DNA from: Candidatus Omnitrophota bacterium
GTDB taxonomy: Bacteria > Omnitrophota > Gorgyraeia > Gygaellales > Profunditerraquicolaceae
Direction: 5' to 3'
DNA: 64,000 bases
Assembly (NCBI GenBank): GCA_043812955.1
Contig: JBDRLN010000018.1
Span: 13,849-77,848, forward strand
In this document: in pieces, positions 1 through 64,000 of the stretch
Layout of the letters: each line of letters opens with the position of its first letter
How positions within the stretch are numbered: position 1 is the first letter of the stretch
The notes under the pieces: model-generated
Databases searched by the model: none
What the model was told of the DNA's origin: nothing
Seen by the model: the letters and a program-made list of their open reading frames with translations, nothing else
Position numbers and translations under genes: made by a program

Positions 1-752
1 GTAAAAATAAGGCTATCTACTAAATCTAAGACCCCGCCCATTCCCGGTATCAAGGAACCAGAGTCCTTGGTCTGACAATCCCTTTTGATCAGGGACTCGG
101 ATAAATCCCCTAACTGTGCCAATACGCTTAATACCAAACCCAAAATAAAAAGATGAAGATAGGAAAAAGGCAAAAACGATTTACAAACCATCGCCCCTAA
201 AACACTAAGCATTACTCCCCCAACCGCGCCCTCCACCGACTTCTTAGGAGATATTCTCGGGATAAGCGGATGTTTGCCAAAACGCGAGCCTACCAGAAAT
301 GCCCCCATATCGGTTAATTTAGTAATAATGACTACTCCGGCCAGAAAAGCTGTCCCGTTTTCTAAGAAACGTATCTTGATCAAAAAACTCAAAAACCAGG
401 AGATATAAAGAATTCCGAATATAGTAGTGGAGATCCCCACTACCGCCCCGCTTGACTCGCGGCGCTTAAACTGCATGATTATTAAAAATAATAAAGCTAA
501 AACAATTAACAAGAGCTCCCAGCTCTTAGTCAGTTCAAAACGGGACAAGATCGAAAGCGGTATTACCGCGCCCATGCCGATGCCGAAGTATTTGTAAATA
601 CTGATGCCTTTTTTCTCCAACATCGTAAAAAACTCATAAAGCCCCAGGATTATCAATAAAGTGATCACCAGGCCAGAGAGCCAATCGCTGAATATTACCA
701 GTATTGCAAGCAAGATCAGCGCTATTGAGCTTAAGATCCTTTTATTTAGCAT
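1..752 (-). CDS. cdsA: phosphatidate cytidylyltransferase (CDP-diglyceride synthetase), 3' part cut by window edge
   Basis: Absent from the ORF track because its stop lies outside the window. The minus-strand translation of 1-752 begins MLNKRILSSIALILLAILVIF... and is a multi-TM protein with the CdsA C-terminal signature SPKKSVEGAVGG ... GMGGVLDLVDSL. Its ATG at 752..750 overlaps the uppS stop, matching the usual uppS-cdsA order. Confidence 0.75.
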   Translation of the reverse strand, partial: MLNKRILSSIALILLAILVIFSDWLSGLVITLLIILGLYEFFTMLEKKGISIYKYFGIGMGAVIPLSILSRFELTKSWELLLIVLALLFLIIMQFKRRESSGAVVGISTTIFGILYISWFLSFLIKIRFLENGTAFLAGVVIITKLTDMGAFLVGSRFGKHPLIPRISPKKSVEGAVGGVMLSVLGAMVCKSFLPFSYLHLFILGLVLSVLAQLGDLSESLIKRDCQTKDSGSLIPGMGGVLDLVDSLIF

Positions 753-1461
753 CTATCCCCCCGAACCTCCTCTTCCTCTCGGTAAAAGCCTCAATGGCCT
801 CTCTTAAATCATCTTTCTTAAAATCCGGCCAGCATTTTTTCACAAAATAGAATTCAGCGTAAGAAAGCTGCCAGAGTAGAAAATTACTTATCCTTATCTC
901 TCCGCTGGTACGAATTAGTAGGTCCGGGTCAGGCAGGTTCCCGGTATAAAGAAATCTCCCGAAAACCTCTTCATCCAAATCATCAATCCTAACCTTCCCC
1001 TTCAGAGCGAGATGGGCAAAATCTTTTGCCGCGTCCACTATCTCCTGGCGTGACCCGTAATTTAAAGCGAATACCAAGGTCATCTTGGAATTGCTATGAG
1101 TTTTTTCTTCTGCCGCTGCCATCTTCTTCCGGATATCTTCTGGAAAAGGGTCTTTCCTGCCGATAAACAATACCTTTATATTGTTTTTATGCAAATCCTT
1201 GATTTCATTATCCAGGAAATCTTTTAAGTAACGCATAAGAGCGTCAACCTCTTTTTTAGGCCGGTTCCAGTTCTCCGAGGAAAAAGCAAAAAGAGTAAGT
1301 ACCTTGACCCCGAGATCAGGCGCAACCCTGACTATCTCCCTGACCCGATTTATCCCCTCGCGGTGACCGATAACCCTGGGCAGCCTCCTGGCCTGGGCCC
1401 ACCTGCCGTTACCATCCATTATTATCGCGATATGCTTAGGGTTATTTTTTTTATCTATCAT
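742..1461 (-). CDS. uppS: undecaprenyl-diphosphate synthase (cis-prenyltransferase)
   Basis: 239 aa with the HIAIIMDGNGRWA motif and the RGHREG / FSSENWNRP motifs of UPP synthases. Confidence 0.9.
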   Translation of the reverse strand: MIDKKNNPKHIAIIMDGNGRWAQARRLPRVIGHREGINRVREIVRVAPDLGVKVLTLFAFSSENWNRPKKEVDALMRYLKDFLDNEIKDLHKNNIKVLFIGRKDPFPEDIRKKMAAAEEKTHSNSKMTLVFALNYGSRQEIVDAAKDFAHLALKGKVRIDDLDEEVFGRFLYTGNLPDPDLLIRTSGEIRISNFLLWQLSYAEFYFVKKCWPDFKKDDLREAIEAFTERKRRFGGIDAK

Positions 1462-1468
1462 ATTACTC

Positions 1469-1525
1469 TAGGGGACGTTTCTATTTTTCTCTATAAAATT
1501 TCCTGAAAAATAGAAACGTCCCCTA
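1469..1525. terminator. Perfect 19-20 nt inverted repeat (TAGGGGACGTTTCTATTTTT ... AAAAATAGAAACGTCCCCTA) between the GH57 3' end and the uppS start; terminator-like hairpin
   Basis: The arms at 1469-1488 and 1506-1525 are exact reverse complements separated by about 17 nt. It lies downstream of the GH57 stop at 1583 and upstream of the uppS start at 1461. There is no clean U-run, so it could equally be a regulatory or repeat element; the same 18-mer recurs inside the giant gene at 52270-52292. Confidence 0.35.
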
Positions 1526-1582
1526 ATTTAAACTCAAAGTTCAAAACGTTTTATTTTTACGTTTTTCGCTTTGAGCTTTAAA

Positions 1583-3199
1583 CTACTGATGGACTCGATA
1601 ATCTATTTCCGGGAAGATATTATCTTTGTATTCGATTTCCGTTAGCCATTCCTGGTCAATGGAATTTGACTTTATGTCTTCGTATAGGCGTGTAAAATTC
1701 AAAATGTGGTCTTTGGTCCTGCGGACTGCATAAGAAGTATGCGTTCCCGTGCCCATGATAAATGCCCAATCTGAACTCTGGGCCAAAAGTAATTCCCGTA
1801 AAGCCTGGTTTAATGCCCTTTTAAATAAACCGTTGGTATTAGAATAGGACCTGACGAGCTCAGTCATTCGCCCGGATGCGCTATGTAAATGCCGGTAGAT
1901 CCAGTCATTCGAGCCCTGCAGCCACATCTCAGAATAACCCTTCCATCCCCAGCTGGACATCGAAGGAGTAATCACCTGGTTACGCGGATTCTCAGCCAAA
2001 TATTCCGAAGGCGTAATCAACCGTATTATATCCTGATCACAAGAGATCTTACGGATCAGAAAATCCAACCACTGCGGGCCTTCATACCACCAATGCCCGT
2101 ATAATTCTGCGTCATAAGGAGAAATTATCAAAGGTTTCTTGCCGATAAAATCATTCAGGTATTCAACCTGCTTCTGGCGGTTAAACATAAAATTCCCGGC
2201 GTGTTCCGCGCACTTTTCAGTGGCCCATTCCGGGACATAAGGCTCTTTGTGGTTTCCCGTACCGGTTATACGATAATATTTTATCCCAGTAGCAATCCTT
2301 ACTCCGTCAGGATGGATATAAGGCCGGATGTAATTATACTCGCAGTCAAAACCGATATCCCGGTAGAATTCCCGGTAATTATAATCCCCCGGATAACCTT
2401 CGATCGAAGACCAAACCTGCTTGGAAGATTCCAGGTCCCTGCTAAAGCAGGCAACACCCGTGCCCTTGCAATACACCGGGGCGAATACCCCGTATTTAGG
2501 CCTGGGAGTGCCGTGTAAAACTCCGTGGGCATCGGAAAAAAAATATTTTAGGCCTGCCTCTTTTAGGATCTCATCCTGGCCCGGCTGAAAACCGCATTCC
2601 GGAAGCCAGATGCCCCTGGGCCTTCTGCCGTATACGCTCTCATAATGGCTGACAGCTACCTTGACCTGAGCCCTTACTGATTCTTTACAAACATCCATAA
2701 GCGGAAAATATCCATGGGTTGCCCCGCAGGTAATGATCTCCAGTTTTCCCAGGTCCTGAAACCTCTTAAAAGCCATCGCTAGATTCCTCTTGTATTTTTC
2801 AAAAGTATCCCTGGCCCGGCAAAAAGTATTCAGATACATTATTGCCAGACGTTGAAATTCCGGCTGCCAACTAGTCCTTTCTATTTCTTTATGGGCCAGT
2901 TCGATCAGCCTATTGATATGTTTTACATAGCGTTCCTGCAAAAGCTGGTCGCAAAACATCGCGGTCAGGGTCGGGGTTACCGACATGGTAATCCTAAAGT
3001 CTATTTTGTCTTCCATTAATTTTTCGTAGACCCAGATCAGTGGCAGATAAGTTTCAGTGATCGCCTCATAAAACCAATCTTCCTCCAGAAAATCCTCGTG
3101 TTCAGGATGCCGGACATAGGGGAGATGACTGTGCAGGACTAAACAAAGGTATCCTTTATTAGACATGTCTATCTTTCTTTTTTTTTCACGGATTCTCAC
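1583..3199 (-). CDS. glycoside hydrolase family 57 protein (alpha-glucan branching enzyme / amylopullulanase-like)
   Basis: 538 aa carrying the GH57 N-terminal signature LVLHSHLPYVRH. The alternative start MSNKGY at 3165 would give a more typical N-terminus. Confidence 0.75.
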   Translation of the reverse strand: MRIREKKRKIDMSNKGYLCLVLHSHLPYVRHPEHEDFLEEDWFYEAITETYLPLIWVYEKLMEDKIDFRITMSVTPTLTAMFCDQLLQERYVKHINRLIELAHKEIERTSWQPEFQRLAIMYLNTFCRARDTFEKYKRNLAMAFKRFQDLGKLEIITCGATHGYFPLMDVCKESVRAQVKVAVSHYESVYGRRPRGIWLPECGFQPGQDEILKEAGLKYFFSDAHGVLHGTPRPKYGVFAPVYCKGTGVACFSRDLESSKQVWSSIEGYPGDYNYREFYRDIGFDCEYNYIRPYIHPDGVRIATGIKYYRITGTGNHKEPYVPEWATEKCAEHAGNFMFNRQKQVEYLNDFIGKKPLIISPYDAELYGHWWYEGPQWLDFLIRKISCDQDIIRLITPSEYLAENPRNQVITPSMSSWGWKGYSEMWLQGSNDWIYRHLHSASGRMTELVRSYSNTNGLFKRALNQALRELLLAQSSDWAFIMGTGTHTSYAVRRTKDHILNFTRLYEDIKSNSIDQEWLTEIEYKDNIFPEIDYRVHQ

Positions 3200-3290
3200 G
3201 GATTTATTATACGGATTTTCACAGATTATCCGCGTAAATTTATCCGCGTAAATCCGTTATTTTATCCGTGTATATCCGTGTCAATTCAAA
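3176..3290. repeat. Intergenic repeat family D, copy 1 (ACGGAT / ATCCGCGTAAATCCGTTATTTTATCCGTGT iterated motif)
   Basis: TTTTTTTTCACGGATTCTCACGGATTTATTATACGGATTTTCACAGATTATCCGCGTAAATTTATCCGCGTAAATCCGTTATTTTATCCGTGTATATCCGTGTC; a near-identical block lies at 14741-14812. Confidence 0.6.
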
Positions 3291-3294
3291 ATTA

Positions 3295-4338
3295 TCACTT
3301 CAGCACTTGGCTGGACTTGGTTTCGCGGGATACTATCGGAGTGATAGTCCTCTCTTCCAACTCGTCGCTAGCAACAGCCTTAACCGGAATTACCTGTTTT
3401 CCGTCAGGAAGCGCGTAACGTAAAGTAAAAGTCCCATCCGGCCTTAATTTTATCGGCTTACCCTGAACGGATACTTTAGCGTCCGGTTCAGTAGCCCCGT
3501 AGACAATTAATTCGCAATCCACAACTAACCAAAATTTCCTGATCTTGGGAATTTTTTTAACCGGGCTGGCCATTGAGGCCATTCCCGGAGAAGCCAAGAT
3601 CCCGGAGAATAAGGCTTTTTTTACCCTCTCCTGCCAGGCCTTTCCTACGGGCGAACTCTGACCCAATCCAAAACCCATACCGTAAAGCTTGCCGAAAATC
3701 TCTTCAGGAATCATCCATTCTTCATCGCTGATCCAGGATGGCCCATCAAGCGGAGATTGAACTGTATTGGAACGAACTATGGTTATAAATTCTCCGTTGG
3801 GAAGTTTTAAACCAAAATCTGCACACCATGACCTCCCTGGACCGGCAGCATCAATATACCAGGTATTGGCATCATGATTAATCTCTATATCGAAAAATTT
3901 ATGCGCGTTCTTGCCATTAAAAATAATCTGGCTGACATCATAAACCCTGAGCGTTTTTTTAGCTGAATGAAATATATCTTTAAGCTGCTGCTTTAACTTG
4001 GCCCAGGTATTTAAGGTCACTTCCCAGTAAGAATGCAACCACCAGGGATCGCGAATCTGTAAAATAATCTCATCCTTATTATATCCTCCGGGCAAATCAT
4101 GAGGCATGGGCCTGGGCAATTGTTTCGCCTGAAGAAAAGAAAATTTAGCCCTTTCTATCTCCATCTGCTGCAGCCCCAACATATCCTTAAGGGGCATCTC
4201 AATAGTATTCTTTTTAGAAATAGTGCCTTTACGTATGCGACTTAAAACTTTACGTTTAACTGAGGCCGGAGTAGACTTTCTCTTGGGAATTATTTTGGAA
4301 AGCCTGTCTTTAATTTTGCGTATTTTTGTCATAGCCAT
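3295..4338 (-). CDS. hypothetical protein, DUF4912-like (a type often encoded next to GH57 genes)
   Basis: 347 aa. A GGAGGTAATGAGAT Shine-Dalgarno sits just upstream of the ATG. The central RDPWWLHSYWE motif and the position beside a GH57 gene suggest DUF4912, recalled from memory only. Confidence 0.45.
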   Translation of the reverse strand: MAMTKIRKIKDRLSKIIPKRKSTPASVKRKVLSRIRKGTISKKNTIEMPLKDMLGLQQMEIERAKFSFLQAKQLPRPMPHDLPGGYNKDEIILQIRDPWWLHSYWEVTLNTWAKLKQQLKDIFHSAKKTLRVYDVSQIIFNGKNAHKFFDIEINHDANTWYIDAAGPGRSWCADFGLKLPNGEFITIVRSNTVQSPLDGPSWISDEEWMIPEEIFGKLYGMGFGLGQSSPVGKAWQERVKKALFSGILASPGMASMASPVKKIPKIRKFWLVVDCELIVYGATEPDAKVSVQGKPIKLRPDGTFTLRYALPDGKQVIPVKAVASDELEERTITPIVSRETKSSQVLK

Positions 4339-4469
4339 ATCTCATTACCTCCTTCCGCAGTAAGCGGAATACTTAGCACTACGATTACCTGGGGCGCCGC
4401 AACAAAAAAAGGGTTAAATATCCCCTCTTTTCTACAATTTATTATTTTGCGCCGTCTTCTTTTTTTAAA

Positions 4470-4847
4470 TCATTTATTGATTATTGATTTGCTGTTTACC
4501 GAGGCGTCTTTAAACTCCTCTCCCAGGGCCTCTTTAACCTGGGTAACTTTAACCATCCCTTCTTTCAAATCCTTACTGACCAATCTCTCCTGATCCAATA
4601 GCTTTTTGGTCGCCTCATGGCTGGCTTTTTCATTCTGTAATTCCTTATCCTTGGCCATTAGCTGGAAATCCCGGCCCTTTTTTTCGTCCTGTAATTTCTC
4701 TTCAGCCTCAAGACGGGCATACATCTCCTTATCTTTCATATTCTTCTGCTTTTGAATATTTCCGCAGGATTTAATCGTAGTTATTAAAAATACCAACGTA
4801 AGTAAAACCAATATTGGAAAAAGTTTACCCCGGATATCCTCCTCCAT
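4470..4847 (-). CDS. small membrane-anchored coiled-coil protein (FtsB/DivIC-like topology), hypothetical
   Basis: 125 aa with one N-terminal hydrophobic helix (LFPILVLLTLVFLITTI) followed by a charged K/E-rich helical region. Confidence 0.4.
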   Translation of the reverse strand: MEEDIRGKLFPILVLLTLVFLITTIKSCGNIQKQKNMKDKEMYARLEAEEKLQDEKKGRDFQLMAKDKELQNEKASHEATKKLLDQERLVSKDLKEGMVKVTQVKEALGEEFKDASVNSKSIINK

Positions 4848-4970
4848 TTATATCGCCCTCATAAAAACAGGTTAAAAAGGTTAAATAGATTAAAAAAATT
4901 AAGAGGGTTGCGGAAATAAATCCGACAACCTCTTTAACATTCTCAACTTTCTTAACATTCTTAACCTCGA

Positions 4971-5615
4971 TTATTTAATGTTTTCCTTCGGTTCCTTAAG
5001 CCCTTCGGAATCCTTAATCTCTTTAACCTTAGTAGTCTTAGGCAGAATCACGATCTCAACCCTGCGGTTAAGCCTTCTGCCCTCTTTGGAATCATTAGCG
5101 CTGACCGGATGATATTCACCGTAACCTATAGCAGACAAACGCTCAGGCAATAAACTCTTTTGATCGATAAGATAATGTAAAACGCTTAAGGCCCGGGCAG
5201 TAGATAACTCCCAGTTTGACTTCCAGCTGGATACCTTAATAGGTTCGTTATCGCTATGCCCCTCTATGCCTACCTTAAATTCCGGGATATTCTCTTGTAA
5301 AACCCGGGCAACTTTATCCAGTATCGGCATCGCCTCAAGCCTGATCTTATCCTTCCCGGAATCAAATAATATATCTGCTACAAAAGTAATTACCAGGCCC
5401 TTTTCCATCATTTTAAGCCGGACGTTTTTATCCTTGATCTCCTGGGACAACCTTTTCTCCAGAATGTCTTTCACCTGGCTTAATTCATCTACCTGCTTGG
5501 ATAAATTCTCGATCTTCTGCAGATCTGAACGCCTCCCCCCCTGAAAAACAAAAGTGCACCCGTTCAAGCCTAAGGCTGAAATCAATATCATAAATAAAAT
5601 TTGCTTTTTCATCAC
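4971..5615 (-). CDS. OmpA-family lipoprotein (Pal/MotB-like peptidoglycan-binding domain)
   Basis: Signal peptide with a lipobox-like LGLNGC, then an OmpA C-terminal motif block GHSDNEP...TARALSVLHYL...NRRVEIV. Confidence 0.7.
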   Translation of the reverse strand: MMKKQILFMILISALGLNGCTFVFQGGRRSDLQKIENLSKQVDELSQVKDILEKRLSQEIKDKNVRLKMMEKGLVITFVADILFDSGKDKIRLEAMPILDKVARVLQENIPEFKVGIEGHSDNEPIKVSSWKSNWELSTARALSVLHYLIDQKSLLPERLSAIGYGEYHPVSANDSKEGRRLNRRVEIVILPKTTKVKEIKDSEGLKEPKENIK

Positions 5616-5668
5616 AACCTCCTAGTTCTTTACAGTGTTTTTTATAGTATCATAACCTCAAATTATAG

Positions 5669-6952
<1,284 letters not shown>

Positions 6953-6982
6953 TTAATTATTGCCTTGCATTAATAAAAGGTA

Positions 6983-7056
6983 CAGGTAAAGGTATAGGTA
7001 GAGATTTTGTCTTTGTTTTTCTTTACCTATACCTCTTCCTCTACCTACTTCTATAT
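6983..7056. repeat. Intergenic imperfect inverted-repeat family F, copy 1 (AGGTAAAGGTATAGGTAGAG ... CTTTACCTATACCTCTTCCTCTACCT)
   Basis: Lies between the purA start and the LeuA-like gene stop. The same architecture recurs at 11848-11925. Confidence 0.5.
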
Positions 7057-7062
7057 TTGTCC

Positions 7063-8307
7063 CTATTCTGGCGACATGGTGAATATCTTACGGGCGATAT
7101 CCGAATATTTTCCGATAAATTTCAACTCATCGTCCACTAAGGGTTTTTGGTTATGTATATTGGCGTAACGGGCCAGTTCCAGGATCTCGGTAGCCTCTTT
7201 CTCGTCTTTAAAAACTATCTCCAACTTATCATAAACATTCCGAAAACCCTTGATCCCGGAATATTCGCCGACAGTAATCTTCCTGCCGGTTTCAATAATC
7301 TCCGGTTCGCCCCGGCCTAATTCCTCATAATCATAAAGTTCATAATTACGCCTGTCCTTTAATGCCCCATCAGCATGAATACCGGATTCATGGGCAAAGG
7401 CATTTGAGCCTACGCCAGGCTGATTTATCGGTATAGGTATGCCGAAGGCGTACGAGGCATATTTACAGATCTTCCAGGCTATCTTTAAATCTACTTTCTC
7501 ATCCAGGCGATACTTATCCTTGATCTGACTGCCATATTTTAGCGCCAATATTACCGCGACTAAATCCGCATTACCCGCCCGCTCACCCATCCCATTAATG
7601 CAGGTATTAATAAAAGCATCATACCCAGCGTCATTAACCGCCATTGCCCCGGCAACTGAATTAGCCACCACCATACCTAAATCATTATGGCAATGGACTT
7701 CAATAGGCATCTGCACTTCTTCGGTTATTTTCTTAATCCGGTCATAGATGCTAAACGCAGAATCAAAACCTAAAGTATCGCAATATCTAAGCCGGTCCGC
7801 TCCCGCGGCCTTGGCTGCCTGGCCAAATTCAATCAGGTACTCCATCCGCGAACGCGAGGCATCCTCGGCATTAACCCCGATAGTCTGCGCTCCCAATTTA
7901 CGAGCCTCTTTAACCGCCTCAGCCATCTCTTTGATTATTGAAGCGTAATCTAATTTACCTTTAAACTTATGCTCAATCATCTGATCCGAGGTAGAAATAG
8001 ATAAATTTAAATGTTTTATCGCAGGCACCAACTTATACGCCTGCCGGACATCTTCCTTGATCGCCCTAAGCCACCCCCCTAAATGGATAGGAGATAATAC
8101 TCCCTTTTTAACCAGTTCCAGGTTGGCATTAAGGTAATTAGTCTCATGGTGGGTGATAGGAAAACCGAACTCGCTCTGATATGCCCCCATTTCATTCAGG
8201 TACAGATTGATCATTGTCTTCTGAAGCTTGGATAAACAGATCCGCGATGTCTGAACCCCGTCCCGGTTGGTAACGTCAATTAAATAAATCTTTGGTTTAT
8301 TAGCCAT
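7063..8307 (-). CDS. LeuA/NifV-family 2-oxoacid:acetyl-CoA C-acetyltransferase (homocitrate / citramalate / isopropylmalate synthase-like; short form lacking the LeuA regulatory domain)
   Basis: 414 aa with the N-terminal DVTNRDGVQT (TxRDGxQ) and the HCHNDLGM metal-binding motif; the substrate cannot be assigned from sequence. Confidence 0.75.
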   Translation of the reverse strand: MANKPKIYLIDVTNRDGVQTSRICLSKLQKTMINLYLNEMGAYQSEFGFPITHHETNYLNANLELVKKGVLSPIHLGGWLRAIKEDVRQAYKLVPAIKHLNLSISTSDQMIEHKFKGKLDYASIIKEMAEAVKEARKLGAQTIGVNAEDASRSRMEYLIEFGQAAKAAGADRLRYCDTLGFDSAFSIYDRIKKITEEVQMPIEVHCHNDLGMVVANSVAGAMAVNDAGYDAFINTCINGMGERAGNADLVAVILALKYGSQIKDKYRLDEKVDLKIAWKICKYASYAFGIPIPINQPGVGSNAFAHESGIHADGALKDRRNYELYDYEELGRGEPEIIETGRKITVGEYSGIKGFRNVYDKLEIVFKDEKEATEILELARYANIHNQKPLVDDELKFIGKYSDIARKIFTMSPE

Positions 8308-8327
8308 CTTATCACCTCTTATCAGTT

Positions 8328-10100
8328 TTACCTCTTTATAATCTTTCTGAGGTCTTCTTTAGAAGGAACACCCTTGGAACTAAAAACCTCCCTATTATTT
8401 AATAGATAAGTTGGCCCGAACATGACCATTAATTCTTTATTCAGGCTTATATTCTCCCTCAATAAATTTTTTCCCTCATCAGACTGAGCGCAGGCCTTAA
8501 TCTTCGCGGTATCGAATTTACCCAGGCCGCAGTCATCCCACCAGGAAGTAAAGCTATTTTTCGCCCGGCAGCTGATATAGTCCCAGAAATATTCCGGAAA
8601 ATGTTTCTGCACACATACACTACGCAAGGCCTCTTCAACTTCCGCAATACCTTTAGGGGCCTCAAATTTATCTTCTTTCTCCACTGCCAGAAAATGTACT
8701 ATAGGATTAAATTCTTTTAATGAATCGAGTGACGCGAAACTATCCTTATCAAATAAGCTAAAAAATAGATCCAACCTGCCCTTAACAAATTCGCGATTAA
8801 GAAAATACGACATACCTGACATCTGAGGCAAAACCTGATAGAATTCATTTTTTAATTCTAGATTATTTTTCAGGTTCTCGAATTCCTTTTCCTTCTCCAG
8901 CTCTTTACCCAGAAAATAAGCCGGTAGACTTAGGATATCAAACTCCCGGATTAATTTATCCGCTTCCTTACCCGGGTAAGGGACTTCCCTAACTTCTAGC
9001 CCGTTGATCTTCTTCTTAAAGAAATTTACCATCGGGTTAATATCACATACCGCGCAAGACTTAGGGCTAATAACCAAAAACCGCACTTTTTGGGCCGCGG
9101 TAAACAGGCATTGAGATCTGATTTCGCCGGGATTCTGGCAGGTCCCAATCATTTTTTCTTTTTTACAGTTACTCTCGGAAAAACAGCGCGGGAGCACTAA
9201 ACTTATATCATCGTCATCAATTATTTTATCCGACAAACGTAATTCATCTATCCTGTAATCGGAAATTTTTTTATCTTTTATATTTAAAACTGCCTTGCCT
9301 AATCTACGGCCCTGCCAAGCCGGCCTTAATATCAAAGTGGAATTTACCTTAGCAAAGATACTCTCCTTTAAACGGCTATGCCCGATTATGACTACGTCGA
9401 TACCCGGCACATTTTTAATCAGCCTAACATCCTCATCTTCGCCTAACTGGCTTAACAATATAATTATATCAACGGATTTGGATTTAAGCTCATCTACTAC
9501 CTGTTTAACCTTAGTCCCGGGGTCCGCTATATCCAAACCCCCGGTTTTAGGAGCGATTGAAACCGGGGCAACTCCGATTATCCCGATCTTTACGCCAGCC
9601 AGCTCTTTTATCACGTAAGGCAAAACGTTATCTAATTTTAAATTACTGGAGACAAAATTTACTTTAGTTTCTTTTATAGCTTGCTGGAGAAATTCCCGGC
9701 CAAAATTAAACTCATTATCCCCTAAATTCAGGGCGTCGTATTTCATTAACTCCAGGGATTTAAGGTTTACCCGGGTCCGTTTCTTATCTAAATCCGTGTT
9801 CTGGGTATATTCATCCGTTAGTCCGCTGGCAAAAAATCCGCCTGAATCCAAAACTAAGGTATTGGCATTTTTTGCCCTTATTTCCTTTATCCGGCTAGCT
9901 CTCCGGGCTACCCCGCCGTCGGATTCTATCGGGCAGCTGCAGGGATAAAGCATAGAGTGGGTCTCGCCGGTGTAAAGTAGGGTGATTTCCTCGGCAAAAC
10001 AGGGAAACGCAAAATTCAAAACTAAAAACGTAAAACTGAAACTCAAAACTAAAAAAGTTTTTCCCGTCCAGCGCTTAAGCCATAGGGCGGGATCCCGCAT
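8328..10100 (-). CDS. secreted 5'-nucleotidase/metallophosphoesterase fused to a C-terminal DsbA-like thioredoxin-fold domain
   Basis: 5'-nucleotidase family blocks are present (LVLDSGGFF, LGDNEFNFG, VKIGIIGV, DVVIIGHSR). The C-terminal ~300 aa contains a CAVC pair and a DsbA-like GPTYLLNNRE. The ORF track extends to 10223 (MTIK..., an ATGA overlap with the serA stop), but those extra 41 aa are encoded by a copy of repeat family B. A canonical signal peptide, MRDPALWLKRWTGKTFLVLSFSFTFLVLNFAFPCFA, begins at 10100, which I take as the more likely start. Confidence 0.6.
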   Translation of the reverse strand: MRDPALWLKRWTGKTFLVLSFSFTFLVLNFAFPCFAEEITLLYTGETHSMLYPCSCPIESDGGVARRASRIKEIRAKNANTLVLDSGGFFASGLTDEYTQNTDLDKKRTRVNLKSLELMKYDALNLGDNEFNFGREFLQQAIKETKVNFVSSNLKLDNVLPYVIKELAGVKIGIIGVAPVSIAPKTGGLDIADPGTKVKQVVDELKSKSVDIIILLSQLGEDEDVRLIKNVPGIDVVIIGHSRLKESIFAKVNSTLILRPAWQGRRLGKAVLNIKDKKISDYRIDELRLSDKIIDDDDISLVLPRCFSESNCKKEKMIGTCQNPGEIRSQCLFTAAQKVRFLVISPKSCAVCDINPMVNFFKKKINGLEVREVPYPGKEADKLIREFDILSLPAYFLGKELEKEKEFENLKNNLELKNEFYQVLPQMSGMSYFLNREFVKGRLDLFFSLFDKDSFASLDSLKEFNPIVHFLAVEKEDKFEAPKGIAEVEEALRSVCVQKHFPEYFWDYISCRAKNSFTSWWDDCGLGKFDTAKIKACAQSDEGKNLLRENISLNKELMVMFGPTYLLNNREVFSSKGVPSKEDLRKIIKR

Positions 10101-10142
10101 AAAAAATATTAGATTCCCAGCGGGAAAACTTTTAGTTGTAAC

Positions 10143-10212
10143 CTTGCGCTTTTCCTGCCTAACTGCCGGATAGGCAGGCCTGCCGGCAGGCAGGGCGCTT
10201 TGCGCTTTTAAC
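10143..10212. repeat. Repeat family B-like nested palindrome (GCGCTTTTCCTGCCTAACTGCCGGATAGGCAGGCCTGCCGGCAGGCAGGGCGCTTTGCGC)
   Basis: Built from CCTGCC/GGCAGG palindromic units and a GCGCAAAGCG flank, as in the in-frame family B copies inside the giant gene (26877-26965, 31291-31395, 40395-40500). Confidence 0.55.
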
Positions 10213-10219
10213 TTAATGG

Positions 10220-11806
10220 TCATAATTTTATTACCTTTACAGCCAATATATTGTCCAGCTTTTTGATCTTTTCCAAAAGTTCAGGGGATATCGAGCTATC
10301 CACGTTTAATAAACTTACCGCTTCTTGACCCTCGATCTTACGGCCAAAGGTCATTGCCGCGATATTGATATTGTGCTTTCCTAAAAGCGTACCGATACTT
10401 CCGATGATCCCGGGTTTATCCCAATTTTTCATAGTCAACAAGTATCCTGACGGAGAAGCCTCAACATAAAAATCATCGATATTAACAATCCTGGGCTCTC
10501 TCTTCGGAGAAAGTGATGCCGCAAACTTACGGGTTTCTTTATCAGTGATTATCTTAAGCGAGATCAGGTTCACGAAATCCTCTTCCACTAAAGCCTTGGT
10601 CTCTTTGATCTGGATGCCCCTCGCCTTGGCGATTGGGATAGCATTGATAAAATTAACCGTATCTTTTAAAACCGGTTTTAAGAGCCCTTTGACTAATGCC
10701 ATAGTCAGAGAAGTGGTGTTATATTTGGTGATATCGCCGCTATACAAAATACTGATTTCATTGATCCTTCCCTCGATTATCTGGCCGGAAAAATCTCCCA
10801 ATTTCTCAGCCATAATTATATACGGCTGTAATACTTTATAAAGCTCTGAGTCAATATTTGGATAATTTGCCGCATTGCGAATGCCTTTACCGGATAAAAA
10901 ATCCCGCACGCATTCAGCTACTTCAATAGCTACGTTTACCTGGGCCTCTTCGGTTGAAGCCCCTAAATGGCAGCTGACTACCACATTATCCATTTTTAAT
11001 AATTCCGAATTCGGATCCGGCGGTTCTTTTTCAAATACGTCTAAAGCAGCACCCGCGATCTTGCCTTCTTTAAGCGCTTTGATCAAAGCCTGTTCTTCGA
11101 TTATCCCGCCCCTAGCGCAATTAATTACCCGAGCTGTCTTTTTCATTAAATTAAACTCTGCATCTGAAATCAGGTATTTAGTATCTTCGGTTAGAGGGAC
11201 ATGCACAGTAATAAAATCCGCAGTTTTTAATAATTCATTTAATTCTACCGCTTCGATCCCCATATGCTGGGCTGCTTCGCGGGATAAATAAGGATCGTAG
11301 GCCAAAACCTTCATCCCGAAAGAAAGCGCCCGCTTAGCCACTTCTGAACCGATTTTGCCCAGGCCGACTACACCCAGAATTTTCTGGTAAAGCTCGACTC
11401 CCATAAACTTAGAACGTTTCCATTCCCCGGCTTTAGTAGTAGAATTTGCCAAAGGGATACTCCGGGCCAAAGATAAAATAAGGCTCAAGGTCTGCTCGCA
11501 GGTAGAAATAGTATTGCCCGCCGGAGTATTCATTACCACTATGCCTCTCTCAGTTGCTGCCGGCAGATCTACGTTATCCAGGCCCACACCTGCCCTGCCG
11601 ATAACTTTCAGTTTATTGGCCGCGGCAATAATATCCTTGGTCACCTTGGTAGCGCTCCTGATTAAAAGGGCATCGTAATCTCCGACCATAGCCTTTAATT
11701 CTTCTGGCTTCATCCCGGTCTTGATGTCAACCTGAAAATCCTTATTTGACTTTAATATTTTTAAACCTTCTTCGGACAAAGAATCACTGACTAGAATTTT
11801 GAACAT
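10220..11806 (-). CDS. serA: D-3-phosphoglycerate dehydrogenase (with C-terminal ACT domain)
   Basis: 528 aa with the NAD-binding VGLGKIGSEVAKRA motif, the 2-hydroxyacid dehydrogenase catalytic region and a C-terminal ACT-like region. Confidence 0.9.
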   Translation of the reverse strand: MFKILVSDSLSEEGLKILKSNKDFQVDIKTGMKPEELKAMVGDYDALLIRSATKVTKDIIAAANKLKVIGRAGVGLDNVDLPAATERGIVVMNTPAGNTISTCEQTLSLILSLARSIPLANSTTKAGEWKRSKFMGVELYQKILGVVGLGKIGSEVAKRALSFGMKVLAYDPYLSREAAQHMGIEAVELNELLKTADFITVHVPLTEDTKYLISDAEFNLMKKTARVINCARGGIIEEQALIKALKEGKIAGAALDVFEKEPPDPNSELLKMDNVVVSCHLGASTEEAQVNVAIEVAECVRDFLSGKGIRNAANYPNIDSELYKVLQPYIIMAEKLGDFSGQIIEGRINEISILYSGDITKYNTTSLTMALVKGLLKPVLKDTVNFINAIPIAKARGIQIKETKALVEEDFVNLISLKIITDKETRKFAASLSPKREPRIVNIDDFYVEASPSGYLLTMKNWDKPGIIGSIGTLLGKHNINIAAMTFGRKIEGQEAVSLLNVDSSISPELLEKIKKLDNILAVKVIKL

Positions 11807-11847
11807 CGCGTTAATCCTCCTTACTTATCTGTTAAATATAATCTAGG

Positions 11848-11925
11848 CATAGGTAAAGGTGTAGGTATAGAAAAATTTACGCCTTAAAAAATGCTTTACT
11901 CTACCTCTACCTTTTCCTTTACCTT
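11848..11925. repeat. Intergenic inverted-repeat family F, copy 2 (GCATAGGTAAAGGTGTAGGTATAG ... CTCTACCTCTACCTTTTCCTTTACC)
   Basis: Same GGTAAAGGTRTAGGTA ... TACCTMTACC architecture as 6983-7056, here between the serA start and the aminotransferase stop. Confidence 0.5.
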
Positions 11926-11927
11926 CT

Positions 11928-13064
11928 TTATTTTAAAAATATCTCTTCCGCTGCTTTGACCCCTGCGCCCAATTGAAACTTATAACCCATCTGGGTCAGG
12001 ACTTTTTCTAAACAAGATATTCCTAAAATAATATCAAACTCTCCGATATAACCCATGTGGGCGATCCGGATAAGCTTGCCTTTCATTTCTGATTGGCCGC
12101 CGGCAATAGTAACCCCATGAGTATCCCGCATAGTCTTGACCAGCTTTTCTCCGTCGATTCCAGCCGGAACTTTAGCCGCGGTTACCACATCTGACGCAGC
12201 GTGAGGTGCAAAAAGCTCTAACCCTAAAGCTTTCATTGCAGCCCTGGTAGCATCCGCCATTTTCTGGTGCCGCTTAAAAATATTCTCCAGGCCATCCTGT
12301 TTCATTAATTTGATTGCTTCGTTAAGCGCAATAATCAAACCAATAGCCGGTGTCCAGGGAGTATCGGTGCTCTCGTAAGCCTTCTGGCAGGCTTTTAAAC
12401 TAAAATAATATTTCGGGCATTTAGATGTTTCGATCAATTTCCAGGCCTTGGGGCTGACTGAAATAAAACCTAGTCCCGGAGGAAGCATCAGCCCTTTTTG
12501 AGAACCTGAAACCACTACATCGCAATTCCAGGCATCGGTCTTTAAATCAATCGCTCCTAAGCCGCTGATAGCATCAACCACCAATACTGCCGGAGTATCT
12601 TTTAAAACCGCACCGATCGCCTGCATATCTACCGCGACACCGGTTGAAGTTTCGCAAAGAGTAGTAAATACCGCCTTTATTTTGGGATTGCTCTTTAATT
12701 TTTTTTCTATCTCTTTGGGGTCTACTGCCTGGCCCCATTCCACTTTTAATACTTCACAATTAATCCCGTAGGCTTGGGCGATTTCAGTCCAGCGCTCGCC
12801 GAATTTACCGCCCTCTACAGTGATAACCGTATCGCCTGGCGAAAGCAGATTTATAACTGCCGCCTCCATCGCCCCGGTTCCGGAAGAAGCTAAAATAAAG
12901 ACGTTACTGGTGGTCTGGTATACGTATTTTAAACCTTCATGCGCTTCTTTTAATATCACCTGGAACTGCGGAGTGCGGTGATGGATTATTGGTCTGGCCA
13001 AAGCCTCACAAACTTCCGCCGGCAATGGTGTCGGGCCTGGAGTAAGTAAATAATTTTTCTTCAT
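11928..13064 (-). CDS. class V aminotransferase, AGXT (serine-pyruvate / alanine-glyoxylate) family; candidate non-canonical phosphoserine aminotransferase
   Basis: 378 aa with PLP-fold motifs and the lysine region SGSQKGLMLPPGLG; it sits immediately downstream of serA. Confidence 0.75.
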   Translation of the reverse strand: MKKNYLLTPGPTPLPAEVCEALARPIIHHRTPQFQVILKEAHEGLKYVYQTTSNVFILASSGTGAMEAAVINLLSPGDTVITVEGGKFGERWTEIAQAYGINCEVLKVEWGQAVDPKEIEKKLKSNPKIKAVFTTLCETSTGVAVDMQAIGAVLKDTPAVLVVDAISGLGAIDLKTDAWNCDVVVSGSQKGLMLPPGLGFISVSPKAWKLIETSKCPKYYFSLKACQKAYESTDTPWTPAIGLIIALNEAIKLMKQDGLENIFKRHQKMADATRAAMKALGLELFAPHAASDVVTAAKVPAGIDGEKLVKTMRDTHGVTIAGGQSEMKGKLIRIAHMGYIGEFDIILGISCLEKVLTQMGYKFQLGAGVKAAEEIFLK

Positions 13065-13091
13065 CGTAATTCCCTCCCATCTTAACCACTC

Positions 13092-13124
13092 CCACCCCGT
13101 AGGTGTCTTACACCTACGGGGTGG
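13092..13124. repeat. Repeat family C hairpin, perfect 14-bp stem (CCACCCCGTAGGTG tctta CACCTACGGGGTGG)
   Basis: Intergenic between the clpP stop and the aminotransferase start. An identical copy lies at 22698-22730, and diverged in-frame derivatives sit inside the giant gene at 31268-31294 and 61111-61150. Confidence 0.8.
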
Positions 13125-13130
13125 CTGTGG

Positions 13131-13736
13131 TTATTTTTTCTTACCTATAAATACTTCATCCACTAAGCCATACTCTTTGGCTTCCTGGGCTGACATAAAA
13201 AAATCCCGGTCGCTGTCATTTTTAATCCTCTCAATCAACTGGCCGGTATGCATTGCCAGAATCTCATTTACTCTATCTCTGAGTTTTAAAATCTCCTGGG
13301 CATGCCTGGAGATATCTTCTGCCGCTCCCTGAACCCCTCCCCAGGGCTGGTGTATCATAACCCGCGAGTTAGGCAAAGAAGAACGTTTCCCTTTGGTTCC
13401 GGCGCATAAAAGAATTGCCCCCATACTGGCAGCCTGGCCCACGCAATAAGTAGCCACATCGCACTTAATAAATTGCATTGTATCATAAATAGCCATCCCG
13501 GAAGTAACCGAACCTCCGGGCGAATTAATATAAAGGCTGATATCTTTGGCCGCATCTTCCTGCTGTAAAAATAACATCTGGGCAATAATCAGATTTGCCA
13601 CATTATCATCTATGGCAGTGCCTAAAAAAATTATCCTGTCCTTTAAAAGCCGGGAGTAAATATCATAAGCCCTTTCATAACCCCGGGCAGTCTGCTCGAT
13701 CACCATCGGAACCAAAACCTGATTCTTAATATCCAT
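13131..13736 (-). CDS. clpP: ATP-dependent Clp protease proteolytic subunit
   Basis: ClpP catalytic motifs GQAASMGA and MIHQPWGG. The ORF track start at 13790 is probably too long: the ATG at 13736 ([16 protein letters not shown]...) is preceded by AAGGAGGTGGAGA. Confidence 0.88.
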
Positions 13737-13842
13737 TCTCCACCTCCTTAAGCTCACACCTGCGCCGTAGGCGCATTTAGCGAAATCCACCAGCCCTTTT
13801 GGATATTTACTTAACGTAGGTTCCCTAAAAGGGCTAGGCTAG

Positions 13843-14718
13843 TTATTTAATTTCCCAATTTGCTTCTCTGAACAAAAACTCCATTACCTTCTGCGGCATA
13901 TGGTCGTCTACTATTATATTCTCTTTTTTAGCTATGGCAGCCAGGATCATATAGATTTTTACTTGTTTTCTCGCCTGCGGCTCCAATTCCTGGGCAATCT
14001 TTTTCTCCTCTTCTTCGATCTTCTCTTTAGGCACTCCCTTTATAGCCAAGTCCACCTTAGTCTGCCGGAGCAGGTCTTCCTGCTGCTTTTTTACCAATGA
14101 CTCCGGAAGTTTAAAATCCAGTTCCTTGGTAAGCGCTTCGACGACCTGGCCTTCAACTTTCTGGCGCTGCTGATTATCTTTTTGGGCAGCCAGCTGCCTC
14201 TCCATTACCTTCTCCAACTCAGCGATATTAGGATAACCTAAACTCCTGGCAAAATTATCGTCTAGTGTTTGAGCCTTGCGCGATTCCTTGATAGAATCGA
14301 TATTACGCTTGATTTCATCTGCGCTAACTATCGCATTCTGATATTCAATCTTTAAACCCTTGTATTTATTGACTGCTATCTCCGGCATTATCTCTAATCT
14401 CGCCTTAAAAGAAAGCACATTCCTGTCTAACTTAACATCGGTTATCTGAGGCAAGTCTATGACTCCTAAATTCTCTTTATCCAGGGCCTGGCCATAAACC
14501 TCAGGTATTAATTCCCGCATAACCTGCTCATGGGCCAAAGAAGAATAATTCTTTTCCAATATATCCCGCGGCACATGCCCGGGACGGAAACCTTTTACTT
14601 TAGCTTCCTGGCCTATCCTTTTAAAAACATCCTCAAATTTATTCTTGACCACATCTCCACTGACTTCCACGGATATTTCTCTCTTGGCGTCATCGATTAC
14701 CTTAACTTCAGTTTTCAT
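13843..14718 (-). CDS. tig: trigger factor, short form lacking the central FKBP-type PPIase domain
   Basis: 291 aa. The N-terminal ribosome-binding domain carries the GFRPGHVP signature and is followed directly by the C-terminal chaperone arm. No FKBP segment is present, whereas typical tig products are about 430 aa. Confidence 0.7.
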   Translation of the reverse strand: MKTEVKVIDDAKREISVEVSGDVVKNKFEDVFKRIGQEAKVKGFRPGHVPRDILEKNYSSLAHEQVMRELIPEVYGQALDKENLGVIDLPQITDVKLDRNVLSFKARLEIMPEIAVNKYKGLKIEYQNAIVSADEIKRNIDSIKESRKAQTLDDNFARSLGYPNIAELEKVMERQLAAQKDNQQRQKVEGQVVEALTKELDFKLPESLVKKQQEDLLRQTKVDLAIKGVPKEKIEEEEKKIAQELEPQARKQVKIYMILAAIAKKENIIVDDHMPQKVMEFLFREANWEIK

Positions 14719-14740
14719 TGGTTGCTATTCTCCTTCTTTT

Positions 14741-14812
14741 TTTTACACGGATTTCCGCGGATTATCCGCGTAAATCCGTTATTTTATCTGCGTGTATCCG
14801 CGTTTTACATCC
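14741..14812. repeat. Intergenic repeat family D, copy 2
   Basis: TTTTTTTTACACGGATTTCCGCGGATTATCCGCGTAAATCCGTTATTTTATCTGCGTGTATCCGCGTTTTA, nearly identical to 3176-3290 and likewise just upstream of a minus-strand gene start (tig). Confidence 0.6.
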
Positions 14813-15527
14813 TAAATTTTTCCCCTAAATATATCTCTTTAGCCTTAGGGTTATTGATCAGTTCTTCGGTCGGACCCGAAATCAAAATCCTGCCGTCAGC
14901 GATCAAGTAAGCCCGATCAGTAATTGACAAGGTCTCTCTTACATTATGGTCGGTAAGTAAAATTCCTAAGCCTTTCTGTTTTAATTCTTTAATGATCTCC
15001 TGGGCTTCATTAACAATGATCGGATCTATCCCGGAAAACGGCTCATCTAAAAGTATAAATGACGGATTGGTAACCAATGCCCGGGTGATCTCTAAACGCC
15101 TTCTCTCCCCGCCGGAAAGGGTAAAGGCCTTATTCCTGGCCAGATGGGCGATCTTTAATTCCTCAAGCAAATTCTTCAACCTCTTCAAACGATGCTTCTT
15201 GTTCATCGGAAGAGTCTCTAAGATCGCCATAATATTTTCTTCAACCGTGAGCTTCCGGAATATCGACGGCTCCTGAGAAAGATAGCCTATGCCGTAACGC
15301 GAACGCTCGTGTATCGGTAAAGAAGTTATATCCTCATTATCAAAAATGATCTTTCCTTTATTAGGCGGAATGATCCCGACCACCATATAGAATGTTGTAG
15401 TCTTGCCCGCGCCGTTAGGGCCCAAAAGCCCGACTATCTCGCCGCGTTTAACCAACATATCAACACCCTTAACTACTTCCCTGCCATCGTAGGATTTGGA
15501 TAAACCCTTAATTTCCAGTAAGTGCAC
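14805..15527 (-). CDS. lptB: LPS export ABC transporter ATP-binding protein
   Basis: 240 aa with Walker A GPNGAGKTT, ABC signature LSGGERRRLEI and Walker B ILLDEP; it sits in the lpt/kds context. Confidence 0.85.
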   Translation of the reverse strand: MHLLEIKGLSKSYDGREVVKGVDMLVKRGEIVGLLGPNGAGKTTTFYMVVGIIPPNKGKIIFDNEDITSLPIHERSRYGIGYLSQEPSIFRKLTVEENIMAILETLPMNKKHRLKRLKNLLEELKIAHLARNKAFTLSGGERRRLEITRALVTNPSFILLDEPFSGIDPIIVNEAQEIIKELKQKGLGILLTDHNVRETLSITDRAYLIADGRILISGPTEELINNPKAKEIYLGEKFRM

Positions 15528-16428
15528 CTTTAAAATCCTCCGCTGAGGCTATCTCAAGTTTTGGCCTTCCTGAGAGTATGATCTTATTATCCACTGAGTT
15601 ATAGATCGCCTCATCACTGTAAGAGACGTTGCTCCCCCGAACTATCTTAACATTGCCCCAGGCCCGGATTTTATCAATCTGCGAACCCATGAACATCGAA
15701 CCTTCGCCGATAATTTCGGGTTTTTTTGGCGCTGCTTTTTTATCTGAGGAGCTAAAATATATATCCATTATATCGCTATAGATAGTCATATCATCAGTGA
15801 CTACTTTAACGTTCTTATTAAAAGTAGCGGTTTTTTTACGATAATCGATCTGTAAAGGCCCATCGCAGGTAATCATTACCTTGCCAAAACCTTTTCCTTT
15901 AGTCTTGGATCCGGGAAGCGGTAAAACATCCACCGATACATCCTTGGATAAGCTAGCCTGACTTAAGTCTGGATGGCTTATCGCGCCTTTACCGGTAGTA
16001 ACCACATTTTCTTTTTCTATTTTTACGCTATCCTCGGTAGAAATAGTCTTATTCTGCTTATCCCAATCTAAGGAATCGGTAGTCATCTTGGCTCCAGAAG
16101 AAATAGTCACTACTACATTCTTCTCTAGATGCATCTTTCCGGCGCTACGGTTATAATCCCCGGTATCAGCCATTAAGGTAACGTTATCCTGCTCCCCGTA
16201 AAAATTACTGGTAATATTATTAAGTTTTATGCTCTCCGCCGAAATATCCGCGGATTTTCCTTTAATATCCCAATTCCTTTTGCCCTTATCAGCGTAACCA
16301 GAAAGGGTAAAATCCTGGACCTGCTGGTCAGAGTCATTATTCGACTGGTTAGTGTTATCCGCAGCCTGAGCAGGCGTTGCGGAAAATATCAGAATCAGCA
16401 TTAAAGGAACCAGTCTTTTAAATATCAT
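15508..16428 (-). CDS. LptA/OstA-family periplasmic LPS transport protein
   Basis: 306 aa. A signal peptide MIFKRLVPLMLILIFSATPAQA is followed by repeated OstA-like beta-jellyroll segments (MHLEKNVVVT, FNKNVKVVTDDMTIYSD, AWGNVKIVRGSNVSYSDEAIY). Confidence 0.65.
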   Translation of the reverse strand: MIFKRLVPLMLILIFSATPAQAADNTNQSNNDSDQQVQDFTLSGYADKGKRNWDIKGKSADISAESIKLNNITSNFYGEQDNVTLMADTGDYNRSAGKMHLEKNVVVTISSGAKMTTDSLDWDKQNKTISTEDSVKIEKENVVTTGKGAISHPDLSQASLSKDVSVDVLPLPGSKTKGKGFGKVMITCDGPLQIDYRKKTATFNKNVKVVTDDMTIYSDIMDIYFSSSDKKAAPKKPEIIGEGSMFMGSQIDKIRAWGNVKIVRGSNVSYSDEAIYNSVDNKIILSGRPKLEIASAEDFKGALTGN

Positions 16429-16945
16429 AAAACCCGACCGCTTCTTTCCATTTCCCCTGAGTCTTAAGGATCAGTTCGGCAATCTCCCTGACCGCGCCCC
16501 TGCCCCCTTCTTTCATCGTAATATAAGAGGCCACTCTTTTGACTTCCGGACAAGCGTTAAACACAGCCACCGAAAAACCCACCCTCTTCATCAGACAGAT
16601 GTCCACCAGGTCGTCGCCGGCAAAACATACCTCATCCTTAGTCAACCTGTATTTCTTTAGAATCTTCGCCAGAACCTTACTCTTAGGAGTTATATTTTTA
16701 AATACCATATCTACCCGCATATCCCGGGCCCGGGGTTTGATCGCCCGCGAATCTTTGGCAGTGATAAGTACCGTCGGAATACCGCACTTTTTCAAAAGAT
16801 ATACTCCCAGTCCATCATGCACGTCAAAGGACTTCAGATCCGAGCCTTTAGAATCATAGACTATCCTTCCGTCGGTCAGGACCCCGTCAACATCCAATAA
16901 CAATAGTTTAACCTTCTTGGCTTTCTCTAGTATATATTCTTCCAT
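16418..16945 (-). CDS. kdsC: 3-deoxy-D-manno-octulosonate 8-phosphate phosphatase (HAD family)
   Basis: 175 aa with the HAD motif I LLLLDVDGVLTDG; the KdsC size and position next to kdsD fit. Confidence 0.85.
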   Translation of the reverse strand: MEEYILEKAKKVKLLLLDVDGVLTDGRIVYDSKGSDLKSFDVHDGLGVYLLKKCGIPTVLITAKDSRAIKPRARDMRVDMVFKNITPKSKVLAKILKKYRLTKDEVCFAGDDLVDICLMKRVGFSVAVFNACPEVKRVASYITMKEGGRGAVREIAELILKTQGKWKEAVGFYDI

Positions 16946-16958
16946 TTTTTTAGGGGAA

Positions 16959-17930
16959 TTAAACCAGACCTGCCCTTAACAAATCCTGGATATCCAAGAG
17001 CCCGACCGGCTTATTATTTTTATCCACAACCGGGATTTCGTCAATCTTTTTTTCTTCCAGGATACGCATGCCTTCGGCAGCCAGCCTATCCGCAGTAATC
17101 ACTAAAGGATCCTTGGTCATTATCTCTTTGATCTTACGCCGGGTGAGATTAACATCCTCCTCTAAATGCCGGCGCAGGTCTCCGTCGGTAAATATACCAA
17201 CGAGCCTCCCTTTATTATCCACTATTGTGGCTGAGCCTGCCCTGGCCTGGGTTATTTTAAGTAAGACTTGAGAAACTCTCATATCTTCACTGACTACAGG
17301 GCTGGCTTTTCCAGTGCGCATAATATCGCTTACCTTTAAAAGCAGGCGCTTGCCTAAAGCCCCGCCGGGATGAAAAAAAGCGAAATCCTTCTCCTTAAAA
17401 CCTTTTAGTTCCAACAGACAAACTGCCAAAGCATCCGCCATAGCCAAAGCAGCGGTAGTAGACGCGGTAGGAGCCAGACCTAAAGAACAAGCCTCTTTTT
17501 TAACCGACACATCCAAAACCGAATCGCTATATTTTGCTAAAAGAGATTTGAGATTTCCGGTAAGGGCTATGACCTTAGAGCCTATTTTTTTTAAAAGCGG
17601 CATTAATTGCCTTAATTCTTCGCTTGAGCCGCTATTAGAGATTATTATTACCACATCATCGCAAGTCACTCTGCCTAAATCACCATGAACTGCCTCGGTA
17701 GTATGCAAAAATAAACTGGGAGTGCCTGTTGAAGCTAAAGTAGCAGAAAACTTCTGGGCGATAATACCGGTCTTGCCCATTCCGCTGACCACAATCCTCC
17801 CCCTGGCCTTAAACATTAGGTCCAGGGCTTTTGTAAATTCATCGCCTAGGCGAGATTTTAAAACCCTGATCGCCTCGATCTCAATATCCAGGACTTCTCT
17901 CGCTCTTTTTATAGTATTCATTCTATACAT
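16959..17930 (-). CDS. kdsD: arabinose-5-phosphate isomerase (SIS domain + tandem CBS)
   Basis: 323 aa with the SIS motif VVSGMGKTG, followed by two CBS-like repeats. Confidence 0.88.
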   Translation of the reverse strand: MYRMNTIKRAREVLDIEIEAIRVLKSRLGDEFTKALDLMFKARGRIVVSGMGKTGIIAQKFSATLASTGTPSLFLHTTEAVHGDLGRVTCDDVVIIISNSGSSEELRQLMPLLKKIGSKVIALTGNLKSLLAKYSDSVLDVSVKKEACSLGLAPTASTTAALAMADALAVCLLELKGFKEKDFAFFHPGGALGKRLLLKVSDIMRTGKASPVVSEDMRVSQVLLKITQARAGSATIVDNKGRLVGIFTDGDLRRHLEEDVNLTRRKIKEIMTKDPLVITADRLAAEGMRILEEKKIDEIPVVDKNNKPVGLLDIQDLLRAGLV

Positions 17931-17933
17931 GAT

Positions 17934-18045
17934 GACACGCTGTCCTATCTAATCGGGACACGCTGTCCTAACTGAAGCGGAAACAGTGTCCCCTTTGACT
18001 TGGACAGCGTGTCCGCTTTAGCTCTAACAGCGTGGCAGGGATTCA
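17934..18045. repeat. Repeat family A cluster: iterated imperfect palindrome GGACACGCTGTCC / GGACAGCGTGTCC with flanks (CTAATCGGGACACGCTGTCC ... AAGCGGAAACAGTGTCC ... GGACAGCGTGTCCGCTTTAGCT ... ACAGCGTGGCAGGG)
   Basis: Fills the whole kdsD-kdsA intergenic space. Units of 40-65 nt nearly identical to it occur in-frame in the giant gene at 26208-26280 and 59308-59372. The plus-strand ORFs 18000..18275 and 18032..18283 are just translations of this element. Confidence 0.8.
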
Positions 18046-18864
18046 GGGATTCAGGGATTTTTCTATGCTTTTTACCTGCCTTAATAAACTCTCCAGCTCT
18101 TTCAGATCAATCATATTCGGCCCGTCGCAAAGAGCCTTCCCCAGAGAAACATGCACTTCTAAAAATAACCCATCGCAGCCAAAAGCTACAGCTGCCCGAG
18201 ACAACCCTGAAACAAATTCTCTCTGGCCTCCGGAAGAAGTGCCTTTTCCTCCGGGAAGCTGGATACTATGGGTAGCGTCATAAATTACCGGATAACCAAA
18301 CCCCCGAATTATTGCCAGGGAGCGTAAATCGGAAACTAAATTATTATAACCGAATGAAAAACCTCTCTCAGTGATCAGAATGGATTTATTCCCAGTTGAT
18401 TCTGCCTTTCTGATGATCGGCTGGATATCCCAAGGCGCTATAAATTGCCCTTTCTTAATATTAACTACCTTGCCACTTTTGGCTGCCGCTACCACTAAAT
18501 CAGTCTGACGGCATAATAAAGCCGGGATCTGGATTACGTCCAAAACTTTACTTACCTCAATAACTTCCTTCTGGCAGTGCACATCGCTTAATACCGGAAC
18601 TTTGATCTTTTGTTTTACCTTATGTAAAATATCCAAACCCTTTTTTAATCCCGGTCCTCGATAAGACTCTAAAGACATCCGGTTAGCCTTATCAAAACTG
18701 GACTTAAAAATAAAAGGTACGCCCAGTTTCACCGTGATATCTTTAATCCTGCGGGCCGCGTCTAAACAATTAGTTTCGGATTCAATAACACAAGGCCCGG
18801 CAATCAACGCTAAAGGATTGCCCCCTCCGATTTTTATATCCTGTATTTTTACGACTCTGGTCAT
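18043..18864 (-). CDS. kdsA: 2-dehydro-3-deoxyphosphooctonate aldolase (KDO-8-phosphate synthase)
   Basis: 273 aa with the LALIAGPCVIESE N-terminus and the KASFDKANR motif. Confidence 0.92.
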   Translation of the reverse strand: MTRVVKIQDIKIGGGNPLALIAGPCVIESETNCLDAARRIKDITVKLGVPFIFKSSFDKANRMSLESYRGPGLKKGLDILHKVKQKIKVPVLSDVHCQKEVIEVSKVLDVIQIPALLCRQTDLVVAAAKSGKVVNIKKGQFIAPWDIQPIIRKAESTGNKSILITERGFSFGYNNLVSDLRSLAIIRGFGYPVIYDATHSIQLPGGKGTSSGGQREFVSGLSRAAVAFGCDGLFLEVHVSLGKALCDGPNMIDLKELESLLRQVKSIEKSLNP

Positions 18865-18958
18865 AATTAAAAAGTTTTCCCGCTCATAACCTTCAGGATT
18901 AGGCGGAATCCCGCATTATCTCAAATTCTATTGCGGGAAAAGAAAGATTAAAGTAAAT

Positions 18959-19714
18959 TTATTTCTTTCCTGTTTCTGCCTTAATATATTCTTCTACTCT
19001 TACCAGATCCTCAGGCGTATCTACACCAATAGTATCGTACTTAGTTTCCACAACCTTTATCCGGTAGCCTTCTTCCAAAACCCTCAGCTGTTCCAACTTT
19101 TCTATTCTTTCCAAATTTGACGGCGCCAGGTTCTTATATATAAAAAGAAAATCTTTGGTGTAACCGTATAAGCCGATATGTTTATAGTAGCTTGGTGAAT
19201 CGACTTCTGAATTTAGGGCCTTAAAAGGTATGACGGCCCGGGAAAAATAAAGGGCAAAATTATTCATATCTACAACCACCTTGACTATATTCGGGTCGTT
19301 TATAAGCTCCTGATTTTCAATTTTTTTCATCAGCGTAGCCATAGAAATTGATTTATTCCCCAGTAATGCCTGAGCCACGCTGTCGATCATAGTAGGGTGG
19401 ATCAAGGGCTCGTCAGCCTGAATATTTATTATTACCTTTACATCTAAGGGATTAACTACTTCAGCTATCCGGTCACTACCACAGGCATGGTCCTTGGAGG
19501 TCATTACTACCTTGGCCCCGAATTCCCGGGCCTTTTCAGCTACTTTCTCCTCATCGCAGGCAATAATTAAATCATCCAAAAGCCGGGATTTTTTAGCCCT
19601 TTCCCAAACATGCTCTAACATAGACTTGCCGGATATCTCAGCTAAAACCTTCCCTGAAAACCTGGCGGAAGAATATCTTGCCGGTATTACTCCTATTACA
19701 TCCATATTTTCCAT
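18959..19714 (-). CDS. kdsB: 3-deoxy-manno-octulosonate cytidylyltransferase (CMP-Kdo synthetase)
   Basis: 251 aa with VIGVIPARYSSARFSGK and IINIQADEP. Confidence 0.9.
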   Translation of the reverse strand: MENMDVIGVIPARYSSARFSGKVLAEISGKSMLEHVWERAKKSRLLDDLIIACDEEKVAEKAREFGAKVVMTSKDHACGSDRIAEVVNPLDVKVIINIQADEPLIHPTMIDSVAQALLGNKSISMATLMKKIENQELINDPNIVKVVVDMNNFALYFSRAVIPFKALNSEVDSPSYYKHIGLYGYTKDFLFIYKNLAPSNLERIEKLEQLRVLEEGYRIKVVETKYDTIGVDTPEDLVRVEEYIKAETGKK

Positions 19715-19717
19715 TCC

Positions 19718-20731
19718 TTAATTTAGTTTTTGCAATAACTCTTTTCGGTTAGTTACCGCTGTACCCAATTTCCCCACAACTATTCCGGCGGCATAATTAG
19801 CGATATGCGCTGCCTCAACCTTTCCGGCCCCTGAACAAAGGCTTAAAGTAAAAGCGGCAATAACTGTATCTCCGGCTCCAGATACGTCAAACACCTCCTG
19901 AGATATTGTCGGTATATGAATAGTTTTTTTATTCTTTTCAAATAGTTTCATCCCCTGTTCGCCTAAAGTAACTAAAACCGCGTCAAGGTTTAAGTATTTC
20001 ATTATATGCTCAGCCGCCACATCTACATCCTTCATAGTCGACAGCCGGTAAGTGTCCAGCTTGAACCTATTGGTATTATCCTTGATCTTTAAATTTCTGG
20101 CCGCGTTCTCCAACTCTTTGCGATTAGGGGTAATACAGGTAACTCCCTTATAATACTGAAAATGTTCCTCCTTCGGATCGACATTAATAATCTTTTTATG
20201 CTTTTTAGCTAAGCTGATAACCGTTTCCAAGAGCTCCATATTGATTACGCCTTTGCCGTAATCCTCGATAATAATCGCGTCAAACTTACGGATGTTTTTT
20301 TTAATAAAACCGATGATTCCCTGGTTTAACGCCTTAGGCAATGGCTCAACATCTTCCCAGTCGAGCCTTACTACCTGCTGGTGGCCAGAAACAATCCTGG
20401 TCTTTAAAGTAGTGCATCTTTGCGCAGATACAAAAATACCTGCGGCGGAAATCTTTCTTTTCTTTAATTCTGAAAGCAATATTCCGGTATTCTTATCCTT
20501 ACCGATCACTCCGGCCAAACAGACAAATCCGCCCAGGGAACTAATATTATTAGCTACGTTAGCCGCGCCTCCGGGTAGAAATGTGCGTTTTTTAGCCCAG
20601 ACTACCGGTACCGGCGCCTCCGGCGATATCCTCTCCACATCTCCCCAGATAAATTCATCCAGGATCAAGTCGCCGATTACCAGTATATTCGCTTGGCTAA
20701 ATTTATTTACTATCTGCTTAAAATCCTGCAT
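19718..20731 (-). CDS. hldA: D-glycero-beta-D-manno-heptose-7-phosphate kinase (PfkB-family kinase, HldE domain-I type, stand-alone)
   Basis: 337 aa. The N-terminus ILVIGDLILDEFIWGDVERISPEAPVPVV matches the HldE kinase-domain signature, and the C-terminal GAGDT motif is present. Confidence 0.75.
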   Translation of the reverse strand: MQDFKQIVNKFSQANILVIGDLILDEFIWGDVERISPEAPVPVVWAKKRTFLPGGAANVANNISSLGGFVCLAGVIGKDKNTGILLSELKKRKISAAGIFVSAQRCTTLKTRIVSGHQQVVRLDWEDVEPLPKALNQGIIGFIKKNIRKFDAIIIEDYGKGVINMELLETVISLAKKHKKIINVDPKEEHFQYYKGVTCITPNRKELENAARNLKIKDNTNRFKLDTYRLSTMKDVDVAAEHIMKYLNLDAVLVTLGEQGMKLFEKNKKTIHIPTISQEVFDVSGAGDTVIAAFTLSLCSGAGKVEAAHIANYAAGIVVGKLGTAVTNRKELLQKLN

Positions 20732-20805
20732 ATTCTTTTAGCCCCCAATAAGGTTATAGACAACCTTATTAATTTATCACAATTTCAAATTCAAATCAAC
20801 TCTAT

Positions 20806-22605
20806 TTAGTTTTCGGGTTTACGGAAATCCTGGTTGCAATAGAGTTTATGGTATAGCCCCTGCTTTTCCAGGAGTTCGGCGTGCGTTCCTTCCTCGACTA
20901 TCCTTCCTTCGCTTAAAACAAGTATCCGGTGGGCATGCCTAATAGTAGAAAGACGGTGAGCGATGATAAATACCGTACGTCCTTTGATCAGCTTATTTAT
21001 CGCCTCCTGCACTATACGTTCAGCCTCAGTATCTAACTGCGAGGTTGCCTCATCTAATATTAATATCGGAGGGTCTTTAAGAATCGCCCGGGCAATAGCA
21101 ATCCTCTGCCTTTCTCCTCCGGATAATTTCATCCCCCTGTCTCCGATAAATGTTTCATATCTTAAAGGCAGCCGTTTGATAAAATCATGGGCATGGGATT
21201 GCACTGCAGCTAATTCTATTTCTTCATAATTCGCGTCCGGCCGGCCATAAGTGATATTAGTCCTGATGGTATCATTAAACAGAATAGTCTCCTGAGTAAC
21301 AATCCCTATTTGCTGGCGCAGGGATTTCAGGCTGAAATTCTTCGTCTCCTGTCCATCAATTAAAATCCTCCCGCGTAAAGGATCATAAAAACGCGGGATC
21401 AGATCTACCAGGGTAGTCTTGCCGGAACCGCTAGGCCCCACTATAGCCACGACCTGGCCTTTTTTTACCTCCAGGTTAATGTTCTTTAAAATCTCCTGGT
21501 TTCCATGATTAAACCAGACATCTTCAAACAGGATACTGCCTTTAAAATCCTTCAATTCCTGGGTATTCTTCCTATCTAATACCGTCGGAATGGTATCTAA
21601 GACTTCGTAGATGCGGGCATTGGCTGCCATAGCCTGCTGGATTATGGAATTAACCTGGCTCAATTTTTTAAAAGGCCGAATCAAAGAGAGCAATGCTCCC
21701 ATAAACAAACCAAACATGCCGAAAGAAAGTTTTCCGGCAATTACCTCTTTACCCGCCCATAAAAAAACAAAAATACCGGCAAGGACGCCTAAAATCTCGG
21801 TAAACGGCCCTAATAACAGTGTACGCTTAATAGATTTCATTGAGAGTTTATAATAATACTGGTTGGTCTGGCTGAATTTGGCTACCTCGTAACTCTCCAT
21901 ATTAAATGCCTTGATGATTCTGGCGCCCAATATACTCTCATAAAGTATGGAATTAATATCAGCCATGGCCTCCTGGGTCTTACGGGATAACTTTCTTAAT
22001 ACCCTACCTACCTTAATAATAGGAAAACTGATTAAAGGAAGAAGCACCAGGGCAGTCAGGGCCAGCTTCCAATGGATAAAAAATATTAAACAGGTAAAAA
22101 GAACTACCTGCAGAGTCTGGTAAATCAAGTCCGTAGAACCATAAGAAACAGCATTTTCCACTAACTTTACGTCGTTGGTGATCCGGGAAATCAGCTCGCC
22201 TCCGCGCTTCTGGGTAAAATAATCCATGGATAAGGCGTGAAGCTTGGTATAAAGCTTGGCCCGGATATCCCTAACTACTAACTGGCCTATATCAGACATA
22301 AGATAACTCTGCAAAAAACCGAATATCCCCTTAAATACAAACAGGATTATTGTAGCCACGGCCATATAATTAAGCATGGCCAACGGCTGAATACCGTTAA
22401 TAAAACTGATGAAATTGGAAAGGAAGGCTGGTAATTTGGTCGGAATAATGATTTGCTTATTGGTCAGTACTTTATCCGCCATCGGTACTATCATACCCAA
22501 AGAAACGCCATCAAATATAGCAGAAAAAAACATGCATATGCCTGCTATAATGAAAAGCCCGGGATAGGGTTTGACAAATCGCAGCAATTTCAGGTAATCA
22601 CGCAT
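20806..22605 (-). CDS. msbA: lipid A export ABC transporter (fused permease/ATPase)
   Basis: 599 aa with a six-TM ABC exporter domain, Walker A GPSGSGKTT, signature LSGGERQRIAIARA and Walker B ILILDEATS; the LPS cluster context fits. Confidence 0.82.
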   Translation of the reverse strand: MRDYLKLLRFVKPYPGLFIIAGICMFFSAIFDGVSLGMIVPMADKVLTNKQIIIPTKLPAFLSNFISFINGIQPLAMLNYMAVATIILFVFKGIFGFLQSYLMSDIGQLVVRDIRAKLYTKLHALSMDYFTQKRGGELISRITNDVKLVENAVSYGSTDLIYQTLQVVLFTCLIFFIHWKLALTALVLLPLISFPIIKVGRVLRKLSRKTQEAMADINSILYESILGARIIKAFNMESYEVAKFSQTNQYYYKLSMKSIKRTLLLGPFTEILGVLAGIFVFLWAGKEVIAGKLSFGMFGLFMGALLSLIRPFKKLSQVNSIIQQAMAANARIYEVLDTIPTVLDRKNTQELKDFKGSILFEDVWFNHGNQEILKNINLEVKKGQVVAIVGPSGSGKTTLVDLIPRFYDPLRGRILIDGQETKNFSLKSLRQQIGIVTQETILFNDTIRTNITYGRPDANYEEIELAAVQSHAHDFIKRLPLRYETFIGDRGMKLSGGERQRIAIARAILKDPPILILDEATSQLDTEAERIVQEAINKLIKGRTVFIIAHRLSTIRHAHRILVLSEGRIVEEGTHAELLEKQGLYHKLYCNQDFRKPEN

Positions 22606-22697
22606 CAGTTTCTCCTAAGATATATTGCTTTTTTTAGAGAAATATATATTAACACAATAGTTTATTTTTGTCGAGTGTTCTATTTTTAACCCTTCGT

Positions 22698-22730
22698 CCA
22701 CCCCGTAGGTGTCTTACACCTACGGGGTGG
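22698..22730. repeat. Repeat family C hairpin, second perfect copy (CCACCCCGTAGGTG tctta CACCTACGGGGTGG)
   Basis: Identical 33-mer to 13092-13124, sitting in the divergent msbA / comFB-cheR intergenic region. Confidence 0.8.
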
Positions 22731-22787
22731 AGCTGGTTCATAAATATTCTTTTAAATAGTACATATTTATGCTATAATTTTATCCCT

Positions 22788-23888
22788 ATGGCCCAAAGCA
22801 AATTAAGAAACATTACTGAAGAGATGATCCGGGAGCGCTTAAATAAAGCCCTGGCTATCCATTATGATATCTGCAGCTGCATAACCTGCGAAACCGATAT
22901 GCTTGCCTATATCCTTTCCCGGGTCCCGGCCAATTACTCAACCACTGAAAAAGGCGCAATCCATACCCTGGCTGAAAAAAACAACCAAGAAGAAGAAAGT
23001 TTAATTAACCACCTGATCTTTTCCGCCATAGATATCGTAAGTAAGAAACCTACGCATGAATTAAAGGAAGACCATCAGGCACTACTTAAATTAATGCTCA
23101 AGAAGATATTCCATGAAAGAGGCGTAGATTTCCGCAATTACCACCAGGAGATCTTAAAAAGAAGGCTGGCACTGAGGATCCGCGCCAACGGCTTAAAATC
23201 ATATTCCGAATATATGAACTTCCTCTTCAGCAATCCCAAAGAATACGATAAGCTATTTGAAACATTATGCATAAATGTTTCCGAATTTTTCCGGGATAGC
23301 AGTATCTGGATAACCGTAAAAGCCCTTTTGGAAAACCTGGTCCGCTTAAAAAATAAAAACAACGAAAAGAGTATAAAAATCTGGTCAGCCGGATGCGCCT
23401 GCGGAGAAGAGCCTTATACCATTGCCATCATTTTAAAAGAGCTGTTAAATGACGATCTGAATAAATTCGACTTAGATATCTACGGCACGGACATTGATAA
23501 AGAAGCCCTGGAGGCCGCAGAGGAGACGGTATATCCAAAAGCAAGCGTTAAAAATTTAACCCCTCGGATCGCCGAAAAATACTTCCTGGCTATCGGCGGG
23601 AATTATAAATTAAGGAGTCAAATAAGGGATATGGTTAAATTATGCTATCTGGACCTGACTTCTTTTGATCTCATTGAAAATGTTGATGTGATATTTTGCC
23701 GGAATGTTTTTATTTATTTTAATCTTCGTCTTCAAAAAGAACTGGTCACTAAATTCCACAGGTCCCTGAAATCCGGCGGCTATATAGTTATGGGAAAGGT
23801 CGAAACTATTTTAAGAGATTCCGAAGAATTGTTTCAAGAGGTAGATGCCGGGGCTAATATTTTCCAAAAAAAAATAACCAGTAAATGA
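22788..23888 (+). CDS. ComFB-like N-terminal domain fused to a CheR-type SAM-dependent methyltransferase
   Basis: The ORF track starts at 22668, but its N-terminal stretch overlaps the family C hairpin. The ATG at 22788 gives MAQSKL.... The N-terminus HYDICSCITCETDMLAYILSRVPANY resembles the ComFB cysteine motif. The C-terminal ~270 aa is CheR-like (KIWSAGCACGEEPYTIAI, VIFCRNVFIYF). A TATAAT box lies 11 nt before the ATG, so the transcript may be leaderless. Confidence 0.7.
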   Translation: MAQSKLRNITEEMIRERLNKALAIHYDICSCITCETDMLAYILSRVPANYSTTEKGAIHTLAEKNNQEEESLINHLIFSAIDIVSKKPTHELKEDHQALLKLMLKKIFHERGVDFRNYHQEILKRRLALRIRANGLKSYSEYMNFLFSNPKEYDKLFETLCINVSEFFRDSSIWITVKALLENLVRLKNKNNEKSIKIWSAGCACGEEPYTIAIILKELLNDDLNKFDLDIYGTDIDKEALEAAEETVYPKASVKNLTPRIAEKYFLAIGGNYKLRSQIRDMVKLCYLDLTSFDLIENVDVIFCRNVFIYFNLRLQKELVTKFHRSLKSGGYIVMGKVETILRDSEELFQEVDAGANIFQKKITSK

Positions 23889-23889
23889 T

Positions 23890-24165
23890 CTAAAGCGGGA
23901 TCGTGCTTACTTTATTGAATTTAACTCCAATTTCCCTTCCTTTAACCCAAACTATTTCTCCGCAGACATAAAAATGCCCTAATCCAGGCAGGATCTGAAA
24001 TTGGCCAAATATAGAACTACCCGGCTGCAATCCAGCATCTAAAACCACCTTCATCCCACCGGCGGAGATATTTAAAACTATACATTTTTCTACCTTACCG
24101 TCGCCTTTATGGTAAAACGCGCCGTCTTTTTTATCTACCCGGTTAAATTTACGCTTCTCTTTCAT
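23890..24165 (-). CDS. PilZ-domain protein (c-di-GMP receptor-like)
   Basis: 91 aa with RKFNRV (RxxxR) and LNISAGGMKV (D/NxSxxG) motifs. Confidence 0.7.
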   Translation of the reverse strand: MKEKRKFNRVDKKDGAFYHKGDGKVEKCIVLNISAGGMKVVLDAGLQPGSSIFGQFQILPGLGHFYVCGEIVWVKGREIGVKFNKVSTIPL

Positions 24166-24176
24166 TTCCCCTTCCC

Positions 24177-24887
24177 TTAACCTTTGAAATTCCTGGCCAG
24201 GCTCATTAGATCCGCCCGCTCCAGGTTAATTCCGCAGCGAAAACCAGAGGCGCCGGATCCTTCTGACCAGACTACCTCACCCCGGGTATAAAGAGGCTCT
24301 AGTCTATCCGGAATATTCAGCCACATCTCTAACGAAGTATTGGGTAATAATTTTTCTTGAGTAACCAAACCCATCCCCTTGGAACTTATATCTACTGATT
24401 TAGCCAGGCCTTCCCGGTCAGCGCTGGACTCAAGAAACCTAAGAGGCAGCTCCATAGGAAAACGCGCGAATATTCTTTTATCCTCAAAATTCTGGCTCTG
24501 CAGCATAACCTCTTCTCCTGTTTTAAGGCCTTCCCACCAACGCTTGTTTACCTCTTGGGGTGCGGATTTAAAAACGTATTTAAAAAGCTTATCTTTATCG
24601 CTATCCTTGATCTTGATAAAATAAAACCCGTAGTAGTTCCTGCTGTCTATAACCCTATGCCAGACCACCCAGGTTTCTATATCCAGGGTAAAATCATCGG
24701 CCAGCAAAATATTTAAATTCAGAAATTGGTCCTTTTCAATAACCTTAGGCCCCAGAGACAGTTGCAATCCTTTGAAATTAACATCGATCAGACGGCCATC
24801 GACAAAATCACCCTCACCTGCCAATTTTATTTTTATTGGGCGGCTGATCAGCCATCTGGTAATCTTGCGCTGCTCTTTAGTATCCAA
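24177..24887 (-). CDS. tandem PilZ-domain protein
   Basis: 236 aa with two RxxxR ... DxSxxG-type units (RKITRW...DVNFKGLQL; KRIFARF...VDISSKGMGL). It apparently starts with TTG, preceded by an AGGAG. It lies 71 nt downstream of the giant-gene stop on the same strand. Confidence 0.65.
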   Translation of the reverse strand: MDTKEQRKITRWLISRPIKIKLAGEGDFVDGRLIDVNFKGLQLSLGPKVIEKDQFLNLNILLADDFTLDIETWVVWHRVIDSRNYYGFYFIKIKDSDKDKLFKYVFKSAPQEVNKRWWEGLKTGEEVMLQSQNFEDKRIFARFPMELPLRFLESSADREGLAKSVDISSKGMGLVTQEKLLPNTSLEMWLNIPDRLEPLYTRGEVVWSEGSGASGFRCGINLERADLMSLARNFKG

Positions 24888-24957
24888 GGGCTTACTCCTA
24901 TTATATTAAAAATTTCTTATAATGCAACCAATTTATTGCTATAATTTAGCGCCATAG

Positions 24958-27900
24958 CTACGGCCTAATAGCAATAAATCTCATCCCTCCATAATAAAAA
25001 GTATTATACATATCATTAATCGCCTCGATTACCCCTATTTCTTTGAGGCTTTCTACATCAATCGGTTTAATATCAAGCCGGGGGTTAACACTTTTTAACT
25101 GTTCAAAATCAAACCTGCGGCCTTCATTTTTAACCAAAGCCAAAGCTATTGTTTTATATAAAATCCGGAAATTATTACTAATGGGTATCTTATTATAATT
25201 ATTTCTGCTAATTACCTTTGTTTTAAGCGATAATTCCTCCATAGCCAAATGATTAATTCCGTCGACATAACTCTTATCAACCATATCAGCCATCATAATA
25301 TCGTTTTCCGCCTCCTCAAATAACAGATTGAGTTGTGCCGCGTCTTCCTGGCTGAGGGCTTTACCTAAAATCCATCTTAATTCTACTTTAAACAATAATT
25401 CTTCAACCGATAACAAGGCCAGACTAGCTTTAAGATGAAACCCCCGGGCAAAATACCTGCTGGCATAAGAATCACTCTGCATTATCTCGGCAGTATATTC
25501 CGGAGTAAGCGCTAAGTTTATTTTTTCCTTAGCCTCGGAATATTTACCCTGTCGATTTAAGGCATCGGCTAAAATTATATGGCTTAAAACCAGCCAATCC
25601 TGTCTTTTATGATTCACCAACCATCTCTTAAACTTTAATAGTTCTTTTGCGTTATTTTCTATCTCCTGATTTAAATATACGCCTCCTACGTAGAACTTAT
25701 TTTTAGTCGACATTTTATCCAGATATTGGATTTTTTCAAAAATATACCTGGTCCGATTATCAGCGCCCTTAGACAAGCGGACTGCTTCATCAAAATCCGC
25801 TAGACACTCTTTAAGATTGCTTTTATCAAAATTAAGTATGGCCCGGATATAATAAGCTACCGGAGAAAAAAAATTCGGCGTATTGATAATCTCTTCGAGT
25901 TTATCAAAAGCCTCTTTAGTAAATCCTCTTTTTTTCTCGGCCAGTTTAAGATAAAAATCTTTCATTTTTATATCCTGCGGGTCATATTTAAATAGCTCGC
26001 CCAATAATCCTAATGCCAACGGATAATTCTTCGGTTCTCCTGATATAAGTTTTGAATTAATGATCCGGTATAATTTTTCCTTGTGCTTGTCAACAACCGG
26101 CGACGACGAGGGACACCCTTTCAGCCAATCGAGGGACACCCTTTCAGACAATCGGGATGATGTCCCCTGCTGTTTTACATCCAATACCATAGCCACCAAC
26201 GCTCCCATTCCTTGCCACGCTGGCAAACCTAATCGGGACACGCTGTCCGAGCCAAAGCGGACACTGTGTCCTAGAGCGGCCGGCGAGCTAGAACAAATAT
26301 TAGCTACTTCTGCAAGAAACCTTAATGTTTTTCTAAACATAATCTTGCCCACTCTATCCTTGCACCAAAGCGCCTTGCCAATATCCAAAGCCAAGGGATT
26401 ACAATCAAGCTTCCTTCTCTTTACATTAGAAAACCAGTCCTTCTGTAATTTGGCATAGTCAGACCCGGTAAATTCAATTTTCCCCATGAGCTTGACATTA
26501 ATAGTATTTAAGTCAAACTGTTCATCTTTGCTATTAAATACGTGGCCGTGGCGCCACATAGTTTCATCAAAGTATGTCCTGATAAACAAAATAACAGGCA
26601 AGTGTTTAAGGTCTTCTTCTGCGGCATCAAATTTATTTTTAATTTTCTTCATGCCTAATAGGAAAACCTCAAGTATCATCTCCTCTAAGAACTTCTTAAT
26701 ATTATTTTCTTCTATTCTGTTGCTTATAATATAAACATTGCCGTAAAATTGCTTAGAGTCGCTTTCCATTATTGAATTAAATAATGACTGCGGCATGCCG
26801 TGAATACCTATATCAGGCAATCTTTCAATTAATTTTTTTACCTGGATTTGATCTTGCCGTAGATTATTTTTAACAGCCGGCGAGCTTCCAACGCAAAGCG
26901 TATCGCCTGCCTGCCGATCAGGCAGTAATCCGTCACTTCTTCTGGCGGAAGACTGCGCCACCGGCAAGGCGGCCGGCGAGCTGGAGCGAAACGTACCCCG
27001 CGACGAGGTAGTTCCGTTTAATCCCGTATTATTTAAAGCCGCAAAGGGAAAGGTATATTCTTCTTCTATTTTCACCTCAAAATCCGCCAACCTCTCCTGC
27101 GCTTCTATAACGCATCCTATCCTGGAATTACTCTCATCCAGATCAACCATCTCTCCGACTAAAATTATCCTTTTCACTCCCAGTTCAAACTTTAATATCC
27201 ATCGTAACCTATCCCAATTTGTAGATAAGCCAACCGGGCAAGCCATCCCTTCCAATTCCACGGGCTCCAAATCATCTAAATAAGTATTAATTAAAATCCC
27301 GTATAAATTATATTTTCTAAATAATTTACCTGCCTCTGTCAATAAATCCATCTTTGGCTTTAACCTGATTGTACTTTTAATATAACGCTGGTCTCCTATC
27401 CCGGCGAATATGGGCCCAGGATAAGACCGGACACGATCGGATAACCTATGAATAAAACTCCGATAACCTCTAACGGCATTCCCTCTTATTGCTTTCCGCA
27501 GTATCAAGGGGACTCTCTTAAAATTCCTGCTGATATAATCATCTAACACATTTTCAAAAAATAACGGGTGGCTCCATAATATAATCTCGTGATTATTCCG
27601 CGAAATACTCCGCCGTAATTCCTCTGAGGCTAAAACTGTGGATATCGGGATAAGCCTTTGACCATTGCCTGCAGGCGGACTGGAAGGTTTAGGCCCTAAC
27701 CTATTGACGCTCCGATCAGCTACAAATTTGGAGGCAAACCCCAATAAAACCCTACCTAACCTAAGGAATTTAACCGGCGAGCTTCCTTTCGGCACTGGCG
27801 AGGCGGAGGTTTTTTGGACTAAGGGAACAGCTGTGCCTGCAGATTTACCCAGCTGATAAATATATCTAAAAGCCTCATCTGGATTGTCACAAGAACTTAA

Positions 27901-30900
27901 AAGCGCTAGATAGCCAAGGGCATCGGCATAATCATATACCCACGCATTGAACCTCTCAGTTAGAATTTGAGGAATTATATAATCGCCAGGCCCAAGCCCC
28001 TTAAATACTTCGTCCAGTTCGCTTAACGTATCTACTCCTCTTGATTTAAATCTCGGGTATTCATTAATAGTAATTATTTTTCTTAAAATGGCCTCTTTCT
28101 GCCGAAAATTAAGCTTAGGCTTAATATGTATTACATCCACCAAGTGCCAATAGGCAGCCCCTGCATAGCTAAATTTATACCCTTTAATTTTGTAAAAAAT
28201 CGTATTGGCATAAGCATGGGCTAACAAAGGATGGTCGGGCAATTCTAGAAGATGGGCCATTTCGTGCGCCATATACCAATAAAAAGCGGTTAATCCTTCG
28301 ACATTATCCTTAGGTATAATTATTCTGCCTTTAATTGTTACCCCCATAGAGGGAGACACAGGGAAGAGAAATTTGTTTATATGCCAGACTCCCGCAATAA
28401 TAACACTCAAACCTAAAATGAATTTACCAAAACCCCTTCTGGATAATATTTCTTGAGGGGTTGTTGCCTTTGCCCCAAAGTATAAAGCCAAACCCGATAC
28501 CCCTAAAAATCTTGCCTCTTGAAGTTTCTCTTGACCTTTTTCAGAAAATCTCGGGTGGTCGAGCGACCGAATAACTTCCTGACAAATTTCTTCTTCCGAG
28601 AATTCCTTAATCGGAAACCCGACAAACCTAGAAGCCTCTTTATATGCATCATATACATCTAATACTACTGGTTTTAGTTCTGGTTTAATTTCATCCCCTT
28701 TACTAAATAGAAAAACTCCGTCATAGAAAAGTTCTTTAAGTAGGTCTAGATAGGCGAATATCATCCCATATATTTTTAAACTTTTTAAGAACCCCCGCCT
28801 ACTTTGTATACCCTCTATAGAACCCTCTGCTGCAGAAGAAGATACAGAACAAATACCTTTATCGGATTTGCCTGATAACCTATTATTTGGCAATGGTTTA
28901 GATAGAGCGTCTCTAGAATCTCTTACTGCCGGCGAGACAAAGGCCGGGCTGGAAGATGTTTTATCCATTGATATGCCTAATATATTTTCTATAAAACTTT
29001 CCGGCCAGCTGAAATACAATTTAAAATCTATATTGTTGCCTTCTTTAGCTGTAAACATAAACTCAGGGACCCAAGAACCATCTTTCCTCAAATACCCTTT
29101 TGTCCTGGCGGGGTTAATTTCAAGCAGTGCAGAGTGGCCGCGAAATGACAGGGCAAAGCGCGCTAATTTAAATTCTCTCCCCAGCCGCGCTTCTAATTGA
29201 GTTATTGAAGGTAAATACCCGGAAGAAACAATCAGAATGGTTGCTTCTTGCGGGCTTATATTATTATTTTTTAATTTGGATTTCAGACTCCGGATAAAAT
29301 AATCCAGATCTGCGTCTTTGTTCTCCCTGTACTTTAGGTAAACCTGCGCCAAGGCAGCAATTTTTCTGTCTTTAGCAATAATGAGGTAGGCGTCTTTACT
29401 ATTTAAAACATTGGAGACAAAAGTTTTATTATCGTTGCCTATGCCGCGAAACTGGTTGCCGGAGCTAAAATTGTCTATAGAAGAGGTAAATAAAATTACT
29501 ATCGCTGCTGCTATTAAAGAAGGATATTGTAGACGCTTTACGTAATCTATTACTGGAGAAGATGTTGCAGAATAAATACTTCGAACTGAACCTGTTGGCC
29601 CGGCCTTATTCAACCCTCTTTTGGCGATATAATTTAAAAATAGTGAGCTGGACTTATTAGTTATTATTTGATAGTTCATAGTTAATAGAGAAGCATCTCC
29701 CATTAAACTACCAACTACTAACTGCGTACTATGAACTAAACTAGCCGGAGAACTGGTAGTTGGTACGGCCAGATAGACGAATTCAAAATCCGACTTTCTT
29801 TTGCCGCTAGAAGTAGTAAGCAGGGCTTTGGTGATTGATTCTAAACTAAGGCTGCTTCCATAAAGATGGTAACCAACCCCTATCTTAAATCTCTCTTCCA
29901 TGATGCCGAAATGTTCAAACAAAGCTGGACGCTGCGGCAAATAAACATAGTATTCATTTACTGAATGCCCTAATGCCTTTCTTAGCATGCTATAAATAAG
30001 AAAAGAGCCTAACCCTATTCCCCGGTAACACTCTTCCTCTACCTGAAAATAATACCTTTGCTCTGTTCCCATCTTCAGCTTACCTTTGCGGATATGAAAT
30101 AAATTATATCCTACCCACGCTTCATTAAAATCAGCTTGATCAACTTTGAGAATTAAATGATAAAATTGCTCGTCACTAAAAAATTTGACAAAATTCCGAT
30201 TTTCCCTTATTGCAAATATTCCCTTCTTATTCTTTACACCTCCGATGAGTTCGCCATCCATTGTCTTAAAGGGCAACTGTCTTAGTACCATCTCTAATAA
30301 ATTTTGGGCGTCTATATTTTTACCCGACGCCGGTGAGGCGGCGGTATATTTAGCGTTTAGCGAATAACGGTTAGCAGATAGATCAAATAGACTACTATAC
30401 ACTCTACGCTCCATGCTATCCGCTGCTTTTTCCACCGGTGAGGCGGCAACCTTTTGAATAATCCTAACTGGCACACACCCTGCGGTAAAGGAAGTCCCAT
30501 CAACAAAAGATTTATTAATCTCACTCGTGCACAAGGACAAGATGTAGTTTACTTTTTTATATTCCCGCTTCATTAATACATCCTTAAATCCTTGCTGCTT
30601 TAATAAAAAATTAACAATCCAAAAATCGTGTTTTGAGGCAATAATAATAAAACCGTTCTTATGCAATAATTCTTTAATAATTTTTTGAATCAAGTTCAAT
30701 ATGGCTTTATCCGCTCCGCCCTTGACATAAGGAACTATGTTCGCGTATAAACCCTTGCTCCAAACAGTCAATCCTTTTACAAATAATACATCTATGCCGC
30801 CCGCCTGTTTTATTTGAGGAAAATATGATTCCGTCTTAAAATTATTCGCGACTATCGTAGTTAGATTTTTTGTCTTCTCTTTAAAAAATACCGGTAAGTT

Positions 30901-33900
30901 CATTTTCTCGCTAGCCATATTTTCTAATGCCTGCGGGCTTTGAACTGTGATGCCTAAACCGAATCCATTAAACATCTCGGCATTAATCCCAAACGTCCTA
31001 GCGGCAAAATAGGAAACAAAATAATCATTGCCGATCGAATTATATAGGACATTGCCTCCTAAGACCCCCATTTTTTTCAGGAGATGTAATATTGTAATAT
31101 AGTGTATAAGGGCGTTATCTAATCTTAACTTGTCATACTTAATATAGTCTCTAGTCCTTAACCATGTTAACGTTTGCCGGTCTAAATGAATTTGGTCAAG
31201 TATCCTTTCTATGTCGTTTTCGAAGAATAAACGGTAGAAATATTCCTCATCTAAAGGCGAGCTGGACCCATTTCCACCCCGTAGGTGGAAATGGTTTGCG
31301 GCTGGCGAGCTTCCGACACAAAGCCTGGCGCTTGCCTGCCGGTCAGACAGGGATCCGCCACGTATTGTGGCGCGGGGCTGAAGCACTGGTTCCTCAAACC
31401 AATTCACTATCAATCTACGGGTTCCCGGGATCATCTCGCCACCATTGATGAGAGGGCTCGATGTCGAGGCGGAACGCTTATCCATTAACATTACCTCCGG
31501 GAAACCTTCACTCAGGAATTTTGCCAAAGTTTCAACTGCGAGCTCCGCATCTTCGCCTTCTGCAATAAGCTTTACCTGGGCTGCGCTTATCCATGAATCA
31601 ACGATAGCATCCGCAACCGCTGCCAGCGAATCCAGTATTTTTTTAAGATTTACGGTTTCATTTTTATGTTCTATATAGATACGGGATAAAAATTTATTAG
31701 CTAGCGCCACTAAATTGCTGATATCATGTTCGTGTACTTCTTCGCAATTATCAACTATACATATTTTTTCTATCCTTTTCAGAGTATTTTCTTCAGGTGA
31801 AGATTTTACCGGCGAGCTGGATATAACAAAACTGCTACTATTTACTTCTGCCATTTTCACTTTATCTAATTTATAATAAGTTGTATATACGGGATCAGGA
31901 ATATTAGAAACAATTCTAAAGGGATCTGATTTTTGAAAAATTAATGGGATGCCTAATCCGGCATTATAATTTACTATTTTCAAACCTTGATGTGGTATAA
32001 ATTTAAAATCTCTTCCCCAAACCTTTATACTCCGCAAAATTGTTTTAGGTTTTATGCAAACTAAATTTGCAAATCCTACTCCTTCCGGTTTCAGCCTCCT
32101 TTTAAGAACATTGTAAACTTCCACTCTATCTTTGAAATATTGGCCAACATTATACCCAACCACAAAGATATCAAATAGGCCGGCCCCCAGAAATAATTGG
32201 CCCTCGTTCAAATCCCGCAAAATAAAATTATTCCTAAGGTGTTGAGAGTATCTTTCCGCCCTATCTAGGTCTATTTTCACTCCTAACCTTTGCATAAATC
32301 GGCCGGCTATACTATTTGCGTCTATTTCAACGAGATCATGCTTCGCTAAGGAGTAAAAACTTATCCCCTCTATATTTATTCTTTCTTTTACTTCCAGCAA
32401 AAACATTAATTCAAAAAGTTCATAACCCCTGCCCGGGCCGACCCATAAAATACTGATTTCGGGATTTCTTTTCATACTTTTTTTAATTCTGCTTAAAATT
32501 GACTTATAGAGATGTCCGTCGAATGCTTGGTTAATCTCCCTGAAAAAGTGGCTAATATAACCTTCAGGATAGTTAATCATCGGCGAGGCGGCGGTATTGT
32601 TCCTTATGGCCGAATTGCGACCGGAATGAATCGTTTGATTGATGGATTCATTTTTTGACTCAATGCCAGACAATGGGCTAGATACAGCGTCTACATCTTC
32701 TTTTTTGCTTAAATTTGAAGATATCGATGAAGTAAAGATAAGCCTGTCCACCCAGAAAAAAATCGCCGCGCCGATTAAATTAGCTATGACCGTCGCAAAT
32801 AAGCTGACGCCTAACCACCAGACAACCAACCACAAAACAGGGGTACTCAACTGCCAACGGATAAGATAAAGAATAAACCTTTTTATTGATAGCCCGCTGT
32901 TCGTTTTTTCTGCCGGATTGCTGGATTCTTTCTCTACAGGCGAGGCGGCGGCATATATGTTATTGATTATAAAACTGGCTGAATAAACGGCAGGGTTTAA
33001 AAACGCAGCTTTAAAAATTAGCAGCGGCTTTGGACCTGCCCTGATAGGACAGCTATCCATCAGCGGACTTGAACCGGAGTTTTCCGTAGAATTATCGGTT
33101 AATGTAATAGCCTGGGCCAAGCTCTTGCCTTCCCAAAGTAACCTGGCTACAAAATATTTGGAAGGTACATCGTATGGAAAATAATAATCCAGCGCTCCAT
33201 ACAGCATCTTTCCGTATTTATAAGTCCAAACCGGTTCTCTTGATAGGTTATCCCATAAACTCACCCTGCTCGCATCCAGTAAATATTTCTGCAATATCCC
33301 TACCGGGACAGCGCTGGCGATCAATTCACCTTCTGAGATATATTTACCTTCGGTTTCGGAAGATTTAATCATCTGAGATAATAACCTTTTTTCTTCTAAG
33401 CGTATAAGATTTATTAAATTCGGCAATCCTTCCCGATGAGCCTTTCTCAATTTTCCTGGCCATAACGCGTGAATAAATTCATGGGCAACAGTTAGTTCGG
33501 AATTTAACTCTACTAAATCTTTTGACCAAAGTTTTCTCCGTTTAACCAATATAGTCCAATTGCCAAGCACGGACTTATAAGCTGTCCCTAAACCCGGACA
33601 ATAACCTCTACCTCGACAAAAATCATGTAGCCGATATTTTACATGCATATAAAAATACAAAATAATCGTAGAAATAGCGATGCTGATTAGGATAGAACTA
33701 AATTCGTTGTCCGGGATTAACCCAAAAGGCTTAATTATAAATTCAGCATATGCCCAGAAAACCGTAAAAGCAGGCAACCCCAACAATAAAAACCCGGCTA
33801 AAAAAATAACCGACTCGCCGATAAAACCTACCATGTTTAACCATGAAGTACGCGGCGTATACGGTCTAACCGTAATTGCCGAAATAAATTTTTTAATTTC

Positions 33901-36900
33901 CTCGGTTGGTATCTCCGGATATAGGCGCGCTGCTATCTCTTCCATTTTTTTGCGAGCAGATTTAGCGTATTTTTTTGAAAAAGATTCTAAACCAATCGCC
34001 TTCTCAATAAATGAATCGATCTTCCGCGTCCATAGCGGCGCAACTCCAAAAACTCTATTTGTTACCGGCGAGCTGGAACAGCCTTCAGCTTCGGATATTT
34101 TCTTCTGGCTTAGGCTGGCCAAATCGGCTATAAGCCGATCGAGTTCTTTTTTAAAAGCTTTTCCTGACTCCTGACTCCAGAAATAATTAAATACCTGGAC
34201 TCTGGATAAACCATTTAGAATATCGCAAAGCATAACTGGATCTATTTTCATTAATGGCTTAAGCCGGCAACAAAGATAGAGGTTAATATCGCTAATACTC
34301 AAATTATGAGCGCCTAACCACATCTCGCTATCCCGGATTAACAAACCTATCTCATGCTCTATCCTCGCTCGCCTATCAACTATTTCAATAGCCCTTAAGA
34401 AAATATATAATTTCTTAAAATATTCCCCCAATTTTAGCTGTAAAGCATTCTTTTGTTCTGCGCTGACGGTTTTCTCGCTACTTTTGATATATTGTATGCG
34501 CAGACGAACATTATTAATTAATTCAACCAATATCTCGCCGGGATTATAAATCTTTTCCTGAAAACCAAACTGGGGATGATTTAAAAACTCTTTTAAATCA
34601 CTGGGATAATTTCTGGCCCCAAGGCGTAAATTACTAGATCTTGCTATAACTAAAGCTTTCTGAATAACTCTGTTGTTATCCGCTGAATCTACCATTGTCA
34701 TAACAGAATTTAAAATACCGCTAATACTTACATCGCTACTCCCTTGAAAAATTTCACTCAGTAGCATTTTTTGTTTTTCCCAATCAGCGCCTATTCTGTT
34801 AAATGCCTCTTCAATTAAACGATTAGACAACAAGCTATTACTCTTAGCAGCCGGTGAGCTGGCAGAAACCATGCTTACTCCGATAATTACATCGAATTTC
34901 GCCCCGCTTAACTGTCTTATTTTGGCGTTGATTATTCTATCCATATACCGGTAGTTCTCGGGTAAAAACCTTATCCCATACTTTTTCTCTTCTTCTCTCG
35001 CAAATGCCAAGGTGGTATCGCTACGGAGAAAATTTTTCATCTGGGCTAAGGGGAACTTCGCAGAGAATCCCTTATTTTCAGTAAAAATAAATTTTGGAAC
35101 TCTGCGCTGCCTAATTCCGGAGCCGTTAAAAATGAAGGCTTTGATTGTCTTTACCACATAACCGTCATCTGCTTCTCCAAAATATACGATATTCCTTATA
35201 TTACTGAATCTGGGTTCGGTAAGCACCTGAAGGTGGGGCCTGCGCAATTTCGAAGTTCCGATTACCTGTTGATATAGCTTACGCAGGGTAAGATGGAATT
35301 TAAATTCAAAAACAGTATTATCGCTGATCGCGTCAAATTCCTTGCCCGCCCCCCTCTTATCATAAAAAATCGGGTTAACTGATTGCACAATGCCCAAACT
35401 TATACCTTCTAAAGTAGTCCCTCTTTTGATGATTGCCTCATAAAGCCCGGATATTTCTCCGGCTAGACCCAGGACCTGTCCATTGCCGCTTTCTCCCTTA
35501 TAAACCCCTTCTGCCATTTTAGTAATGGCATTATTAACAGCCGCTTGGACGACAGATTCATTTTTACCCTTATAAACAAACAGCTTCTGCATCTTAAGCC
35601 ATAATCTGTTAAAAGAGAAATCTCTAGCGGCAAAAGCACTGATTACCAGAAGGCATTCTTTTAATTCTTCCGGCAAGGAAGAAGTTTTTATCTGTGTAAT
35701 ATTTTCAAGAAGGCTTTCAAGCGGCGAGGCGGCCGGCGAGCTGACGCCCTCATGGTATAGCCACAACAAATCACTAATTATCTCAGCCTGCCATTCAGGG
35801 ATTAGCTTAAGAAATGACGCATGTGTTACAATTTCATCTGGGGAATTAATTTTTGCTATGCTGTTATCGGAGAGTTTGAGGTTCGTGGTAATATTTAATA
35901 CCAGCTCCGGAGGGGCGCGGGCTTCTTGAGCCAGGCATACTGCCAGCTTCTGCAAACCAGCTCGCGACCCCAGAGCAATCCTACCTTCAGCTAAAATCAC
36001 GCTATATTTACCATTATTCAATTTAAACTTAATCTTAGCAAACAATTCCTTGCCGTATTCCGTTTCTGCCTCCTGCTGATCCTGCGCAGATACATCCAAA
36101 TACGATCTGATCGGCGAATTTACGCCGTAGACGTATCCGCTTCCGGCGGTGAACTGTGCCGCCGGCGAGGCGGCGCCTTGGCGCAAATCAATAAATTCAA
36201 ACCCCTTAGAACTAGCAATATTGGGTAATCTCCAGGGTGTGTTATTATCAAATGGGGCTTGCGGGTTTACGGCTAAATCTAATACCATATCGAACTCGGT
36301 TTTAATCGTACTCCTCACTAAGCCCAGCTTGCTCCAAAAGTCAAACTGACATGGCAGAGCCTTTAAAACAATAAACTTTTGGAGATTTAGACTATGCGCT
36401 TCCTCTATAATTAATGAGCCTATTGCCGAAAAAAGCCCTTTTTCCTGAAATGACGGACTAATATTGATATCCGCACGCCGGTTATCAATAACCATAGCAG
36501 CTTCTCTTTTATCCACGCGGTAATGACAGTAGCCGCAGAAAGGTCGTTCTGTTTCTATAAATTTATATCCTTCTCCCTGATAAAGTTTATCTTGATTAAT
36601 CCTATGTAAATCAATACTGATTAATGCTTCGCTGGGTATTTCCTTTTGCCTTAATGTAAAAAGCTCTTCTTTAATTAAGACAACCAACTGCAACACGCCG
36701 AATTGTTCTTTTTCTAATAACTCAGCGTTATCTAAACTAATTTTAACTGGCGAGCTGGAACCCCTGGAGCCCGATACCGGCAAAGCAGCAGATGATCCGG
36801 CTAGATAGACGGATTCAAAATCCGACTTTCTTTTGCCGCTAGAATTAGTAAACAAGGCTTTGGTGATTGATTCTAAACTAAGGCCGCGGCCATAAAGACA

Positions 36901-39900
36901 GTAGCCCACTCCTTTTTCCAACCTCTCTTCTTTAATACCGAAATGCCGGAATAAACCCGGCTGCTGCAGATAAACATAATATTCATTTACTGAACGCTCT
37001 AAAGCTCTTCTTAACATACAATAAATAAGAAAAGAGCCCAATCCTTCATTCCAATAATCTTCTTTTATCTTTAAATAACTTTCTCGCTCGTGCCCCATTT
37101 TGAGCTCATTTATAAGAATATAAAATAAGATATTTCCTACTCGCGATTCTTTAAAATCAGGCACGTCAACTTTTAGAATTAAATAATGAAATTGTTCACC
37201 TTGGCTTAAATTGATAAAGGTGCGCTTTTCTCTTACTATAAACATCCCTTTCCTGTTTTTTATGCCTCCAATTAGCCTGCCGTCTATCGCCTTAAGCGTG
37301 ATCTGCCTTAGCGCATACTCAAGGCCGTTTCTTTCAACGCCTGAATTGCCCGCCGGCGAGCTGGAAATTGTATTAAATTCTTGGGGACTAAATAGAATCT
37401 TTACGTCCGCGCCCCGATACAAACAGATCCCTTCTCTCCTTCTTATCGTCCGTCTGTTTAACTCTAAACCATACTGTTTCTTATAAATATCTTCCGCTAA
37501 ATCAGCAACTAAATAAGGGTTCCCGGGAAGGAAGTAGTAATCTGGGCCGAATTCTACTAAGATATCGATCATATCTATAAACAGCCTATTTAAACCCGCG
37601 CTATTTACGGCTTTTCTCAAAATAAAAAACTGGGCATAGGCATATTTATGAAAACCTGCGTCATAGATTGTGTTTGAACTTATAAACTTAAACGCTGATT
37701 TAAAAATACAATATGTGAATTCATTTCTTTGCTCCTGTCTAATCTTTAGTTGATTTAGTAGGACAGCCGCTGTAAATTCTGCAACAAATTCCTGTAATCC
37801 GGCAAAGGCTCTATATTTTGAATCAACGGAAAGCGGATTAGAATTATCCTTTAATTTTACAATAAACGATTGATTAGGGAAAAGAGCGTAAAGCCAATTA
37901 TGGCCTATTTCATGCGCGATTATTCTTAGGATTCCTTCAATACCATGGCTCAAATAATAGCCCTTAAGCCTGGCATAGTCATATTTAAAATTCGCGTTGG
38001 CTGTTCCACGATAAGAACCTATATCTAAATTCTGTATAATCTTTTGCGTAATACGCCTAACTATCGCGGGCGTAAATAAGGTATCTAATGACAATAACTG
38101 TACCGAAAGCGCAATATTCCACCCCAATAACTCTTCTTGAATCATTTTTAGCGTATTGTATTTAAAATACCGGTCTATCTTTTCTCGATACTCCATAGAT
38201 ACAAGTTTCTCGTTCAAATCACTCCTTACCAGATCGATTGAACGCCGTAGCAAAAAATTGATCCGCGAATTAATTAATAGGATTAGTTGATGGGTTCCAA
38301 CTGGCCATTTACCAGTTGCCGGCGAGCTGGCCTGCGGCGCCAGCGGCGAAGAAACAAATTCAAATTCTGATGGGTTTCTTTGGACCTTGATTCTTACACC
38401 AAGATGATCCGAGGCCAAGAAGATTCCTCCTTCATTTTTTATAACTTTTAATCCCTCAAATAGTTTCTTTAAACGTTCCTGATTCACTTCATCTGTTTTA
38501 AATAAAGAACGATACTGGGATATATACTCGTTAAAGGTGGGTTTAATGGTAACCGTATCAACAAAATCTCCATTCTCTGCCCAACGAAACACCCTAAAAA
38601 CAAGATTATAAATATACCAAAGAAACATTATCTCTGGATTTATCGCTGCTAACTCATCATCTATGACTTTATAACTACTCTTAAGCCTCCCATCGGGAAA
38701 TTTTATTATCATTTTATTAACATACCCTACAAATTTGCTTACCCTCCATTCAGACACCGGCGGGCTTGAGTCGAGAACCTCATTTTTTTCTATTTCTACA
38801 AATATTTCCGGGTATAGTTTCTTTAACCATGGCGTAATTTGTACGTCATTTTCTTTATAGATCACCTTAAATCTCTCTCCCAATTCTTCCGTAAATGGCA
38901 ATTGCATGCGGCCATCCGCCAAAGAATGGCCCCTAAGTATGAGCTTAAGCGCTGCGTCAGTAAGTTTAAGGCTAACTTTCGGATTTTCATTTTTATAATA
39001 TAGACTTAAAAGATACCAAACTTCACCGATATATATCGGAATATTTAAAGATTCATGATAAGACATATCTGGCTCTCTTTTTATTACCTCATCCGCGCAA
39101 TAGTTAAACATATCCACAATTAAATCTTCCGGCAGCTGACATAGTATAACGAAAAGTTCTTTATGTACGCTTTCACTTTCTAAAAATAGATAATATATAT
39201 TACTAGGATCAATATAATAATAAGCTTTCATGACTTCCCTTACCCACCTTGCCGTACTTTCATAGTCACCCCCTATCTTAAGATTGCGTAGTTTATCCTC
39301 TATTTCTTGAATAGATATTCCTTTGGGTGGAAAAAGATACCGTCCCTCCTTTAAAACGCTCATATCAGGCGTTCCCCATTTCCATTCCCGCTGCCGCCAA
39401 TAGGGATGCATATTAGTCTCAACCGGCGAGGCGGCGGTTTCACTCCTGACCCTGCTTTCATCCGCCGGCGAGCTGGCATAAAGCGTAGATGCCGGTATTA
39501 TTTTTCCGTCTACGGTTGCATCATTACCGCTAACCAATAAAGCAGAATAATCTCTCCGCAGAGAACCAGTAATGGCTCTGTGAAGATGTGCCGGCAAAGG
39601 CACCTCTTCACCCTGTTCTATCAAAACATTCGTAAAAAATATGGCTTCTGCTCTGTGTTGCGTTAACATGCCACTCTGCGCCGGATCTAAGAGATCGATA
39701 TATTTCGGCTCTACCAACGCGCGGATGTTGTTTTTCAAACGACAATAACGCGTGTCGTCCTTTACGATTTCGAAAAAGATATCAAAGTTTTCTTGTGTTA
39801 TACACTCGCAGACATAGGCAAGCTTATAAATACCCATTTTTACCGCGTATAAAAGCGGTATATTTTTATCCCAAGCCTCTATTCCTATGCTCCATGGTAA

Positions 39901-42900
39901 AGAAATAGCAAGGTTATCTTTCGCACGCAAACCTCCCCGTTTACCATAGAGGGCCATCAGGATAGAGTACGGCTGGTCTCCGCGCGAACAACCCAGGGAT
40001 TTTATGGTGAGGTGAAAATCTTTTTTCTTTTGTTTTTCTGGTACGAGCATATTGAGAAAGTTATCTAGATTCCATCGGTCAACGAATCTAAACAATGTCG
40101 ACATTTTCTCAGCTTCATTCAAGGGCACAAAACCGTTAAAAATCGCTCTGGTAATATAGCGGCGCTCTGTAGCATGGTCAGCCCCTGTTTTTTCGAGTAC
40201 CTCCAGATACCCGGTCAAATCGGTCTTCCAAGAACGGGCGCGCGATGCAATAAAATCCTGACATACCTCTGCCAGAAAGACTGGCAGCTCGACAGTAGCA
40301 AGACGGAAACTAAACACGGGTATTGTTTGATTTATGAACTGAGACAGATAATGCAAATCTTCGCCATTAAGAATAAAACGGATAACTTCCTCTGTTTTTT
40401 TATCCGCCGGCGAGCTCCCGCCACAAGGCGTGTCGCCTGCCTGCCGATCAGGCAGGGATCCGCCACGTATTGTGGCGGAGGACTGATCCACCGGTGAGGC
40501 GGCGATCTTAGTTAATTTATACACAAAGATACCGCCAAACGGAGCACTTAAGACGTGGAAACAATCTAAAACAGAATGCCTAAATTTACCTTTAAGTTCT
40601 TTGGCTAACCGCAAAGCAGGCGGATACTGTGAACGTAAATCCGGATAAGGTATTATAATTGTGCCATTTTTCTTAAGGAAGCCGGGAGACTCGGTAATGA
40701 AACGTGAGGTTAACCTGAATTTAGGATCGTGCGTAGCAAGATGTTCCGGTTTCTCAATAGGCATATCTACGAAAGGCGGATCAAATATTATGTAATCAAA
40801 TTTTCTGTCATTAGGAATGTTAGAAAAAAGATCGCTTACGATAGCTTCTGCCTTGTCTTCCAAGCCGGTAATTCTAAAATTCAGGTTAGCATTATCTACT
40901 TGCTCTTTGAATGCGTCAACCGCTAAAACAGAACCGCCCTTCAAGGCGGCTATTATAGCTTGAATGCCGGAGCCTGTGCCCATATCCAAAACTTCCTTAT
41001 TCCTGAAATCCGCCTTATTGAACAGCGCGTTTGCTAATATTGCGGTAATTAACATATCAGGTGGGTATGTTCCCGGAAAACTAACGATTACCGGAACCGG
41101 TTGGTCCGGGAAATACCTTTTGATCCCAAAAACGATTGTGTTTAACTTGAATTGGCGCTTAGTTACTGAAACTACATCCTCTGATTGGCCGGCCGGCGAG
41201 CTGGAGTGTTTCTTTTTTAGGATCTTTTGTTCAAAATATTCTTCTATTATTAATGCCGGGTCGACCGGCAAACTGGATAATTTACTAGGGTTGTCCGCCC
41301 GCAAAACGGCGTCCTGATTAATATCTATCGATACATAAGAATCAGTGTGACTTTTTGATTCACGTAGAATTCCTACTAAACACTTAACAATAACGGTTGG
41401 AATGGCAAAAATTAAATAGAAGGAAAGATAGAACTGCCAGGTAAAATAAGGTTCGGCTGCCACAAGATATAAATCTAGAATAAAAGCCGTAAGCCAGGGG
41501 ATAATGATCAACTCTGAACTCGTAGACCAGTACGTAGAAATAAATTTTAAAACAATAGGATTAATCTTTTCTTTAGAAAAAGATATTTGGATTTCTCCTT
41601 TGAAGAACAACGTCAGAAATGTTTTTAAAGAGATTGATTCCCAAATTATTTCTTGCGGCAATAATTTCTTAAGAGTAAAGGGGATGTGCAAGATTCTCCA
41701 AAGGTTAAAAGTTATCCAAGTTGAAATAAAAAGTGAGCCAAACATTCCATATGTCAATATGAGCGGGCTTTTAAAATTCCAGCCATTAAACCAAAATAGA
41801 AATATTAGATTCGCACTTCCAACAAAACCGCCTACTTCAATCAAAGAAGGCACCATGATCTGGCCTATAAACCACCCTATCTTCGGCAATCCGAATTTCA
41901 TAAATAGTTTTTGAAGGTAGGAATAAAATCGTTGTAAGAACGGCCAGCCAATGAATACTACATTGACTCTTGGTATATTGGAACGGCCAACCGGAGAGCT
42001 GGAGGGGCGCAAATAAATTTCTACCACTGATTTCAATATTTCTATTTGTTTTTGTTCCGGCAATGTAAAAAGGTAGGGATTAATTAAAAAACGTGTTAAG
42101 GAACGGTGGGCTATAATAATATATTCCGGAGGTGCGGTAGCCATATGATAACTAGTCAATATTAAACGATTTTTTAACTTTTCCTTCATGCCGGAGACAG
42201 CGCCGGCATAATTATCGCCATATAATAAATAAATTGATTTGGGTAATCTTAACGGCCCCATTACACTCAGTTTAGAACATTCCTCTTGGACAAATGTATG
42301 GATTATGTCAACCCTAACTCCGAACTTTTGAATTAATCTGCCTGTTATTATATTAATATCAGCAGCATCTACCCTCTTCATCTTTGGCCATAATCTAACA
42401 GATAATAATTCAGTTAACGTTGCCAATTTTATCTTATCATTATTATCTTTGGAAATTTCCGCCGGCGAACTGGAATAAAATAGCTCCCATAAACCTTTTA
42501 TCCGCTCATCTACAGAGACTGCCCGACTTCCGATAAACCAAAGACTGCTCTTTCGGGCATTAGGAAATCTATCATAAACAATACATTTACCTATCCTGAT
42601 AGAATCTCCGATTGCTTTCTTATTTTCTCTAAGCCATCCTGCTAATGAATCGTCATACCTGGATGAATCTTCAGCAAAGATTTCTTTATATGCCCCTGCT
42701 ATTTTGCTAAATTCTTCCTCTAGAATACCAAACCCCCCAGGGTTAGCTGTAATAGGCAACATAAGATAAAATTGCGCGCCGGGCTGATTTTCCCTGTATT
42801 TATGTGCAGCTATACTTTTAATAGCGTTAGCAACGCAGGTAGTTAGGTTACATCCAAATATAATAAAATGTTTCCCGGCAAAGAATTCTTTACGCAGCTC

Positions 42901-45900
42901 GAATTCACCTGCCCCAATCCATCCGAAAAATTCGTTTGATATATTGGATTTTTCCTCAATAATACGGTTGTCGTCAACGTTTTGCATGACCTCTAATTTA
43001 TAATTAAACCCGGTAAACAAATCACCAATCTTATCTGCCATCTTATCTGCCCTAGCAATATCCAGTTTGCTTATCAGGCCTTCCGTATGTACTCCTATAA
43101 CCCTATAATCTTGCGGGATAAATAAACGCTTTACCAGCGGCGAGGCGGCAACAGGTGAGCCGGGAAAACCGTTATTTACAGCTTGAGTAATACTATTTAA
43201 AAAATCCCGGTTGATAAACGCATTTTCTTGAACAGGTAACAGCCGGCTCAAAATCATCCTTAATATAGCTGGATGAATATTTTCCTCTTCCAAGGTGGAA
43301 ATAATCCCGTAAACCATCAGACGTTCTCTTAAAGCCATGCCTTTTTTGGTACGTGCAACAAGGCTGACTTGCGTTGCTTCCTGATACCGCCGCATGGCTT
43401 CTAACACCGTAATTGCCCCTAATCCTTTCTGGATTGGGCTCCCAAGCTCAATACATAATAAACGAAGTTTATCTATATCGTAAGAATAGTCGAGCCAGCT
43501 TATCACTTTATTATTTTCTACCTCCATTACTTCTAACCTGCTTATTCCATTTGGCTCAGGCCCGTTATGCGCGGGGTAAAAAACATTTAAAAGTATATTT
43601 TTAGCTAGCTCTGCCGCACCATTATTAAACCGAAACGTGGATCCTTTATAAACATCCTGCCAGAGATGTTTCCACTGGCTGAGTCCACTAGAAAGATACT
43701 CCGCTGGCGAGCTGGACTGGCTTACGCCTCCCCGAGCCATTTTTTCCGCCCAAGCCTTATTGAGCACTCGTTTTATTACAGGTATACCTTCTGCGGGACA
43801 ATAATTCTTAGATTCGGCAGCTATAATACCTTTTATTTTTATACCTCTTGCTTCCAACGCCATAAATAGCTGGCGGGCTTCCTGCAATAAGATATTCTCT
43901 GGAATATCAACTCTTCGCCCAATTATCTGCCCAGTATTGTCAAAATCTATAGCCCAAGTCCCTTTGTGAAGGAAATAATCGGAACAGATACTTACCCAAG
44001 CTGGTTCATCTATATCGGGCAGTTCACGAAAAAAACTCCTCACTGTAATCACTTTAATCCCTTCAATAAACCGTCTTGGCACTTGCTCTATCTGATAAAC
44101 GGGATGGATCAGAAAATAATCTTTTATCTGTCCCGTAATTTCGCCTTTGGTAACCCAATTACTTTCGGTTCTAAAAAATGGCTTGTTAGCTTTTATAGCT
44201 TCGTGGATTTTATGGTCTCCTCTATCCGCATGAAAATCAAAGATTAAGACAATTTCGTCTTGTCCAAGCATATCCAGTGTTTTATCATGGGTATCAACAA
44301 AGATTATGCCTGAAGAAAACATAACTTCCACCGGCGAGGCTGAACTATTAAGCACCTTAACTTCATATAAGAAAACAGGATGAGAAAAACTTGTATCTGC
44401 GATTTCAACCTTAACTAATTTTGCGATGCCGCTCCGGGAAAGCACTCTTATTGTTTCTTTTTCTGCTGTTCCCAATTTATCGCCTAATATTGCGGCGCAA
44501 AAAGTCTGGCCGGTATATATAAAATCAAAAACATTACTCATAAACGGAATATTCCGGACATCCGCCTGCGCAATAAAAACTCTAGAGCGCTCTTCCCCTG
44601 TAAATTTATTTAACTCCTTGCGCAAATTACGGATATTTTTATCCCAAAATTCAATTACGTATATTTGAACATCGGGAGCGGTTATTTCCAATAAATATTT
44701 TACCTCTCCCAGCGTAGGGCCGGGTCCTATCACACATATACGCTTAACACCCTCCGGAAGATATTTAATCGTTGTTTTAATAAGGCTATGTACAAATGAA
44801 CGCTCAGGAAAGAAATAATCTAAGAGGCTTCTTCTATAATAGTAACGGCCGGCAAGTCCCGGGTAATCCCTTAAATTATTCCTTACCGGATCATTGTATT
44901 TTTTAAAAATCGGCGAGGCCGCGGAATATATGTTATTAATTATAGTGTTGGCCGAAAATACGGAATGGCTTATAAGAAATGTATTTTGCGGATTTTCCAC
45001 ATTAATAACAGGGCTGCTGGTTATTTTCTCTATTTTCAGGTGAGTTGTTACTGCGCCTTTTACACCCCCCTGCATGATCCTTCTTAGAATATTTTCGATG
45101 GCTTTTTTGTCTTCGGGGTATATGATTCTTTCTAGCAGTCTTTCCAGCCAAACAACAGATTCCTTAACGCGTAATAAATATAAGCTATCCACCGCAGAAA
45201 ATACTTCTTCCCTGTTGCGAACAAGGTCGGCTTCCAACATCCGCATTAAACAGCTAACTATCTGTGCTTTTTCTTTATCATTTAGCATATTGTTAAACCA
45301 CTTCCTAAAACTAACCCTTATCTTCTTTTTTGCATCTTTCATTGGTGCCCTATCAAATAAATAAGGTATAGCTATATTTCGAAACAAAAATCTTCTTAAA
45401 TCTTCATCATTCGGAATTTGTAGATCTTTCTTTTCTTTCCGCAGTAAATTCCTTATATTGCTGACATCTTCAACGCTTAATCCCTGGCCGTGCGCCTTAA
45501 AAATTGAAGCCAAAAATAAACTCAACCATGTTTCTTTTTCAAGCCCCTTTCTTCCGATCCCTAAATTGTTTAATCTCTTCAGATAAAGTTCTGGATTAGA
45601 TATTGGAGATTTGGTCTGCGCCAGCGGCGAGCTGCTGAAAACAGGCAGATTGATTTTATACTGCGGCTTGCTTCTTACTTCTTGGCCAACAACAAAAGTA
45701 AACCCGTCAGGAAGGATACTGCCTATTCTGGTAACCAATGTTTCAAAGATAAATTTGTAATGCTTAGAAATATCATCTTCTTTTAATCCTATCTTCTTTC
45801 TTATCGCATCTATTTCTTTAAATGTAATTTTGTCCTTTTTTTCTGAAACAAGCTCAACTGAATGTATTCGCCAATTAACCGTTAGCCGAGCTATGTACTC

Positions 45901-48900
45901 TTCGGCTATTATTCCTGACATATTCCTTAATCTTATCTCCATCAGCCATTCTTTATCGAAACCTTCTTTAATCTTCTGTATCTTGCCTTTGTATTTGGGC
46001 GTTAAATCTAAACTCTGAGATAGTGATTTTTGGAAACCGCTGCAATCTTCTTCTGTAGGCTCAATAAAACGTATAAGGCCCTGTTTTTTCAGCTTATCTA
46101 AATGTTCAGTTAAGATAAGTTCGCCATCGGCTAATTTTATAATGATCCCATCTTTTAATAATCGTTTTATTTCTTGGGGAGTTCTTGCTTTACCATTTTT
46201 AGTGGTTATTAATTTCATGGGCTCTTCGCAGGTAAGCGGCCTAAAATTTTCCGGGGTAAAATTTCCCGGATCTGACCATTCGCCAATATGGTATAACAAT
46301 CTATCCTTAAGCCGCATTTCCTTAAAGTCTCTGTGCCCATCTTTTATTTTAGTTAGTTCAGGAGTAAAAAGCGTACCCTGAATTGATTTATAATACTTTG
46401 CAATATTCGGAGTCTGGATGGCCTCTATATTAATAAAGGAATCCAGGGCGTAAACATAATGTTTGGCTTCTTTTAGATCCCAAGTTGATCGAGGAATACT
46501 TAAATTATCGCCGCGGTCAAGCAATTTAATTGCCCTGGCATACTTGGAACTTGAGTGAAATATCCTGCTTATAAACTCCTCTTGAGTTTCACCTTTTCTT
46601 TGAGTGAGAATTAAGACTATATTCAATATAAAATAGGCTTTTCTAAACTGTAAAGTTTTAAAAAGAGCGAAACCAAGTTTAAGTATGAACCAACTTATTC
46701 TTTTTCCTGCATCTCTGTATTCTTCTATGGTATCGTGCAAGAGGATTACAGAAACAAAAACATCCAATTGTAGTTTTAGATTATCAATGTCCTGAAAGAT
46801 TCCTTTATCCTTAACAATTTTTGCAACCATACGTAGGAGGTGCATAAGATATGGCTCGCCAAGCGCCTGCCGAAATCCGGGATGAATCTTCTTGGCTATC
46901 TGATAGGAAACTTCGATAAGGTTAATATTAATCCCGGGAGACATAAGTGCCAGATTATCCTTTAGTGCATTAAATTGCTGATCAAGTTCTTGTTCAGTAT
47001 ATTCGCGCGGAGAATATTTCATAAGATAAACCGGTACGGAAATCCTGTCTTTCTCCCAAAATGTTGCCGTGCCCCTGACTACCTCCTTCATTTGCGGGAA
47101 AAAGCTAAACCATTTTTCAGCGGTAGTAAGTAAAAACCCGTTATTTTCAAGCCAATCAAGCATATTACTGGCAATGATAAAAGTCCGAATATGGCCGATT
47201 GGTTTTTGTTCTTTTTCAATCAGGTATTCATAAAAATTATAAAGAATAGCGTAAAACTTCTCCTCCCTTGGAACATCTAGTCGAATATCAATAAATTTAC
47301 GCACATCCTCTTTTATCTGATAAGTCCCCTCTTCTCTTAAATCAAAATAGCGCTTAAGTAGTACCCTGGTTGTCTCGGAGAGATAACGCTCTCTATTTAA
47401 GGTTTTAAAACAATCTACATGATAAATACCTTTTTTTGCTTTATTAAACGCCTTCTTATCGAAATCAAATACCGCAACTTTTAAAATATCGGGGGTAAGT
47501 TCTATTCCTTCCCAGGCCCCGGGATTTTCTCTTCTATCCTCTAGAAGCCAAATGACTACCTGGTGAGCCTCGGCAATAGTGGAAATACCGTATAATTCTC
47601 GTACTGAGCCAAAACTTAAAATTTTAATCTGCTCCCCTGGTTTTGCCTGCGCTAAACGCTTTCTAATTAAAGGAATAACATCTTCTTTAAACAAGCCCAT
47701 TACCTCTTTTCTTTCACCTATACCTACATTAAAGAAGCGATAAGGATACGATACTTCTTCCTTACCCTGAGCCCTCATCTCTTTCGGCACTCCCACTGCC
47801 GATTTTCTTCTATCCTGATTAACCGGCGAGCTAACCGAAAAATTGATTTGGGCTTGAGCGCGCGGAACAATAAATACACTCATATCCCCATAATAATATT
47901 CGGGTGAATCCTGTATTGTTCCAATTACTTTTATTACCTTAAGAATTTCTATATCTTTAGGATCTATATCAATATTTATTTCACTCAATTCATTTAGGCT
48001 AAACCTGCGGCTGTCTTTTTTACGTAAGAGCCAGGCAATCTCTCGGAGCAATTTGCTAAGGCTTTTTCTGTAGGAAATGCAAGAGATAATATCATCGAAA
48101 TCCTTTTCTTCAATCATCGTAAATTTATTGGATAAATTCATAATTGTTAAACAGTTTCTGCCTTGAAGATAAGATCCCCCTCGCTCAAAGGCATTCTTTA
48201 TGTCGTTTGCAGCCGCAGCAAACAAAAGTTTTAAACCATGGATGTCATCCCTGATAGCTAATCCACTAATCCAGCTTAGTTCCGTCTTTACGAGCATCTC
48301 TTCAATATTAGTCAGCCTTATGCTCGCCCTAAGGTCAAAGGCCCGGGCAATATATTTATCCACCGGGAATCTATCTCCTTTTATATTTATCAGGTAGCTT
48401 TTCTGGAATAAGGTGTTTAAAAAATCTTCCGCATATTGATATTCGTTTTTACCGATTAAGGCCTGAATAAGAAAAACATTTACAATAAATTCCCAATTAG
48501 GGGTTACATACTGACGTAATATTTGATCAAATTGAGAAACCTCCAATACCGTCCGATTAAGCTCATCGGCAATATCAAATCCGTGAGCATATAATCTACC
48601 GGACTGAAGAAAATCATCCAAGTAGGCTGCTTTTTCAAAAAGATATGCTACTCTGTCCTCTAGCGTCTGTGAAAACCTGATCGCAGAATTTAAATCTTTT
48701 AACCCCGCCTCAAAGTTACGCATCTTAAGATGGAAAAATGACCTTAAGTGGTAGCCCGCCGGGCATAGATCGATCTCGCCGATGATCTCCTCTGTTTTTT
48801 GAAAAGCCAAGGCAAACAGATCTTCACTCATATCGGCAACTTTTAAGTAATCAAGAATGGGCGCTATATCTTGAGGATCCCATAGAATCAATTCTTTAAG

Positions 48901-51900
48901 CCATTCTAAAGCTAATGAATAATTTCTCTCATATATTGCCGTCCCGACTGCATAATTCAACCTTTCCTTATACTTGTCCTCTACGGGCGAGCTGGAGAAC
49001 CCGGATATCTTTTCTAACAGTAGTTTTTCTAGACTATCCTCTTCTCTTAAAAGACTCCTTATCACCTTCTTAGATCTTTTCCTACGGTAGGCATCTGCTT
49101 TCAGGACTTCCTGCTCAGCTTCATCGCGTTTACCGGAAACATCCTCTAGAGTTTTGAGTCTATTTGAAGTATCAGGCGATTTTATCCCCTGCGTAACCTT
49201 TCTTAATTCGCTTAGGAAACCTACCTCTTCAATCATTTTCTTTGGATCGTTTTCTGCCTGCCAATCCTCAACCCAAGACATCTCAAAAAGCAATTTTACC
49301 TTAAAGTGCTTCCATAAAAATTTGTCTACCTCTGCCTTAACTTTATCTAACTGTTCCAGGAGATTTTTTGGATAAGGTAAGACTGTATTCCTTTCTATAA
49401 CTAAGTAAAATACTTCCGGAGGCTGCCTTACAATAGTAACCTGATAACCTAAATCCTGGTTATTGAAGAACCGGTCTAGGGCTAAATTTAACAATAATAT
49501 CAGGGTATTCCCCGCTTTATGGAAAAAGACTCCCTCAAAAGATTTAAAACCAAAAATATTTGATCCATCATTAGCTTTTCTGATTTGTCTGCTGCCTGAA
49601 GCCTTTATCATATTTTTAAGAGTATCCGGGTCATCGCTGGTATAAGCCGGGTTTAGCCTGCAAAGTGAAATATCTTTTTCAGCCTGGATAAGCTGGTCTC
49701 GTAGAATATAATATAAGGCAATACGCATGAATGAAGGATAAAGCTCTTCTCTTTTATAGGGCAGTCTTTTTAAACCCTGCCCTATCTGGGCTGATTCTTT
49801 AAACAATCCAGCTCTCTCTTCCTCAAAATCTGAATCGCCAATGCTTATTTCTGCTTCAGGAATTTCAACCGATTCCTCTATCAAAACATAAGGTTTATTA
49901 TTTTTGGCTATATCCTGAAGCATAGACCCGGCCTTAAGGATATTCTCGACTAATTCATCTATATTATTTTGCGAGGCAAAACTTGCTGCCCTGGCACCGC
50001 CTATAGGCAATAAAGGAACAGGGACAGGCAAATCAAATTTCCCTCTTAGCTTAAACTTATCTTCGGAATTAACCGCCAAAACTATCCTTTTTAAAGTTTC
50101 TCTCAAAGAATAAAGGCTTCCTCTTTCAAAAAATATAAAATATTTATTCTCTGCCCGGCTACCAACTAACACCGGAAGAATAATGACTTTTTTTACTGAT
50201 TCGGTTTCTTTAAGCTTAGTTATTACGTCCTCACTATTTCCTTTTAATATATCCAAAGACGCTATAGCGTATCTTCCTTTAAAATATTGCATCAGCTCAA
50301 AAAGAATAAGATAGGATATCCTCTCAACCTCTTCCTTCTTATATTTCTTAGGGCTGATACTCAAAATCTCATCGGCAACCAGATGCCTGGTGAATCCGCC
50401 AAACCTTTGCTCAACGCTATCGGCGATCTCTATTGCCTTATTAATTAAAAGATCCATAACCTCCCGGCCAAAGGTATTATTTCTATCGTAGAGTTTTTTC
50501 ATATCGCCAAATTTAACCCAGCAATCGCCCTCCTGCGCCAGGAACTCTTTTAATTCAGTCAGGGCAGTCGGCTTTATAACTCTCTTAAAGAAGGGAATTT
50601 CCTGCTCATAGCCCTCTTCCGCTTCTAACCATTCCACATATTGGCCTATGGCGCAATCTATCTCCTGCCGATACCTCAATTCAATCTCTGAAAGAGTATA
50701 CTTTGTCTTGATGCCATCTATAAAATCAAGCGCTTCTTTAAAAAATTCAAATTCTATTTCTTTTAATTTCTGATAACATTCCGCGGCTTTTTCACCGATT
50801 GTAGAATCAAAATCGTAGTAAGAAAGCTCCTGGAGTTCTCTAAAATAAATCATAACTTCATAGGTATTATCGGAAAATCTTTTGGTAATATCGTAAAGCA
50901 TTGCCACCTGGGGATCTATAAACTCATAATCAAACTCCAGATCTCCGAACTGAATAAGCCCAATACCTTGTTTTATATATTTGCGGTACAGGAGTGTGTT
51001 AATATATATTCTTAATTTGCTGGCAGGAGTAGCTATACTTGCCTGCAAACCATAGTTCTCAATAAATTCAGTATTATTCCTTATCTGCCGAAGGTTACTT
51101 TCTCTTGAGAAATTGATTAATCCAACCCTGACCAATATGCCTATTCCCTTAAGAATCCTTATCGCTTCTCTATTTTGTTCAGGTATTATTCCTTTAGTGA
51201 AATATTTCAACTGGCCAGAATCATTACTCTCAACCCCTAAAAATACTTGCTTAAGGCCTGCCTTTTTCAATAACTCAAACACCTCTCTGCTATCTTCGGT
51301 TACAGCATCGGAACGCGTAAGTATCCAGAAATTTATCCTTAGGCCTCTTTTAATAATTTCATCGGCTATTCCCCTGGCTCTTTCAGGCTGATTACCGATA
51401 AAATCATCATCAACAAAATCTATTCCGGTTATCCCGACTTTTATGAGGTATTCTATTTCATCCACTACTCTTATGGCTGAACGGTGACGCCAGAATAAAT
51501 CCTTGGCCCGAATTAAAGAATTCTCGCGGTTGATACAATGGGCTTCATCAAAAAATTTATGTATGCCGCAAAAGGCGCAAGACCCAGGACAGCCGCGGGA
51601 AGAATCTAACTGGGCTATCTTGGCAAACCTGTCCGTTTTATCATGAACTATTGACCAATCCAAAGGAGGTAATTTATCCAGGTCTTCCGTGGTCAGAACA
51701 TAGCGGGGATTACTGACGATTTCGCCTTGCTGGTTTCTATAAATCACATTTTCTACGCCTTCTAAATCCTGCCTTTCTGATAATTGCTTTATAGCCTTTA
51801 CAAAAGCCAATTCTCCCTCCCCAGCCACAATAAAATCAATATCCGGGAATTCCTTCAAGAAATTGTCTTTGGAAATACTAGGTAAATAGCCACCGGCTGA

Positions 51901-54900
51901 GATGAAAAACTTTCTATTGCTTTTTAATTCTTTAGGCAGGAGACTAAGGAAATTTGTAAGATACGCCTTGTCAGCCGGAAATAAGCTTAAACCCAGGAAT
52001 ATCTCTTCTTGCGGATATTTTACCGAAAGAGCTACAACCTTGTTGGCTAAAGCTTCTGCGGATAAATTAAGCTTATTGGCATCAATAAATTCTACCGCGA
52101 TATCATTTGCTTTTAAGGAGGCGCTGATTCTGGCGAGGCCTAAAGGTTTAACGCTTCTAAGGGAGGCGTGATCGGGATTTATTAAGATAACTACGGGGCT
52201 TGAGGATGGCGGCGCATGCGCAAAAAATCCTTTTTTCTCATTCAACAGCTGATTTAAAAATCCCTCTAAAATAGGGGACGTTTCTATTTTCCTTTGCGCC
52301 GGGGAGCTGGATTTTCTGGCAGTAACTAGGTATTTATTCTCTAGGCTTACCTGTGAATAATGATATACTGCGGGATAGTCTACAGGTATATTCTTACCCT
52401 TAAATAATCTAACGCTGGATGCTTCAAAACCAGCCCCTTTTATAATAACAGCTATCTCTTCGGCTTGAAACCCGTTATCCCGGTCATTGTCCACACTCAT
52501 AAACGCAACTCCGCCTCCGAGGCTGCATACCCGTAAAGACTCCTGTAAAGCTTCTTTTATTGATCCCAATCCTACAGTAGGATTAGGATAATTCAAGGTG
52601 ATAAGGTTAAAGGTGCCATCCCGGAATTCAAGACAGGACCAGTTCATATTCCATATTAAAACAAGGTTCTTCTCCGCAGCAAAGCCGGATAATATCTTTT
52701 CACCGTCATTATCAATGCAAGTAAAACGCGCTCTTTTCCCCCACAGCGTATACCTGGCATCCCTGGCAAAATCGCCAAACCCCGCCCCGATGTCTAAACC
52801 CCAGAGCAAACGCAAGCCCGTATACCTAAGAATATGGTTACAAAATTCGGTGAAAATATTCCAGCCTGCTTTGCCTCTTTTAATTTCAATCCGCTGGTTA
52901 ATTACATACGCTGCCTGCCTGATAAACTCCTGCTTACGGGGGTCGCTTTCGCTTGCCAGAAGAGACTCTAACTCTCCAAGGACGCTCCTACCGACTAAAT
53001 CCACCAAACAAATCATCGCCCGATGGTAAACATATGGCATATCGCTGGATAAAAACAGCTCCAGAAGAATATGTTTAACCTTACTCTTTTGAGTAGAAAC
53101 CTCTCTTTCGCAAATAGCCGCAATCGCATCAATTGATTTTTGCCTAAATGAAAACACGGGATAACTGGCAAATCCGGCAAGAGTACTAAAAGAACCAATG
53201 CTACCGCAATGCTTGAGAGCGTTAATAAATTCCAAAGTTAAGTTAAAATATTTAGAGAAATTACCATCTCTATGTATAGCCTCAAGCGCTTTTAATAACA
53301 CCGCCTCTAAACTAAGGTCTACGCCTTTTACTATAGCAATTTTAGGTATAACAACTTCAAGATACTGTAATTTTTTGATATTCATCCGCACCAGCCCGGA
53401 GGGATTCCTTAAAAAATTTTCCAAAACCGGCGAGGCGGAAGTTTTTTGGACATTTTGTCTAAGGAAATCGGCGAACTGCTTTATTAATCTCCCTTCCCTG
53501 AAGAATCCCAGAAAAATTTTTCCGCTAAGCTGATTATCAATATTATCCCCTAACTCAAGGTATTTATAAGCATTGTCTTTACTTAAAATAAAGTAGCGCG
53601 GAGCAAAGCTCAACAGGACAAGATTTGATAACAAACAGGCGGTACGCTTATTACCTGCAGCAAATAGCTTAAGATGGGTTAATTTAACAAAGCATCCGGC
53701 AGCCAGCAAAAACGACGAGTCAGGACCTAAATTATTTCTGTAATTTCTCATAAACCAATTGGCAAACCTCCTGACTGAGCGGGTAGCGCCTTTATGGTTA
53801 ACCTCTCCGGCAGGCCTAATTGCCAGATTTAATTGATTTAAGAACACGCTAAATTCACCCGCATCCTTAAACTTGGTTTCAATATAATTATTAATGAATT
53901 TACATCCAACAATAAATCCGGCAATTATTTTTATATCCGGGCTAAAGTGTTTAAAAAGTAAATTTTTAGCGCCTTGATTAATCTCCGGCCAACTAATTGA
54001 TAATTCGCTAAGCTTATCGAAAACCAATCCTAAATCTATTCTTCCTTTGAGCGAACCCGCAGAGAGCATACTAAAACAAAAATTACTAATCGCGCGCAAG
54101 GTTCTTTCATCTTTTCTCCGTAACGCGCTTTCGTGATCAACGCCTTCAATTCTTCTTACTGCCGGCATGCCAGTATCCTCGGGATCAAAACTGATCAATT
54201 CAGTTATGCCGTCCGTATTTGGGGTAGCTAAATGATCAAATATTTTTCCAATCAGCCCTTTCTTCACTTCGGGAATAATCCTGCCTTCTTTAGTAAAAGT
54301 ACTGATGATTAATGCTTCCCCTTTTCCCCAATGCCTAAGCCTCTTTTGAATATCTTCTAAAAGGGCCGTATTCTCCGGCCTCCCCTTTATAAGCTGGCGG
54401 TGTATTCCCTTGCGAGGATCCCTTATCTTAGCTAAAGAAAGTAAATCCCAAAATAAAGGCATCTGCAACCTCATCCATCGAGATATTCCTTTACTGAAAG
54501 AGAACGCCGGATTAACCAGCACTAATCCATCCACCCCTTTATTTTTTAAAAATTCGCTGTTATAGGAGGCTAAAACCCCTCCGAAACTTTCGCCGATTAC
54601 TATTATCTTAGGATCTTTAGGATAAGGTTGAGTTTCAAAAATTCGCTCCATTATCGGGATAAAAATACTTTGGCTTATATCTTGAATGTTCATGAGTATA
54701 TTCTTTGGCTTAAAGTCAGCGTGAGGAAAAGAGATTACCGCAAATCCCAGCCCTAAAAAATACCTTAAGAATGAATCTTCCTGCCAAGAGATAAGATCGT
54801 AGTAGGGTAGATATAGCTGGCGCATCTTAGGGCGAAAGATAGACCGCAGGAAATTATAGGCATCCAACACCCTCTTACCGTGAACATATATTATAGTTAT

Positions 54901-57900
54901 GCCGACAGGGTTAGCCGGCGAGGCTATTCGAAATATAAACTTTTTTCCCGAGACTTCAAATTTATACGGATAAGGTAACGCTTCAGCTTTTTCGCCCTCC
55001 AGCGGCGAGCTACCTAATTTATGGGAGTTGGAGCAGCTACTAATTTTTTGATTATTTTCTTTCCTTTGCGCAATTTCATCCAAAATGGTTAAATTATTCT
55101 TAAAAGAAGGATTTTCTAAAAAGCTCATTTCTTTGGCTTTCATAACTAAAATAGCTGTTAAATCCGGATTTACTGATATATTTTTATAGGCAAACCCGCC
55201 TACACATTCAATCGGCAACCTACCATTAATAAACCAATATTTACCTTTCCTCGCAGGCACAAGGCCTTTTTCTTTCAAGCCAGTCCTGTTAAATAATAAA
55301 GTTACTTCTTTACTGCGTAAATAACGGTCATCATCGTCTTCCCAAGAATCAAATAACCAAACATCTAACATATACCCGCTATTTAAAAATTTTACGAGAG
55401 ACTCTTCGTCGGTGTTATGAAAAAAATATTCGATAGATCTATGTAATTGAGCGCTATTTAAAATACCCCCGTCATTTACCGGCGAGCTGGAAGATTGTTT
55501 CTTGAGTTCATTCCAATCAATTGTTTCCCGGCCTCCGGTTTCTTTAATGGTCAGCAGGTGCTTAGACTGTATTGCTGCTGTAAGAAGGCCGCTCAAAACC
55601 TCAATTCTCTTTATCAAACGCGGCATTACCTCGATAAAGCTCGCAACATCATATGTCTCTTTCAGGGTAGCAACCGTTAACCAAATCATTTGAGCCGTAA
55701 CACCCAAATCCAACGAAGAATCCCAAAGTAACGGCAAATCCCGTTTAGCCTGCTCCAGGAAGCTCGCCTGGCCATTGCCTAAATCTGTTCCGCTTGCCAT
55801 TAATCGAATAGCGTCTTTAATTTCATCGGCGTTTTTCTCGACTTCTTCGCAAAGCGAGACAGATTTAACCTGCAAAACGCTATTCTTAATTCTAACTACC
55901 TGTTTATTCAAACCATCCACAAAGGCCTGGAGTTTAGTAAATTCCTCATCGGAAAGCGGCGAGGCGGCGGAATATGTAATATTGACAATTGGACTGGCTG
56001 AAAATACGGTAGGGCTTGAAGGAATAACTAAAGGAGATAATTGTGGTTTTGGCCCTGCCCGGGCAGGATTTATCGTATTTGAGTTAAGTAGGGGTAATAT
56101 TATATTTTGCGGATTAATTACATTAACAATTGGGCTACTATTAGCTATGTCTATTGCCAACCGGGTTGCTACTGAAGCGCCGCACGGTCTCTTGGAATAA
56201 AAAGTAGAATTTCTAGATTGCTCTAGCGGCAGATTGGAATGGCTGGCTGCCAATGGACTTGAGCCGGATGAGTTCTTGGAAAGCATACTATTCGTAAGTT
56301 CGAGCTTAATAAATACTGCCTGTTTATCCTCAGCTTGCTCTAAACTATCATACTTTCTTTTTGCGCCAGAATGAACGATGATTTTATAAATCCGCCCTAA
56401 CTTAAATTCCCCTATTGTAAGGCTTGAAATAGGGATATAGGCCACGCCATAATCGCCTTCTTCGCTGATTGTATACATCCAGGGATTACGGCCAAGGTCG
56501 ACATCTGAAATATTACAAATCCAAACTTCATCTTCATCTAACAAACTGACAAAAATGTTTATTCCTGCCTGCGTCTTGGGAAAGATAATTTTTAAAAATT
56601 TATAGCGGCGTAAATCCTTAAATGGTTCATCATTTCCATTTTCATCTTTCGGGCTATTCTTCCAGCAAGAGAACTCTCCATTTTTGGACGCTGTATCATC
56701 AAATCCTTTGGCAATAATTTTTGCCGGCAGAAGAGCTTTAGCTGATTCCCCGCGTGCCACATTAACAATAGCAGGATACTTAAAAGCCACTGCTCCAACA
56801 ATTACGGCCTTTAAAAGCTGTCTGCGGGTTAAGACCTTTGAATTAAATGAATCAGTGCCAAAACTAAGCGGCGAGGCGACGGATGGCGAACTGCTTACAC
56901 GCGCAGGCGAGCTGGCGACGTAAGCGCCCTGAGATTCATTTCCGTAATATTTGCCAAAGGCAAGAATAAAACTCGTCCTTATATTCTCCAGATATCTCCG
57001 GCAGGGCGATAACCAATACTCTTTGTCCCGACTCTGCCAATACTGTTTCTGGGGTGAATCTATCAAAGTTATATAATCAAATTTAAACCCGTTTTCTTTT
57101 AACTTCTTCAGGAAATTATCTATCACTTCAGGCAGGTTTTTTGGATTCACATACTGAAGCGCATCCAGGTCTATACTCAACACACGGTAAATGCGCGGCG
57201 AGGAAATCTTTTCTTCTGGCGGGTGTAACGCAGTAAAACTCAAGGCGGTTTCGGTTATCCTGCGCTGCATTAACACTCTCCCCCCCGGCATATTTTCCTG
57301 TATATCGATAAGAAATCTTCCACTGCTCTTCATATCTACGCTCACCGGCCAATATCCACGACGGGTATTAACCAACATTGCTTCTAATACAATATTATCC
57401 CGGTAGAAGTTACTGCCAGTAATAGGCAAATCATATAACTTCACTAAAGTGCCCTCGATCACCAGAGGACCTATCCATAACCCAGGGGAACGCATTCTGG
57501 CATAATGACGTATTGTCTCTATGTCCGCCGGATTAATAAAGTAAGGGCATTGTTTAAGCTCTCCGTTTAACCAGCGCTCCAGGAGTTCCCGGTGTCGGAA
57601 ATACCGGTCGTTTCGTATGTCAAGACGTTCATTCTCAACCCGGCCTTCGTCAACCCATCTAAAAAATGCCATTTCTTTCGTTTTCTTATCCAGTAGTTCA
57701 TGCAACAATGGCGGAGTAGGAGCCCCCGGATTTCTGTCGTCATGCTGATCCGTGTTGTAAACCACAAAAACACCACCCTCTCTCAGTCTTATTTCGGTAA
57801 GAAGGCCGTATAAAAGATTATGGTCTGCGAAAGAGAATACGGATATCCCATTACATTGATAGAGCTTGATATCATTTCCGTAGGGGCAAGGGAGTTCTAT

Positions 57901-60900
57901 GATGCGCTGCGGGTTGTATTCTCTATCTACTGGCCAGGCGGGAATACTGCTAAACCGGTTCAGCAAAGACCGTAACCAACGCCAAGCTTGTAGCGGCGAA
58001 CTAAAGCCTCTTTCTTTAGCCAGCGGCGAGGAGGCAGAATTTATACCAGCTACAAGAATACTTTCTTCAGGCTGAGGGCTTAAAACAATGAATTTTCCTC
58101 TTTCCGGGCCACTGCTTAATATTTTCCCTTTTTGATCAAACTGTTTATTCAAGAAAATAAGGGCATTCTGAGTAAAGTAGGTGCCTTCTTCTAAACCTTG
58201 AATATCTTCAAACCCTGCAAGCGGGAGCTTTTCCGAGAAAACGCTTTCTGCCAGAAGCAAAAAAAACAGCGTCGGTGCTTTTAAGAATACCCGGGAATAT
58301 AAACACGCGCTCATCCCCCTGCGAGGATACTCTGCGCATTTTTCATGCCTTATCGGGTATTTAGAACATCCGGAGGCAAAGATAAGCCCGCCTGCCGATG
58401 AATAATCAAAAACTGCCCGAATAGCCCAGCAAGGAAAATACGTATCGAAATCATTTCCTTTCTTCCCGCGATAAATACCCAGCGCCATTTCTCTTCTAAC
58501 AACCGGGCAATCCCTGCCGTACTCCTTTTTTAAAAATCTTCTTATTTTAGGATAATCGTTGAATCTAAATTTTCCCGGGATATCCTGCTCCAAGAAACAA
58601 CAAAAACTATCTACGCAGCGCCTTCTACCTAATATCTCTGCGAACCTTAAGTCTACCAGGCCTTCTTGGAAGTTTACTCCGGAAAAATTATTTGGCGAAA
58701 AGTTAACCGGCGAACTGGCTTCCTTTTTAATAAGCTCCTGGTTTTTAACCAATTCCGGATAATTAATTATTTTAGGGTTATTTAAATCGGCTAGGAAATC
58801 TTTATATCCCACTACTCTTATCAGGCCCTTTTGGCCCTGATAGCAAGTATTATACATATGCACAATTACTTTTCCCGAGGGATAAAGAAATATACCGATA
58901 CGTGAAATATCTATTGATTTGGTTTCTTCTATCTTAAAATTCTCCTTTAATACATATTTCGTAGTTAGTATTTTTTTAATGTCCGGAATCCTTGATATAT
59001 CCTCGGATTCATCTGTATATAACATAAGTATCCTGGTCATCGGATCCCTGATCAACTCTAATATATATTCCTGGCTTAAATCATACTTAAACAAATCCCA
59101 GATATCGGTATCACTAGAATACCTCCTTAAGTATAAAACTTTGTTCCGGCTATCGGCTATAACCATATCTATGCATTGAGATAGAAACTCAACCACGGGT
59201 CTATTCTTAACCTCAACAGGATAATCTAAATAGCTCATTCTTCTGTATCCGGAAAGGTCGACCAAATCTTTCGTTTTAATTATTACCGGAGAGCTGCCTT
59301 TGTAACCTTGCCACGCTGTCCCAGCTAAAGCGGACACGCTGTCCGAACCAAAGCGGACACTGTGTCTTAGAATCAGCGGCGAGGCAATAGCAGGTGCCTG
59401 AAAATTATACGCTATTGGGCTTGAGCCGGATCGAAATTTATTTTCAGCCCTGCGTCGCTTTGCACCATCAGGGGCCTTCCCGGTATTTTTTATAAATTGA
59501 CCCGGAGAAGGAAAGCCTTTATCATTTACATAATGAGATGAGAGATAGTTAATGCCGCCGTGCCCGGGAACAAAAATAAACTTTTTTCCGCTATTACGGA
59601 AGATATTTTCTTTAACCCAGTGTAAAATTAAACCTAACTCGTTGGTAAGCCTGAAAAAATCTCTTTCCGACAGTTTCAAAAAATCTTTCAACGCCCCGAA
59701 TTCTATTAAAATGGCATTATAGCCCAGGATTTTTGAAACTTCTTCTTTCCACTCGCGGACCGAGACTTTCTGATTTTTAAGCTCCACCACATAATTACGG
59801 CTATCCCGCGCGAAAAATACCTTTAAACCGGGATCAGTATTAAAATGGCCCTCTGCCACTAAACTGTCGCTACCATATTTATCTTTAATCAATAAAATCA
59901 GATTTTTAAAATAATCATTGCTCTTTAACCCACTGGGCGGCTCATAATATTTTTTCCCAAATATAATTGATAACCTTTTAAACAAATGATGCGCAACTAC
60001 TGCCTCAGGTATCTCGGATAACCCAGCAGCTTGAATATACTGTTTAGTTTCATCAATTAAACCGGGCAAAACGGAATCTTCTGAAACTGACGATTTAGCT
60101 TCGATCAGCGCCATATCCGCTGCGGGCTGATTATTTAAATTATTATCCTTACCATCTGTAAATCCCAGGTTAAATAAACCTATAGTTAAAATAACTGCCA
60201 GGTTAACAGGCCTAAAACTTGCCGGCGAGCTGGCTGTTTCTTTTAAAATTCCTCCTATAAATTCATCCTCAAAATACATATCTGTGTCAATTCTGTAAGG
60301 TAGGTTTTCTTTTTTTAGATGCTTTCTTAAACAAGCGGTGTCTGCGCTGCCGGAGAGAATAACTACTCTGGGCCTGAAAAATCTGGTTAAATCAGCTAAA
60401 TCATCATTCTTAATGCAATCTTCAGATGGCCCGACTAAACAAGGAATGCCAAAATGTTCCAAATTAGCTACTAAAATATCAACGCTATCATTAAATCCGC
60501 TTTTTTTCTTTAATTCGGAGAATAAACAACCCATATATTTAAAGCTGACTCTTTCTTGCGGCAAGGCGTTTACTTTAATAGACTCAAGGAGAATTCTCTT
60601 AGACTCTTCATGCCTATCCAAGGCGTATACTTTTTTAGCCCCTAATGATAAGGCTGCGAAAGTTATCACTCCGTCTCCGCAGCCGGCATCTACCACCACT
60701 TTATCTTTAATTTCAAGATGCTGCATCCCCAGCAGGCATCCCGCTGTCCAATGTTGAAAAGTCCTGTTATCATAAGCATAATCTTCTTTGCGCATATTTA
60801 ACATATCTACGCCAATGGCTATTAACCCCTGTTCGGTGAATTTCATCAAGTCGAATAAATGCAAATAATAATTATCAATAATAACTATTCGTCCCGAACG

Positions 60901-63900
60901 ATAAAAATAAGTTTCCATATTACTGGAATGAGGCCCAACATGAAGGTTCACTCTGTCTTTATGCCCGTTAAAATTTACGTATCCCGCGTAACGGATGTCT
61001 TCCTTAAAACCATAATCACCCAACTTATTCGCTAAATCTGCCTCGATCGCTAAGGCCTGTATTTCATCAGCCGGATTTAAAGATTGAGCAGAAGCAGCCG
61101 GCGAACTAGACCATTTTCCACCTACGGGGTGGCGCCCACCTACGGGGTGGAATAAGATATAATTCCTTTGCACCGGTGAACTAACCTTATCGCCCAATCT
61201 TCCGATCGGACTATAAACAACTTCCGAGGCTTTGGCTATTCTTAAGACCGCATTCACATCTCCTGCTATACGATAAGATTTTATCCCATATTTAATCCTG
61301 GTTTTTTTTACGGCCCAGGCAGCTGCTTCTAAAACCTGCCTTCTTCTTAAATTTACCTGCTCGATAGAAAGCCATTTTCCGGTTAGGGCCTGTTCAGTTT
61401 CAAAACTGGATACAATGACTCCGCCGGCATTACTCAAGGTATCAGGGATCACTATAATGCCTCTTTCGTATAATTTAAGCTCGGCATCACTGCTTGTCGG
61501 ACCATTAGCCAGCTCTACCACTATATCAGCCTTGACCAAATCCACGTTATCCCGCCTTAACTGATTTTCTAATGCCGCCAGGACTAAAATATCAACCTGC
61601 GCCCCGATTATCTCAGCAGACCTGCCAGACAAACCGATCCTCCAATCTTTAACATCGAATTTTCCTAACATCTGCGCGTTGACCCTCCCCTGCAGAAAAT
61701 AATTTACCAGAGCTTCTCCTTGCAGACGATTATTTGCCCACTCCACCATAGGCGTTAGGTCTTCCAGGCTAAAACCTTCCTTCTTATAAAGAACGGCTGT
61801 ATGGTCGCTGATATATTGGATAACCGCCCCTTTTTTGACTAAATCTAAAGCTGCATATGAAGCAACATTGCCAAAACCCTGTATAGCCACGGTCTTTAGC
61901 CTTAAACCATCGACTATAACCCGCATAACATCCACTCCGCCAAAACCTGTTGCCTCAGTCCTACCCCAGGAACCGCCTAAATCAATTGGCGTAACCGGCT
62001 TGCCGGTATAAACTCCCAATAGAGGGAATGAATGACCCATCTTTGAATAACGGTTGACCTCTTTAAGCAAAGGCGTATCGGTAATGTCACGCTCTCCTTT
62101 ATTTATTATCCCGATCAACTCCGCGTATAGCTCCGGGTAATTATTCTGTATTTCACTGGTTTCTTCCAGAAAATATTTTATATATTCATCGGCATACCAA
62201 GAGAGGATCCTACCGTTTGTATTCATATCCGGGGCAGGTATATCTATATCTATACCGACCTGGTTATTCCTGGCTAACTCCCGGCTATGTAACCTGGAAA
62301 TCAAAGCTAAGTTATGCGGATCGCGCCAATTTTCGCAATCCTTTAAAACCAATTTTCCGGACTGAGCGGTTAATTCCCCGATAAAAACAATCCCTTTCCC
62401 GCCGCCCAGATTTAAACCCGCCTGTGAATTCTTTAAGGACATATCCAGCGACAGAGCATTGCATAATTCTTTAACCCACTTAATAATGAAATGTTTTATT
62501 TCCTCTTCCGTTGCCCGGAGTCCATTTAAACGCTCAATGGCTTGAGCGAATAATCCCGAACTTTCATTCATCAGGGTTGAGCCCGTGATATAACGTATTC
62601 CGCCTTTGCCCGGGCCCAAAACTACATTATTCCTAATTCTTACCTGATATATATTAGCCTGGTAGATAGAGTAATTCTGCCTTATCAATTCCGCGCTATA
62701 CCAGCTATCATATACATTAAAAGGAATCTTTAGTTGATTAATTATTCCCAGATTTACGCTATCTACGTAAGGCCTGGTTGCTTCCAGACGCTGCAGTGTA
62801 TCCTGCCAATAAGGATTAACCGTTTCCTGAATAAGTTTCTGGACTGCGGATTGAATGGAAGAAGAAGCAAGGACCCAACTTTGGCTGGCAAAAGGGTACA
62901 GATTTAAATAATTATGGTTTAAAGAATTAACTATGCTCGAAAAACTTATTCCCCGCGTTAATTCTTCTGGCAGAAAAATTTTACCCTCAACATCGATTAA
63001 GCCATTGACATTAGTATCAGTTTCCTGCATCAAGAGATTAAACTTAACGGATAAATTAAAGTTAATTGATCTTATATATTCATATAACTCAAGCCTGCAT
63101 TCATTAGTTTTAACTTCAATAATTAAATCTATGTCCGCGCCGGGATAGATATCTTCAAAGTGCTTCACGGAACTGCCAAATAACCAGATTTTTTTAATAT
63201 CGTCATAACGACTAACCAGCTCCTCGGTAATTAATATTGAGAGCGCATACCTTAATATACTATGCGCCGGTTTATAGCGGCTTGGGTCATCTAAAAGGTT
63301 TAACTCTGAAATTAACTCCTCTGCGCCATTTAAACGTAATCTTTGAGAAGTCTTAAACAAAGCCTTCTGCCATAATTTTTCCACCCTCATTGCTATAATT
63401 GTAGTTACGTCCGCGCCTACGGGCGAAGAGGAGATTGCTTTACCCGCAGAAGAAGAAAATCCGGGCTTTTTCGCCTGCAATTCCCACATTTTGTATATTT
63501 CTGTAATTAGGCCATTGACTTTTGCTTTTTTTATTTTGACAATAGTAAAACCTTTAAATAACTTCTCCAGAGATTCCGGTTCAAAAAACCGGTAAGGCAG
63601 CCCATCAAGAATGTAGATCTCTTTATCGACCGGTAAACCTTGGCCATATTTACCATCAGCCTGAGAATATACTATTGCAAAAACTCTTCCCCTCGGCTTA
63701 AGCACCCGCCAAATCTCATCAACTATACGCCTCATCATCCTATCGTCAAAAGATATCAGGCTGCAGTTAGCGTAAACTATATCAAATTCTCCATTAGAAA
63801 ACGGCAAAGGTTCTGTTAAATCCTGGACCTGGGCAACCAGCCTGCCTGCAATACCCTGCCGGATTGCCTCTTTAGATACCCGTTCTATGCAAACAGGGGA

Positions 63901-64000: not shown

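Follow-up and report, generated by a model that had tools for sequence, protein, structure and literature searches.

A recurring five-residue linker peptide at the module junctions of a mosaic giant protein from an Omnitrophota bacterium

A giant gene and its modules

In the 64,000-nucleotide stretch of DNA that was analysed (the window), from an uncultured Omnitrophota bacterium, a giant ORF was found on the minus strand (Table 1), and its N-terminus lies beyond the window because the frame is still open to base 64000. The host gene is one of the mosaic giant genes of Omnitrophota; its product exceeds 13,000 residues, and some 45 substantive modules, 85-1067 aa in length, are parted in it by one recurring mark. 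The modules are mostly enzyme-sized, self-contained and unrelated to one another; with Pfam/NCBIfam domain assignment over 13,005 aa, they include several protein-methyltransferase-like folds, a nucleotidyltransferase, a glutamate dehydrogenase (GDH), a B12/radical-SAM enzyme, a Fic-like domain, an HPr-like domain, three HExxH modules and many orphans. HExxH modules are in excess in the chain (3 vs 0.18 expected), and one each was also found in two further giants, P0013 and P0021. No Pfam peptidase domain was detected in the 13,005 aa of the giant protein, and a search for homologues of known structure returned none detectable for the HExxH modules; these three modules are the only candidate proteases within the window.

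The mark is a five-residue peptide, [S/A/G]-S-S-P-[V/A/L/I], typically Ser-Ser-Ser-Pro-Val/Ala, present at each module junction. An earlier note on this DNA had proposed a linker shared by the module boundaries, and this was borne out: the giant ORF contains 64 [SA]SP[AVLI] sites, compared to 1.9 +/- 1.5 expected from shuffles of its own amino acids, and the flanking proteins (7,389 aa) contain three. The density of SSP[AVLI] per 1000 aa is 4.9 in the giant ORF, 0.4 in the flanking genes and 3.0-3.8 in relatives. Each of the 49 positions listed earlier has a Ser-Pro codon pair no more than 10 nt away, and 46 are motif sites in the strict sense; 18 strict sites were missing from that list, three of which (63429, 61182 and 26106) lie beyond the range it gave. 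The 14 Pfam envelopes, together 12.5% of the chain, are all free of linkers (p = 2e-4), and two inter-linker segments are exactly filled by the HPr-like and the Fic-like domain, respectively. Furthermore, the Fic-like module matches stand-alone proteins of 210-250 aa from end to end, and a stand-alone GDH-nucleotidyltransferase protein is without the motif. Each inter-motif module equals one whole stand-alone protein.

The junctions accommodate insertions of 25-60 aa. Four families of palindromic repeats lie in frame at linkers, and two of these families are also found between ordinary genes. The in-frame inserts include copies of intergenic palindromic repeats, which the earlier note had not recognised, nor had it placed the gene among the Omnitrophota giants; within the giant gene, repeats of this intergenic type are inserted in frame at linkers only. 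The tandem arms at 61118..61158 have relatives in two intergenic hairpins, 13084-13132 and 22698-22738.

Table 1. Positions of the giant ORF, selected modules, in-frame inserts and linkers in the window
Feature	Position	Strand	Remark
Giant ORF	24958..63975	-	13,005 aa listed
HExxH module	37363..38319	-	HEIGH at aa 8688; candidate zinc protease
HExxH module	33073..34065	-	HEFIH at aa 10165; membrane-like segment
HExxH module	27805..28944	-	HEMAH at aa 11904
Module aa 8875-9073	36757..37350	-	paralogue of aa 11216-11407
Module aa 11216-11407	29755..30327	-	paralogue of aa 8875-9073
D1 palindromic insert	26867..26973	-	in frame; linker on both sides
D1 insert copy	31292..31398	-	
D1 insert copy	40397..40503	-	folds as long hairpin (z = -3.9)
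D4 insert	26210..26287	-	in frame; copy of intergenic palindromic element 17930-18045
D4 insert copy	59306..59383	-	
Tandem arms CCACCCCGTAGGTGG	61118..61158	-	in frame; HPVGG twice in translation
D3 insert	32913..33002	-	in frame; peptide ...NIYSAASP
D3 insert copy	44886..44975	-	
D3 insert copy	55932..56021	-	
Linker S-SSPV	26095..26106	-	
Linker S-SSPA	26278..26289	-	
Linker G-SSPA	26875..26886	-	
Linker S-SSPA	26971..26982	-	
Linker G-SSPV	27772..27783	-	
Linker S-ASPV	27793..27804	-	
Linker S-SSPA	28942..28953	-	
Linker T-SSPV	29551..29562	-	
Linker T-SSPA	29743..29754	-	
Linker A-ASPA	30328..30339	-	
Linker A-ASPV	30433..30444	-	
Linker S-SSPL	31252..31263	-	
Linker G-SSPA	31300..31311	-	
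Linker T-SSPL	31450..31461	-	
Linker S-SSPV	31807..31818	-	
Linker V-SSPL	32671..32682	-	
Linker A-ASPV	32935..32946	-	
Linker G-SSPL	33061..33072	-	
Linker S-SSPV	34063..34074	-	
Linker A-SSPA	34849..34860	-	
Linker A-ASPL	35719..35730	-	
Linker V-SSPA	35731..35742	-	
Linker A-ASPA	36160..36171	-	
Linker S-SSPV	36745..36756	-	
Linker S-SSPA	37351..37362	-	
Linker A-SSPA	38317..38328	-	
Linker V-SSPL	38341..38352	-	
Linker A-ASPV	39421..39432	-	
Linker A-SSPA	39463..39474	-	
Linker G-SSPA	40405..40416	-	
Linker A-ASPV	40489..40500	-	
Linker S-SSPA	41191..41202	-	
Linker S-SSPV	41989..42000	-	
Linker S-SSPA	42460..42471	-	
Linker A-ASPL	43135..43146	-	
Linker S-SSPA	43702..43713	-	
Linker S-ASPV	44329..44340	-	
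Linker A-ASPI	44908..44919	-	
Linker T-SSPV	45007..45018	-	
Linker S-SSPL	45622..45633	-	
Linker V-SSPV	47821..47832	-	
Linker S-SSPV	48982..48993	-	
Linker S-SSPV	52192..52203	-	
Linker S-SSPA	52297..52308	-	
Linker S-ASPV	53425..53436	-	Fic-like module end
Motif I-ASPA	54913..54924	-	may be within module, not boundary
Linker G-SSPL	55000..55011	-	
Linker S-SSPV	55477..55488	-	
Linker A-ASPL	55954..55965	-	
Linker S-ASPI	55987..55998	-	
Linker N-SSPI	56128..56139	-	
Linker G-SSPL	56251..56262	-	
Linker V-ASPL	56866..56877	-	
Linker A-SSPA	56902..56913	-	
Linker F-SSPL	57991..58002	-	
Linker A-SSPL	58021..58032	-	
Linker A-SSPV	58705..58716	-	
Linker G-SSPV	59284..59295	-	
Linker I-ASPL	59374..59385	-	
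Linker G-SSPI	59413..59424	-	
Linker A-SSPA	60220..60231	-	
Linker S-SSPA	61096..61107	-	before PrmA-like module
Linker V-SSPV	61171..61182	-	behind GDH module
Linker S-SSPV	63418..63429	-	behind N-terminal methyltransferase module

Codon choice at the linkers

Counted over the window, exact matches to the linker DNA are confined to the coding strand of the giant gene: there are 15 copies of AGCTCGCCGG (0.1 expected) and 14 of CCTCGCCG (1.2 expected), every one within the gene and on the minus strand. When up to two mismatches are allowed, CCAGCTCGCCGG gives 35 hits on the gene's coding strand and one or two on every other strand or region. The linker DNA had been described as nearly invariant, which is overstated, as the exact 9-nt consensus is present in 28/64 linkers and the others depart from it in at least one synonymous position. 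Conservation above background spans only about 14 nt, (T/G)CC-(AGC|GCC)-TCG-CCG-G(C/T), with sharp edges.

The linker codons were compared with nulls built from codon usage and from neighbour context, that is, the base(s) following the codon. TCG, the rarest Ser codon (8-11% of all), encodes the Ser directly before Pro in 44/64 linkers, compared to 23% of Ser codons preceding CC; the second Ser before Pro is AGC at 28/47 sites (7% among Ser codons preceding TC) and the third is TCC at 15/20 sites (30%), while the linker Pro is CCG in 46/64 (44% among Pro codons preceding G). AGC-TCG-CCG as an exact triplet is present at 17/47 sites, where the null gives 0.7% (p = 6e-25). Codon choice at the linkers is therefore strongly non-random and position-specific beyond the context nulls, and the earlier note had good reason to suggest a constraint or process that goes beyond the peptide, given that three consecutive Ser residues each prefer a different codon in a fixed order. 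Its description of TCG and CCG as rare holds for TCG; CCG is the commonest Pro codon (33-39%). None of the factors considered, which were codon usage, neighbour context, scarcity of tRNA and plain enrichment in GC, accounts for the codon order. Among the non-consensus linker Pro codons, CCA makes up 10/18 (23% expected, p = 0.003). CCA is one transition away from CCG.

Related giants and module order

Relatives sharing modules with the window are fragments of Omnitrophota MAGs that are open along their full length. The shared modules are only 30-70% identical, with the five-residue peptide fixed between them, and the conserved logo comprises these five residues only, both in the window and in relatives. 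Related giants thus keep the peptide where their modules meet. At orthologous linkers the peptide is kept and the codons differ between species; TCG before CCG is nevertheless still enriched in distant relatives (44% vs 6.5%), and the 12-mer of the giant gene is the modal linker form in some relatives, for instance L005. In L001, a related lineage, drift has turned the motif into SSA[V/L/A], and the motif is therefore not indispensable everywhere. Different boundary peptides, DGG, RAEVR and AAGLEE, were found in another Omnitrophota giant and in two mosaic proteins that are unassigned: DGG stands at nine sites in the Omnitrophota giant P0013, 9/9 between Pfam domains, and RAEVR at eight sites in P0021. 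No codon uniformity was detected at DGG and RAEVR, the two that were checked.

Modules have undergone duplication and changes of order, and the breakpoints lie at the junctions. Homology between internal duplicate modules is confined to the stretch between linkers, and in two internal paralogue pairs the linkers are conserved no better than the module bodies. The order of GDH and nucleotidyltransferase is reversed in L005 and P0001, and the PrmA-like, radical-SAM, Fic-like and GNAT-like modules stand in other orders and neighbourhoods in L004 and L007. Ends of homology blocks lie within 20 aa of a linker in 11/17 cases (17% expected, p = 2e-5). The shuffling junction suggested earlier is supported at the level of pattern, any recombination mechanism being putative. 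No recombinase, integrase or transposase was found in the 25 kb downstream of the giant gene.

Readings of the linker

The linker might be only a hinge, a short standard interdomain spacer in a single enormous uncut chain such as a surface coat or adhesin, its uniformity reflecting reuse of a linker that works. Published views of Omnitrophota giants as cell-surface or predation structures, published detection of peptides from across one giant, the insertions tolerated at the junctions as by a passive spacer and the loss of Pro in L001 all agree with this. However, passive linkers normally vary in sequence and length, whereas here a fixed peptide separates modules of low identity, and equally fixed but different peptides do so in other lineages; moreover, GDH normally forms hexamers, and modules of this type are hard to imagine active while tethered in a 13,000-residue chain. 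We regard a pure hinge as possible but unlikely. Modification of the boundaries, for instance O-glycosylation or phosphorylation of the serines before Pro, is improbable: O-glycosylation in secreted proteins of bacteria and eukaryotes typically targets linkers that are rich in Ser and contain Pro, and the giants are thought to be surface-exposed, but no sign of a dedicated glycosyltransferase or kinase was found in the window, DGG and RAEVR carry no hydroxyl residue, and the DNA bias would not be addressed.

That bias could instead mean that the 13-14 nt CC-AGC-TCG-CCG-G(C/T) are functional as nucleic acid, as an RNA-level recognition site or as the core of a dedicated site-specific recombinase, which would insert, delete or swap modules in frame like an integron for protein modules. 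The position- and base-specific codon preference, which the codon-usage and context nulls leave unaccounted for, the restriction of the motif to one strand and one gene, its sharp edges, the modal 12-mer shared with L005, the shuffling at the motif and the palindromic mini-modules bounded by two near-identical motif copies speak for such a site. Against it, codons differ between orthologous linkers, the exact consensus is limited to 28 of 64 sites, integrases and transposases are absent from the 25 kb downstream, and an active recombinase would chiefly delete modules because all linker sites are direct repeats. The DGG and RAEVR giants, being without DNA uniformity, further show that the architecture needs no DNA site, and we consider this reading doubtful, somewhat more so than the hinge. 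A programmed translational pause, with rare codons aiding co-translational folding at domain boundaries, is poorly supported and very improbable. It draws on the rare TCG, which is enriched in relatives too, but TCC, AGC and CCG are common, leaving one of four preferred codons rare, and a scarce tRNA would not give three different Ser codons in fixed order. A pause at a junction would come too early for the upstream module to have left the ribosome, its final 30-40 residues being then inside the exit tunnel; DGG and RAEVR punctuate without codon preference, and SSP is not known as a stalling motif.

Since the boundary peptides of other giants differ and those checked lack codon uniformity, it is most plausibly the peptide itself that is read, by a processing protease, and a proteolytic site is the most plausible protein-level reading of the linker. 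This reading is based on the conservation of the peptide across distant relatives while orthologous codons drift, on the different boundary peptides of other lineages, on the match of each module to a whole stand-alone protein and on the three HExxH modules within the chain. A processing endopeptidase would recognise the linker and cut the precursor into its modules. The CC-AGC-TCG-CCG-G uniformity would arise as junctions are copied along with modules, our best guess for the nucleotide preference, or are re-formed by in-register recombination at junction microhomology, and then decay through point mutation; the excess of CCA among non-consensus Pro codons fits such decay, whereas 12-14 nt is short for RecA-dependent recombination. 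If the uniformity arose in this way, it would not be a separate translational signal. Copying and decay leave unaccounted for both the TCG-before-CCG enrichment in distant relatives and the paralogue linkers that are no better conserved than their modules. We give the whole reading, in which the motif punctuates the mosaic giant as a processing-endopeptidase site and owes its DNA uniformity to copying with modules or to junction recombination, a probability of about one half.

Cleavage of Omnitrophota giants has been proposed, with information on the cleavage points absent according to the authors (10.1101/2023.11.21.568195). Module punctuation of the SSSP type appears to be undescribed in the searchable literature, and the linkers offer candidate positions at which giant proteins may be cut or their modules swapped. 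The proposed cutting of the precursor would resemble that of a viral polyprotein or a MARTX toxin.

The boundary peptide of the giant ORF

The window has a G+C content of about 40% and carries on its minus strand an ORF (24958-63975) of 13,005 codons that contains no stop and has not ended by base 64000. With at least 39 kb and 13,005 aa before it leaves the window, this ORF exceeds the length of at least 20 kb taken as giant by Seymour 2023 (PMC10066038); West-Roberts 2023 used more than 90 kb (10.1101/2023.11.21.568195). Bases 1-24,900 hold ordinary housekeeping genes, which lie on the minus strand with a single exception and encode, among others, UppS, a GH57 branching enzyme, PurA, SerA, ClpP, trigger factor, LptB/C/A, KdsC, KpsF, KdsA, KdsB, a PfkB kinase, an MsbA-like ABC exporter, CheR and a PilZ protein. 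The trigger-factor ORF (13843-14718) has just 291 aa, with its N- and C-terminal domains matched and the central PPIase domain unmatched. Scans for Rfam families and tRNAs gave no hits in the window. The Pfam and NCBIfam domains recognized in the giant ORF are unrelated to each other and scattered along the chain (see the table). No module of the giant showed similarity to the flanking proteins, and recent capture of neighbouring genes as the source of modules was rejected on this ground.

Among the 102 Ser-Pro pairs of the giant ORF, 64 fit [S/A]-S-P-[A/V/L/I], compared to 1.9 ± 1.5 expected from shuffles of the giant's own residues; the flanking proteins (7,389 residues) contain 3 such sites. 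An earlier note, made by reading the sequence, had listed linkers at module boundaries, and these were borne out, with a Ser-Pro codon pair no more than 10 nt from each of the 49 coordinates and a strict fit at 46. The count of exact DNA forms inside and outside the gene gave 15 occurrences of AGCTCGCCGG (0.1 expected) and 14 of CCTCGCCG (1.2 expected), exclusively on the minus strand within the giant ORF. With up to 2 mismatches allowed, the coding strand has 35 matches to the 12-mer CCAGCTCGCCGG, and each other strand or region has 1-2. In a position-by-position profile, about 14 bases are informative, (T/G)CC-(AGC/GCC)-TCG-CCG-G(C/T), and both flanks are at background. The description of this DNA as nearly invariant was too strong, the exact 9-nt consensus being present at 28 of the 64 sites.

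Cutting the chain at the motif produces 65 segments, about 45 of which have 85-1067 residues (typically 150-380), the remainder being short. No linker lies inside a Pfam envelope (0/64; 14 envelopes covering 12.5% of the chain; p = 2e-4); the Pfam domains occupy inter-linker segments, and modules are matched end to end by stand-alone homologues. As far as our searches reached, the boundary motif is a genuine and apparently undescribed feature of an already known class of genes.

Features of the giant ORF and of the repeats inserted in it
Feature	Position	Strand	Basis or remark
D4 inserts	26210-26287; 59306-59383	-	copies of intergenic element 17930-18045, upstream of kpsF
Second family with intergenic copies	61118-61158	-	matches hairpins CCACCCCGTAGGTG...CACCTACGGGGTGG at 13084-13132, 22698-22738
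D1 inserts	26867-26973; 31292-31398; 40397-40503	-	long hairpin fold, z = -3.9
D3 inserts	32913-33002; 44886-44975; 55932-56021	-	in-frame repeat
HExxH module	37363-38319	-	motif
HExxH module	33073-34065	-	motif
HExxH module	27805-28944	-	motif
SAM methyltransferases, several (PrmA-, PrmC/HemK-, CheR-like)	giant ORF	-	Pfam/NCBIfam
Nucleotidyltransferase	giant ORF	-	Pfam/NCBIfam
Glutamate dehydrogenase (GDH)	giant ORF	-	Pfam/NCBIfam
B12-binding radical-SAM enzyme	giant ORF	-	Pfam/NCBIfam
Alpha/beta hydrolase	giant ORF	-	Pfam/NCBIfam
Fic, weak match	giant ORF	-	Pfam/NCBIfam
HPr-like domain, occupying a whole 116-residue inter-linker segment	giant ORF	-	Pfam/NCBIfam
TPR repeats	giant ORF	-	Pfam/NCBIfam

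The short inter-linker segments contain four repeat families, each of which keeps the reading frame and introduces no stop. Palindromic repeats of the intergenic REP/MITE-like type occur within the giant ORF solely in linker regions, and two families, D4 and D8, have both intergenic and intragenic copies, as do palindromic elements of the RPE/MITE kind that insert in frame. Several inserts behave as mini-modules, because a near-identical motif copy flanks them on either side. Palindromic insertion in frame at the linkers implies that the junctions are structurally permissive, and from their sequences they appear to behave like intergenic DNA. The intergenic D4 element contains four copies of a 13-bp palindrome, GGACAnnnTGTCC, directly before the kpsF start codon, and the same palindrome is present within the D4 inserts. 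The D3 inserts encode ...PIRAGPKP... (~33030-33050, aa ~10311) and ...PARAGPKP... (~56045-56070, aa ~2638), which resemble the RAGP end of the SecM translation-arrest peptide, possibly by coincidence. Outside the giant ORF, the intergenic stretches 3172-3281 and 14731-14803 share repeats that are 85-90% identical (TTATCCGCGTAAATCCGTTATTTTATCCG...). Each stretch lies at the 3' end of a minus-strand gene, with the next gene downstream of it, and the repeats may represent a shared regulatory element.

Relatives, module order and possible processing

Close relatives of the modules were found only in Candidatus Omnitrophota/Omnitrophica MAGs. A query with the giant's first 1,260 residues returned three proteins, two of them giant fragments from Omnitrophota MAGs with the same SSSP[A/V/L] junctions, and the third a stand-alone protein of 803 residues (P0001) with its own Met start, a hydrophobic N-terminus and no SSP motif. 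An exhaustive profile search with the Fic-like module recovered 24 proteins among 1.8 billion, some of them free-standing (210-250 residues) and aligned with the module over its full length, others fragments of giants. A genome scan with this module added three further Omnitrophota loci of 10-21 kb, each open throughout and with 3.0-3.8 sites per 1000 residues. Metagenome scans detected no relative with the Fic-like alignment and solely ordinary glutamate dehydrogenases with the GDH alignment (~30% identity, uninformative on linkers). By its relatives, the window gene thus belongs with the giant ORFs of Omnitrophota. Apparent module duplications in the public Omnitrophota contig L091 were discarded as a likely assembly artefact; its two exact 127-nt self-repeats (3697-3823 = 8029-8155; 5073-5199 = 8256-8382) resemble an assembler k-mer artefact.

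The five residues of the logo, small, Ser, Ser, Pro and aliphatic, are the same in the window and in 74 sites of relatives. Orthologous junctions keep the peptide and not the codons; the Fic-like module ends with GCC-TCG-CCG in the window, AGC-CCG in L004, AGC-CCA in L005 and TCT-AGC-CCG in L007, all three loci of relatives. At orthologous positions of L001 and L002, SSSP[A/L] has drifted to ASSA[V/L/A] in the L001 lineage, indicating that Pro is dispensable there. Other mosaic multi-enzyme proteins with the Fic-like module carry different boundary peptides. In P0013, another Omnitrophota giant (4,210 residues), DGG occurs nine times, every one between SIS, trehalose synthase, ROK/phosphatase, GT20 and Fic-like domains, while the mosaic proteins P0021 and P0019 have RAEVR (eight times) and AAGLEE, respectively. 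Codons at the DGG and RAEVR sites vary freely. A short, fixed, lineage-specific peptide at each junction between unrelated, protein-sized units is the mark of a site that a protein recognises.

The most plausible protein-level function of the motif would be that of a cleavage site, the peptide being read by a processing protease that cuts the chain into modules. As in a polyprotein, one ORF holds several independent units, each equal to a stand-alone protein, and a short recognition-type peptide lies at its junctions (64 sites) and is kept in relatives. The sole candidate proteases in sight are the HExxH modules, of which the giant contains three (0.18 expected), always in the context hydrophobic-A-H-E-x-x-H, and P0013 and P0021 one each. 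The three modules had no match in Pfam or in PDB sequence searches, and models of one of them and of a two-module segment spanning a linker were unusable (pLDDT 33-37); processing is thus something we infer.

Modules shared with relatives differ in order and neighbours. GDH precedes the nucleotidyltransferase in L005 and P0001, and the order is reversed in the window's giant. In L007 the PrmA-like module follows the Fic-like module at a distance of 3,000 residues, and in the window's giant it lies at residue 977; the distance from the radical-SAM to the Fic-like module is 400 residues in the window's giant and 1,120 in L004. Homology usually starts or stops at a linker in both partners, with 11 of 17 block ends within 20 residues of a linker compared to 17% expected (p = 2e-5). 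Paralogous module pairs inside the giant number only two (52-59% and 33-37% identity), their similarity being bounded by linkers. These comparisons support module shuffling at the motif as a pattern, which upholds this part of the earlier note's suggestion of a shuffling junction; a recombinase was not found among the 21 housekeeping ORFs in the 25 kb downstream of the giant ORF. When the window's GDH/nucleotidyltransferase region (61212-63417) is compared with L005 and P0001, about 50 residues are common to both block edges, as would be expected had a tandem duplication been trimmed afterwards.

Codon preference at the junctions

The junction codons were compared with context-matched nulls drawn from all ORFs of the window. 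The Ser before Pro is TCG at 44 of 64 sites (23% of Ser codons before CC), the second Ser back is AGC at 28 of 47 (7% of Ser codons before TC), the third is TCC at 15 of 20 (30% null), and Pro is CCG at 46 of 64 (44% of Pro codons before G). The exact combination AGC-TCG-CCG accounts for 17 of 47 sites compared to 0.7% in the null (p = 6e-25), confirming that one combination is preferred beyond codon usage. The nucleotide-level preference is therefore real, though statistical. It is not private to one lineage: in the pooled relatives, TCG precedes Pro at 44% of sites compared to 6.5% in the background (p = 3e-14) and CCG is used at 56% compared to 33%, and the modal junction form of L005 is the same 12-mer as in the window's giant. 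The window's giant has by far the most uniform junctions, with the lineage-specific, G+C-richer motif flavours SSSPA and AASP.

Several simple causes of the preference were excluded. Ordinary codon usage and neighbour context are covered by the matched nulls. GC enrichment or GC-biased conversion does not account for a base-specific choice of TCG over TCC and CCG over CCC. A genome-wide uptake or Chi-like sequence was rejected, since the 25-kb flank and the opposite strand lack the motif, and internal Shine-Dalgarno or start signals behind the linkers were dismissed for want of conservation in the flanks. Restriction-site-like palindromes (GCCGGC, CGCCGGCG) were also rejected, because the fourth codon is unconstrained at its third position and CCGG is enriched window-wide. 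CCGG occurs 217 times in the giant gene compared to 59 expected (~3.7-fold, mononucleotide expectation), and the flanking genes are similarly dense. The proposal of a translational pause at module boundaries is weak, and a pause due to scarce tRNAs is excluded, as each of the three serines prefers a codon of its own, with the order fixed, and of the four preferred codons only one is uncommon; CCG, which the earlier note had taken to be rare, is used more often than any other Pro codon of this genome.

Our best reading, which we hold loosely, is that the junctions would have been propagated along with their modules, or re-created via in-register joining at junction microhomology, and would then decay. 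Non-consensus Pro codons in the window linkers are mostly a single transition from CCG, and orthologous and paralogous linkers are conserved no better than their modules. The preferred nucleotides could instead be the core site of a dedicated recombinase or the target of an RNA-level reader; block ends at linkers suit a junction of this kind, yet no recombinase accompanies the giant in the downstream 25 kb, and we regard this as unlikely. Somewhat less likely still is a combined scheme, in which a dedicated recombination system would use the 13-14 nt junction as its core site for in-frame gain, loss or swap of modules and the junction would also be translated as a polyprotein processing site, with the site/peptide pairs SSSPV, DGG and RAEVR differing by lineage. 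If true, the recombination-site reading would make Omnitrophota giant genes integrons for protein modules.

Omnitrophota giant genes rank among the longest known, and it is a standing question whether the products work as single chains or are cut into pieces. A fixed boundary peptide provides explicit, testable cut positions in the giants, and a rational way of splitting them for structure prediction, expression and annotation. Lineage-specific boundary peptides, with shuffling exactly there, suggest a general grammar by which very large bacterial proteins are built from gene-sized parts. The junction codon preference is a small, clean example of coding-region DNA being subject to selection or copying and may hint at the mechanism of module addition.

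Comparison with known systems

For the Omnitrophota giants, cleavage into smaller products has been proposed, information on cleavage points was stated to be lacking, and structure prediction by pieces was blocked for this reason (10.1101/2023.11.21.568195). Like these giants, among them the 'Archaeovorin-type' proteins, the window's gene is a very long, poorly conserved single ORF from the same phylum, judged by its relatives, with few annotated domains and scattered methyltransferase, radical-SAM and TPR matches. The reported domain set comprises glycosyltransferases, glycosyl hydrolases, methyltransferases, peptidases (C39/S8), SAM enzymes and NUDIX (10.1101/2023.11.21.568195); methyltransferases and B12/radical-SAM are present in the window's giant, whereas glycosyltransferase, glycosyl hydrolase, NUDIX, C39 and S8 domains had no Pfam match in its 13,005 aa. 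A boundary motif, modular shuffling, a codon-level feature or cleavage positions are described in none of PMC10066038, 10.1101/2023.11.21.568195 and a 2026 complete-genome survey, and the searchable literature returned nothing relevant on the motif or on Omnitrophota with polyproteins.

Rickettsia palindromic elements and other MITEs are inserted in frame in genes (PMC10969869, PMC1779305). The giant's inserts are likewise palindromic, also intergenic and read through in frame; the analogy covers the inserts and not the SSSP motif, and the insertions in the giant are confined to module junctions.

Integrons are direct arrays of unrelated cassettes with a short conserved core between them, sometimes beside palindromic DNA, and their cassettes are separate genes. 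In contrast, the giant's modules are fused translationally in one frame with translated 14-nt junctions, and no integrase or attC-type site was found in the window, including the 21 downstream ORFs. In polymorphic toxins, a short peptide with conserved DNA marks the point of module exchange (VENN in CdiA, PxxxxDPxGL in Rhs), which in Rhs doubles as a cleavage site. CdiA and Rhs have a single junction per protein, joining a constant body to one variable tip, whereas the giant has about 60 junctions and its modules are all variable.

Viral polyproteins join unrelated units in one ORF, with a short lineage-specific peptide recognised by a cognate protease. The giant shares the unrelated units and the short lineage-specific boundary peptide; it differs in being a chromosomal bacterial gene amid housekeeping genes, with proteases that are only candidates. 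We know of no codon-level uniformity at viral cleavage sites.

MARTX toxins of Vibrio carry modular effector enzymes on one polypeptide, which are released by inter-domain processing and vary in content among strains through gene exchange (PMC6315884, PMC5555677). The giant has a similar effector-like enzyme theme (Fic-like, alpha/beta hydrolase and protein-methyltransferase-like modules). Unlike MARTX, it shows no N- or C-terminal RTX-type repeats and no InsP6-activated C80 cysteine protease domain (Pfam, 13,005 aa, the N-terminus lying beyond the window), and its organism has no known target cell. Its modules are 10-fold more numerous, and their junctions carry both a fixed 5-residue peptide and a nucleotide-level bias. 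By analogy, the giant may function in a MARTX-like way while not being a MARTX member. The nearest precedents for its junctions are the sites between MARTX effectors at which processing occurs and those that proteases recognise in viral polyproteins.

Follow-up and report, generated by a model that had tools for sequence, protein, structure and literature searches.

Do twin-arginine (RR) motifs that lie deep inside a giant bacterial protein act as Tat signals, or what else may they be? The question is raised by a stop-free open reading frame (ORF) on the minus strand of the window, i.e. the whole 64-kb stretch of DNA analyzed here. The ORF comprises at least 39,018 nt (Table 1); its 5' end is open and lies beyond base 64000, no stop was found before the high end of the window, and the 13,005 aa counted to its stop codon are a minimum length. 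Pfam matches in frame include methyltransferases, a Glu dehydrogenase (GDH), radical SAM plus B12-binding, CheR-like, HPr and nucleotidyltransferase domains. Many distinct enzyme domains thus tile the polypeptide, as in the 'multi-enzyme metabolic cluster' class of giants described in a 2026 preprint (10.64898/2026.06.07.730766). Furthermore, the ORF encodes 12 TM-like segments (Kyte-Doolittle, 19-aa window, ≥1.6) and three HExxH modules. Its relatives are partial giant proteins from Candidatus Omnitrophota MAGs (P0001, P0003, P0008, P0024 and P0027 carry the NCBI names Candidatus Omnitrophota/Omnitrophica), with a module-wise identity of 27-66%. The window gene is an Omnitrophota-type giant mosaic gene and hence of a known kind. 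With the giant ORFs reported for Candidatus Omnitrophota (Seymour et al. 2023, PMC10066038), including the 'Archaeovorins' of West-Roberts et al. 2023 (10.1101/2023.11.21.568195) and the multi-enzyme class, it shares one stop-free ORF that exceeds 10,000 aa, an otherwise ordinary Gram-negative context, many TM segments, few annotated domains, a mixture of methyltransferase, radical SAM, TPR and peptidase-like parts, and relatives in Omnitrophota MAGs. It differs from the Archaeovorin subtype in that a SecA-DEAD domain and an N-terminal C39/S8 peptidase, which characterize many giants of this type, gave no Pfam match in the 13,005 aa scanned, the N-terminus of the ORF lying outside the window.

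Table 1. Positions of the giant ORF, its modules, RR motifs, linkers and repeats in the window.
Feature	Position (nt)	Strand	Remarks
Giant stop-free ORF	24958..63975	-	mosaic of about 40 protein-sized modules; in-frame Pfam matches
RR motif 1 TRRQLLKAVIVGAVAFKYPAIVNVARGESA (aa 2383-2412)	56740..56829	-	16 aa after linker VASPL
RR motif 2 SRRGFLKSLKIYGMIFAYLDLLKELFYDGVFLF (aa 11725-11757)	28705..28803	-	45 aa after linker VSPA
RR motif 3 SRRGFGKFILGLSVIIAGVWHI (aa 11845-11866)	28378..28443	-	TM-like helix; linker 165 aa upstream, HEMAH 58 aa downstream
Orphan module with motif 1 (aa 2369-2572)	56260..56871	-	linker to linker
HExxH membrane module with motifs 2 and 3 (aa 11676-12058)	27802..28950	-	linker to linker; homologues by exhaustive HMMER search
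HEMAH, metal-binding-like core	28255..28269	-	H229, E230 and H233 invariant in alignment A1
Multi-TM module (aa 7327-7593)	41197..41997	-	ends exactly at linkers SSSPV and SSSPA
Module with two strong TM segments (33646-33813), then second HExxH (AHEFIH) (aa 9969-10302)	33070..34071	-	linker to linker
88-aa two-TM module (aa 10345-10432)	32680..32943	-	linker to linker
Linker example PSSSPV	41989..42003	-	one of 64 [S/A]-S-P-[V/A/L/I] sites
Hydrophobic leader-like segment PVNLAVILTIGLFNLGF (aa 1256-1272)	60160..60210	-	4 aa after linker ASSPA
Hydrophobic leader-like segment YPSLIAAAIVILFTSSI (aa 11484-11500)	29476..29526	-	9 aa after linker TSSPV
REP-like repeat, array of 13-nt palindromes of type GGACAGCGTGTCC	26210..26287	-	in frame inside a linker
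Second in-frame REP-like copy	59306..59383	-	linkers on both flanks
REP-like repeat, four palindromes 23 nt apart	17931..18042	-	ordinary intergenic spacer, kdsA-kdsD
Hairpin-forming 107-nt repeat in a linker	26867..26973	-	linker motif at both ends; z -2.2 to -4.0
Further copies of the 107-nt hairpin repeat	31292-31398, 40397-40503		hairpin z range -2.2 to -4.0

The polypeptide is punctuated by a short linker, [S/A]-S-P-[V/A/L/I], which occurs at 64 sites along the giant ORF versus 1.76 expected (36-fold excess) and has the DNA consensus CC AGC TCG CCG G. Measured from linker to linker, modules have a median size of about 250 aa, and about 40 of them make up the ORF. Linker spacing resembles that of protein domains, and no Pfam domain is interrupted by a linker. 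The GDH module and the HPr module each comprise a whole protein that ends at linkers, paralogous modules within the ORF were duplicated linker to linker, and nucleotide homology to locus L002 (78%) breaks off exactly at a linker. Other giants match module by module in a different order, and the homology blocks again end at linkers. Judged from these sequence comparisons, the modules are evolutionary units.

Other Omnitrophota giants contain the linker too, encoded by codons that differ synonymously. It is under selection at the amino-acid level, loci L001 and L003 retaining S-S-P-[VIL] with serine codons of both the AGY and the TCN type. The motif is short and invariant, its flanks are variable, it is kept as an amino-acid motif across divergent giants, and L004 has a lineage variant, A-S-S-A-V; a fixed motif of 4-5 residues together with such a variant exceeds the needs of a passive spacer, a point against the anchor reading favored below. 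No start codon or SD sequence was found after the linkers of the giant ORF, which thus show no systematic internal starts. The linker-punctuated architecture is common to lineages of 38-53% GC and 27-66% identity; the suggestion that the modules had been fused recently is therefore not supported, the fused architecture being old.

The suggestion that the modules were independent proteins is supported insofar as they behave as former or alternative ones. L006 and L008 encode these module types in individual genes that run in one direction, with gaps of 4-26 nt or overlaps of 4 nt, and every such gene has a signal-peptide-like leader. Stand-alone homologues with N-terminal signal-peptide-like leaders exist for the HExxH module (P0006, P0016, P0018, P0022, P0015 and P0005, Sec-type) and for the module at aa 12365-12563 (P0004). 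A profile of the split-gene leaders revealed no significant relic in the giant ORF.

The original prediction had placed three RR motifs in this protein, and all of them were found there: TRRQLLKAVIVGAVAF...VARG at aa 2383 (nt 56829), SRRGFLKSL at aa 11725 (28803) and SRRGFGKFILGLSVIIAGVWH at aa 11845 (28443), 58 aa before HEMAH. TRRQLLK and SRRGFLK fit the strict core [ST]RR.[FL]LK (2 observed versus 0.007 expected in 2000 composition shuffles), and SRRGFGK fits a looser core only (3 versus 0.24 in the same test). Like Tat signal peptides (PF10518, TIGR01409), the motifs combine an S/T-R-R-x-F/L-L-K core with a following hydrophobic stretch and, in motif 1, a possible c-region (NVARG). They differ from them in being internal, with no start codon nearby, sub-cut-off or absent scores, and an RR pair that is not conserved. 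'Canonical' applies to the 7-residue core but not to the profile: motif 1 scored 12.9 bits (E 0.11) with Pfam TAT_signal (PF10518), below the cut-off of 22.7 bits, neither motifs 2 and 3 nor eight control RR segments gave a match, and an NCBIfam scan yielded no TIGR01409 match. Only motif 1 (TRRQLLK) resembles the Tat-signal profile at all, and this below threshold. The h-region said to follow each motif is present as a good helix in motif 3, which is the most hydrophobic RR-flanked segment of the ORF but has no A-x-A and looks like a TM segment; it is short in motif 1 (AVIVGAVAF), and in motif 2 the following stretch IYGMIFAYLDLLKELF is broken by D, K and E. Nor does each motif lie just after a linker: at distances of 16, 45 and 165 aa, this is true of the first, loosely of the second and not of the third.

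No start codon or SD sequence was found between the linker and motif 1, and all three motifs lie far from an N-terminus, with their first residues at aa 2383, 11725 and 11845. As long as the product is unprocessed, none of them works as an N-terminal Tat signal. The 64-kb window contains no tat gene, and the literature searched gave no statement on Tat in Omnitrophota. The 2026 preprint suppresses signal-peptide calls on the non-first chunks of those proteins that it chunked (over 100,000 aa) as artefacts (10.64898/2026.06.07.730766).

Alignment A1 of the HExxH module, which matched no Pfam family, with its homologues showed invariant H-E-x-x-H, L-P and L-L-A-x-A-Y columns; the module is a putative zinc peptidase. 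In this alignment, the linker of the window occupies the place of the homologues' N-terminal leader. Motif 2 lies upstream of a conserved PxQK...IIDIYN block in a region that varies among homologues (SRREFFKIAVG... at residue 96 of P0005, QRAGFLKKLF in P0016), and motif 3 within a variable, mostly hydrophobic stretch just before HExxH, predicted by AF2 as a helix (171-195). Some homologues likewise have hydrophobic segments in these internal parts, RR being present in P0005 only. A search for the same signal peptides on stand-alone homologues returned Sec-type leaders and, in P0005 as the closest parallel, a Tat-like motif that is itself internal. The idea that these RR motifs are the old N-terminal signals is hence not supported. 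In about 43,000 aa of other fetched sequences, a Tat-like RR motif occurred in P0005 only. The motif 1 and P0005 (SRREFFKIAVGSGVSIGLMSKSAAAQ) segments both resemble full Tat signals, n, h and c regions included, more than plain TM helices, which speaks against an anchor; both stand behind sequence that would need removal, which fits processing and an anchor equally well.

The membrane-spanning helices predicted for three further blocks were confirmed: TM-like segments lie at 41365-41844, 33646-33813 and 32734-32850 (same hydropathy settings), and each block is exactly one linker-to-linker module. None of these three modules matched a Pfam family. The module carrying motif 1 had no homologues in a word-based protein search and a metagenome scan, and its AF2 single-sequence model was unusable (pLDDT 32). 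Two leader-like segments stand close behind linkers (Table 1), and hydrophobic segments as a class show no enrichment in the 45 aa behind a linker (3 of 13, null mean 2.6, P = 0.5).

Taken together, we favor with a probability of about 0.5 the reading that the gene encodes a mosaic giant with membrane modules, in which the RR segments are anchors or leftover leaders and not working Tat signals. The polypeptide is a chain of protein-sized modules joined by [S/A]-S-P-[V/A/L/I], some of them membrane modules. In the SRRGF motifs 2 and 3, Arg/Lys followed by a hydrophobic helix would most likely be an ordinary topogenic signal that keeps the positive charges cytoplasmic; the helix would enter the inner membrane co-translationally via SRP/Sec/YidC and tie the giant protein to it. 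TRRQLLK... forms the leader-like beginning of an orphan module; most likely it is an export leader, either retained or degenerate, and if it works at all it would now serve as an internal anchor, although its h-region is short for a stable TM helix. Architecture, linker, homologies and positions are shown by the sequence data; the insertion pathway and the anchor function we infer, the latter from hydropathy and alignment only. Published surveys describe such giants as TM-anchored (10.64898/2026.06.07.730766; 10.1101/2023.11.21.568195; PMC10066038). The finding of internal Tat signals is thereby mostly explained away.

The polytopic Streptomyces Rieske protein Sco2149 reportedly has an internal RR motif and is inserted jointly by Sec and Tat. 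In such proteins, RR precedes a TM helix that is internal and follows other membrane segments, comparable to motif 3 before HExxH; they differ in that the domain behind the helix carries a cofactor and must be exported folded, whereas the RR of the window is not conserved in its family and any Tat dependence would be hypothetical.

A different use of the same parts would be a bacterial polyprotein, a precursor from which cleavage at the [S/A]-S-P-[V/A/L/I] linkers would release about 40 proteins. The cutting enzyme might be one of its own HExxH modules, which are candidates for this role, or an N-terminal peptidase encoded beyond the window; leaders bared by cleavage, including TRRQLLK..., would then send fragments to membrane or periplasm. 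Viral polyproteins are cleaved at short conserved sites (picornavirus 3C, potyvirus NIa). The window gene resembles them in its concatenated whole proteins, its short invariant motif with variable flanks, found at complete-protein junctions as in a polyprotein, and its peptidase-like modules in the same ORF; it differs in being cellular and 10-50 times longer, and in that its cleavage is putative. Cleavage at linkers is plausible because the conserved linker is selected at the amino-acid level. The variant in L004, the counterparts as separate signal-peptide-bearing genes in other Omnitrophota, the three HExxH modules and the closeness of motif 1, the only RR segment with Tat-profile similarity, to its linker point the same way. 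On the other hand, hydrophobic leaders are not enriched after linkers and most modules have none, motif 3 is remote from its preceding linker, the split-gene leaders left no significant relic, and proline at the residue after the scissile bond blocks many peptidases. West-Roberts et al. suspected cleavage without giving cleavage points (10.1101/2023.11.21.568195). We regard this polyprotein as a tentative possibility, on the unlikely side; its full form, a cellular polyprotein of more than 1.4 MDa that yields dozens of enzymes and membrane proteins by cleavage at linkers (in another lineage at A-S-S-A-V), functionally equivalent to the split-gene arrays, and with some fragments, including the TRRQLLK module, exported by exposed leaders, would be unlikely.

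The segments might also be functionless, i.e. decaying signal peptides of fused genes that are tolerated and unused. Split-gene relatives with N-terminal leaders, the charged residues in the hydrophobic region of motif 2, the orphan state of the motif-1 module and the absence of Tat-like RR motifs beyond P0005 in the other fetched sequences would agree with this. Intact 7-residue cores are contrary to decay, the motif 3 helix is the most hydrophobic of its kind in the ORF, and the fusion is old, which together make such relics quite improbable. Hardly credible is chance, by which a few of the 54 RR dipeptides in 13,005 residues would happen to resemble S/T-R-R-x-F-L-K: RR itself is only mildly over-represented (42.5 expected), but two strict cores arose in 0 and three loose cores in 3 of 2000 shuffles, and by hydrophobicity of the following 12-mer the motifs rank 1, 2 and 4 among the 53 RR dipeptides tested.

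For Omnitrophota giant genes, it is a recognized puzzle whether they yield one megadalton protein or are cut up. The cleavage points of giants are unknown according to the 2023 study, which also states that this lack of information blocked module-wise analysis (10.1101/2023.11.21.568195). A text search of the 2023 and 2026 preprints found no linker or cleavage motif (10.1101/2023.11.21.568195; 10.64898/2026.06.07.730766). The present analysis exposes a sharply defined punctuation motif, which marks the borders of whole-protein modules in several lineages, and a fused-versus-split relation with arrays of separate signal-peptide-bearing genes. Linkers may serve as concrete, testable cut-site candidates and allow giants to be divided on a principled basis before their structure and function are predicted.

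Additionally, intergenic-type repeats are kept open in frame inside linkers. The REP-like copy in the kdsA-kdsD spacer has stops in all three frames, and the copies in the giant ORF are in frame and stop-free. Short-palindrome arrays in an intergenic spacer together with dispersed copies are as in REP/MITE-like bacterial repeats, but maintenance in frame without stops is unusual for such elements.

An ORF listing of the window revealed a stop-free minus-strand frame of 13,005 aa; since it remains open up to the window end, the giant protein is longer than this. Unremarkable Gram-negative genes with normal stops, often also with Shine-Dalgarno (SD) sequences, occupy bases 1-24,900; they encode MsbA, HldE, KdsB, KdsA, KdsD, SerA, CheR, and a PilZ-like protein. 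Most of the giant was left without Pfam annotation; the in-frame domains dispersed over it comprise several SAM methyltransferases, a nucleotidyltransferase, a CheR-like domain, HPr, a complete Glu/Leu/Phe/Val dehydrogenase, and B12-binding plus radical SAM domains. The protein belongs to a known class: according to three reports, giant ORFs are common in Omnitrophota, rich in transmembrane (TM) segments and unclear in their processing (PMC10066038; 10.1101/2023.11.21.568195; 10.64898/2026.06.07.730766).

The giant is punctuated by the linker motif [S/A]-S-P-[V/A/L/I], which occurs 64 times as compared to 1.76 times in shuffles (shuffle maximum 7); flanking proteins contain three per 7,389 aa. 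None of 13 Pfam domains is broken by the motif, and the linker-to-linker intervals of at least 80 aa (n = 40) have a median length of 248 aa. HPr occupies one 118-aa module, and the likeness of the GDH to solved structures stops at a linker. Two paralogous module pairs, one of them including the C-terminal module, are duplicated precisely from linker to linker (34% and 59% identity). Within the window, the linker is conserved as xCC AGC TCG CCG G at the DNA level (e.g. 41997, 41199, 37359, 34071): the middle Ser is encoded by TCG at 46 of 73 sites vs. 12% of all Ser codons, and the coding strand of the giant ORF contains 32 copies of CTCGCCG, with none outside the ORF. That a sense codon is reassigned, or a novel stop used, at the linker was excluded, because TCG and CCG appear all along the giant and also in the genes flanking it. 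Internal starts from which modules would be translated separately were rejected as well, as linkers are not followed by an SD sequence plus start; the distance from linker to first Met has a median of 51 aa. ARAGORN and Rfam detected no tRNA-like or known RNA elements in linkers.

Coordinates of features of the giant ORF and its surroundings
Feature	Window position	Giant aa	Remark
Giant ORF (-)	24958..63975		
Motif 1, TRRQLLK	56829	2383	
Motif 2, SRRGFLK	28803	11725	
Motif 3, SRRGFGK	28443	11845	
TM blocks	41193-41990; 33600-33900; 32690-32939		
HExxH, AHEIGH	about 37915	8687	
HExxH, AHEFIH	about 33480	10165	
HExxH, AHEMAH	28269	11903	
Paralogous modules, pair 1	24961-26100 vs 47830-48987		
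Paralogous modules, pair 2	29745-30336 vs 36753-37359		
D1 copies	26867-26973; 31292-31398; 40397-40503		translation ...ATIRGGSLPDRQAGDT.C.GSSPA
D3, mini-modules between linkers	32913-33002; 44886-44975; 55932-56021	10301-10348; 6319-6357; 2611-2675	
D7 copies inside giant linkers	26210-26287; 59306-59383		in frame, stop-free
D7-type array, kdsA-kdsD intergenic spacer	17931-18042		four palindromes, 23 nt apart
Antisense ORF (+)	33680-34174		164 aa

Three twin-arginine (RR) motifs were confirmed where the original prediction had placed them, and its three TM blocks were borne out by hydropathy. These motifs had been described as lying just after a linker; the preceding linker is in fact 16, 45, and 165 aa away (motifs 1, 2, and 3), and hydrophobic segments are not significantly enriched after linkers (3 of 13 vs. 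2.6 expected). The designation as canonical Tat signals holds for the 7-residue core but not for the Pfam TAT_signal profile (cut-off 22.7 bits), to which motif 1 scored 12.9 bits and motifs 2 and 3 gave no match. Motif 1, which in NCBIfam found only a weak formate-dehydrogenase Tat-region match, is the sole segment with any Tat-profile similarity; eight control RR segments produced zero matches. It is located at the head of an orphan module without homologues in a word-based protein search and a metagenome scan and with an unusable AF2 model (pLDDT 32); the interval between linker and motif contains no start codon. No statement on Tat in Omnitrophota turned up in the literature searched. Overall, the observation was largely correct, but its Tat interpretation is mostly unsupported.

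Motifs 2 and 3 reside in one HExxH module, which was aligned with its homologues. Invariant H-E-x-x-H, L-P, and L-L-A-x-A-Y columns are common to the module and the related proteins P0005, P0006, P0009 (from an Omnitrophica MAG), P0015, P0016, P0018, and P0022. Where the homologues have their N-terminal leader, the window carries the linker SSSPAFVSPAV; motif 2 is found farther inside, in a variable region directly upstream of a conserved P-x-Q-K...I-I-D-I-Y-N block, and motif 3, a low-confidence helix in the AF2 model, in a variable, mostly hydrophobic stretch directly ahead of HExxH. These positions indicate that neither motif 2 nor motif 3 derives, as had been suggested, from an N-terminal Tat signal; judged from the alignment, both belong to the interior of a putative metallopeptidase module associated with the membrane. 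At the motif-2 region, P0016 contains QRAGFLKKLF with a single Arg, P0018 a hydrophobic stretch, and others nothing. P0005, a stand-alone protein of 460 aa, carries the full Tat-like stretch SRREFFKIAVGSGVSIGLMSKSAAAQ at residue 96 (within residues 85-125) behind its own Sec-type N-terminal leader, which parallels the internal motif position in the giant. Apart from P0005, the other fetched sequences, about 43,000 aa in total, contained no additional RR-plus-hydrophobic motif. Separate genes with N-terminal leaders, as anticipated, do exist, but these leaders are Sec-type and the Tat-like stretch of P0005 is internal. The module model (pLDDT 63) gave no Foldseek match to the PDB below E = 0.4, and neither the members of the HExxH family nor the TM modules could be assigned to a Pfam family. 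All three HExxH modules of the giant, two of which are adjoined by TM segments, lack a Pfam family; they are candidate processing peptidases.

An exhaustive HMMER search of 1.84 billion representatives with aa 11473-12625 yielded 25 proteins only. The short matches are stand-alone proteins, the long ones partial giant proteins named Candidatus Omnitrophota at NCBI. Most HExxH-family members begin with a signal-peptide-like leader, M-x-K-K...hydrophobic...L-x-N-x-x-Y-G, mostly followed by L-R-x-P. At locus L006, a co-directional row with gaps of 4-26 nt comprises B12-binding, IS3-type insertion, HExxH, radical SAM, and a 683-aa protein; five genes start with the leader, and most of these end on ...S-L. 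Two neighbours in this row, the radical SAM gene and the gene downstream of it, correspond to successive portions of a single giant module (aa 3994-4446 and 4495-4658). Locus L008 contributes three further such genes with the same leader, two of them with a common ...SAHAVS-x-x-L tail. An N-terminal leader is likewise present on P0004, a stand-alone protein related to module 12365-12563. The same protein types thus occur both fused, with S-S-P linkers and without leaders, and split, each with its own leader. An HMM of 10 split-gene leaders, applied to the giant in search of relic Sec leaders after linkers, gave no significant match. The leader, common to unrelated catalytic parts (L006 392-9360, L008 214-7428, P0012, P0016, P0018, P0022), continues into L-R-x-P-x-L..S-x-E-G, and the proteins often end in ...S-(x)-L or SAHAVS-x-x-L; leader and tail resemble a sorting or assembly signal shared across a protein set that is as yet undescribed. 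The insertion within the L006 array (1694-2862) is an IS3-type transposase pair (HTH_28 plus rve).

The contigs of the partial giants, L001-L004, consist wholly or mostly of one ORF. In L002, a PilZ gene follows shortly downstream of the giant with a 126-aa gene between them; in the window, the PilZ-like gene follows directly. Giant-to-giant homology is linker-bounded and proceeds module by module in differing order; the 78% nucleotide identity between window and L002 over 316 nt ends at 26288, the first codon of the linker being at 26286. The S-S-P-[VIL] density amounts to 2.6-3.8 per 1000 aa in the relatives P0001, P0002, P0024, and P0028. Linker serines in L001 (38% GC) and L003 (53.5% GC) use both AGY and TCN codons, hence the motif is selected at the amino-acid level. 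L002 has the exact DNA version of the window, CC AGC TCG CCG G; this conservation in both suggests concerted evolution, within-lineage linker copying, or an extra role at the nucleic-acid level. In L004 (GCA_016208765.1, P0008), A-S-S-A-V (GCC TCC TCG GCG GTG), present about nine times per 2,692 aa, is a lineage-specific punctuation variant replacing S-S-P-V. A word-based search with aa 5383-6115 gave no match, BLAST does find P0028; a scan of genome contigs returned one irrelevant Muribaculaceae match, and the flanking MsbA had no record in an exact look-up.

We give a probability of about 0.5, a joint figure with motif 1 as a retained leader, to an explanation in which TM blocks and RR-flanked helices serve their membrane modules as topogenic segments. 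Inserted co-translationally, they would attach the giant, as a multi-enzyme megaprotein, to the inner membrane; the Arg pairs would act as positive-inside determinants and motif 1 would be left over from a leader. Such anchoring is in line with published work, in which giants of this class have a TM-anchored topology. That the RR motifs arose by chance is very improbable: the strict pattern [ST]RR.[FL]LK occurs twice vs. 0.007 in shuffles, a loose RR pattern three times vs. 0.24, and among 53 RR dipeptides tested the three motifs rank 1, 2, and 4 in downstream hydrophobicity. We also consider it rather unlikely that the RR and hydrophobic stretches are pure relics. In 10.64898/2026.06.07.730766, signal-peptide calls on non-first chunks of chunked giants are discarded as artefacts.

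The main rival, a true polyprotein with putative cuts at the linkers, is plausible but less likely. The invariance of the linker motif, its lineage variant, modules corresponding to whole proteins, and the existence of split-gene relatives speak for it, and under it both motif 1 and the P0005 motif would gain a role once processing had taken place; however, most modules lack a leader. Cleavage points are stated to be unknown in 10.1101/2023.11.21.568195, and searches in the text of this preprint and of 10.64898/2026.06.07.730766 brought up no linker or cleavage motif. In the literature searched, SSSPV had no relevant mention as a motif, and neither the punctuation nor the relationship between fused and split versions was found; the latter two make the processing question of Omnitrophota giants directly testable.

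Some linkers hold repeats, namely D1 (107 nt, three copies), D3 (90 nt, three copies), and D7 (78 nt, two copies). D7 is a REP-like array of 13-nt palindromes of the GGACAGCGTGTCC type with a 23-nt period. Its counterpart in the intergenic spacer contains stops in every frame, with TAG where both giant copies encode G-S-D. This comparison indicates that the linkers resemble intergenic spacers at the DNA level while translation is still obliged to continue; the giant reading frame is actively kept open. D1 forms hairpins (z -2.2 to -4.0). Each of its ends bears the linker motif, reminiscent of a target-site duplication; possibly D1 is a small mobile element that uses linkers as insertion sites. 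Two of three D3 copies encode P(I/A)RAGPKP, which is similar to the SecM arrest motif IRAGP, and a perfect TATAAT is present in the coding strand of two of three. All three D3 tails are alike (IINNIY(A/S)AASP in two, IVNITYSAASP in one) and resemble the c-region of the split-gene leader (weak HMM match, E 2.8).

The ORF antisense to the giant over the TM/HExxH module is probably spurious. GC skew was distinctly less negative at 28001-30000 (-0.08), 40001-42000 (+0.006), and 56001-58000 (-0.06) as compared to about -0.15 in the remaining giant ORF. These 2-kb bins contain the RR motifs or adjoin the largest TM block, which has its lower end in 40001-42000; the shift possibly reflects the composition of membrane modules or a different origin.

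What the first reader, a model, noticed from the sequence alone, without database searches (positions are those of the whole stretch)
29750..37356. Recent intragenic duplication of a GNAT-like module; TPR-like modules also paralogous
Modules at 36758-37356 and 29750-30331 are collinear at the protein level, and more than 100 nt of DNA is nearly identical (36801-36900 versus 29772-29870). The same is true, more divergently, for the helical modules at 47830-48985 and 24961-26200. This shows the giant gene is growing by internal module duplication, bounded by the SSP linker motif.
Basis: seen in the sequence. Interest (0 to 1): 0.6.

Follow-up and report, generated by a model that had tools for sequence, protein, structure and literature searches.

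The report
Old module duplications in giant gene
Two pairs of related protein modules inside a giant bacterial (Omnitrophota-type) gene of more than 13,000 codons are real but old duplicates. Only about 100 bases in one pair look recently copied, and the short serine-proline linker that bounds them also marks where whole modules are gained and lost in related giant genes.

Summary
The minus-strand ORF 24958-63975 (13,005 codons, still open at the window edge) holds two paralogous module pairs. One is a divergent GNAT-fold module: aa 8871-9087 vs 11212-11431, 55% aa and 74% nt identity. The other is a TPR-like helical module: aa 4995-5387 vs 12623-13005, about 35% aa identity.

"Recent" is not supported.
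- For the GNAT pair, dS is about 1.1-1.2 and dN 0.30.
- Copy B is closer (70%) to the single copy seen in another Omnitrophota MAG than to copy A (58%).
- The helical pair is older still.

Only a roughly 100-nt tract is young (36798-36898 vs 29766-29866, 93/101 identical, pS 0.10 vs 0.61 elsewhere, permutation P=2e-5). Ectopic gene conversion explains it best.

The duplicated units do run from linker to linker. The linker is [S/A/G]-S-S-P-[V/A/L/I], found 53 times against about 3 expected, and usually encoded AGC-TCG-CCG-G.

Duplication is a minor growth route: 2 of about 48 segments. Related Omnitrophota giant genes share modules in a different order. They also differ by whole-module indels whose junctions fall exactly in the linker, and 89 of 167 homology-block ends lie within 10 aa of a linker against 12.5 expected.

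Giant multi-enzyme Omnitrophota genes are already known. I did not find the linker or its role as a junction described in the papers I could read.

The parts
24958..63975 (-). Giant ORF of 13,005 codons. It has no in-frame stop before the window edge at 64000 and begins inside a SAM-methyltransferase domain, so the 5' end is cut off by the window. It consists of about 48 segments separated by SSP linkers.
36760..37365 (-). GNAT-fold module, copy A (aa 8871-9072), including its 5' linker SSSPA.
29746..30342 (-). GNAT-fold module, copy B (aa 11212-11410). It runs from a degenerate 5' linker AASPA to the 3' linker TSSPA.
36798..36898 (-). Near-identical tract in copy A (93/101 nt identical to copy B). 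Proposed gene-conversion tract.
29766..29866 (-). Near-identical tract in copy B, the partner of 36798-36898.
37353..37364 (-). Linker DNA motif CCAGCTCGCCGG (exact) at the 5' edge of copy A.
36747..36758 (-). Linker motif CCAGCTCGCCAG (1 mismatch) just 3' of copy A. The position that aligns with the 3' linker of copy B and of the homologues has decayed to AALPV in copy A.
29745..29756 (-). Linker motif CCAGTTCTCCGG (2 mismatches) at the 3' edge of copy B.
30328..30342 (-). Degenerate linker GCCGCCTCACCGGCG (AASPA) at the 5' edge of copy B. It aligns with TCCAGCTCGCCGGCG of copy A.
47824..48996 (-). TPR-like helical module, internal copy (aa 4994-5384). It is bounded by SSSPV on the 5' side and SVSSPV on the 3' side.
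24961..26109 (-). TPR-like helical module, C-terminal copy (aa 12623-13005). It starts at SSSPV and ends at the stop codon of the giant ORF. A homologous module also ends the Omnitrophota protein P0006.

Best explanation
The window carries part of an Omnitrophota-type giant multi-enzyme gene (at least 13,005 codons). It is built from about 48 independently folding modules joined by a fixed pentapeptide linker, [S/A/G]-S-S-P-[V/A/L/I], usually encoded AGC-TCG-CCG-G.

Shown:
- Two modules were each copied once, as units running from linker to linker. One is a divergent GNAT-fold (acetyltransferase-like) module. The other is a TPR-like helical module whose second copy is the conserved C-terminal cap of this protein family.
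- Both duplications are old. The GNAT split is at least as old as the divergence from the nearest available relative, and the helical split is older.
- The copies have diverged under purifying selection (dN/dS about 0.3).

Inferred:
- A later ectopic gene-conversion event between the two GNAT copies overwrote about 100 nt near their 3' ends.
- The dozens of co-oriented, same-frame copies of a 10-12-nt GC-rich linker sequence act as junctions. Recombination between linkers, filtered by selection, yields in-frame duplication, deletion, insertion and reordering of whole modules.
- Duplication is only a minor outcome of this process. Turnover of unrelated modules dominates.
For: Paralogy.

GNAT fold:
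- A 7-sequence profile hits GNATs among PDB sequences (5kgh, E 4e-4).
- The AF2 model has pLDDT 77.9.

Age:
- A-B dS 1.08 and dN 0.30 over 168 codons. B-L001 dS 0.85 and dN 0.18. A-L001 dS 1.55.
- Identities are B-L001 70%, A-L001 60%, A-B 58%. There are 34 sites with B=L001 but not A, against 14 with A=B but not L001.
- Baseline dS between the window and L001 for other shared modules is 0.67-1.4.
- Helical pair: dS saturated, dN 0.67. L001 has the A-type at 71%. P0006 has a C-terminal copy that is 39% identical to B-type and 33% to A-type.

Conversion tract:
- 7 mismatches in 31 codons. Permutation P=2e-5. pS 0.10 vs 0.61, Fisher P=1.7e-5. The same codon is used at 24/26 identical residues, against 49/87 elsewhere.
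- The tract is not the most conserved part of the family at protein level.
- It has no unusual RNA fold.

Linker:
- 53 SSP against ~3 expected from composition (expected value is my calculation from the composition). The other 22 ORFs of the window have 1 in 7,493 aa.
- A logo from 129 sites shows conservation only at five positions.
- TCG is used at the second Ser in 39-70% of linkers, against 5-9% background, in all six genes.

Junction role:
- L003 equals L002 minus 1,464 nt, with the break inside two identical GCCAGTTCGCCG linkers. A second case removes 174 nt.
- The window has the radical-SAM and helical modules adjacent, where L001 has 1,638 extra nt between two AGCTCGCCG linkers.
- 89/167 homology-block ends lie within 10 aa of an SSP, against 12.5 expected.
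- Module order differs between the window and L001-L005.
Against: - Only one close relative (L001) is available, and its contig ends inside the module. Its genomic context is not conserved, so calling it the orthologue of copy B rests on sequence distance alone.
- A much faster rate in copy A could mimic an older split. However, dS is also high.
- The first 18 nt of the tract are identical in L001 too. In the L002/L003/L004 clade, pS in the equivalent stretch is somewhat below average (0.08-0.23 vs 0.21-0.41). Some nucleotide-level constraint therefore cannot be excluded.
- Block ends could coincide with linkers because selection removes out-of-domain breakpoints, not because recombination prefers the motif.
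- The block-end counts are not independent observations.
- Whether the two copies arose within this gene or came through another giant gene of the same lineage cannot be told.
Confidence: 0.7

Rival explanations
1. The GNAT duplication is recent, and the gene is currently expanding by tandem-like internal duplication of modules.
For: A ~100-nt stretch is 92% identical. The two copies are each other's best match within the window. The window ORF is the only gene examined that shows two copies.
Against: dS is 1.1-1.2 outside the tract. Copy B is closer to L001 than to copy A. The copies lie 2,340 codons apart with unrelated modules between them. Only 2 of ~48 segments have full-length paralogues. 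A 2026 preprint on Omnitrophota long proteins likewise concludes that repeat architectures are mostly old duplications and not recent expansions (10.64898/2026.06.07.730766).
Confidence: 0.07
2. The near-identical ~100-nt tract is kept by selection on the nucleotide sequence itself, for example an RNA element, an internal regulatory site or a codon-level translation signal. It is not the product of gene conversion.
For: The first six codons of the tract are identical in A, B and L001 at all synonymous positions. pS is mildly reduced in the equivalent region of L002/L003/L004. Nucleotide-level preferences clearly exist elsewhere in this gene, in the linker codons.
Against: There is no significant predicted RNA structure (z -1.6 and -0.05) and no Rfam match. 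The tract's protein sequence differs strongly in the L002 clade and in P0002-P0005, so no deep constraint exists. Six codons is a small sample, with a chance probability of roughly 0.05 by my estimate.
Confidence: 0.15
3. The two copies are not an intragenic duplication. They were brought together by module exchange between different giant genes, in the same genome or by horizontal transfer, using linker-to-linker recombination.
For: Module order is shuffled between relatives, and whole modules come and go at linkers. The module family occurs in several different Omnitrophota giant proteins and once as a free-standing 184-aa protein.
Against: A and B, together with L001, are far closer to each other (58-70%) than to any other family member (23-44%). 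Their common ancestor was therefore within this lineage. Nothing in the window distinguishes an intragenic from an intergenic origin.
Confidence: 0.2

Closest known systems
Omnitrophota giant proteins: 'Archaeovorin' type (West-Roberts et al. 2023, bioRxiv 10.1101/2023.11.21.568195) and the 'multi-enzyme metabolic cluster' class (bioRxiv 10.64898/2026.06.07.730766)
   Same: A single ORF of tens of kb that tiles many unrelated enzyme domains: methyltransferases, radical SAM, GNAT, TPR and a few transmembrane segments. All sequence relatives found here are from Candidatus Omnitrophota MAGs. Repeated domains are described as the rule and mostly as old duplications.
   Different: Neither paper's text contains 'linker'. 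The 2026 preprint also has no 'motif', 'cleav' or 'shuffl', and the only 'motif' in the 2023 paper is in its reference list. The 2023 paper states that information on cleavage points is lacking. The SSSP linker, its codon bias and the linker-exact module indels are therefore additions to those descriptions. No SecA-DEAD or peptidase domain was seen in the part of the gene inside the window.
GNAT (Gcn5-related N-acetyltransferase) superfamily
   Different: Below the Pfam gathering threshold (12.7 bits vs 20.7). Only 5 relatives exist among 1.84 billion representative proteins. Copy A has W where R/Q is expected in R/Q-x-x-G-x-G/A. Activity and substrate are unknown.
Module duplication, recombination and gene conversion in modular polyketide and non-ribosomal peptide megasynthases (from my own knowledge of that literature; not checked here)
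   Same: A very long ORF made of modules. New modules arise by duplication of whole units, inter-module regions serve as recombination junctions, and conversion tracts occur between paralogous modules.
   Different: No carrier-protein, ketosynthase or condensation logic is present. The modules here are unrelated stand-alone enzyme folds, and the junction is a fixed 5-residue, ~12-nt motif instead of a variable docking or linker region.
Viral and other polyproteins with a short conserved cleavage motif between mature products (analogy only)
   Same: A strictly conserved short peptide sits at every boundary between independently folding units, with no conservation beyond about 5 residues. In the model the module ends are low-confidence and probably disordered.
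   Different: There is no evidence of cleavage, and no protease was identified in the window.
Tetratricopeptide (TPR) repeat proteins
   Same: Weak matches to TPR_2, TPR_8 and TPR_1 (best E 1.4e-5) and to the PP5 TPR domain (E 0.15) in the N-terminal ~120 residues of the helical module.
   Different: All matches are below the Pfam gathering score in the window copies. About 270 further residues have no match. No structure prediction was made.

Membership tests
GNAT superfamily | GNAT alpha/beta fold (mixed beta-sheet with the beta4-alpha3 acetyl-CoA cradle) | tested here: met
GNAT superfamily | Motif A pyrophosphate-binding signature R/Q-x-x-G-x-G/A | tested here: inconclusive
   Read from the alignment. 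Copy B (R-G-I-G-L-G), P0001, P0002, P0003 and P0005 fit. Copy A has W-N-E-G-L-G and P0004 has H-N-R-G-I-G.
GNAT superfamily | Sequence match above the Pfam gathering score (PF00583 or related) | tested here: not met
   Best is 12.7 bits (E 0.16) for copy A against a cut-off of 20.7. The best E among the 7 members is 0.033-0.038. The profile against PDB sequences gives GNAT hits at E 4e-4.
GNAT superfamily | Acyl-CoA-dependent acyl transfer activity | not testable with these tools
   Needs a biochemical assay.
Omnitrophota giant 'Archaeovorin'/multi-enzyme proteins | Encoded in an Omnitrophota genome | tested here: met
   Inferred from relatives. The three genome loci (L001-L003) are Candidatus Omnitrophota MAGs. 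P0001-P0004, P0006 and P0007 are named Omnitrophota by NCBI. L001 shares the radical-SAM module at 80% aa identity. The window's own genome was not found in the collections.
Omnitrophota giant 'Archaeovorin'/multi-enzyme proteins | Single ORF above the papers' length thresholds (>=30,000 aa for giant proteins in West-Roberts 2023; a >=10,000-aa class is also tracked in the 2026 preprint) | tested here: inconclusive
   13,005 codons are open within the window and the ORF runs off the window edge. This meets the 10-kAA mark. The full length is unknown.
Omnitrophota giant 'Archaeovorin'/multi-enzyme proteins | Many distinct enzyme domains tiling the polypeptide (methyltransferase, radical SAM, GNAT, TPR and others) | tested here: met
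   Pfam finds several methyltransferase types, Pol-beta nucleotidyltransferase, ELFV dehydrogenase, alpha/beta hydrolase (weak), B12-binding plus radical SAM, CheR-like, HPr and TPR.
Omnitrophota giant 'Archaeovorin'/multi-enzyme proteins | Numerous transmembrane regions and a divergent SecA DEAD-like domain (West-Roberts 2023 abstract, recalled from my own knowledge; one search confirms only the SecA mention) | tested here: inconclusive
   A crude hydropathy scan finds 5 TM-like segments. There is no SecA Pfam hit in the 13,005 aa visible. The N-terminal part lies outside the window.
Recent intragenic (tandem-type) duplication | Low synonymous divergence over the whole duplicated unit, with the copies as sister sequences relative to orthologues | tested here: not met
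   dS is 1.08-1.24 outside a 31-codon tract. Copy B groups with L001 and not with copy A.
Ectopic gene conversion between paralogues | A contiguous tract with significantly lower divergence, synonymous sites included, than the flanking homologous sequence | tested here: met
   7 mismatches in 93 nt against 169 in 579 overall. Permutation P=2e-5. pS 0.10 vs 0.61.
Ectopic gene conversion between paralogues | Phylogenetic incongruence of the tract versus its flanks, using orthologues of both copies | not testable with these tools
   The only close relative (L001) ends 18 nt into the tract.

The most novel reading that the evidence does not exclude
The [S/A/G]SSP[V/A/L/I] linker (AGC-TCG-CCG-G) may be a dedicated module-junction signal of a clade of Omnitrophota giant genes, and not a passive spacer. 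At the DNA level it would be the in-frame crossover point that lets whole enzyme modules be inserted, deleted, duplicated and swapped like cassettes. At the protein level it may be the missing processing site that turns these giant ORFs into bacterial polyproteins, or a modification or translation-pause site. The GNAT and TPR-like duplicates would then be two by-products of that cassette system.
Probability: 0.25. Interest if true: 0.85.

Novelty: new variant of a known kind. Interest (0 to 1): 0.5.

Why it matters
In itself the duplication is ordinary: old paralogous domains inside a modular giant protein, plus a small conversion tract. It matters for what it exposes.

- Every module boundary carries the same five-residue, ~12-nt linker, which is specific to the giant gene.
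- Related Omnitrophota giant genes differ by whole-module indels whose junctions lie exactly in that linker.

This gives a concrete, testable mechanism for how these genes, the longest known in bacteria, are assembled and remodelled without breaking a reading frame of 39 kb or more.

It also supplies candidate cleavage or processing points. Published work says such information was lacking (10.1101/2023.11.21.568195). Existing metaproteomes could be searched for peptide termini at SSSP sites, and the linker could be used to cut giant proteins into units for structure prediction.

Tried and rejected
- Word-index protein searches with copy A and with the PrmA-like methyltransferase module found nothing, although homologues exist. 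These results are not evidence of absence.
- An exact look-up of the window's PurA found no source contig.
- The first AF2 run, with only the two copies as alignment, was unusable (pLDDT 41). The two-sequence profile against PDB sequences gave only noise.
It worked with 3 sequences.
- Rfam at gathering threshold found nothing in the window.
- The RNA fold of the conversion tract is not distinctive, so an RNA-structure explanation was set aside.
- One literature search that included the term 'linker' was uninformative. Kizina et al. 2022 (PMC9004380) is not held, so I could not check whether the V. archaeovorus paper mentions such a linker.
- I considered whether the giant ORF could be an artefact of the genetic code or of assembly. 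I rejected this because 39 kb is free of all three stop codons and five independent related loci are likewise open from end to end.
- I considered a larger segmental duplication around the GNAT copies. I rejected this because no neighbouring segments are similar.
- The short repeats R, S and T were looked for in L001-L005 and not found.


Full report
**What is in the window.**
The minus strand carries one ORF from 63975 down to 24958, 13,005 codons long. No in-frame stop lies between its listed start and the window edge. The translation begins inside a SAM-methyltransferase domain whose homologues in related proteins have about 55 more residues upstream. The gene therefore continues beyond the window.

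Pfam finds a patchwork of unrelated domains along the ORF:
- several methyltransferase types
- a Pol-beta nucleotidyltransferase
- a full ELFV glutamate dehydrogenase
- a weak alpha/beta hydrolase match
- B12-binding plus radical SAM
- CheR-like
- HPr
- TPR

The remaining 22 ORFs of the window are ordinary chromosomal genes of a diderm bacterium. They include PilZ, ComFB-CheR, an MsbA-like transporter, the Kdo/Lpt cluster, trigger factor, ClpP, SerA and PurA.

**Checking the observation.**
I cut the ORF into overlapping 300-aa pieces and ran BLASTP against the whole protein. This gave exactly two long off-diagonal matches:
- aa 8871-9087 vs 11212-11431: 55% identity, E 1e-67
- aa 5001-5365 vs 12630-12998: about 33% identity, E 8e-42

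BLASTN gave 73.9% over 536 nt for the first pair. The best segment is 36798-36898 vs 29766-29866, with 93 of 101 identical and exact runs of 32 and 29 nt. All other self-matches are short (30-75 aa) repeats that sit next to linkers.

**What the modules are.**
Neither GNAT-like copy reaches a Pfam threshold, and a word-index search found nothing. A full HMMER scan of 1.84 billion representative proteins with the two-copy profile found only five relatives. Four lie inside large proteins annotated as Candidatus Omnitrophota. The fifth is a free-standing 184-aa protein whose ends coincide with the module ends.

The helical modules are collinear from their SSSPV linker to the end. They have weak TPR matches in the first ~120 residues. 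The second copy is the last module of the ORF. The Omnitrophota protein P0006 also ends with such a module, and that module is slightly closer to the window's C-terminal copy (39%) than to the internal one (33%).

**Dating.**
For the GNAT pair, Nei-Gojobori estimates over the whole alignment are dS 0.91 and dN 0.34. Over the 168 codons shared with locus L001 they are dS 1.08 and dN 0.30. B vs L001 gives dS 0.85 and dN 0.18. A vs L001 gives dS 1.55 and dN 0.29.

Protein identities are B-L001 70%, A-L001 60% and A-B 58%. At 34 sites B and L001 agree against A. At only 14 sites A and B agree against L001 (p=0.0055). Other modules shared by the window and L001 show dS 0.67-1.4.

The GNAT split is therefore at least as old as the split between these two organisms. 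For the helical pair, synonymous sites are saturated and dN is 0.67, while L001 carries the internal type at 71% identity. 'Recent' is not supported for either pair.

**The near-identical tract.**
Divergence is strongly non-uniform along the GNAT pair. One 31-codon window (A 36805-36897, B 29773-29865) has 7 mismatches in 93 nt, against 169 in 579 overall.
- Codon permutation gives P=2e-5.
- pS is 0.10, against 0.61 elsewhere (Fisher P=1.7e-5).
- At identical residues the same codon is used 24 of 26 times, against 49 of 87 elsewhere.

This stretch is not the best-conserved part of the family at protein level. That part is the G-[LI]-G-S region. The tract has no unusual predicted RNA structure.

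The best reading is an ectopic gene-conversion event between the two old paralogues. Two caveats apply. The first six codons of the tract are also identical in L001. In the L002/L003/L004 clade the equivalent region has somewhat lower pS than average. I therefore keep nucleotide-level constraint as a rival at about 0.15.

**The linker.**
SSP occurs 53 times in the ORF. About 3 are expected from composition (my calculation from the counts). In the other 7,493 aa encoded in the window it occurs once, against 0.9 expected.

A logo from 129 sites in the window and four related loci shows conservation at exactly five positions and none outside them. The counts are [S74/A23/G13]-S-S-P-[V58/A31/L24/I10].

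The encoding is biased. In the window the second Ser is TCG in 33 of 53 sites, against 9% background (p=1e-21). The same bias holds in all five related loci (39-70% vs 5-9%). The DNA motif CCAGCTCGCCGG with up to 2 mismatches occurs 40 times against 2.4 expected, and 35 of the 40 lie on the minus strand inside the giant ORF. The 53 SSP triplets are all in the ORF frame.

Both duplicated units run from linker to linker:
- Copy A starts at an exact motif (37353-37364).
- Copy B starts at a decayed one (AASPA, 30328-30342).
- Copy B ends at TSSPA (29745-29756). That position aligns with the terminal SSSP of the homologues and with a decayed AALPV in copy A. A further motif follows 14 residues later.
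- The helical copies both begin at SSSPV. The internal one ends at SVSSPV.

**Related loci and the mechanism.**
Scans of GTDB genomes and JGI metagenomes returned five loci. Three are named Candidatus Omnitrophota MAGs. Each locus is a single open frame from end to end (3,503-6,862 codons) with 10-25 SSP linkers. They share subsets of modules with the window, but in a different order.

Between close relatives, whole modules are present or absent with junctions exactly in the linker:
- L003 equals L002 with 1,464 nt removed between two identical GCCAGTTCGCCG linkers.
- L003 also lacks 174 nt between two further L002 linkers.
- The window has the radical-SAM and helical modules adjacent, where L001 has 1,638 extra nt between two AGCTCGCCG linkers.

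Over eight pairwise comparisons, 89 of 167 internal homology-block ends lie within 10 aa of an SSP, against 12.5 expected. These ends are not independent observations.

I infer that the many co-oriented, same-frame copies of a 10-12-nt GC-rich sequence serve as crossover points, or at least as the only tolerated ones. Recombination there duplicates, deletes, inserts or reorders whole modules without breaking the frame. Within the window, phmmer all-against-all of 48 linker-delimited segments finds only the two full-length pairs. Duplication is therefore a minor contributor to the gene's size.

**Comparison with what is known.**
Giant ORFs are a recognised feature of Omnitrophota (PMC10066038; 10.1101/2023.11.21.568195; 10.64898/2026.06.07.730766). 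The 2026 preprint describes a 'multi-enzyme metabolic cluster' class whose co-occurring domains include methyltransferase, GNAT and radical SAM. It reports that 65% of Pfam-positive long proteins repeat a Pfam domain, and it concludes that the repeats are mostly old and not recent expansions. My dating agrees with that.

Neither of the two giant-gene papers' texts contains 'linker'. The 2026 preprint also has no 'motif', 'cleav' or 'shuffl'. The 2023 paper's single 'motif' is in its reference list. That paper says outright that cleavage points are unknown and asks whether the products are cleaved.

I could not read Kizina et al. 2022. I therefore cannot claim that the linker is undescribed everywhere.

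**Verdict.**
- It is wrong on age and overstated on duplication as the route of growth.
- The duplication itself is unremarkable.
- The linker-exact module turnover it points to is the more interesting result. It yields testable predictions about how these giant genes evolve and whether their products are processed.

Noticed in passing
window 24958-63975 (minus strand), e.g. 37353-37364, 34065-34076, 31809-31820, 26973-26984: The inter-module linker is conserved at the nucleotide level as well as the peptide level. AGC-TCG-CCG-G is used far more than codon usage predicts (TCG in 33/53 linkers vs 9% background). The same bias is seen in five related Omnitrophota loci. The motif is absent from the other 22 ORFs of the window.
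   Followed up: yes
L002 13097 and 14561 vs L003 8350; L002 16313 and 16487 vs L003 9511; window 48993 vs L001 3977 and 5615: Whole-module presence/absence differences between related giant genes have junctions exactly inside the linker. In one case the flanking 12-nt linkers are identical, which is compatible with either microhomology-mediated deletion or cassette insertion with linker duplication.
   Followed up: yes
window 40400-40505, 31295-31400, 26870-26975 (minus strand): A ~100-nt GC-rich in-frame repeat (79-83% identical between copies) ends in the linker motif and contains two short palindromes. Predicted RNA folding is strong for two copies (-56 and -52 kcal/mol, z -3.5 and -3.1) but not for the third. 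It encodes a mini-segment '...GSLPDRQAGDTxCxGSSPA'. It was not found in L001-L005.
   Followed up: partly
window 55953-56020, 44907-44975, 32939-33002; and 59306-59371 vs 26210-26275: Two more families of short (about 65 nt, 77-86% identical) in-frame repeats lie between closely spaced linkers. Two 23-nt tandem duplications lie at 59312-59360 and 26107-26154.
   Followed up: partly
window 61222-62469 (aa 503-918), 31509-31769 (aa 10736-10822), 51106-52149 (aa 3943-4290): Core metabolic or regulatory domains are embedded as modules of the giant ORF. They include a complete ELFV-type glutamate dehydrogenase (E 1.6e-46), an HPr domain and a B12-binding radical-SAM enzyme. The last is the most conserved module relative to L001 (80% aa).
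   Followed up: partly
window 63976-64000: No stop codon precedes the listed TTG start. The ORF begins mid-way through a methyltransferase domain, so the gene extends beyond the window and 13,005 aa is a minimum length.
   Followed up: yes
window 22668-23888 (+) and 24177-24887 (-): A free-standing ComFB-CheR methyltransferase gene and a PilZ-domain gene lie immediately downstream of the giant ORF. The giant ORF itself contains a CheR-like module (aa ~7967-8120). A possible functional link was not examined.
   Followed up: no
window aa 7489-7537, 10049-10110, 10380-10398 of the giant ORF (about nt 41365-41511, 33646-33831, 32782-32838): A crude hydropathy scan finds five transmembrane-like hydrophobic segments. 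Two pairs and one single segment lie between the two GNAT copies or just upstream of copy A. The topology of the modules was not analysed.
   Followed up: no
L002/L003/L004 GNAT-module region (L002 9959-10630, L003 3787-4434, L004 9959-10600): Synonymous divergence between these orthologues is mosaic: pS ranges from 0.00 to 0.71 in adjacent 20-codon windows. This suggests frequent recombination between orthologous giant genes of related populations.
   Followed up: partly
window 8328-10223 (-): A 631-aa ORF in the housekeeping flank has no Pfam match.
   Followed up: no
window 33680-34174 (+): A 164-codon ORF lies antisense to the giant gene. It is most likely a chance ORF. It was not examined.
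   Followed up: no

Follow-up and report, generated by a model that had tools for sequence, protein, structure and literature searches.

The giant proteins of the Omnitrophota might function as continuous chains or be processed into fragments, and an inventory of their protease-like modules bears on this question. The window analysed here, a stretch of 64,000 nucleotides from a Candidatus Omnitrophota bacterium, contains part of one such giant gene together with three HExxH motifs, and the question raised by this locus is whether these motifs mark metallopeptidase modules and what such modules might cut.

24958..64000, minus strand: giant ORF, a single open frame with its sole stop at 24958-24960 and its 5' end outside the window

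Within the window this ORF comprises 13,013 codons, the full protein having more than 13,000 residues, and it is built as a chain of about 50 modules linked by [S/G/A]SSP[A/V/L]. Its in-frame Pfam domains include methyltransferases, glutamate dehydrogenase, B12/radical SAM, CheR and HPr, and with more than 10 kAA and many unrelated Pfam domains it has the defining properties of an Omnitrophota giant multi-enzyme protein, belonging to the multi-enzyme metabolic and not to the dockerin/hydrolase class. The adjoining ABC transporter gene is 90% identical to its counterpart in the Ca. Omnitrophota MAG JAHKAP010000035.1, where a giant gene is syntenic. This giant gene from the closest MAG has the C-terminal module alone in common with the giant ORF and therefore yields no orthologues of the three modules discussed below (M1 to M3). 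Scans of genome and metagenome contigs with a 3,521-aa region and with M1+M2 as queries found no relatives, and exact look-ups of the genes neighbouring the giant ORF matched no recorded sequence. The sequence of the giant ORF is unique.

The 13,013 aa contain no HxxEH and exactly three HExxH motifs, all of them in the frame of the giant ORF:

37900-37914 (aa 8696-8700), minus strand: HEIGH, module M1
33469-33483 (aa 10173-10177), minus strand: HEFIH, module M2
28252-28266 (aa 11912-11916), minus strand: HEMAH, module M3

The original prediction had located each of them to within 3 nt in this same minus-strand frame, HEFIH reaching 3 nt beyond the end assigned to it. Its worry that HExxH occurs by chance at appreciable frequency in a protein of this size was too pessimistic, because the composition of the protein (His content 1.4%) predicts 0.18 motifs and not one of 2000 shuffles gave three. 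The HExxH flanks show a hydrophobic helix and a beta-like strand upstream, and Ala occupies position -1 in M1, in M2 and in 9 of 19 M3-family sequences. With a probability of roughly 0.6, the three motifs would belong to three unrelated metallohydrolase modules of zincin type (gluzincin-like), each a gene-sized unit of the giant protein, of which M3 would be a fused family copy, M1 probably a soluble gluzincin and M2 possibly membrane-anchored.

That the modules are independent of each other, as had been proposed, is borne out by pairwise BLASTP and hhalign comparisons, also against the M3 profile, in which similarity is confined to HExxH itself; M1, M2 and M3 are therefore not paralogues, and a PSSM of the M3-family helix singles out neither M1 nor M2. 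With respect to known families, HExxH as the hallmark of zincins is present in all three modules, and searches of Pfam and NCBIfam with whole modules and 161-aa windows returned nothing at threshold for any of them, no family among M48, M56, SprT, Wss1 and M6 matching a module. PADLOC likewise gave nothing relevant for the modules, and a search of PDB sequences with each module and with the M3 profile gave nothing significant. A word-index homology search had zero matches for each query (three-module chimera, M1 alone, M3 alignment); this index evidently misses the M3 family, since an exhaustive search of 1.84 billion representatives retrieved 18 homologues of M3 (E 2e-14 to 3e-4). The designation "metallopeptidase-like" accordingly suits the modules to different degrees: M3 has a conserved family and a predicted zincin fold in its favour, M1 has marginal HMM scores, and M2 has its motif and flanks.

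27766..28953 (aa 11683-12078), minus strand: M3, the equivalent of a whole gene in an unannotated HExxH family
27835..28347 (aa 11885-12055), minus strand: catalytic domain of M3, made up of a beta-hairpin, an active-site helix that bears HEMAH, and further helices
28216-28218, minus strand: H11928, on the helix after the active-site helix
28093-28095, minus strand: E11969, on a helix of the catalytic domain
27982-27984, minus strand: D12006, on a helix of the catalytic domain

The named members of the M3 family are hypothetical proteins of Ca. Omnitrophota, and the family is found as standalone genes (MBN2120705.1 among them) as well as within several multi-module giants. An alignment of 19 sequences (A1; 18-26% identity) has H191, E192 and H195 invariant, the full set of invariant residues being H, E, H, P, A, Y, R, D, P, Y and L. 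Such conservation of HExxH among homologues was seen for M3 alone, there being no homologues of M1 or M2 that span the motif. In the structural model, HExxH lies within a predicted helix (182-196; pLDDT of the block 88-93), and the predicted fold is that of a thermolysin-like zincin, as in clan MA, while Foldseek found no significant match of the model in the PDB. Going by this model, the M3 family, which is new and conserved, has the fold of a zinc protease; its two His would coordinate the metal and its invariant Glu would serve as general base. In gluzincins the third ligand (Glu, His or Asp) is carried by the helix after HExxH, in the motif (E,H)xx(A,F,T,S,G). The candidate in M3 is H11928-A-Y-A, in a column that holds N in 13 and H, E and D in two each of the 19 family sequences, and the acidic positions E11969 (kept in 18/19) and D12006 (19/19) may be alternative ligands. 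Among the marginal Pfam matches of family members are zincin families, DUF2268 foremost (best E 0.0011, in 2 of 19 members), with Aminopep, M78 and eCIS_core besides; unrelated families score similarly.

28783..28803 (aa 11733-11739), minus strand: SRRGFLK, resembling a twin-arginine motif, on the N-terminal boundary of M3 and aligning with the signal region of homologues
28366..28443 (aa 11853-11878), minus strand: SRRGFGK and a hydrophobic helix, aligning with the second TM helix of homologues

A Tat signal comprises S/T-R-R-x-F-L-K, an h-region and an AxA site, and forms the N-terminal end of the protein to be exported. HEMAH had been proposed to follow a Tat-like signal, and SRRGFGK and a hydrophobic stretch are indeed present in front of it; standalone family members, however, have a signal peptide and two TM helices ahead of HExxH, and by alignment with them SRRGFGK more likely contributes the basic loop of a TM hairpin and the hydrophobic stretch its second helix. 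SRRGFLK, farther upstream, is closer to the canonical twin-arginine motif and aligns with SRREFFK and the h-region of a standalone homologue (P0002), other homologues having Sec-type signal peptides at their N-termini; judged by this alignment, it is a signal-like relic of M3. Neither motif qualifies as a Tat signal peptide, as both are found only after some 11,700 residues of the ORF and the h-region of SRRGFLK is weak and charged. M3 would represent a fused copy of a family that is otherwise standalone, signal-peptide-bearing and anchored by a TM hairpin, and its catalytic domain would most likely face the periplasm or the outside.

As an alternative, the modules, and chiefly M3 with its predicted outward orientation, might degrade surface proteins or peptidoglycan peptides of a prey or host in the episymbiotic or predatory life of the Omnitrophota. 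In line with this, the standalone M3 homologues are predicted to be exported and membrane-anchored, the named members are Omnitrophota proteins, and giant proteins have been tied in the literature to prey attachment and degradation. However, no domain for binding a substrate or the cell wall was detected beside M1, M2 or M3, the neighbours of one standalone M3 homologue are uninformative, and the giant is of the metabolic and not of the hydrolase class, so that such a role appears rather improbable.

37345..38328 (aa 8558-8885), minus strand: M1, a soluble orphan, with HEIGH at 37900-37914
37756..37797 (aa 8735-8748), minus strand: putative "glutamate helix" of M1, LQEFVAEFTAAVLL, with marginal ArdC-type HMM matches
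37789-37791, minus strand: E8737, candidate third metal ligand of M1, 37 residues past the second His

For the core of M1 there are no homologues in the 1.84 billion representatives, the word-index search or the metagenome scan; its first 50 aa alone match a metagenome fragment of 101 aa (P0001), and tblastn against plasmids gave no match. In two independent HMM libraries the sole zincin match of M1 (the top match in PHROGs) is of ArdC type, with HExxH outside the matched stretch: Pfam MPTase-PolyVal (PF18818) matches the Glu-helix segment only, with E = 0.13 and 12.8 bits (cut-off 27.5), and the PHROG 7245 anti-restriction protein matches this same stretch only, with E = 0.017. M1 is thus below the gathering score of PF18818, in a match that does not span HExxH and the Glu helix. 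The profile register aligns E8737 with E229 of ArdC, which is a metal ligand in the crystal structure (PMC7213743), and this register, at E = 0.13 and 0.017 only, provides E8737-F-V-A as candidate third-ligand motif. A scan with a PSSM of the ArdC helix ranks the glutamate-helix site of M1 first or second among about 13,000 positions, and hhalign of M1 against an alignment of 11 ArdC domains aligned HExxH alone. As far as the sequence comparisons go, the resemblance to ArdC is real, M1 being no more than a candidate for membership of the family. E8737 on the ArdC-like glutamate helix is a plausible third ligand of what would probably be a soluble gluzincin.

33055..34074 (aa 9976-10315), minus strand: M2, an orphan, with HEFIH at 33469-33483
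33640..33843 (aa 10053-10120), minus strand: hydrophobic region of M2 with 2-3 predicted TM helices (Kyte-Doolittle scan)
33436-33438, minus strand: H10188, candidate third ligand of M2, in the motif H10188-R-E-G
33430-33432, minus strand: E10190, candidate third ligand of M2

M2 had no match in Pfam, NCBIfam, PHROGs, PADLOC, PDB sequences, the search of 1.84 billion representatives or the contig scans, and a single-sequence AF2 prediction of an M1+M2 chimera gave a model with pLDDT 36.8, which was unusable and discarded. As had been predicted, hydrophobic helices (aa 10053-10120) precede HEFIH, and they are followed by the basic stretch KYRLHDFCRGRG; by the positive-inside rule, this would have the HEFIH domain face the cytoplasm. 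At the level of its motif M2 is possibly a zincin, which might then be anchored in the membrane and face the cytoplasm.

With neither homologues, a family match at threshold nor a usable model for the M1 core and for M2, it is conceivable that one or both are not metalloenzymes, their HExxH being a chance or structural feature of orphan domains and M3 the only true zincin. Given the 0.18 motifs expected in the ORF, one chance motif has a probability of about 16%; two extra ones, however, have a probability of only about 1.4% (Poisson, mean 0.18). In addition, the downstream helix of M1 independently matches the ligand helix of ArdC, and both modules have the Ala at -1 and the hydrophobic helix context that are typical of zincin active-site helices. 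This alternative therefore seems unlikely, albeit to be taken seriously, and M1 and M2 are orphan motifs which it is too early to name proteases.

The SSP linkers, at which the modules had been suggested to process the giant protein themselves, are real, with 53 occurrences of SSP compared to about 3 expected. If one or more HExxH modules cut the giant product at these SSSP linkers, about 50 enzymes would be released and internal signals such as SRRGFLK exposed. The strictly modular architecture with its uniform linker and 53 SSP would be in keeping with this, as would the location of SRRGFLK, precisely on the N-terminal boundary of M3, where it could function only after a cut. Moreover, Omnitrophota giants have been speculated to be cleaved, by C39 or S8 domains (bioRxiv 10.1101/2023.11.21.568195), and as the domain searches of the 13,013-aa stretch revealed neither C39 nor S8, the HExxH modules are the sole protease candidates seen in the window. 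However, the N-terminal part of the gene lies beyond the window and may encode other proteases, the M3 family also occurs as ordinary free-standing genes that encode signal peptides of their own, and M1, M2 and M3 are mutually unrelated. In addition, the M3 domain is predicted to lie beyond the membrane, in contrast to the enzymes of cytoplasmic type (radical SAM, dehydrogenase, methyltransferases) that most linkers adjoin. Finally, 17 of the 53 linkers have the identical codons AGC-TCG-CCG (about 0.5 expected), and this conservation as nucleotides is at least as compatible with joints left by recombination or fusion as with protease sites. Self-processing thus finds no support and is very unlikely. 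Still a little less probable is its extended form, by which the HExxH modules would be maturases that cut the nucleotide-conserved SSSP joints and unmask Sec/Tat-type signals, so that modules are sorted to different compartments. The idea has nevertheless been narrowed to feasible experiments, for which the M3 family, an unannotated HExxH family with a predicted zincin fold and both standalone exported and giant-embedded members, is a concrete testable candidate.

Compared to known systems, the three zincin-type modules lack sequence-profile membership in the clan MA gluzincins (thermolysin M4, aminopeptidase N/LTA4H M1, lugdulysin M30, M48 HtpX/BepA), and Asn predominates at the canonical Glu-helix position of the M3 family (13/19), M3 itself having His there. 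Snapalysin (M7) has the motif HExxHxLGLPDH, and M3 (HEMAHLLELPDH) has L, P, D and H at the same spacing after its own motif, but the Asp position is Asn in 13/19 family members and Asp in M3 only. An assignment of M3 to snapalysin is unsupported (PDB sequence match E = 1.8). M1 resembles ArdC/MPTase-PolyVal (PF18818; ligands H201, H205 and E229 in R388 ArdC) in its AHExxH and in the helix QEFVAEFTAAVL, which is similar to EELIAEIGNCML of ArdC, but differs from it by a spacer that is 13 residues longer and by the lack of the WTGH and RLxR motifs and of the ArdcN DNA-binding domain. As for the giants described by West-Roberts et al. 2023 and Nielsen & Lui 2026 (Archaeovorins; bioRxiv), in the texts of which no mention of HExxH modules or of the SSSP linker was found and C39 and S8 are discussed as possible processing peptidases, they share with the present protein a length of more than 10 kAA, many unrelated enzyme domains, scattered TM helices and the uniqueness of the sequence.

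All three HExxH motifs of the original prediction are present and share one frame of the giant ORF, a minus-strand multi-enzyme gene, each within a module of its own:

24958-24960 (stop codon) to beyond the window end, minus strand: giant ORF, 13,013 codons, no in-frame stop
37900-37914, minus strand: HEIGH (aa 8696), module M1 (aa 8558-8885)
33469-33483, minus strand: HEFIH (aa 10173), module M2 (aa 9976-10315)
28252-28266, minus strand: HEMAH (aa 11912), module M3 (aa 11683-12078)

Scanning the 13,013 codons revealed no further HExxH and no inverted HxxEH. Since the His content of the giant ORF is only 1.4%, its composition predicts 0.18 HExxH, and a count of three was not attained in any of 2000 shuffles; the earlier caution that this motif arises by chance at appreciable frequency is thus not borne out, the observed number being above chance.

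The best supported of the three is M3, for which HMMER, run exhaustively over 1.84 billion representatives, yielded 18 homologs (E 2e-14 to 3e-4), all spanning the HExxH plus about 150 residues downstream. Eleven are proteins of 245-460 aa, of which three lack part of the N-terminus, and the other seven form parts of longer proteins (792-2692 aa); the named members are either Ca. Omnitrophota "hypothetical protein" entries or long proteins under wrong names. In the alignment of 19 sequences (18-26% identity to M3; consensus HELAHxLxLPNHxLLANAY ... REAxIRK ... KDYxIP ... WxYxYG ... YIYxLGQAxDSREL) the motif residues H, E and H are strictly conserved, as are P200, A206, Y209, R252, D285, P289, Y303 and L329. 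The canonical third-ligand position in the next helix is occupied by His in the window (H11928; family column N13/H2/E2/D2), and E11969 (18/19) and D12006 (19/19) are alternative candidates. With the family alignment, AlphaFold2 gave modest overall scores (mean pLDDT 75.8, pTM 0.74) and a block of pLDDT 88-93 comprising a beta-hairpin, the active-site helix with HEMAH and the next helix; Foldseek against the PDB found no significant match to this model. Curated HMMs matched family members only marginally, most commonly the zincin DUF2268 (2/19, E=0.0011), with Aminopep, M78 and eCIS_core amid unrelated families of similar score. The conclusion drawn is that M3 represents a real zincin-fold module, from a family that is new and lacks annotation.

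Full-length standalone M3 homologs begin with a signal-like segment, followed by a helical region and two TM helices ahead of the HExxH; this layout suggests that the catalytic domain faces the exported side. Action of an exported M3 on prey or host envelopes is a possibility. With respect to the Tat-like signal proposed before HEMAH, twin-arginine-like motifs do exist, but SRRGFGK with its hydrophobic stretch (aa 11853-11878) aligns with the second TM helix of the homologs. It is the upstream SRRGFLK (aa 11733) that aligns with SRREFFK plus h-region of one homolog (P0002), while other homologs have N-terminal Sec-type signal peptides. For these reasons M3 looks like a whole, once-independent gene that was fused into the giant ORF, signal region included. 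Only if the chain were cut could a twin-arginine motif that lies some 11,700 residues deep in a protein serve as a Tat signal.

For the M1 core no homolog was found by HMMER over the 1.84 billion representatives, word-index search or metagenome scan. Only the first 50 residues of M1 are matched, by a 101-aa metagenome fragment in which the M1-like part comes after a copy of the C-terminal-type module; this too is a sign that modules are shuffled. A 161-aa segment of M1 matched MPTase-PolyVal, the ArdC zincin-like domain (PF18818), in Pfam (E=0.13) and an "anti-restriction protein" family in PHROGs (E=0.017), both matches being confined to aa ~8735-8763, downstream of and excluding the HExxH. 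As R388 ArdC matches PF18818 without indels, the register is fixed and places E8737 on E229, a metal ligand in the ArdC crystal structure (PMC7213743), and E8741 on E233. With a PSSM from 11 ArdC-type Glu helices this site ranks first or second of ~13,000 giant-ORF positions, the chance of a top-2 site within 60 residues after any of the three motifs being ~3%. M1 is probably a gluzincin, judging from these sequence matches. Membership in PF18818 is not demonstrable, since hhalign aligns the HExxH alone, M1's spacer being 13 residues longer than that of ArdC.

As originally described, HEFIH of M2 comes after a hydrophobic region of two to three helices (aa 10053-10120), and a basic cluster behind the last of these suggests that its domain faces the cytoplasm. 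The motif flanks are zincin-like (a beta-like strand, then the helix ...TVAHEFIHAL), and H10188 and E10190, 11-13 residues past the second His, are candidate ligands. Representative search and contig scans gave no homolog, Pfam, NCBIfam, PHROGs, PADLOC and PDB sequences no match, and single-sequence AF2 no usable model. By motif statistics alone the chance of two extra HExxH is ~1.4%, so that the candidate M2 is likelier to be real than spurious. A 164-aa ORF antisense to M2 (33680-34174, plus strand) is probably spurious.

The modules of the giant ORF are 150-1000 aa long and spaced by [S/G/A]-S-S-P-[A/V/L] linkers, beside which short junction motifs recur in protein and DNA:

26982, 31818, 34074, 37362, 41202, 55488, minus strand, within 24958-64000: examples of SSP linkers
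40397-40503, 31292-31398, 26867-26973 (about; aa ~7845, ~10880, ~12355): GGSLPDRQAGDTPCGGSSPA junction motif, 3 copies
59306-59383, 26210-26287: HSVRFGSDSVS junction motif, 2 copies
55932-56021, 44886-44975, 32913-33002: SSPIVNVINPQN.../AASP junction motif, 3 copies

SSP occurs 53 times (3 expected), 17 of these being encoded by AGC-TCG-CCG, where the codon usage of the ORF itself would predict ~0.5. On the coding strand AGCTCGCCGG has 15 copies, on the opposite strand none; the DNA consensus of the linkers, CCAGCTCGCCGGT, lies between flanks that are not conserved. This codon bias is shared by the linkers of L001, a fragment of the syntenic giant gene in the closest Ca. Omnitrophota MAG. In two Omnitrophota multi-module homologs (P0003, P0007) a different yet analogous linker, [A/S]SSAV (ASSAVGLG, AASSAVEKK), replaces SSSP[A/V].

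The high-value alternative that the giant product is a polyprotein processed at these linkers by its own modules appears very improbable: the three modules are not paralogs of one another, the M3 family also exists as ordinary standalone genes, and conservation of the linkers in DNA fits protease sites no better than fusion or recombination joints, which could serve module shuffling. No C39 or S8 domain was detected in the window part of the giant ORF. We therefore favour, with a probability of about 0.6, the view that M1, M2 and M3 would be independent zincin hydrolases borne in a gene-fusion mosaic.

L001 shares with the giant ORF only the C-terminal TPR-like module (~390 aa; 6542-7625 in L001; 65% identity), its remaining 2,150 aa being unrelated, and paralogous modules occur within the giant ORF itself (aa 8880-9081 and 11221-11415, 60% identity; aa 5003-5389 and 12632-13013, 34%). 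These comparisons indicate a quick turnover of modules among orthologous giant genes. Further, unrelated HExxH modules were seen in other Omnitrophota giant fragments (TAHEKIH, VEHELNH and, twice, LYHELSHEATG), the sites being at ~5790-5805 of L001 (aa ~1929 of the fragment), aa 512 of P0003 and aa 307 and 1739 of P0016. Motifs of the zincin-like kind thus seem to recur in giant proteins of this type.

The giant ORF is flanked by diderm housekeeping genes (UppS, PurA, SerA, LptC, KpsF and an MsbA-like ABC transporter), the transporter being 90% identical to its copy in the Candidatus Omnitrophota MAG with the syntenic giant gene. Directly downstream lie:

22668-23888, plus strand: PilZ-domain protein
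24177-24887, minus strand, divergently oriented: ComFB-CheR methyltransferase, a CheR-like module being found inside the giant ORF too

In-frame Pfam domains reveal a chain of unrelated enzyme modules, including several SAM methyltransferases, Glu/Leu/Phe/Val dehydrogenase, Pol-beta nucleotidyltransferase, B12-binding radical SAM, CheR and HPr; long stretches, among them the region of all three HExxH motifs, have no Pfam match. The M3 family is new and M1 and M2 are orphan candidates, while the zincin superfamily and this class of giant genes are already known: among Omnitrophota giant proteins, the giant ORF fits the "multi-enzyme metabolic cluster" class, which is described as being for the most part sequence-unique and membrane-associated (bioRxiv 10.64898/2026.06.07.730766; bioRxiv 10.1101/2023.11.21.568195).

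Follow-up and report, generated by a model that had tools for sequence, protein, structure and literature searches.

The giant gene and its modules

All three copies of the repeat family described here (family G) are located in frame in a single minus-strand ORF of the window, i.e., the whole stretch of 64,000 nucleotides that was analyzed.

24958..64000, minus strand: giant ORF holding all three family G copies, at least 13,005 codons

The ORF was listed as 24958-63975. From 63975 to the window end an in-frame stop is absent; the ORF exits at the window end and its true start lies upstream of the window. In the related protein P0005 a homologous module extends further N-terminally. With 13,005 codons uninterrupted by a stop, the ORF exceeds the 10,000 codons expected of a multi-enzyme giant of the Omnitrophota.

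The giant ORF is built as a mosaic of some 45 protein modules which are unrelated and evolve independently. Pfam assigned scattered enzyme domains to it, all of them different, including methyltransferases at six sites or more, a Polbeta NTase, an ELFV (Glu) dehydrogenase, B12-binding and radical SAM domains, Hydrolase_4 (alpha/beta-hydrolase), HPr and TPR repeats. A small number of transmembrane hairpins is present as well. Self-BLAST detected just two duplicated modules, and many enzyme families, methyltransferases and radical SAM among them, are thus combined with no dominant repeat. An identity as NRPS or PKS was rejected, as neither condensation, adenylation or thiolation nor KS, AT or ACP Pfam domains occur in the whole ORF. 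An NRPS/PKS inter-module linker was also rejected as the identity of family G, the modules being mutually unrelated and not repeating.

The closest relatives, a syntenic one among them, are named Candidatus Omnitrophota or Omnitrophica by NCBI. Multi-enzyme giants of the Omnitrophota have been termed ‘Archaeovorin-type’ (West-Roberts et al., 2023, bioRxiv 10.1101/2023.11.21.568195) or assigned to a ‘multi-enzyme metabolic cluster’ class (bioRxiv 10.64898/2026.06.07.730766), and according to both papers almost no sequence is common to different genomes. The gene described here resembles these giants in that a single ORF, more than 13,000 codons long, carries many different modules, with at least six methyltransferases, B12/radical SAM, an alpha/beta-hydrolase and TPR repeats along with a few transmembrane hairpins, and in that the gene shares almost no sequence with the giants of other genomes. 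It differs from them in that the class-typical glycosyl hydrolase/transferase, NUDIX, C39 peptidase and SecA-like domains were not detected by Pfam in the 13,005 in-window residues; an S8 peptidase was not detected in them either.

Downstream of the giant ORF PilZ, CheR, MsbA and LPS/Kdo genes are encoded, and neither orphan modules nor toxin-immunity pairs are present there. The gene order in a syntenic relative (GCA_018824565.1, referred to as L002) is giant gene, PilZ, PilZ, CheR/ComFB, MsbA, PfkB and KdsB. Its giant gene has only three modules in common with the giant ORF, and module order varies between giant genes.

A short junction at every module border

Every module border of the giant gene carries the peptide [S/A][S/A]SP with V, A or L as the next residue. 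This junction occurs 71 times in the giant ORF (5.8 expected), distributed across 24958-63975, and many borders are compound, with a junction, a short spacer and a second junction in succession. A plain representative is:

32582..32594, minus strand: short junction TAASP (GGCGAGGCGGCGG on the plus strand), 357 nt from family G copy C

The junction is conserved down to the nucleotides. Preferred codons are TCC/GCC AGC/GCC TCG CCG, the codons TCC AGC TCG CCG G do not vary between species, and the 13-mers TCCAGCTCGCCGG and GCCGCCTCGCCGG dominate in the window as well as in L002 and two further related loci (L003 and L004). The short junction is common to the giant genes of several other Omnitrophota assemblies. 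Blocks of homology to other proteins end at these sites: 28 of 50 block ends lie at most 10 aa from a junction, compared to 10.5% expected (p = 3.5e-15). Junctions are not crossed by any Pfam domain; the match to HPr (aa 10736-10822), for example, falls within the 114-aa segment 10728-10841. One module neighboring family G has stand-alone homologs of 199 aa (P0006) and 255 aa (P0012).

The rule [S/A][S/A]SP[V/A/L] splits the 13,005-residue protein into units which agree with Pfam domains, stand-alone homologs and homology breakpoints relative to other giant genes. Cleavage points of such proteins were considered unknown, which precluded piecewise structure prediction (West-Roberts et al., 2023, bioRxiv 10.1101/2023.11.21.568195). 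The junction rule offers a practical segmentation of giant proteins for annotation and structure prediction and leads to testable hypotheses on module shuffling and processing. Neither that paper nor bioRxiv 10.64898/2026.06.07.730766 refers to linkers, to spacers that repeat or to a junction motif that recurs, and the short Ser-Ser-Pro junction, conserved to the DNA letters across species, seems to be previously undescribed.

A related principle is known from the polymorphic toxins, in which the motifs VENN (CdiA) and PxxxxDPxGL (Rhs) demarcate swappable C-terminal modules. Like these, the junction is a short peptide with conserved nucleotides exactly where homology stops and another module begins. 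Unlike them, it recurs about 70 times in one gene instead of once and the conserved word comprises only 13 nt; moreover, the modules are metabolic or modifying enzymes, and neither orphan cassettes nor immunity genes were seen.

Family G: copies, extents and blocks

Family G consists of three in-frame cassettes of 37-62 aa which are rich in Pro, Ser, Asn and Ile:

55957..56142, minus strand: copy A, fullest form, aa 2612-2673, 62 residues; NSSP-IVNVINPQN-IILPLLNSNTIN-PARAGPKP-QLSPLVIPSSPT-VFSASPIVNITYSAASP
44911..45021, minus strand: copy B, aa 6319-6355, without the RAGPKP middle block; TSSP-VINVENPQN-TFLISHS-VFSANTIINNIYSAASP
32938..33075, minus strand: copy C, aa 10301-10346, without the NVxNPQN block; GSSP-LMDSC-PIRAGPKP-LLIFKAAFLNPA-VYSASFIINNIYAAASP
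55957..56007, minus strand: C-terminal block with canonical AASP junction in copy A, invariant columns V[FY]SA[SN]xI[IV]N[NI][IT]Y[SA]AASP; equivalents at 44911-44961 (copy B) and 32938-32988 (copy C), minus strand
56104..56139, minus strand: N-terminal block SSP(I/V)(V/I)NVxNPQN in copy A, common to copy B only (44983-45018)
56044..56067, minus strand: middle block P(A/I)RAGPKP in copy A, common to copy C only (33025-33048)
27676..27705, minus strand: NRLGPKPSSP, possibly a fourth middle block surviving as a fragmentary relic, abutting a junction and too short for statistics

An earlier note on this DNA had located the three copies essentially correctly: the linker words start at 32939 (copy C), as given there, at 44912 (copy B; 44916 in the note) and at 55958 (copy A; 55959 in the note), and all copies encode the peptide described, in frame on the minus strand. 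The extents of 60-120 nt proposed in the note had to be revised, since copy B is about 50 nt longer and copies A and B have the additional upstream block SSP(I/V)(V/I)NVxNPQN in common. The family is a mosaic of blocks. Its placement at three module boundaries is correct for the segments defined by the linker, and the description as an extended form of this linker is apt: each copy is bounded by a degenerate SSP upstream, ends in the canonical AASP downstream and is located between unrelated modules. The modules flanking the three copies are also mutually unrelated (Smith-Waterman z < 2.5). Copy C is positioned between two transmembrane-helix pairs. Further degenerate SSP/ASP motifs (NSSP, PSSP and SASP) occur within copy A, and the tetrapeptide GPKP is found three times in the giant protein, with roughly 0.1 occurrences expected by our own estimate from residue counts.

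Similarity between the copies

The identity of about 80% from the linker start which had been reported for the copies was reproduced, with 77-78% over 60 nt (ungapped) for all three pairs; for the pair A-C it amounts to 64% over 122 nt. With the 13-nt prefix GGCGAGGCGGCGG masked, 72-75% of the next 47 nt were still identical. By comparison, the background was 27±6% with a maximum of 50%, determined from 20,000 in-frame pairs picked at random in this giant gene. A fall to background had been named in the note as decisive against the family, and it did not occur. In codon register the copies are 59-62% identical over 66 nt; they are collinear at codon level, and self-BLASTP between them resulted in E values from 8e-7 to 8e-5. 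A chance resemblance of low-complexity stretches might be suspected from the composition, as about 60% of the residues in copy A are P, S, N or I (of 62 residues, 11 are P, 10 are S, eight are N and eight are I, in line with the low-complexity stretch noted earlier at this copy; only two are charged). This explanation is already refuted by the masked identity above the random maximum, by the codon-level collinearity and by BLASTP E values down to 8e-7.

Family G is private to one gene among the sequences searched

A family G profile recovered no further copy in the 64-kb window; with the prefix masked, the next match had E = 0.2 and was located on the wrong strand. Within the window no copy occurs outside the giant ORF or on the other strand. 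About 34 related fragments of Candidatus Omnitrophota giant proteins did not contain the family either (best score 1.5 bits), nor did 5.8e9 protein clusters searched at E <= 10, IMG/VR or the GTDB representative genomes, a set in which the source genome is not included. At the remaining 68 junctions, the upstream 66 nt show background identity (mean 26%). Where homologous modules start in relatives, a plain junction is found instead of G, e.g., ‘...GVFASSP|ISDEESAKLQAFVDGLN’ in the relative P0002 compared to ‘...ITYSAASP|LSDEEFTKLQAFVDGLN’ in the giant ORF. Relatives bear their own private extended junctions, such as 30 nt which occur twice with 100% identity in L004.

The earlier note had considered family G as possibly the ancestral unit, and the short [S/A][S/A]SP junction would then be derived from this long form by erosion. 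Family G does end in the canonical junction word and holds more degenerate SSP/ASP motifs, and a faint upstream resemblance to it was observed at two ordinary junctions (‘NNTAASP’, 32581-32614, and ‘GINSASSP’, 58024-58088; E 0.4-0.5). However, the graded series from short to long linker that the note suggested testing for did not emerge: at every other junction the flanks show background identity, and the profile finds only three copies in the window. Related genomes commonly carry the short junction but in no case G, homologous junctions of relatives are plain, and the private extensions of relatives differ from G. We consider an ancestral long form highly improbable. By parsimony, G is probably a derived, lineage-private cassette; because no graded series joins the short and long forms, we regard it as a lineage-private spacer and not as the ancestral linker.

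Hairpin spacers and a possible role as nucleic acid

Two other short spacer families of the giant gene consist of tandem GC-rich hairpins, GCCACaatacGTGGC and CTGCCtgatcGGCAG in family 2 and GGACAcagTGTCC and CGGACAgcgTGTCCG in family 3, with conservation at the nucleotide level and low dS. In this they resemble REP/BIME palindromic repeats, from which the spacer elements of the giant gene differ by their position in frame inside an ORF instead of between genes. Perfect hairpins accumulate near junctions, 16 of 22 lying within 65 nt (19.5% expected, p = 1e-7).

In view of these spacers it is conceivable that G itself acts as nucleic acid, either as the in-frame relic of a mobile or palindromic element (REP/MITE-like) or as an mRNA structure that helps to process or stabilize the 39-kb transcript. 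The middle block of copy A includes the perfect 14-nt palindrome CCTGCCCGGGCAGG, but this is not conserved in copy C. None of the three copies folded better than shuffled sequences on either strand (z -1.5 to +0.85), the predicted folds differ among copies with no shared structure, and G is, unlike REP/BIME, devoid of a conserved hairpin. No Rfam match was obtained in the window. REP/MITE-like elements typically have many copies which are dispersed, intergenic and on both strands; within the 64-kb window three copies of G occur, all in frame in one ORF. The synonymous sites of G are heavily diverged, unlike those of families 2 and 3. A nucleic-acid role is accordingly quite improbable. Conserved hairpins or terminal inverted repeats, with the nucleotides conserved more than the peptide, would mark a REP/MITE-like element; G does not fit this, with no structure common to the copies, pS of 0.38-0.57 and dN/dS below 1.

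Predicted structure and selection

Family G matched neither a Pfam family nor a PDB sequence and has no confident predicted fold. In an AlphaFold2 model of aa 6118-6560, copy B is coil with the lowest pLDDT of the model (21-24), flanked on one side by an all-helical module and on the other by a region of mixed helices and strands with a weak methyltransferase match. Copy A, modeled alone, is coil as well (pLDDT 43-51, pTM 0.12). Such low pLDDT values are weak evidence for disorder because the models were built without a useful (deep) alignment. Homology blocks end at the junctions flanking G, which is thus located between independently evolving modules as an interdomain linker would be; the Pro/Ser-rich, low-charge composition and the lack of a predicted fold point in the same direction, the latter as weakly as alignment-poor models allow.

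Selection was estimated according to Nei-Gojobori on 13-33 codons, in blocks selected for alignability. On this basis dN/dS was 0.29 in the blocks compared between A and B, 0.51 between B and C, and 0.74, near neutral, between A and C, where the middle region is included. The C-terminal block gave 0.38-0.51 and the N-terminal block 0.18 over 13 codons. With dS of 0.5-0.9 the copies are similar in age to an enzyme module which is duplicated in this gene (dN/dS 0.37, dS 0.91).

Origin and role of family G

We interpret family G, with a probability of roughly 0.55, as a spacer cassette without enzymatic function, 37-62 residues long and private to its lineage, which serves as a flexible tether in an Omnitrophota-type multi-enzyme giant gene. 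It would represent one spacer family placed at three borders with unrelated neighboring modules. The copies were most likely generated within the gene by in-frame, junction-anchored recombination of the kind that would shuffle modules between giant genes. Internal blocks may later have been lost or swapped, leaving A with all blocks, B without the middle and C without the first. In the protein, G most likely provides a longer, flexible tether. The end blocks (SSPxxNVxNPQN and VFSAxxIINxxY-AASP) appear to behave as short linear motifs under peptide-level constraint and could be contact or recognition sites.

A stronger version of the last point is that G is a specific functional peptide signal, i.e., an extended recognition site for a protease processing the protein at the junctions, or a beta-strand-prone, Asn-rich ‘zipper’ (IINNIY) associating parts of the chain or different chains. 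This is consistent with the dN/dS of the end blocks (0.18-0.5), which, although dS amounts to 0.5-1.1, resembles that of a genuine enzyme module of this gene, and, by inspection, with the alternation of hydrophobic and polar residues in V-F-S-A-x-x-I-I-N-N-I-Y. Proteolytic processing of such proteins was proposed by West-Roberts et al. (bioRxiv 10.1101/2023.11.21.568195), and the related giant fragment P0001 carries a Peptidase_S8 module together with Bac_transf. On the other hand, no clear peptidase, which a polyprotein cleavage site (viral-type or 2A-like) would call for in cis, was identified by Pfam in the 13,005 in-window residues, where the sole peptidase-related match, Hydrolase_4 (S33 aminopeptidase family), is sub-threshold with 22.5 bits at a cut-off of 27. 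A strand was predicted for G in neither model, three copies are insufficient for a motif definition, and G is private to one gene while the same modules work with the plain junction in relatives. We therefore regard a dedicated peptide signal as unlikely.

Family G by itself is of minor importance, and its value is that of a pointer to the junction system, which touches the questions of how giant genes of Omnitrophota are constructed and whether their products are cut into pieces. Tentatively, the 13-nt junction word might be a dedicated ‘junction code’ of these genes, although this is rather doubtful. In one form it would be an in-frame recombination joint at which whole enzyme modules are gained, lost and shuffled, a bacterial analog of exon shuffling; in the alternative form it would mark cleavage or recoding points turning the giant product into many proteins. 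Family G and the other private extended junctions would then represent footprints of this process or recognition sites in extended form. As expected of a recombinational junction, homology between related genes ends at a conserved nucleotide word; this holds for the short junction and not for family G.

Returning to G as a tether, flexible Pro/Ser/Thr-rich interdomain linkers occur, e.g., in cellulases and between the modules of PKS and NRPS. Family G resembles them in its position between independently folding modules, its Pro/Ser-rich composition with few charges, the lack of a confident predicted fold and the variation of its length and presence among homologous junctions. It is unlike them in being a recognizable repeated cassette with conserved end blocks. 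To our knowledge, ordinary linkers are not fixed at codon level across species, whereas TCC AGC TCG CCG G of the junction which ends G is.

A purely structural tether would need no conserved end blocks, and a more specific role of G is thus possible.

Family G and Its Copies

The earlier note had described three copies of a repeat, family G, and our analysis confirmed these as a real repeat family, with copies of 37-62 residues rich in Pro, Ser, Asn and Ile. All three copies are located inside a single minus-strand ORF (window 24958-63975), the giant gene, at the following positions of its protein:

aa 2612-2673, minus strand, copy A, peptide ...RAGPKP...VFSASPIVNITYSAASP
aa 6319-6355, minus strand, copy B, peptide ...VFSANTIINNIYSAASP
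aa 10301-10346, minus strand, copy C, peptide ...RAGPKP...VYSASFIINNIYAAASP

The linker word GGCGAGGCGGCGG, at which the note let the similarity begin, reads CCG CCG CCT CGC C on the coding strand and encodes (A)-A-S-P in frame. Counted from the start of this word, the pairwise identity over 60 nt amounts to 77-78% for all three pairs. After masking of the 13-nt word, upon which a spurious family had been expected to fall to background, 72-75% identity was retained across the following 47 nt. For copies A and C a comparison over 122 nt gives 64% identity, and the 66 nt upstream of xAASP, compared in codon register, show 59-62% identity between the copies. In the control, 20,000 pairs drawn at random and in frame from this gene gave 27±6% and never exceeded 50%, and self-BLASTP of the giant protein retrieved all three G pairs (E 8e-7 to 8e-5). 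Chance similarity as the origin of this likeness is excluded.

The copies differ in block content. The block V(F/Y)SA(S/N)xI(I/V)NxxYxAASP is present in all of them, SSP(I/V)(V/I)NVxNPQN in the upstream part is common to copies A and B, and P(A/I)RAGPKP to copies A and C; copy A carries every block, copy B is devoid of the middle one and copy C of the first. With the upstream block that it has in common with A, copy B is longer than the note had assumed.

The Giant Gene as a Mosaic of Modules

The giant ORF comprises 13,005 codons inside the window (24958-63975, minus strand), and from 63976 to 64000 no in-frame stop occurs up to the window edge. Since the frame is open at the edge and the homologue of the first module extends N-terminally in one relative, the gene extends beyond the window and exceeds 13,005 codons. 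The TTG given as its start (63975) is a window artefact. Pfam detected only scattered, differing domains in the giant protein, namely SAM methyltransferases in at least six places, a Polbeta nucleotidyltransferase, a Glu/Leu/Phe/Val dehydrogenase, a B12-binding radical SAM domain and HPr (aa 10736-10822), as well as weak, sub-threshold matches to an alpha/beta-hydrolase and to TPR repeats; moreover, three pairs of hydrophobic helices were found. An NRPS/PKS nature of the modules was rejected, as there are zero such domains and the modules are mutually unrelated. Self-comparison revealed only two duplicated modules, for which reason the chain is regarded as a mosaic and not as a repeat array:

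36750-37400 and 29720-30340, minus strand, module duplication 1 (aa 8871-9087 and 11212-11431), 55% identity
47821-49035 and 24961-26145, minus strand, module duplication 2 (aa 4983-5365 and 12611-12998), the C-terminal TPR-like module, 33-35% identity

Each of the duplicated copies begins directly after SSSPV. Downstream of the giant gene ordinary Gram-negative genes are encoded: PilZ, CheR/ComFB, MsbA, PfkB, KdsB and SIS+CBS (KdsD-type). The giant gene fits the multi-enzyme giant genes of Omnitrophota (bioRxiv 10.1101/2023.11.21.568195; 10.64898/2026.06.07.730766); in these papers no mention was found of the junction motif described below, nor of linkers or junctions. The source organism presumably belongs to the same phylum.

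The Short Junction at the Module Borders

The importance of the family G finding lies mostly in the junction system which it exposed and less in G itself. An in-frame junction with the consensus [S/A/G][S/A]SP[V/A/L] is found at each border between modules of the giant gene. The motif [AS]SP occurs 71 times in the giant protein vs. 5.8±2.3 times in shuffles, and five times in the 7,584 residues of the neighboring genes. Examples among the 71 sites are:

32582-32594, minus strand, junction
39425-39437, minus strand, junction
41193-41205, minus strand, junction

None of the Pfam domains in the giant protein straddles a junction. The HPr match fills the 114-residue segment aa 10728-10841 (window 31453-31794) between KSSP and TSSP, and the Glu dehydrogenase and B12/radical SAM modules are likewise found within junction-bounded segments. 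When the giant protein was compared with 15 other proteins by BLAST, 28 of 50 homology-block ends fell at most 10 residues from a junction (10.5% expected, p = 3.5e-15).

The junctions are also fixed in their codons. The Ser preceding the Pro is encoded by TCG in 47 of the 71 junctions, although outside the junctions no Ser codon of the gene is used less often (65/835), and the junction Pro is CCG in 50/71 vs. 33% elsewhere. The three successive Ser positions have differing preferred codons in the fixed order TCC-AGC-TCG, and the nucleotide word that is conserved reads TCC/GCC AGC/GCC TCG CCG G. On the plus strand, GGCGAG[CG][TC]GG is found 23 times inside the giant gene and zero times elsewhere in the window. 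The words TCCAGCTCGCCGG and GCCGCCTCGCCGG are also the predominant ones in three relatives that come from different assemblies, in which TCG is used in 27/40 junctions vs. 45/470 Ser codons elsewhere and CCG in 31/40 junctions vs. 86/252 elsewhere.

A general rare-codon pause is unlikely to be the sole cause of this bias, because three Ser codons preferred in a fixed order represent a nucleotide word and not a tRNA effect. Internal translation starts after each junction were rejected, as the +1 codons (GTA, GTT, GCG, CTG, and others) are not consistently start codons. The fixed codons may reflect junctions that are constantly renewed through recombination between such words, a recognition site at the nucleotide level, or a codon-specific translational event; each of the three would agree with the data.

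Family G as a Probable Lineage-Specific Border Spacer

Many borders of the giant gene are compound and consist of a junction, a short spacer and a second junction; about 28 spacers of at most 64 residues were counted, and family G is one family among them. Each copy starts with a degenerate SSP in non-canonical codons (AGT AGC CCA; AGC AGC CCT; TCA AGT CCG) and ends with the canonical AASP. The modules on either side of the copies show no relationship from one copy to the next (Smith-Waterman z < 2.5), and hence G was not carried along by module duplication; with flanks this dissimilar, G as a piece of a larger duplicated module was rejected.

A profile search of the window, with or without the junction word, yielded the three copies only. 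The next matches had E >= 0.2, the best of them in the prefix-masked search being on the opposite strand, and the upstream flanks of the 68 other junctions showed background identity to G. The graded series from short to long linkers for which the note had suggested a test is therefore absent from the gene. The note's description of G as an extended form of the linker holds, but the idea of an ancestral unit had to be abandoned, since the short junction is common to several genomes and G is confined to one.

A search through 5.8 billion protein clusters (E <= 10) gave no match to G, nor did the GTDB representative genomes, IMG/VR or PDB, and within 34 related Omnitrophota giant-protein fragments the best score was 1.5 bits. 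In relatives, the homologues of the modules following copies A and B are preceded by a plain junction instead of G, as in the related fragments P0002 ('...GVFASSP|ISDEESAKLQAFVDGLN' and 'ASSPIGLTMLRRIQRQYNDPV') and P0001 ('VSSPAASPV...IQQQYNDPV'). The most likely reading is that G is a spacer cassette private to one lineage which lengthens three junctions. G itself is an ordinary kind of repeated low-complexity interdomain spacer; its setting is unusual.

Peptide or Nucleic Acid

In RNA folding of each G copy neither strand folded better than shuffles (z -1.5 to +0.85), the predicted folds differ among the copies, and an Rfam search of the whole window gave no family matches. A secondary structure of RNA or DNA was rejected on this basis, and it is unlikely that G is a nucleic-acid element. 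According to the Nei-Gojobori method, dN/dS was 0.29 for the A-B blocks (dS 0.92), 0.51 for B-C (dS 0.52) and 0.74 for A-C, which takes in the middle region (dS 0.62), counts that are small (13-33 codons) and derive from blocks chosen for their alignability. A duplicated enzyme module of the same gene gave 0.37 at dS 0.91. By these values the copies are old, with diverged synonymous sites and end blocks under mild constraint at the peptide level. Neutral decay, for which evenly spread codon-position differences had spoken, was revised by this analysis, as dN/dS is <1 in the end blocks.

In AlphaFold2 models computed without a useful alignment, copy B appeared as coil with the lowest pLDDT of the model (21-24), with a purely helical module on one side and, on the other, a region of mixed helices and strands with a weak methyltransferase match; copy A alone was likewise coil (pLDDT 43-51, pTM 0.12). 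Such low-confidence coil agrees weakly with a flexible spacer. A specific peptide signal (e.g., an Asn-rich strand zipper or a site for processing) would fit dN/dS <1, but its absence in relatives and the lack of a predicted strand in G speak against it. As a lineage-specific spacer, G was probably duplicated within the gene via in-frame, junction-anchored recombination, as for module exchange, after which the copies may have lost or swapped internal blocks. In the protein it would most likely act as a flexible tether, and the conserved blocks at its ends may serve as short motifs for contact or recognition.

Further Spacer Families and Hairpins

Two other spacer families were found in the giant gene:

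40390-40512, 31285-31404 and 26860-26994, minus strand, spacer family 2 ('...SSATIRGGSLPDRQAGDTPCGGSSP')
59266-59400 and 26170-26304, minus strand, spacer family 3 ('LGHSVRFGSDSVS.L...AWQG')

Both are the opposite of G, with tandem GC-rich hairpins and a dS of 0.12-0.37, and for them a nucleic-acid element is plausible. Family 2 consists of two GC-rich hairpins, GCCACaatacGTGGC and CTGCCtgatcGGCAG; with 81-86% nucleotide identity between its copies and a low dS (0.12-0.37) it looks constrained at the nucleotide level, unlike G. Family 3 forms two hairpins with the common stem GGACA/TGTCC and has a homologue at the protein level in residues 2450-2479 of P0005 (E = 4e-5), an unrelated giant fragment of 5,534 aa from a JGI metagenome, where it follows an SSSSP junction. 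Of the 22 perfect hairpins in the giant ORF, 16 have a junction no more than 65 nt away (p = 1e-7). At window 31268-31294, a perfect stem of 11 bp with a loop of 5 nt (CCATTTCCACCtacggGGTGGAAATGG) was observed in a spacer of 16 residues that has a junction on either side.

Relatives and Module Turnover

An exhaustive HMMER search with aa 6118-7317 identified 20 relatives, the closer ones being large fragments from MAGs which carry the NCBI name Candidatus Omnitrophota. A word-indexed protein search with aa 2001-7000 (5000-aa query, E <= 1e-10) had returned nothing, a false negative of the prefilter, as exhaustive HMMER found proteins 61-71% identical to modules in this range; negatives of indexed searches are unreliable when the query is long and mosaic. 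A GTDB scan with the C-terminal module gave nothing, the derived peptide patterns being too strict, and the JGI metagenome scan gave one match only, a weak radical-SAM (locus L001). Nothing was found in a relatives search around copy C or in an exact look-up of one neighboring gene.

One Candidatus Omnitrophota MAG (GCA_018824565.1, JAHJFM010000053.1) is syntenic with window 1-26145, in the order giant gene 3' end, PilZ, PilZ, CheR/ComFB, MsbA, PfkB, KdsB. The giant gene of this relative, 7,224 aa in its fuller copy P0024, has three modules only in common with that of the window: the last module (65% identity), the alpha/beta-hydrolase (51%) and a third one (33%). So small a common set implies a massive turnover of modules between related genomes. 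The module order differs among the genes as well, since in P0002 the homologue of segment 48 is directly followed by that of segment 30, and for some modules there are stand-alone proteins of 199-255 aa elsewhere. P0001, encoded by locus L004, additionally carries a Peptidase_S8 module. Extended junctions seem to be a general yet gene-specific feature: L004 contains a private one, WSSSPVEKIVG, encoded twice by 30 identical nt (735-764 and 4857-4886), and a second family, FK..K.GWSSSPV, at 2447-2489 and 4829-4871.
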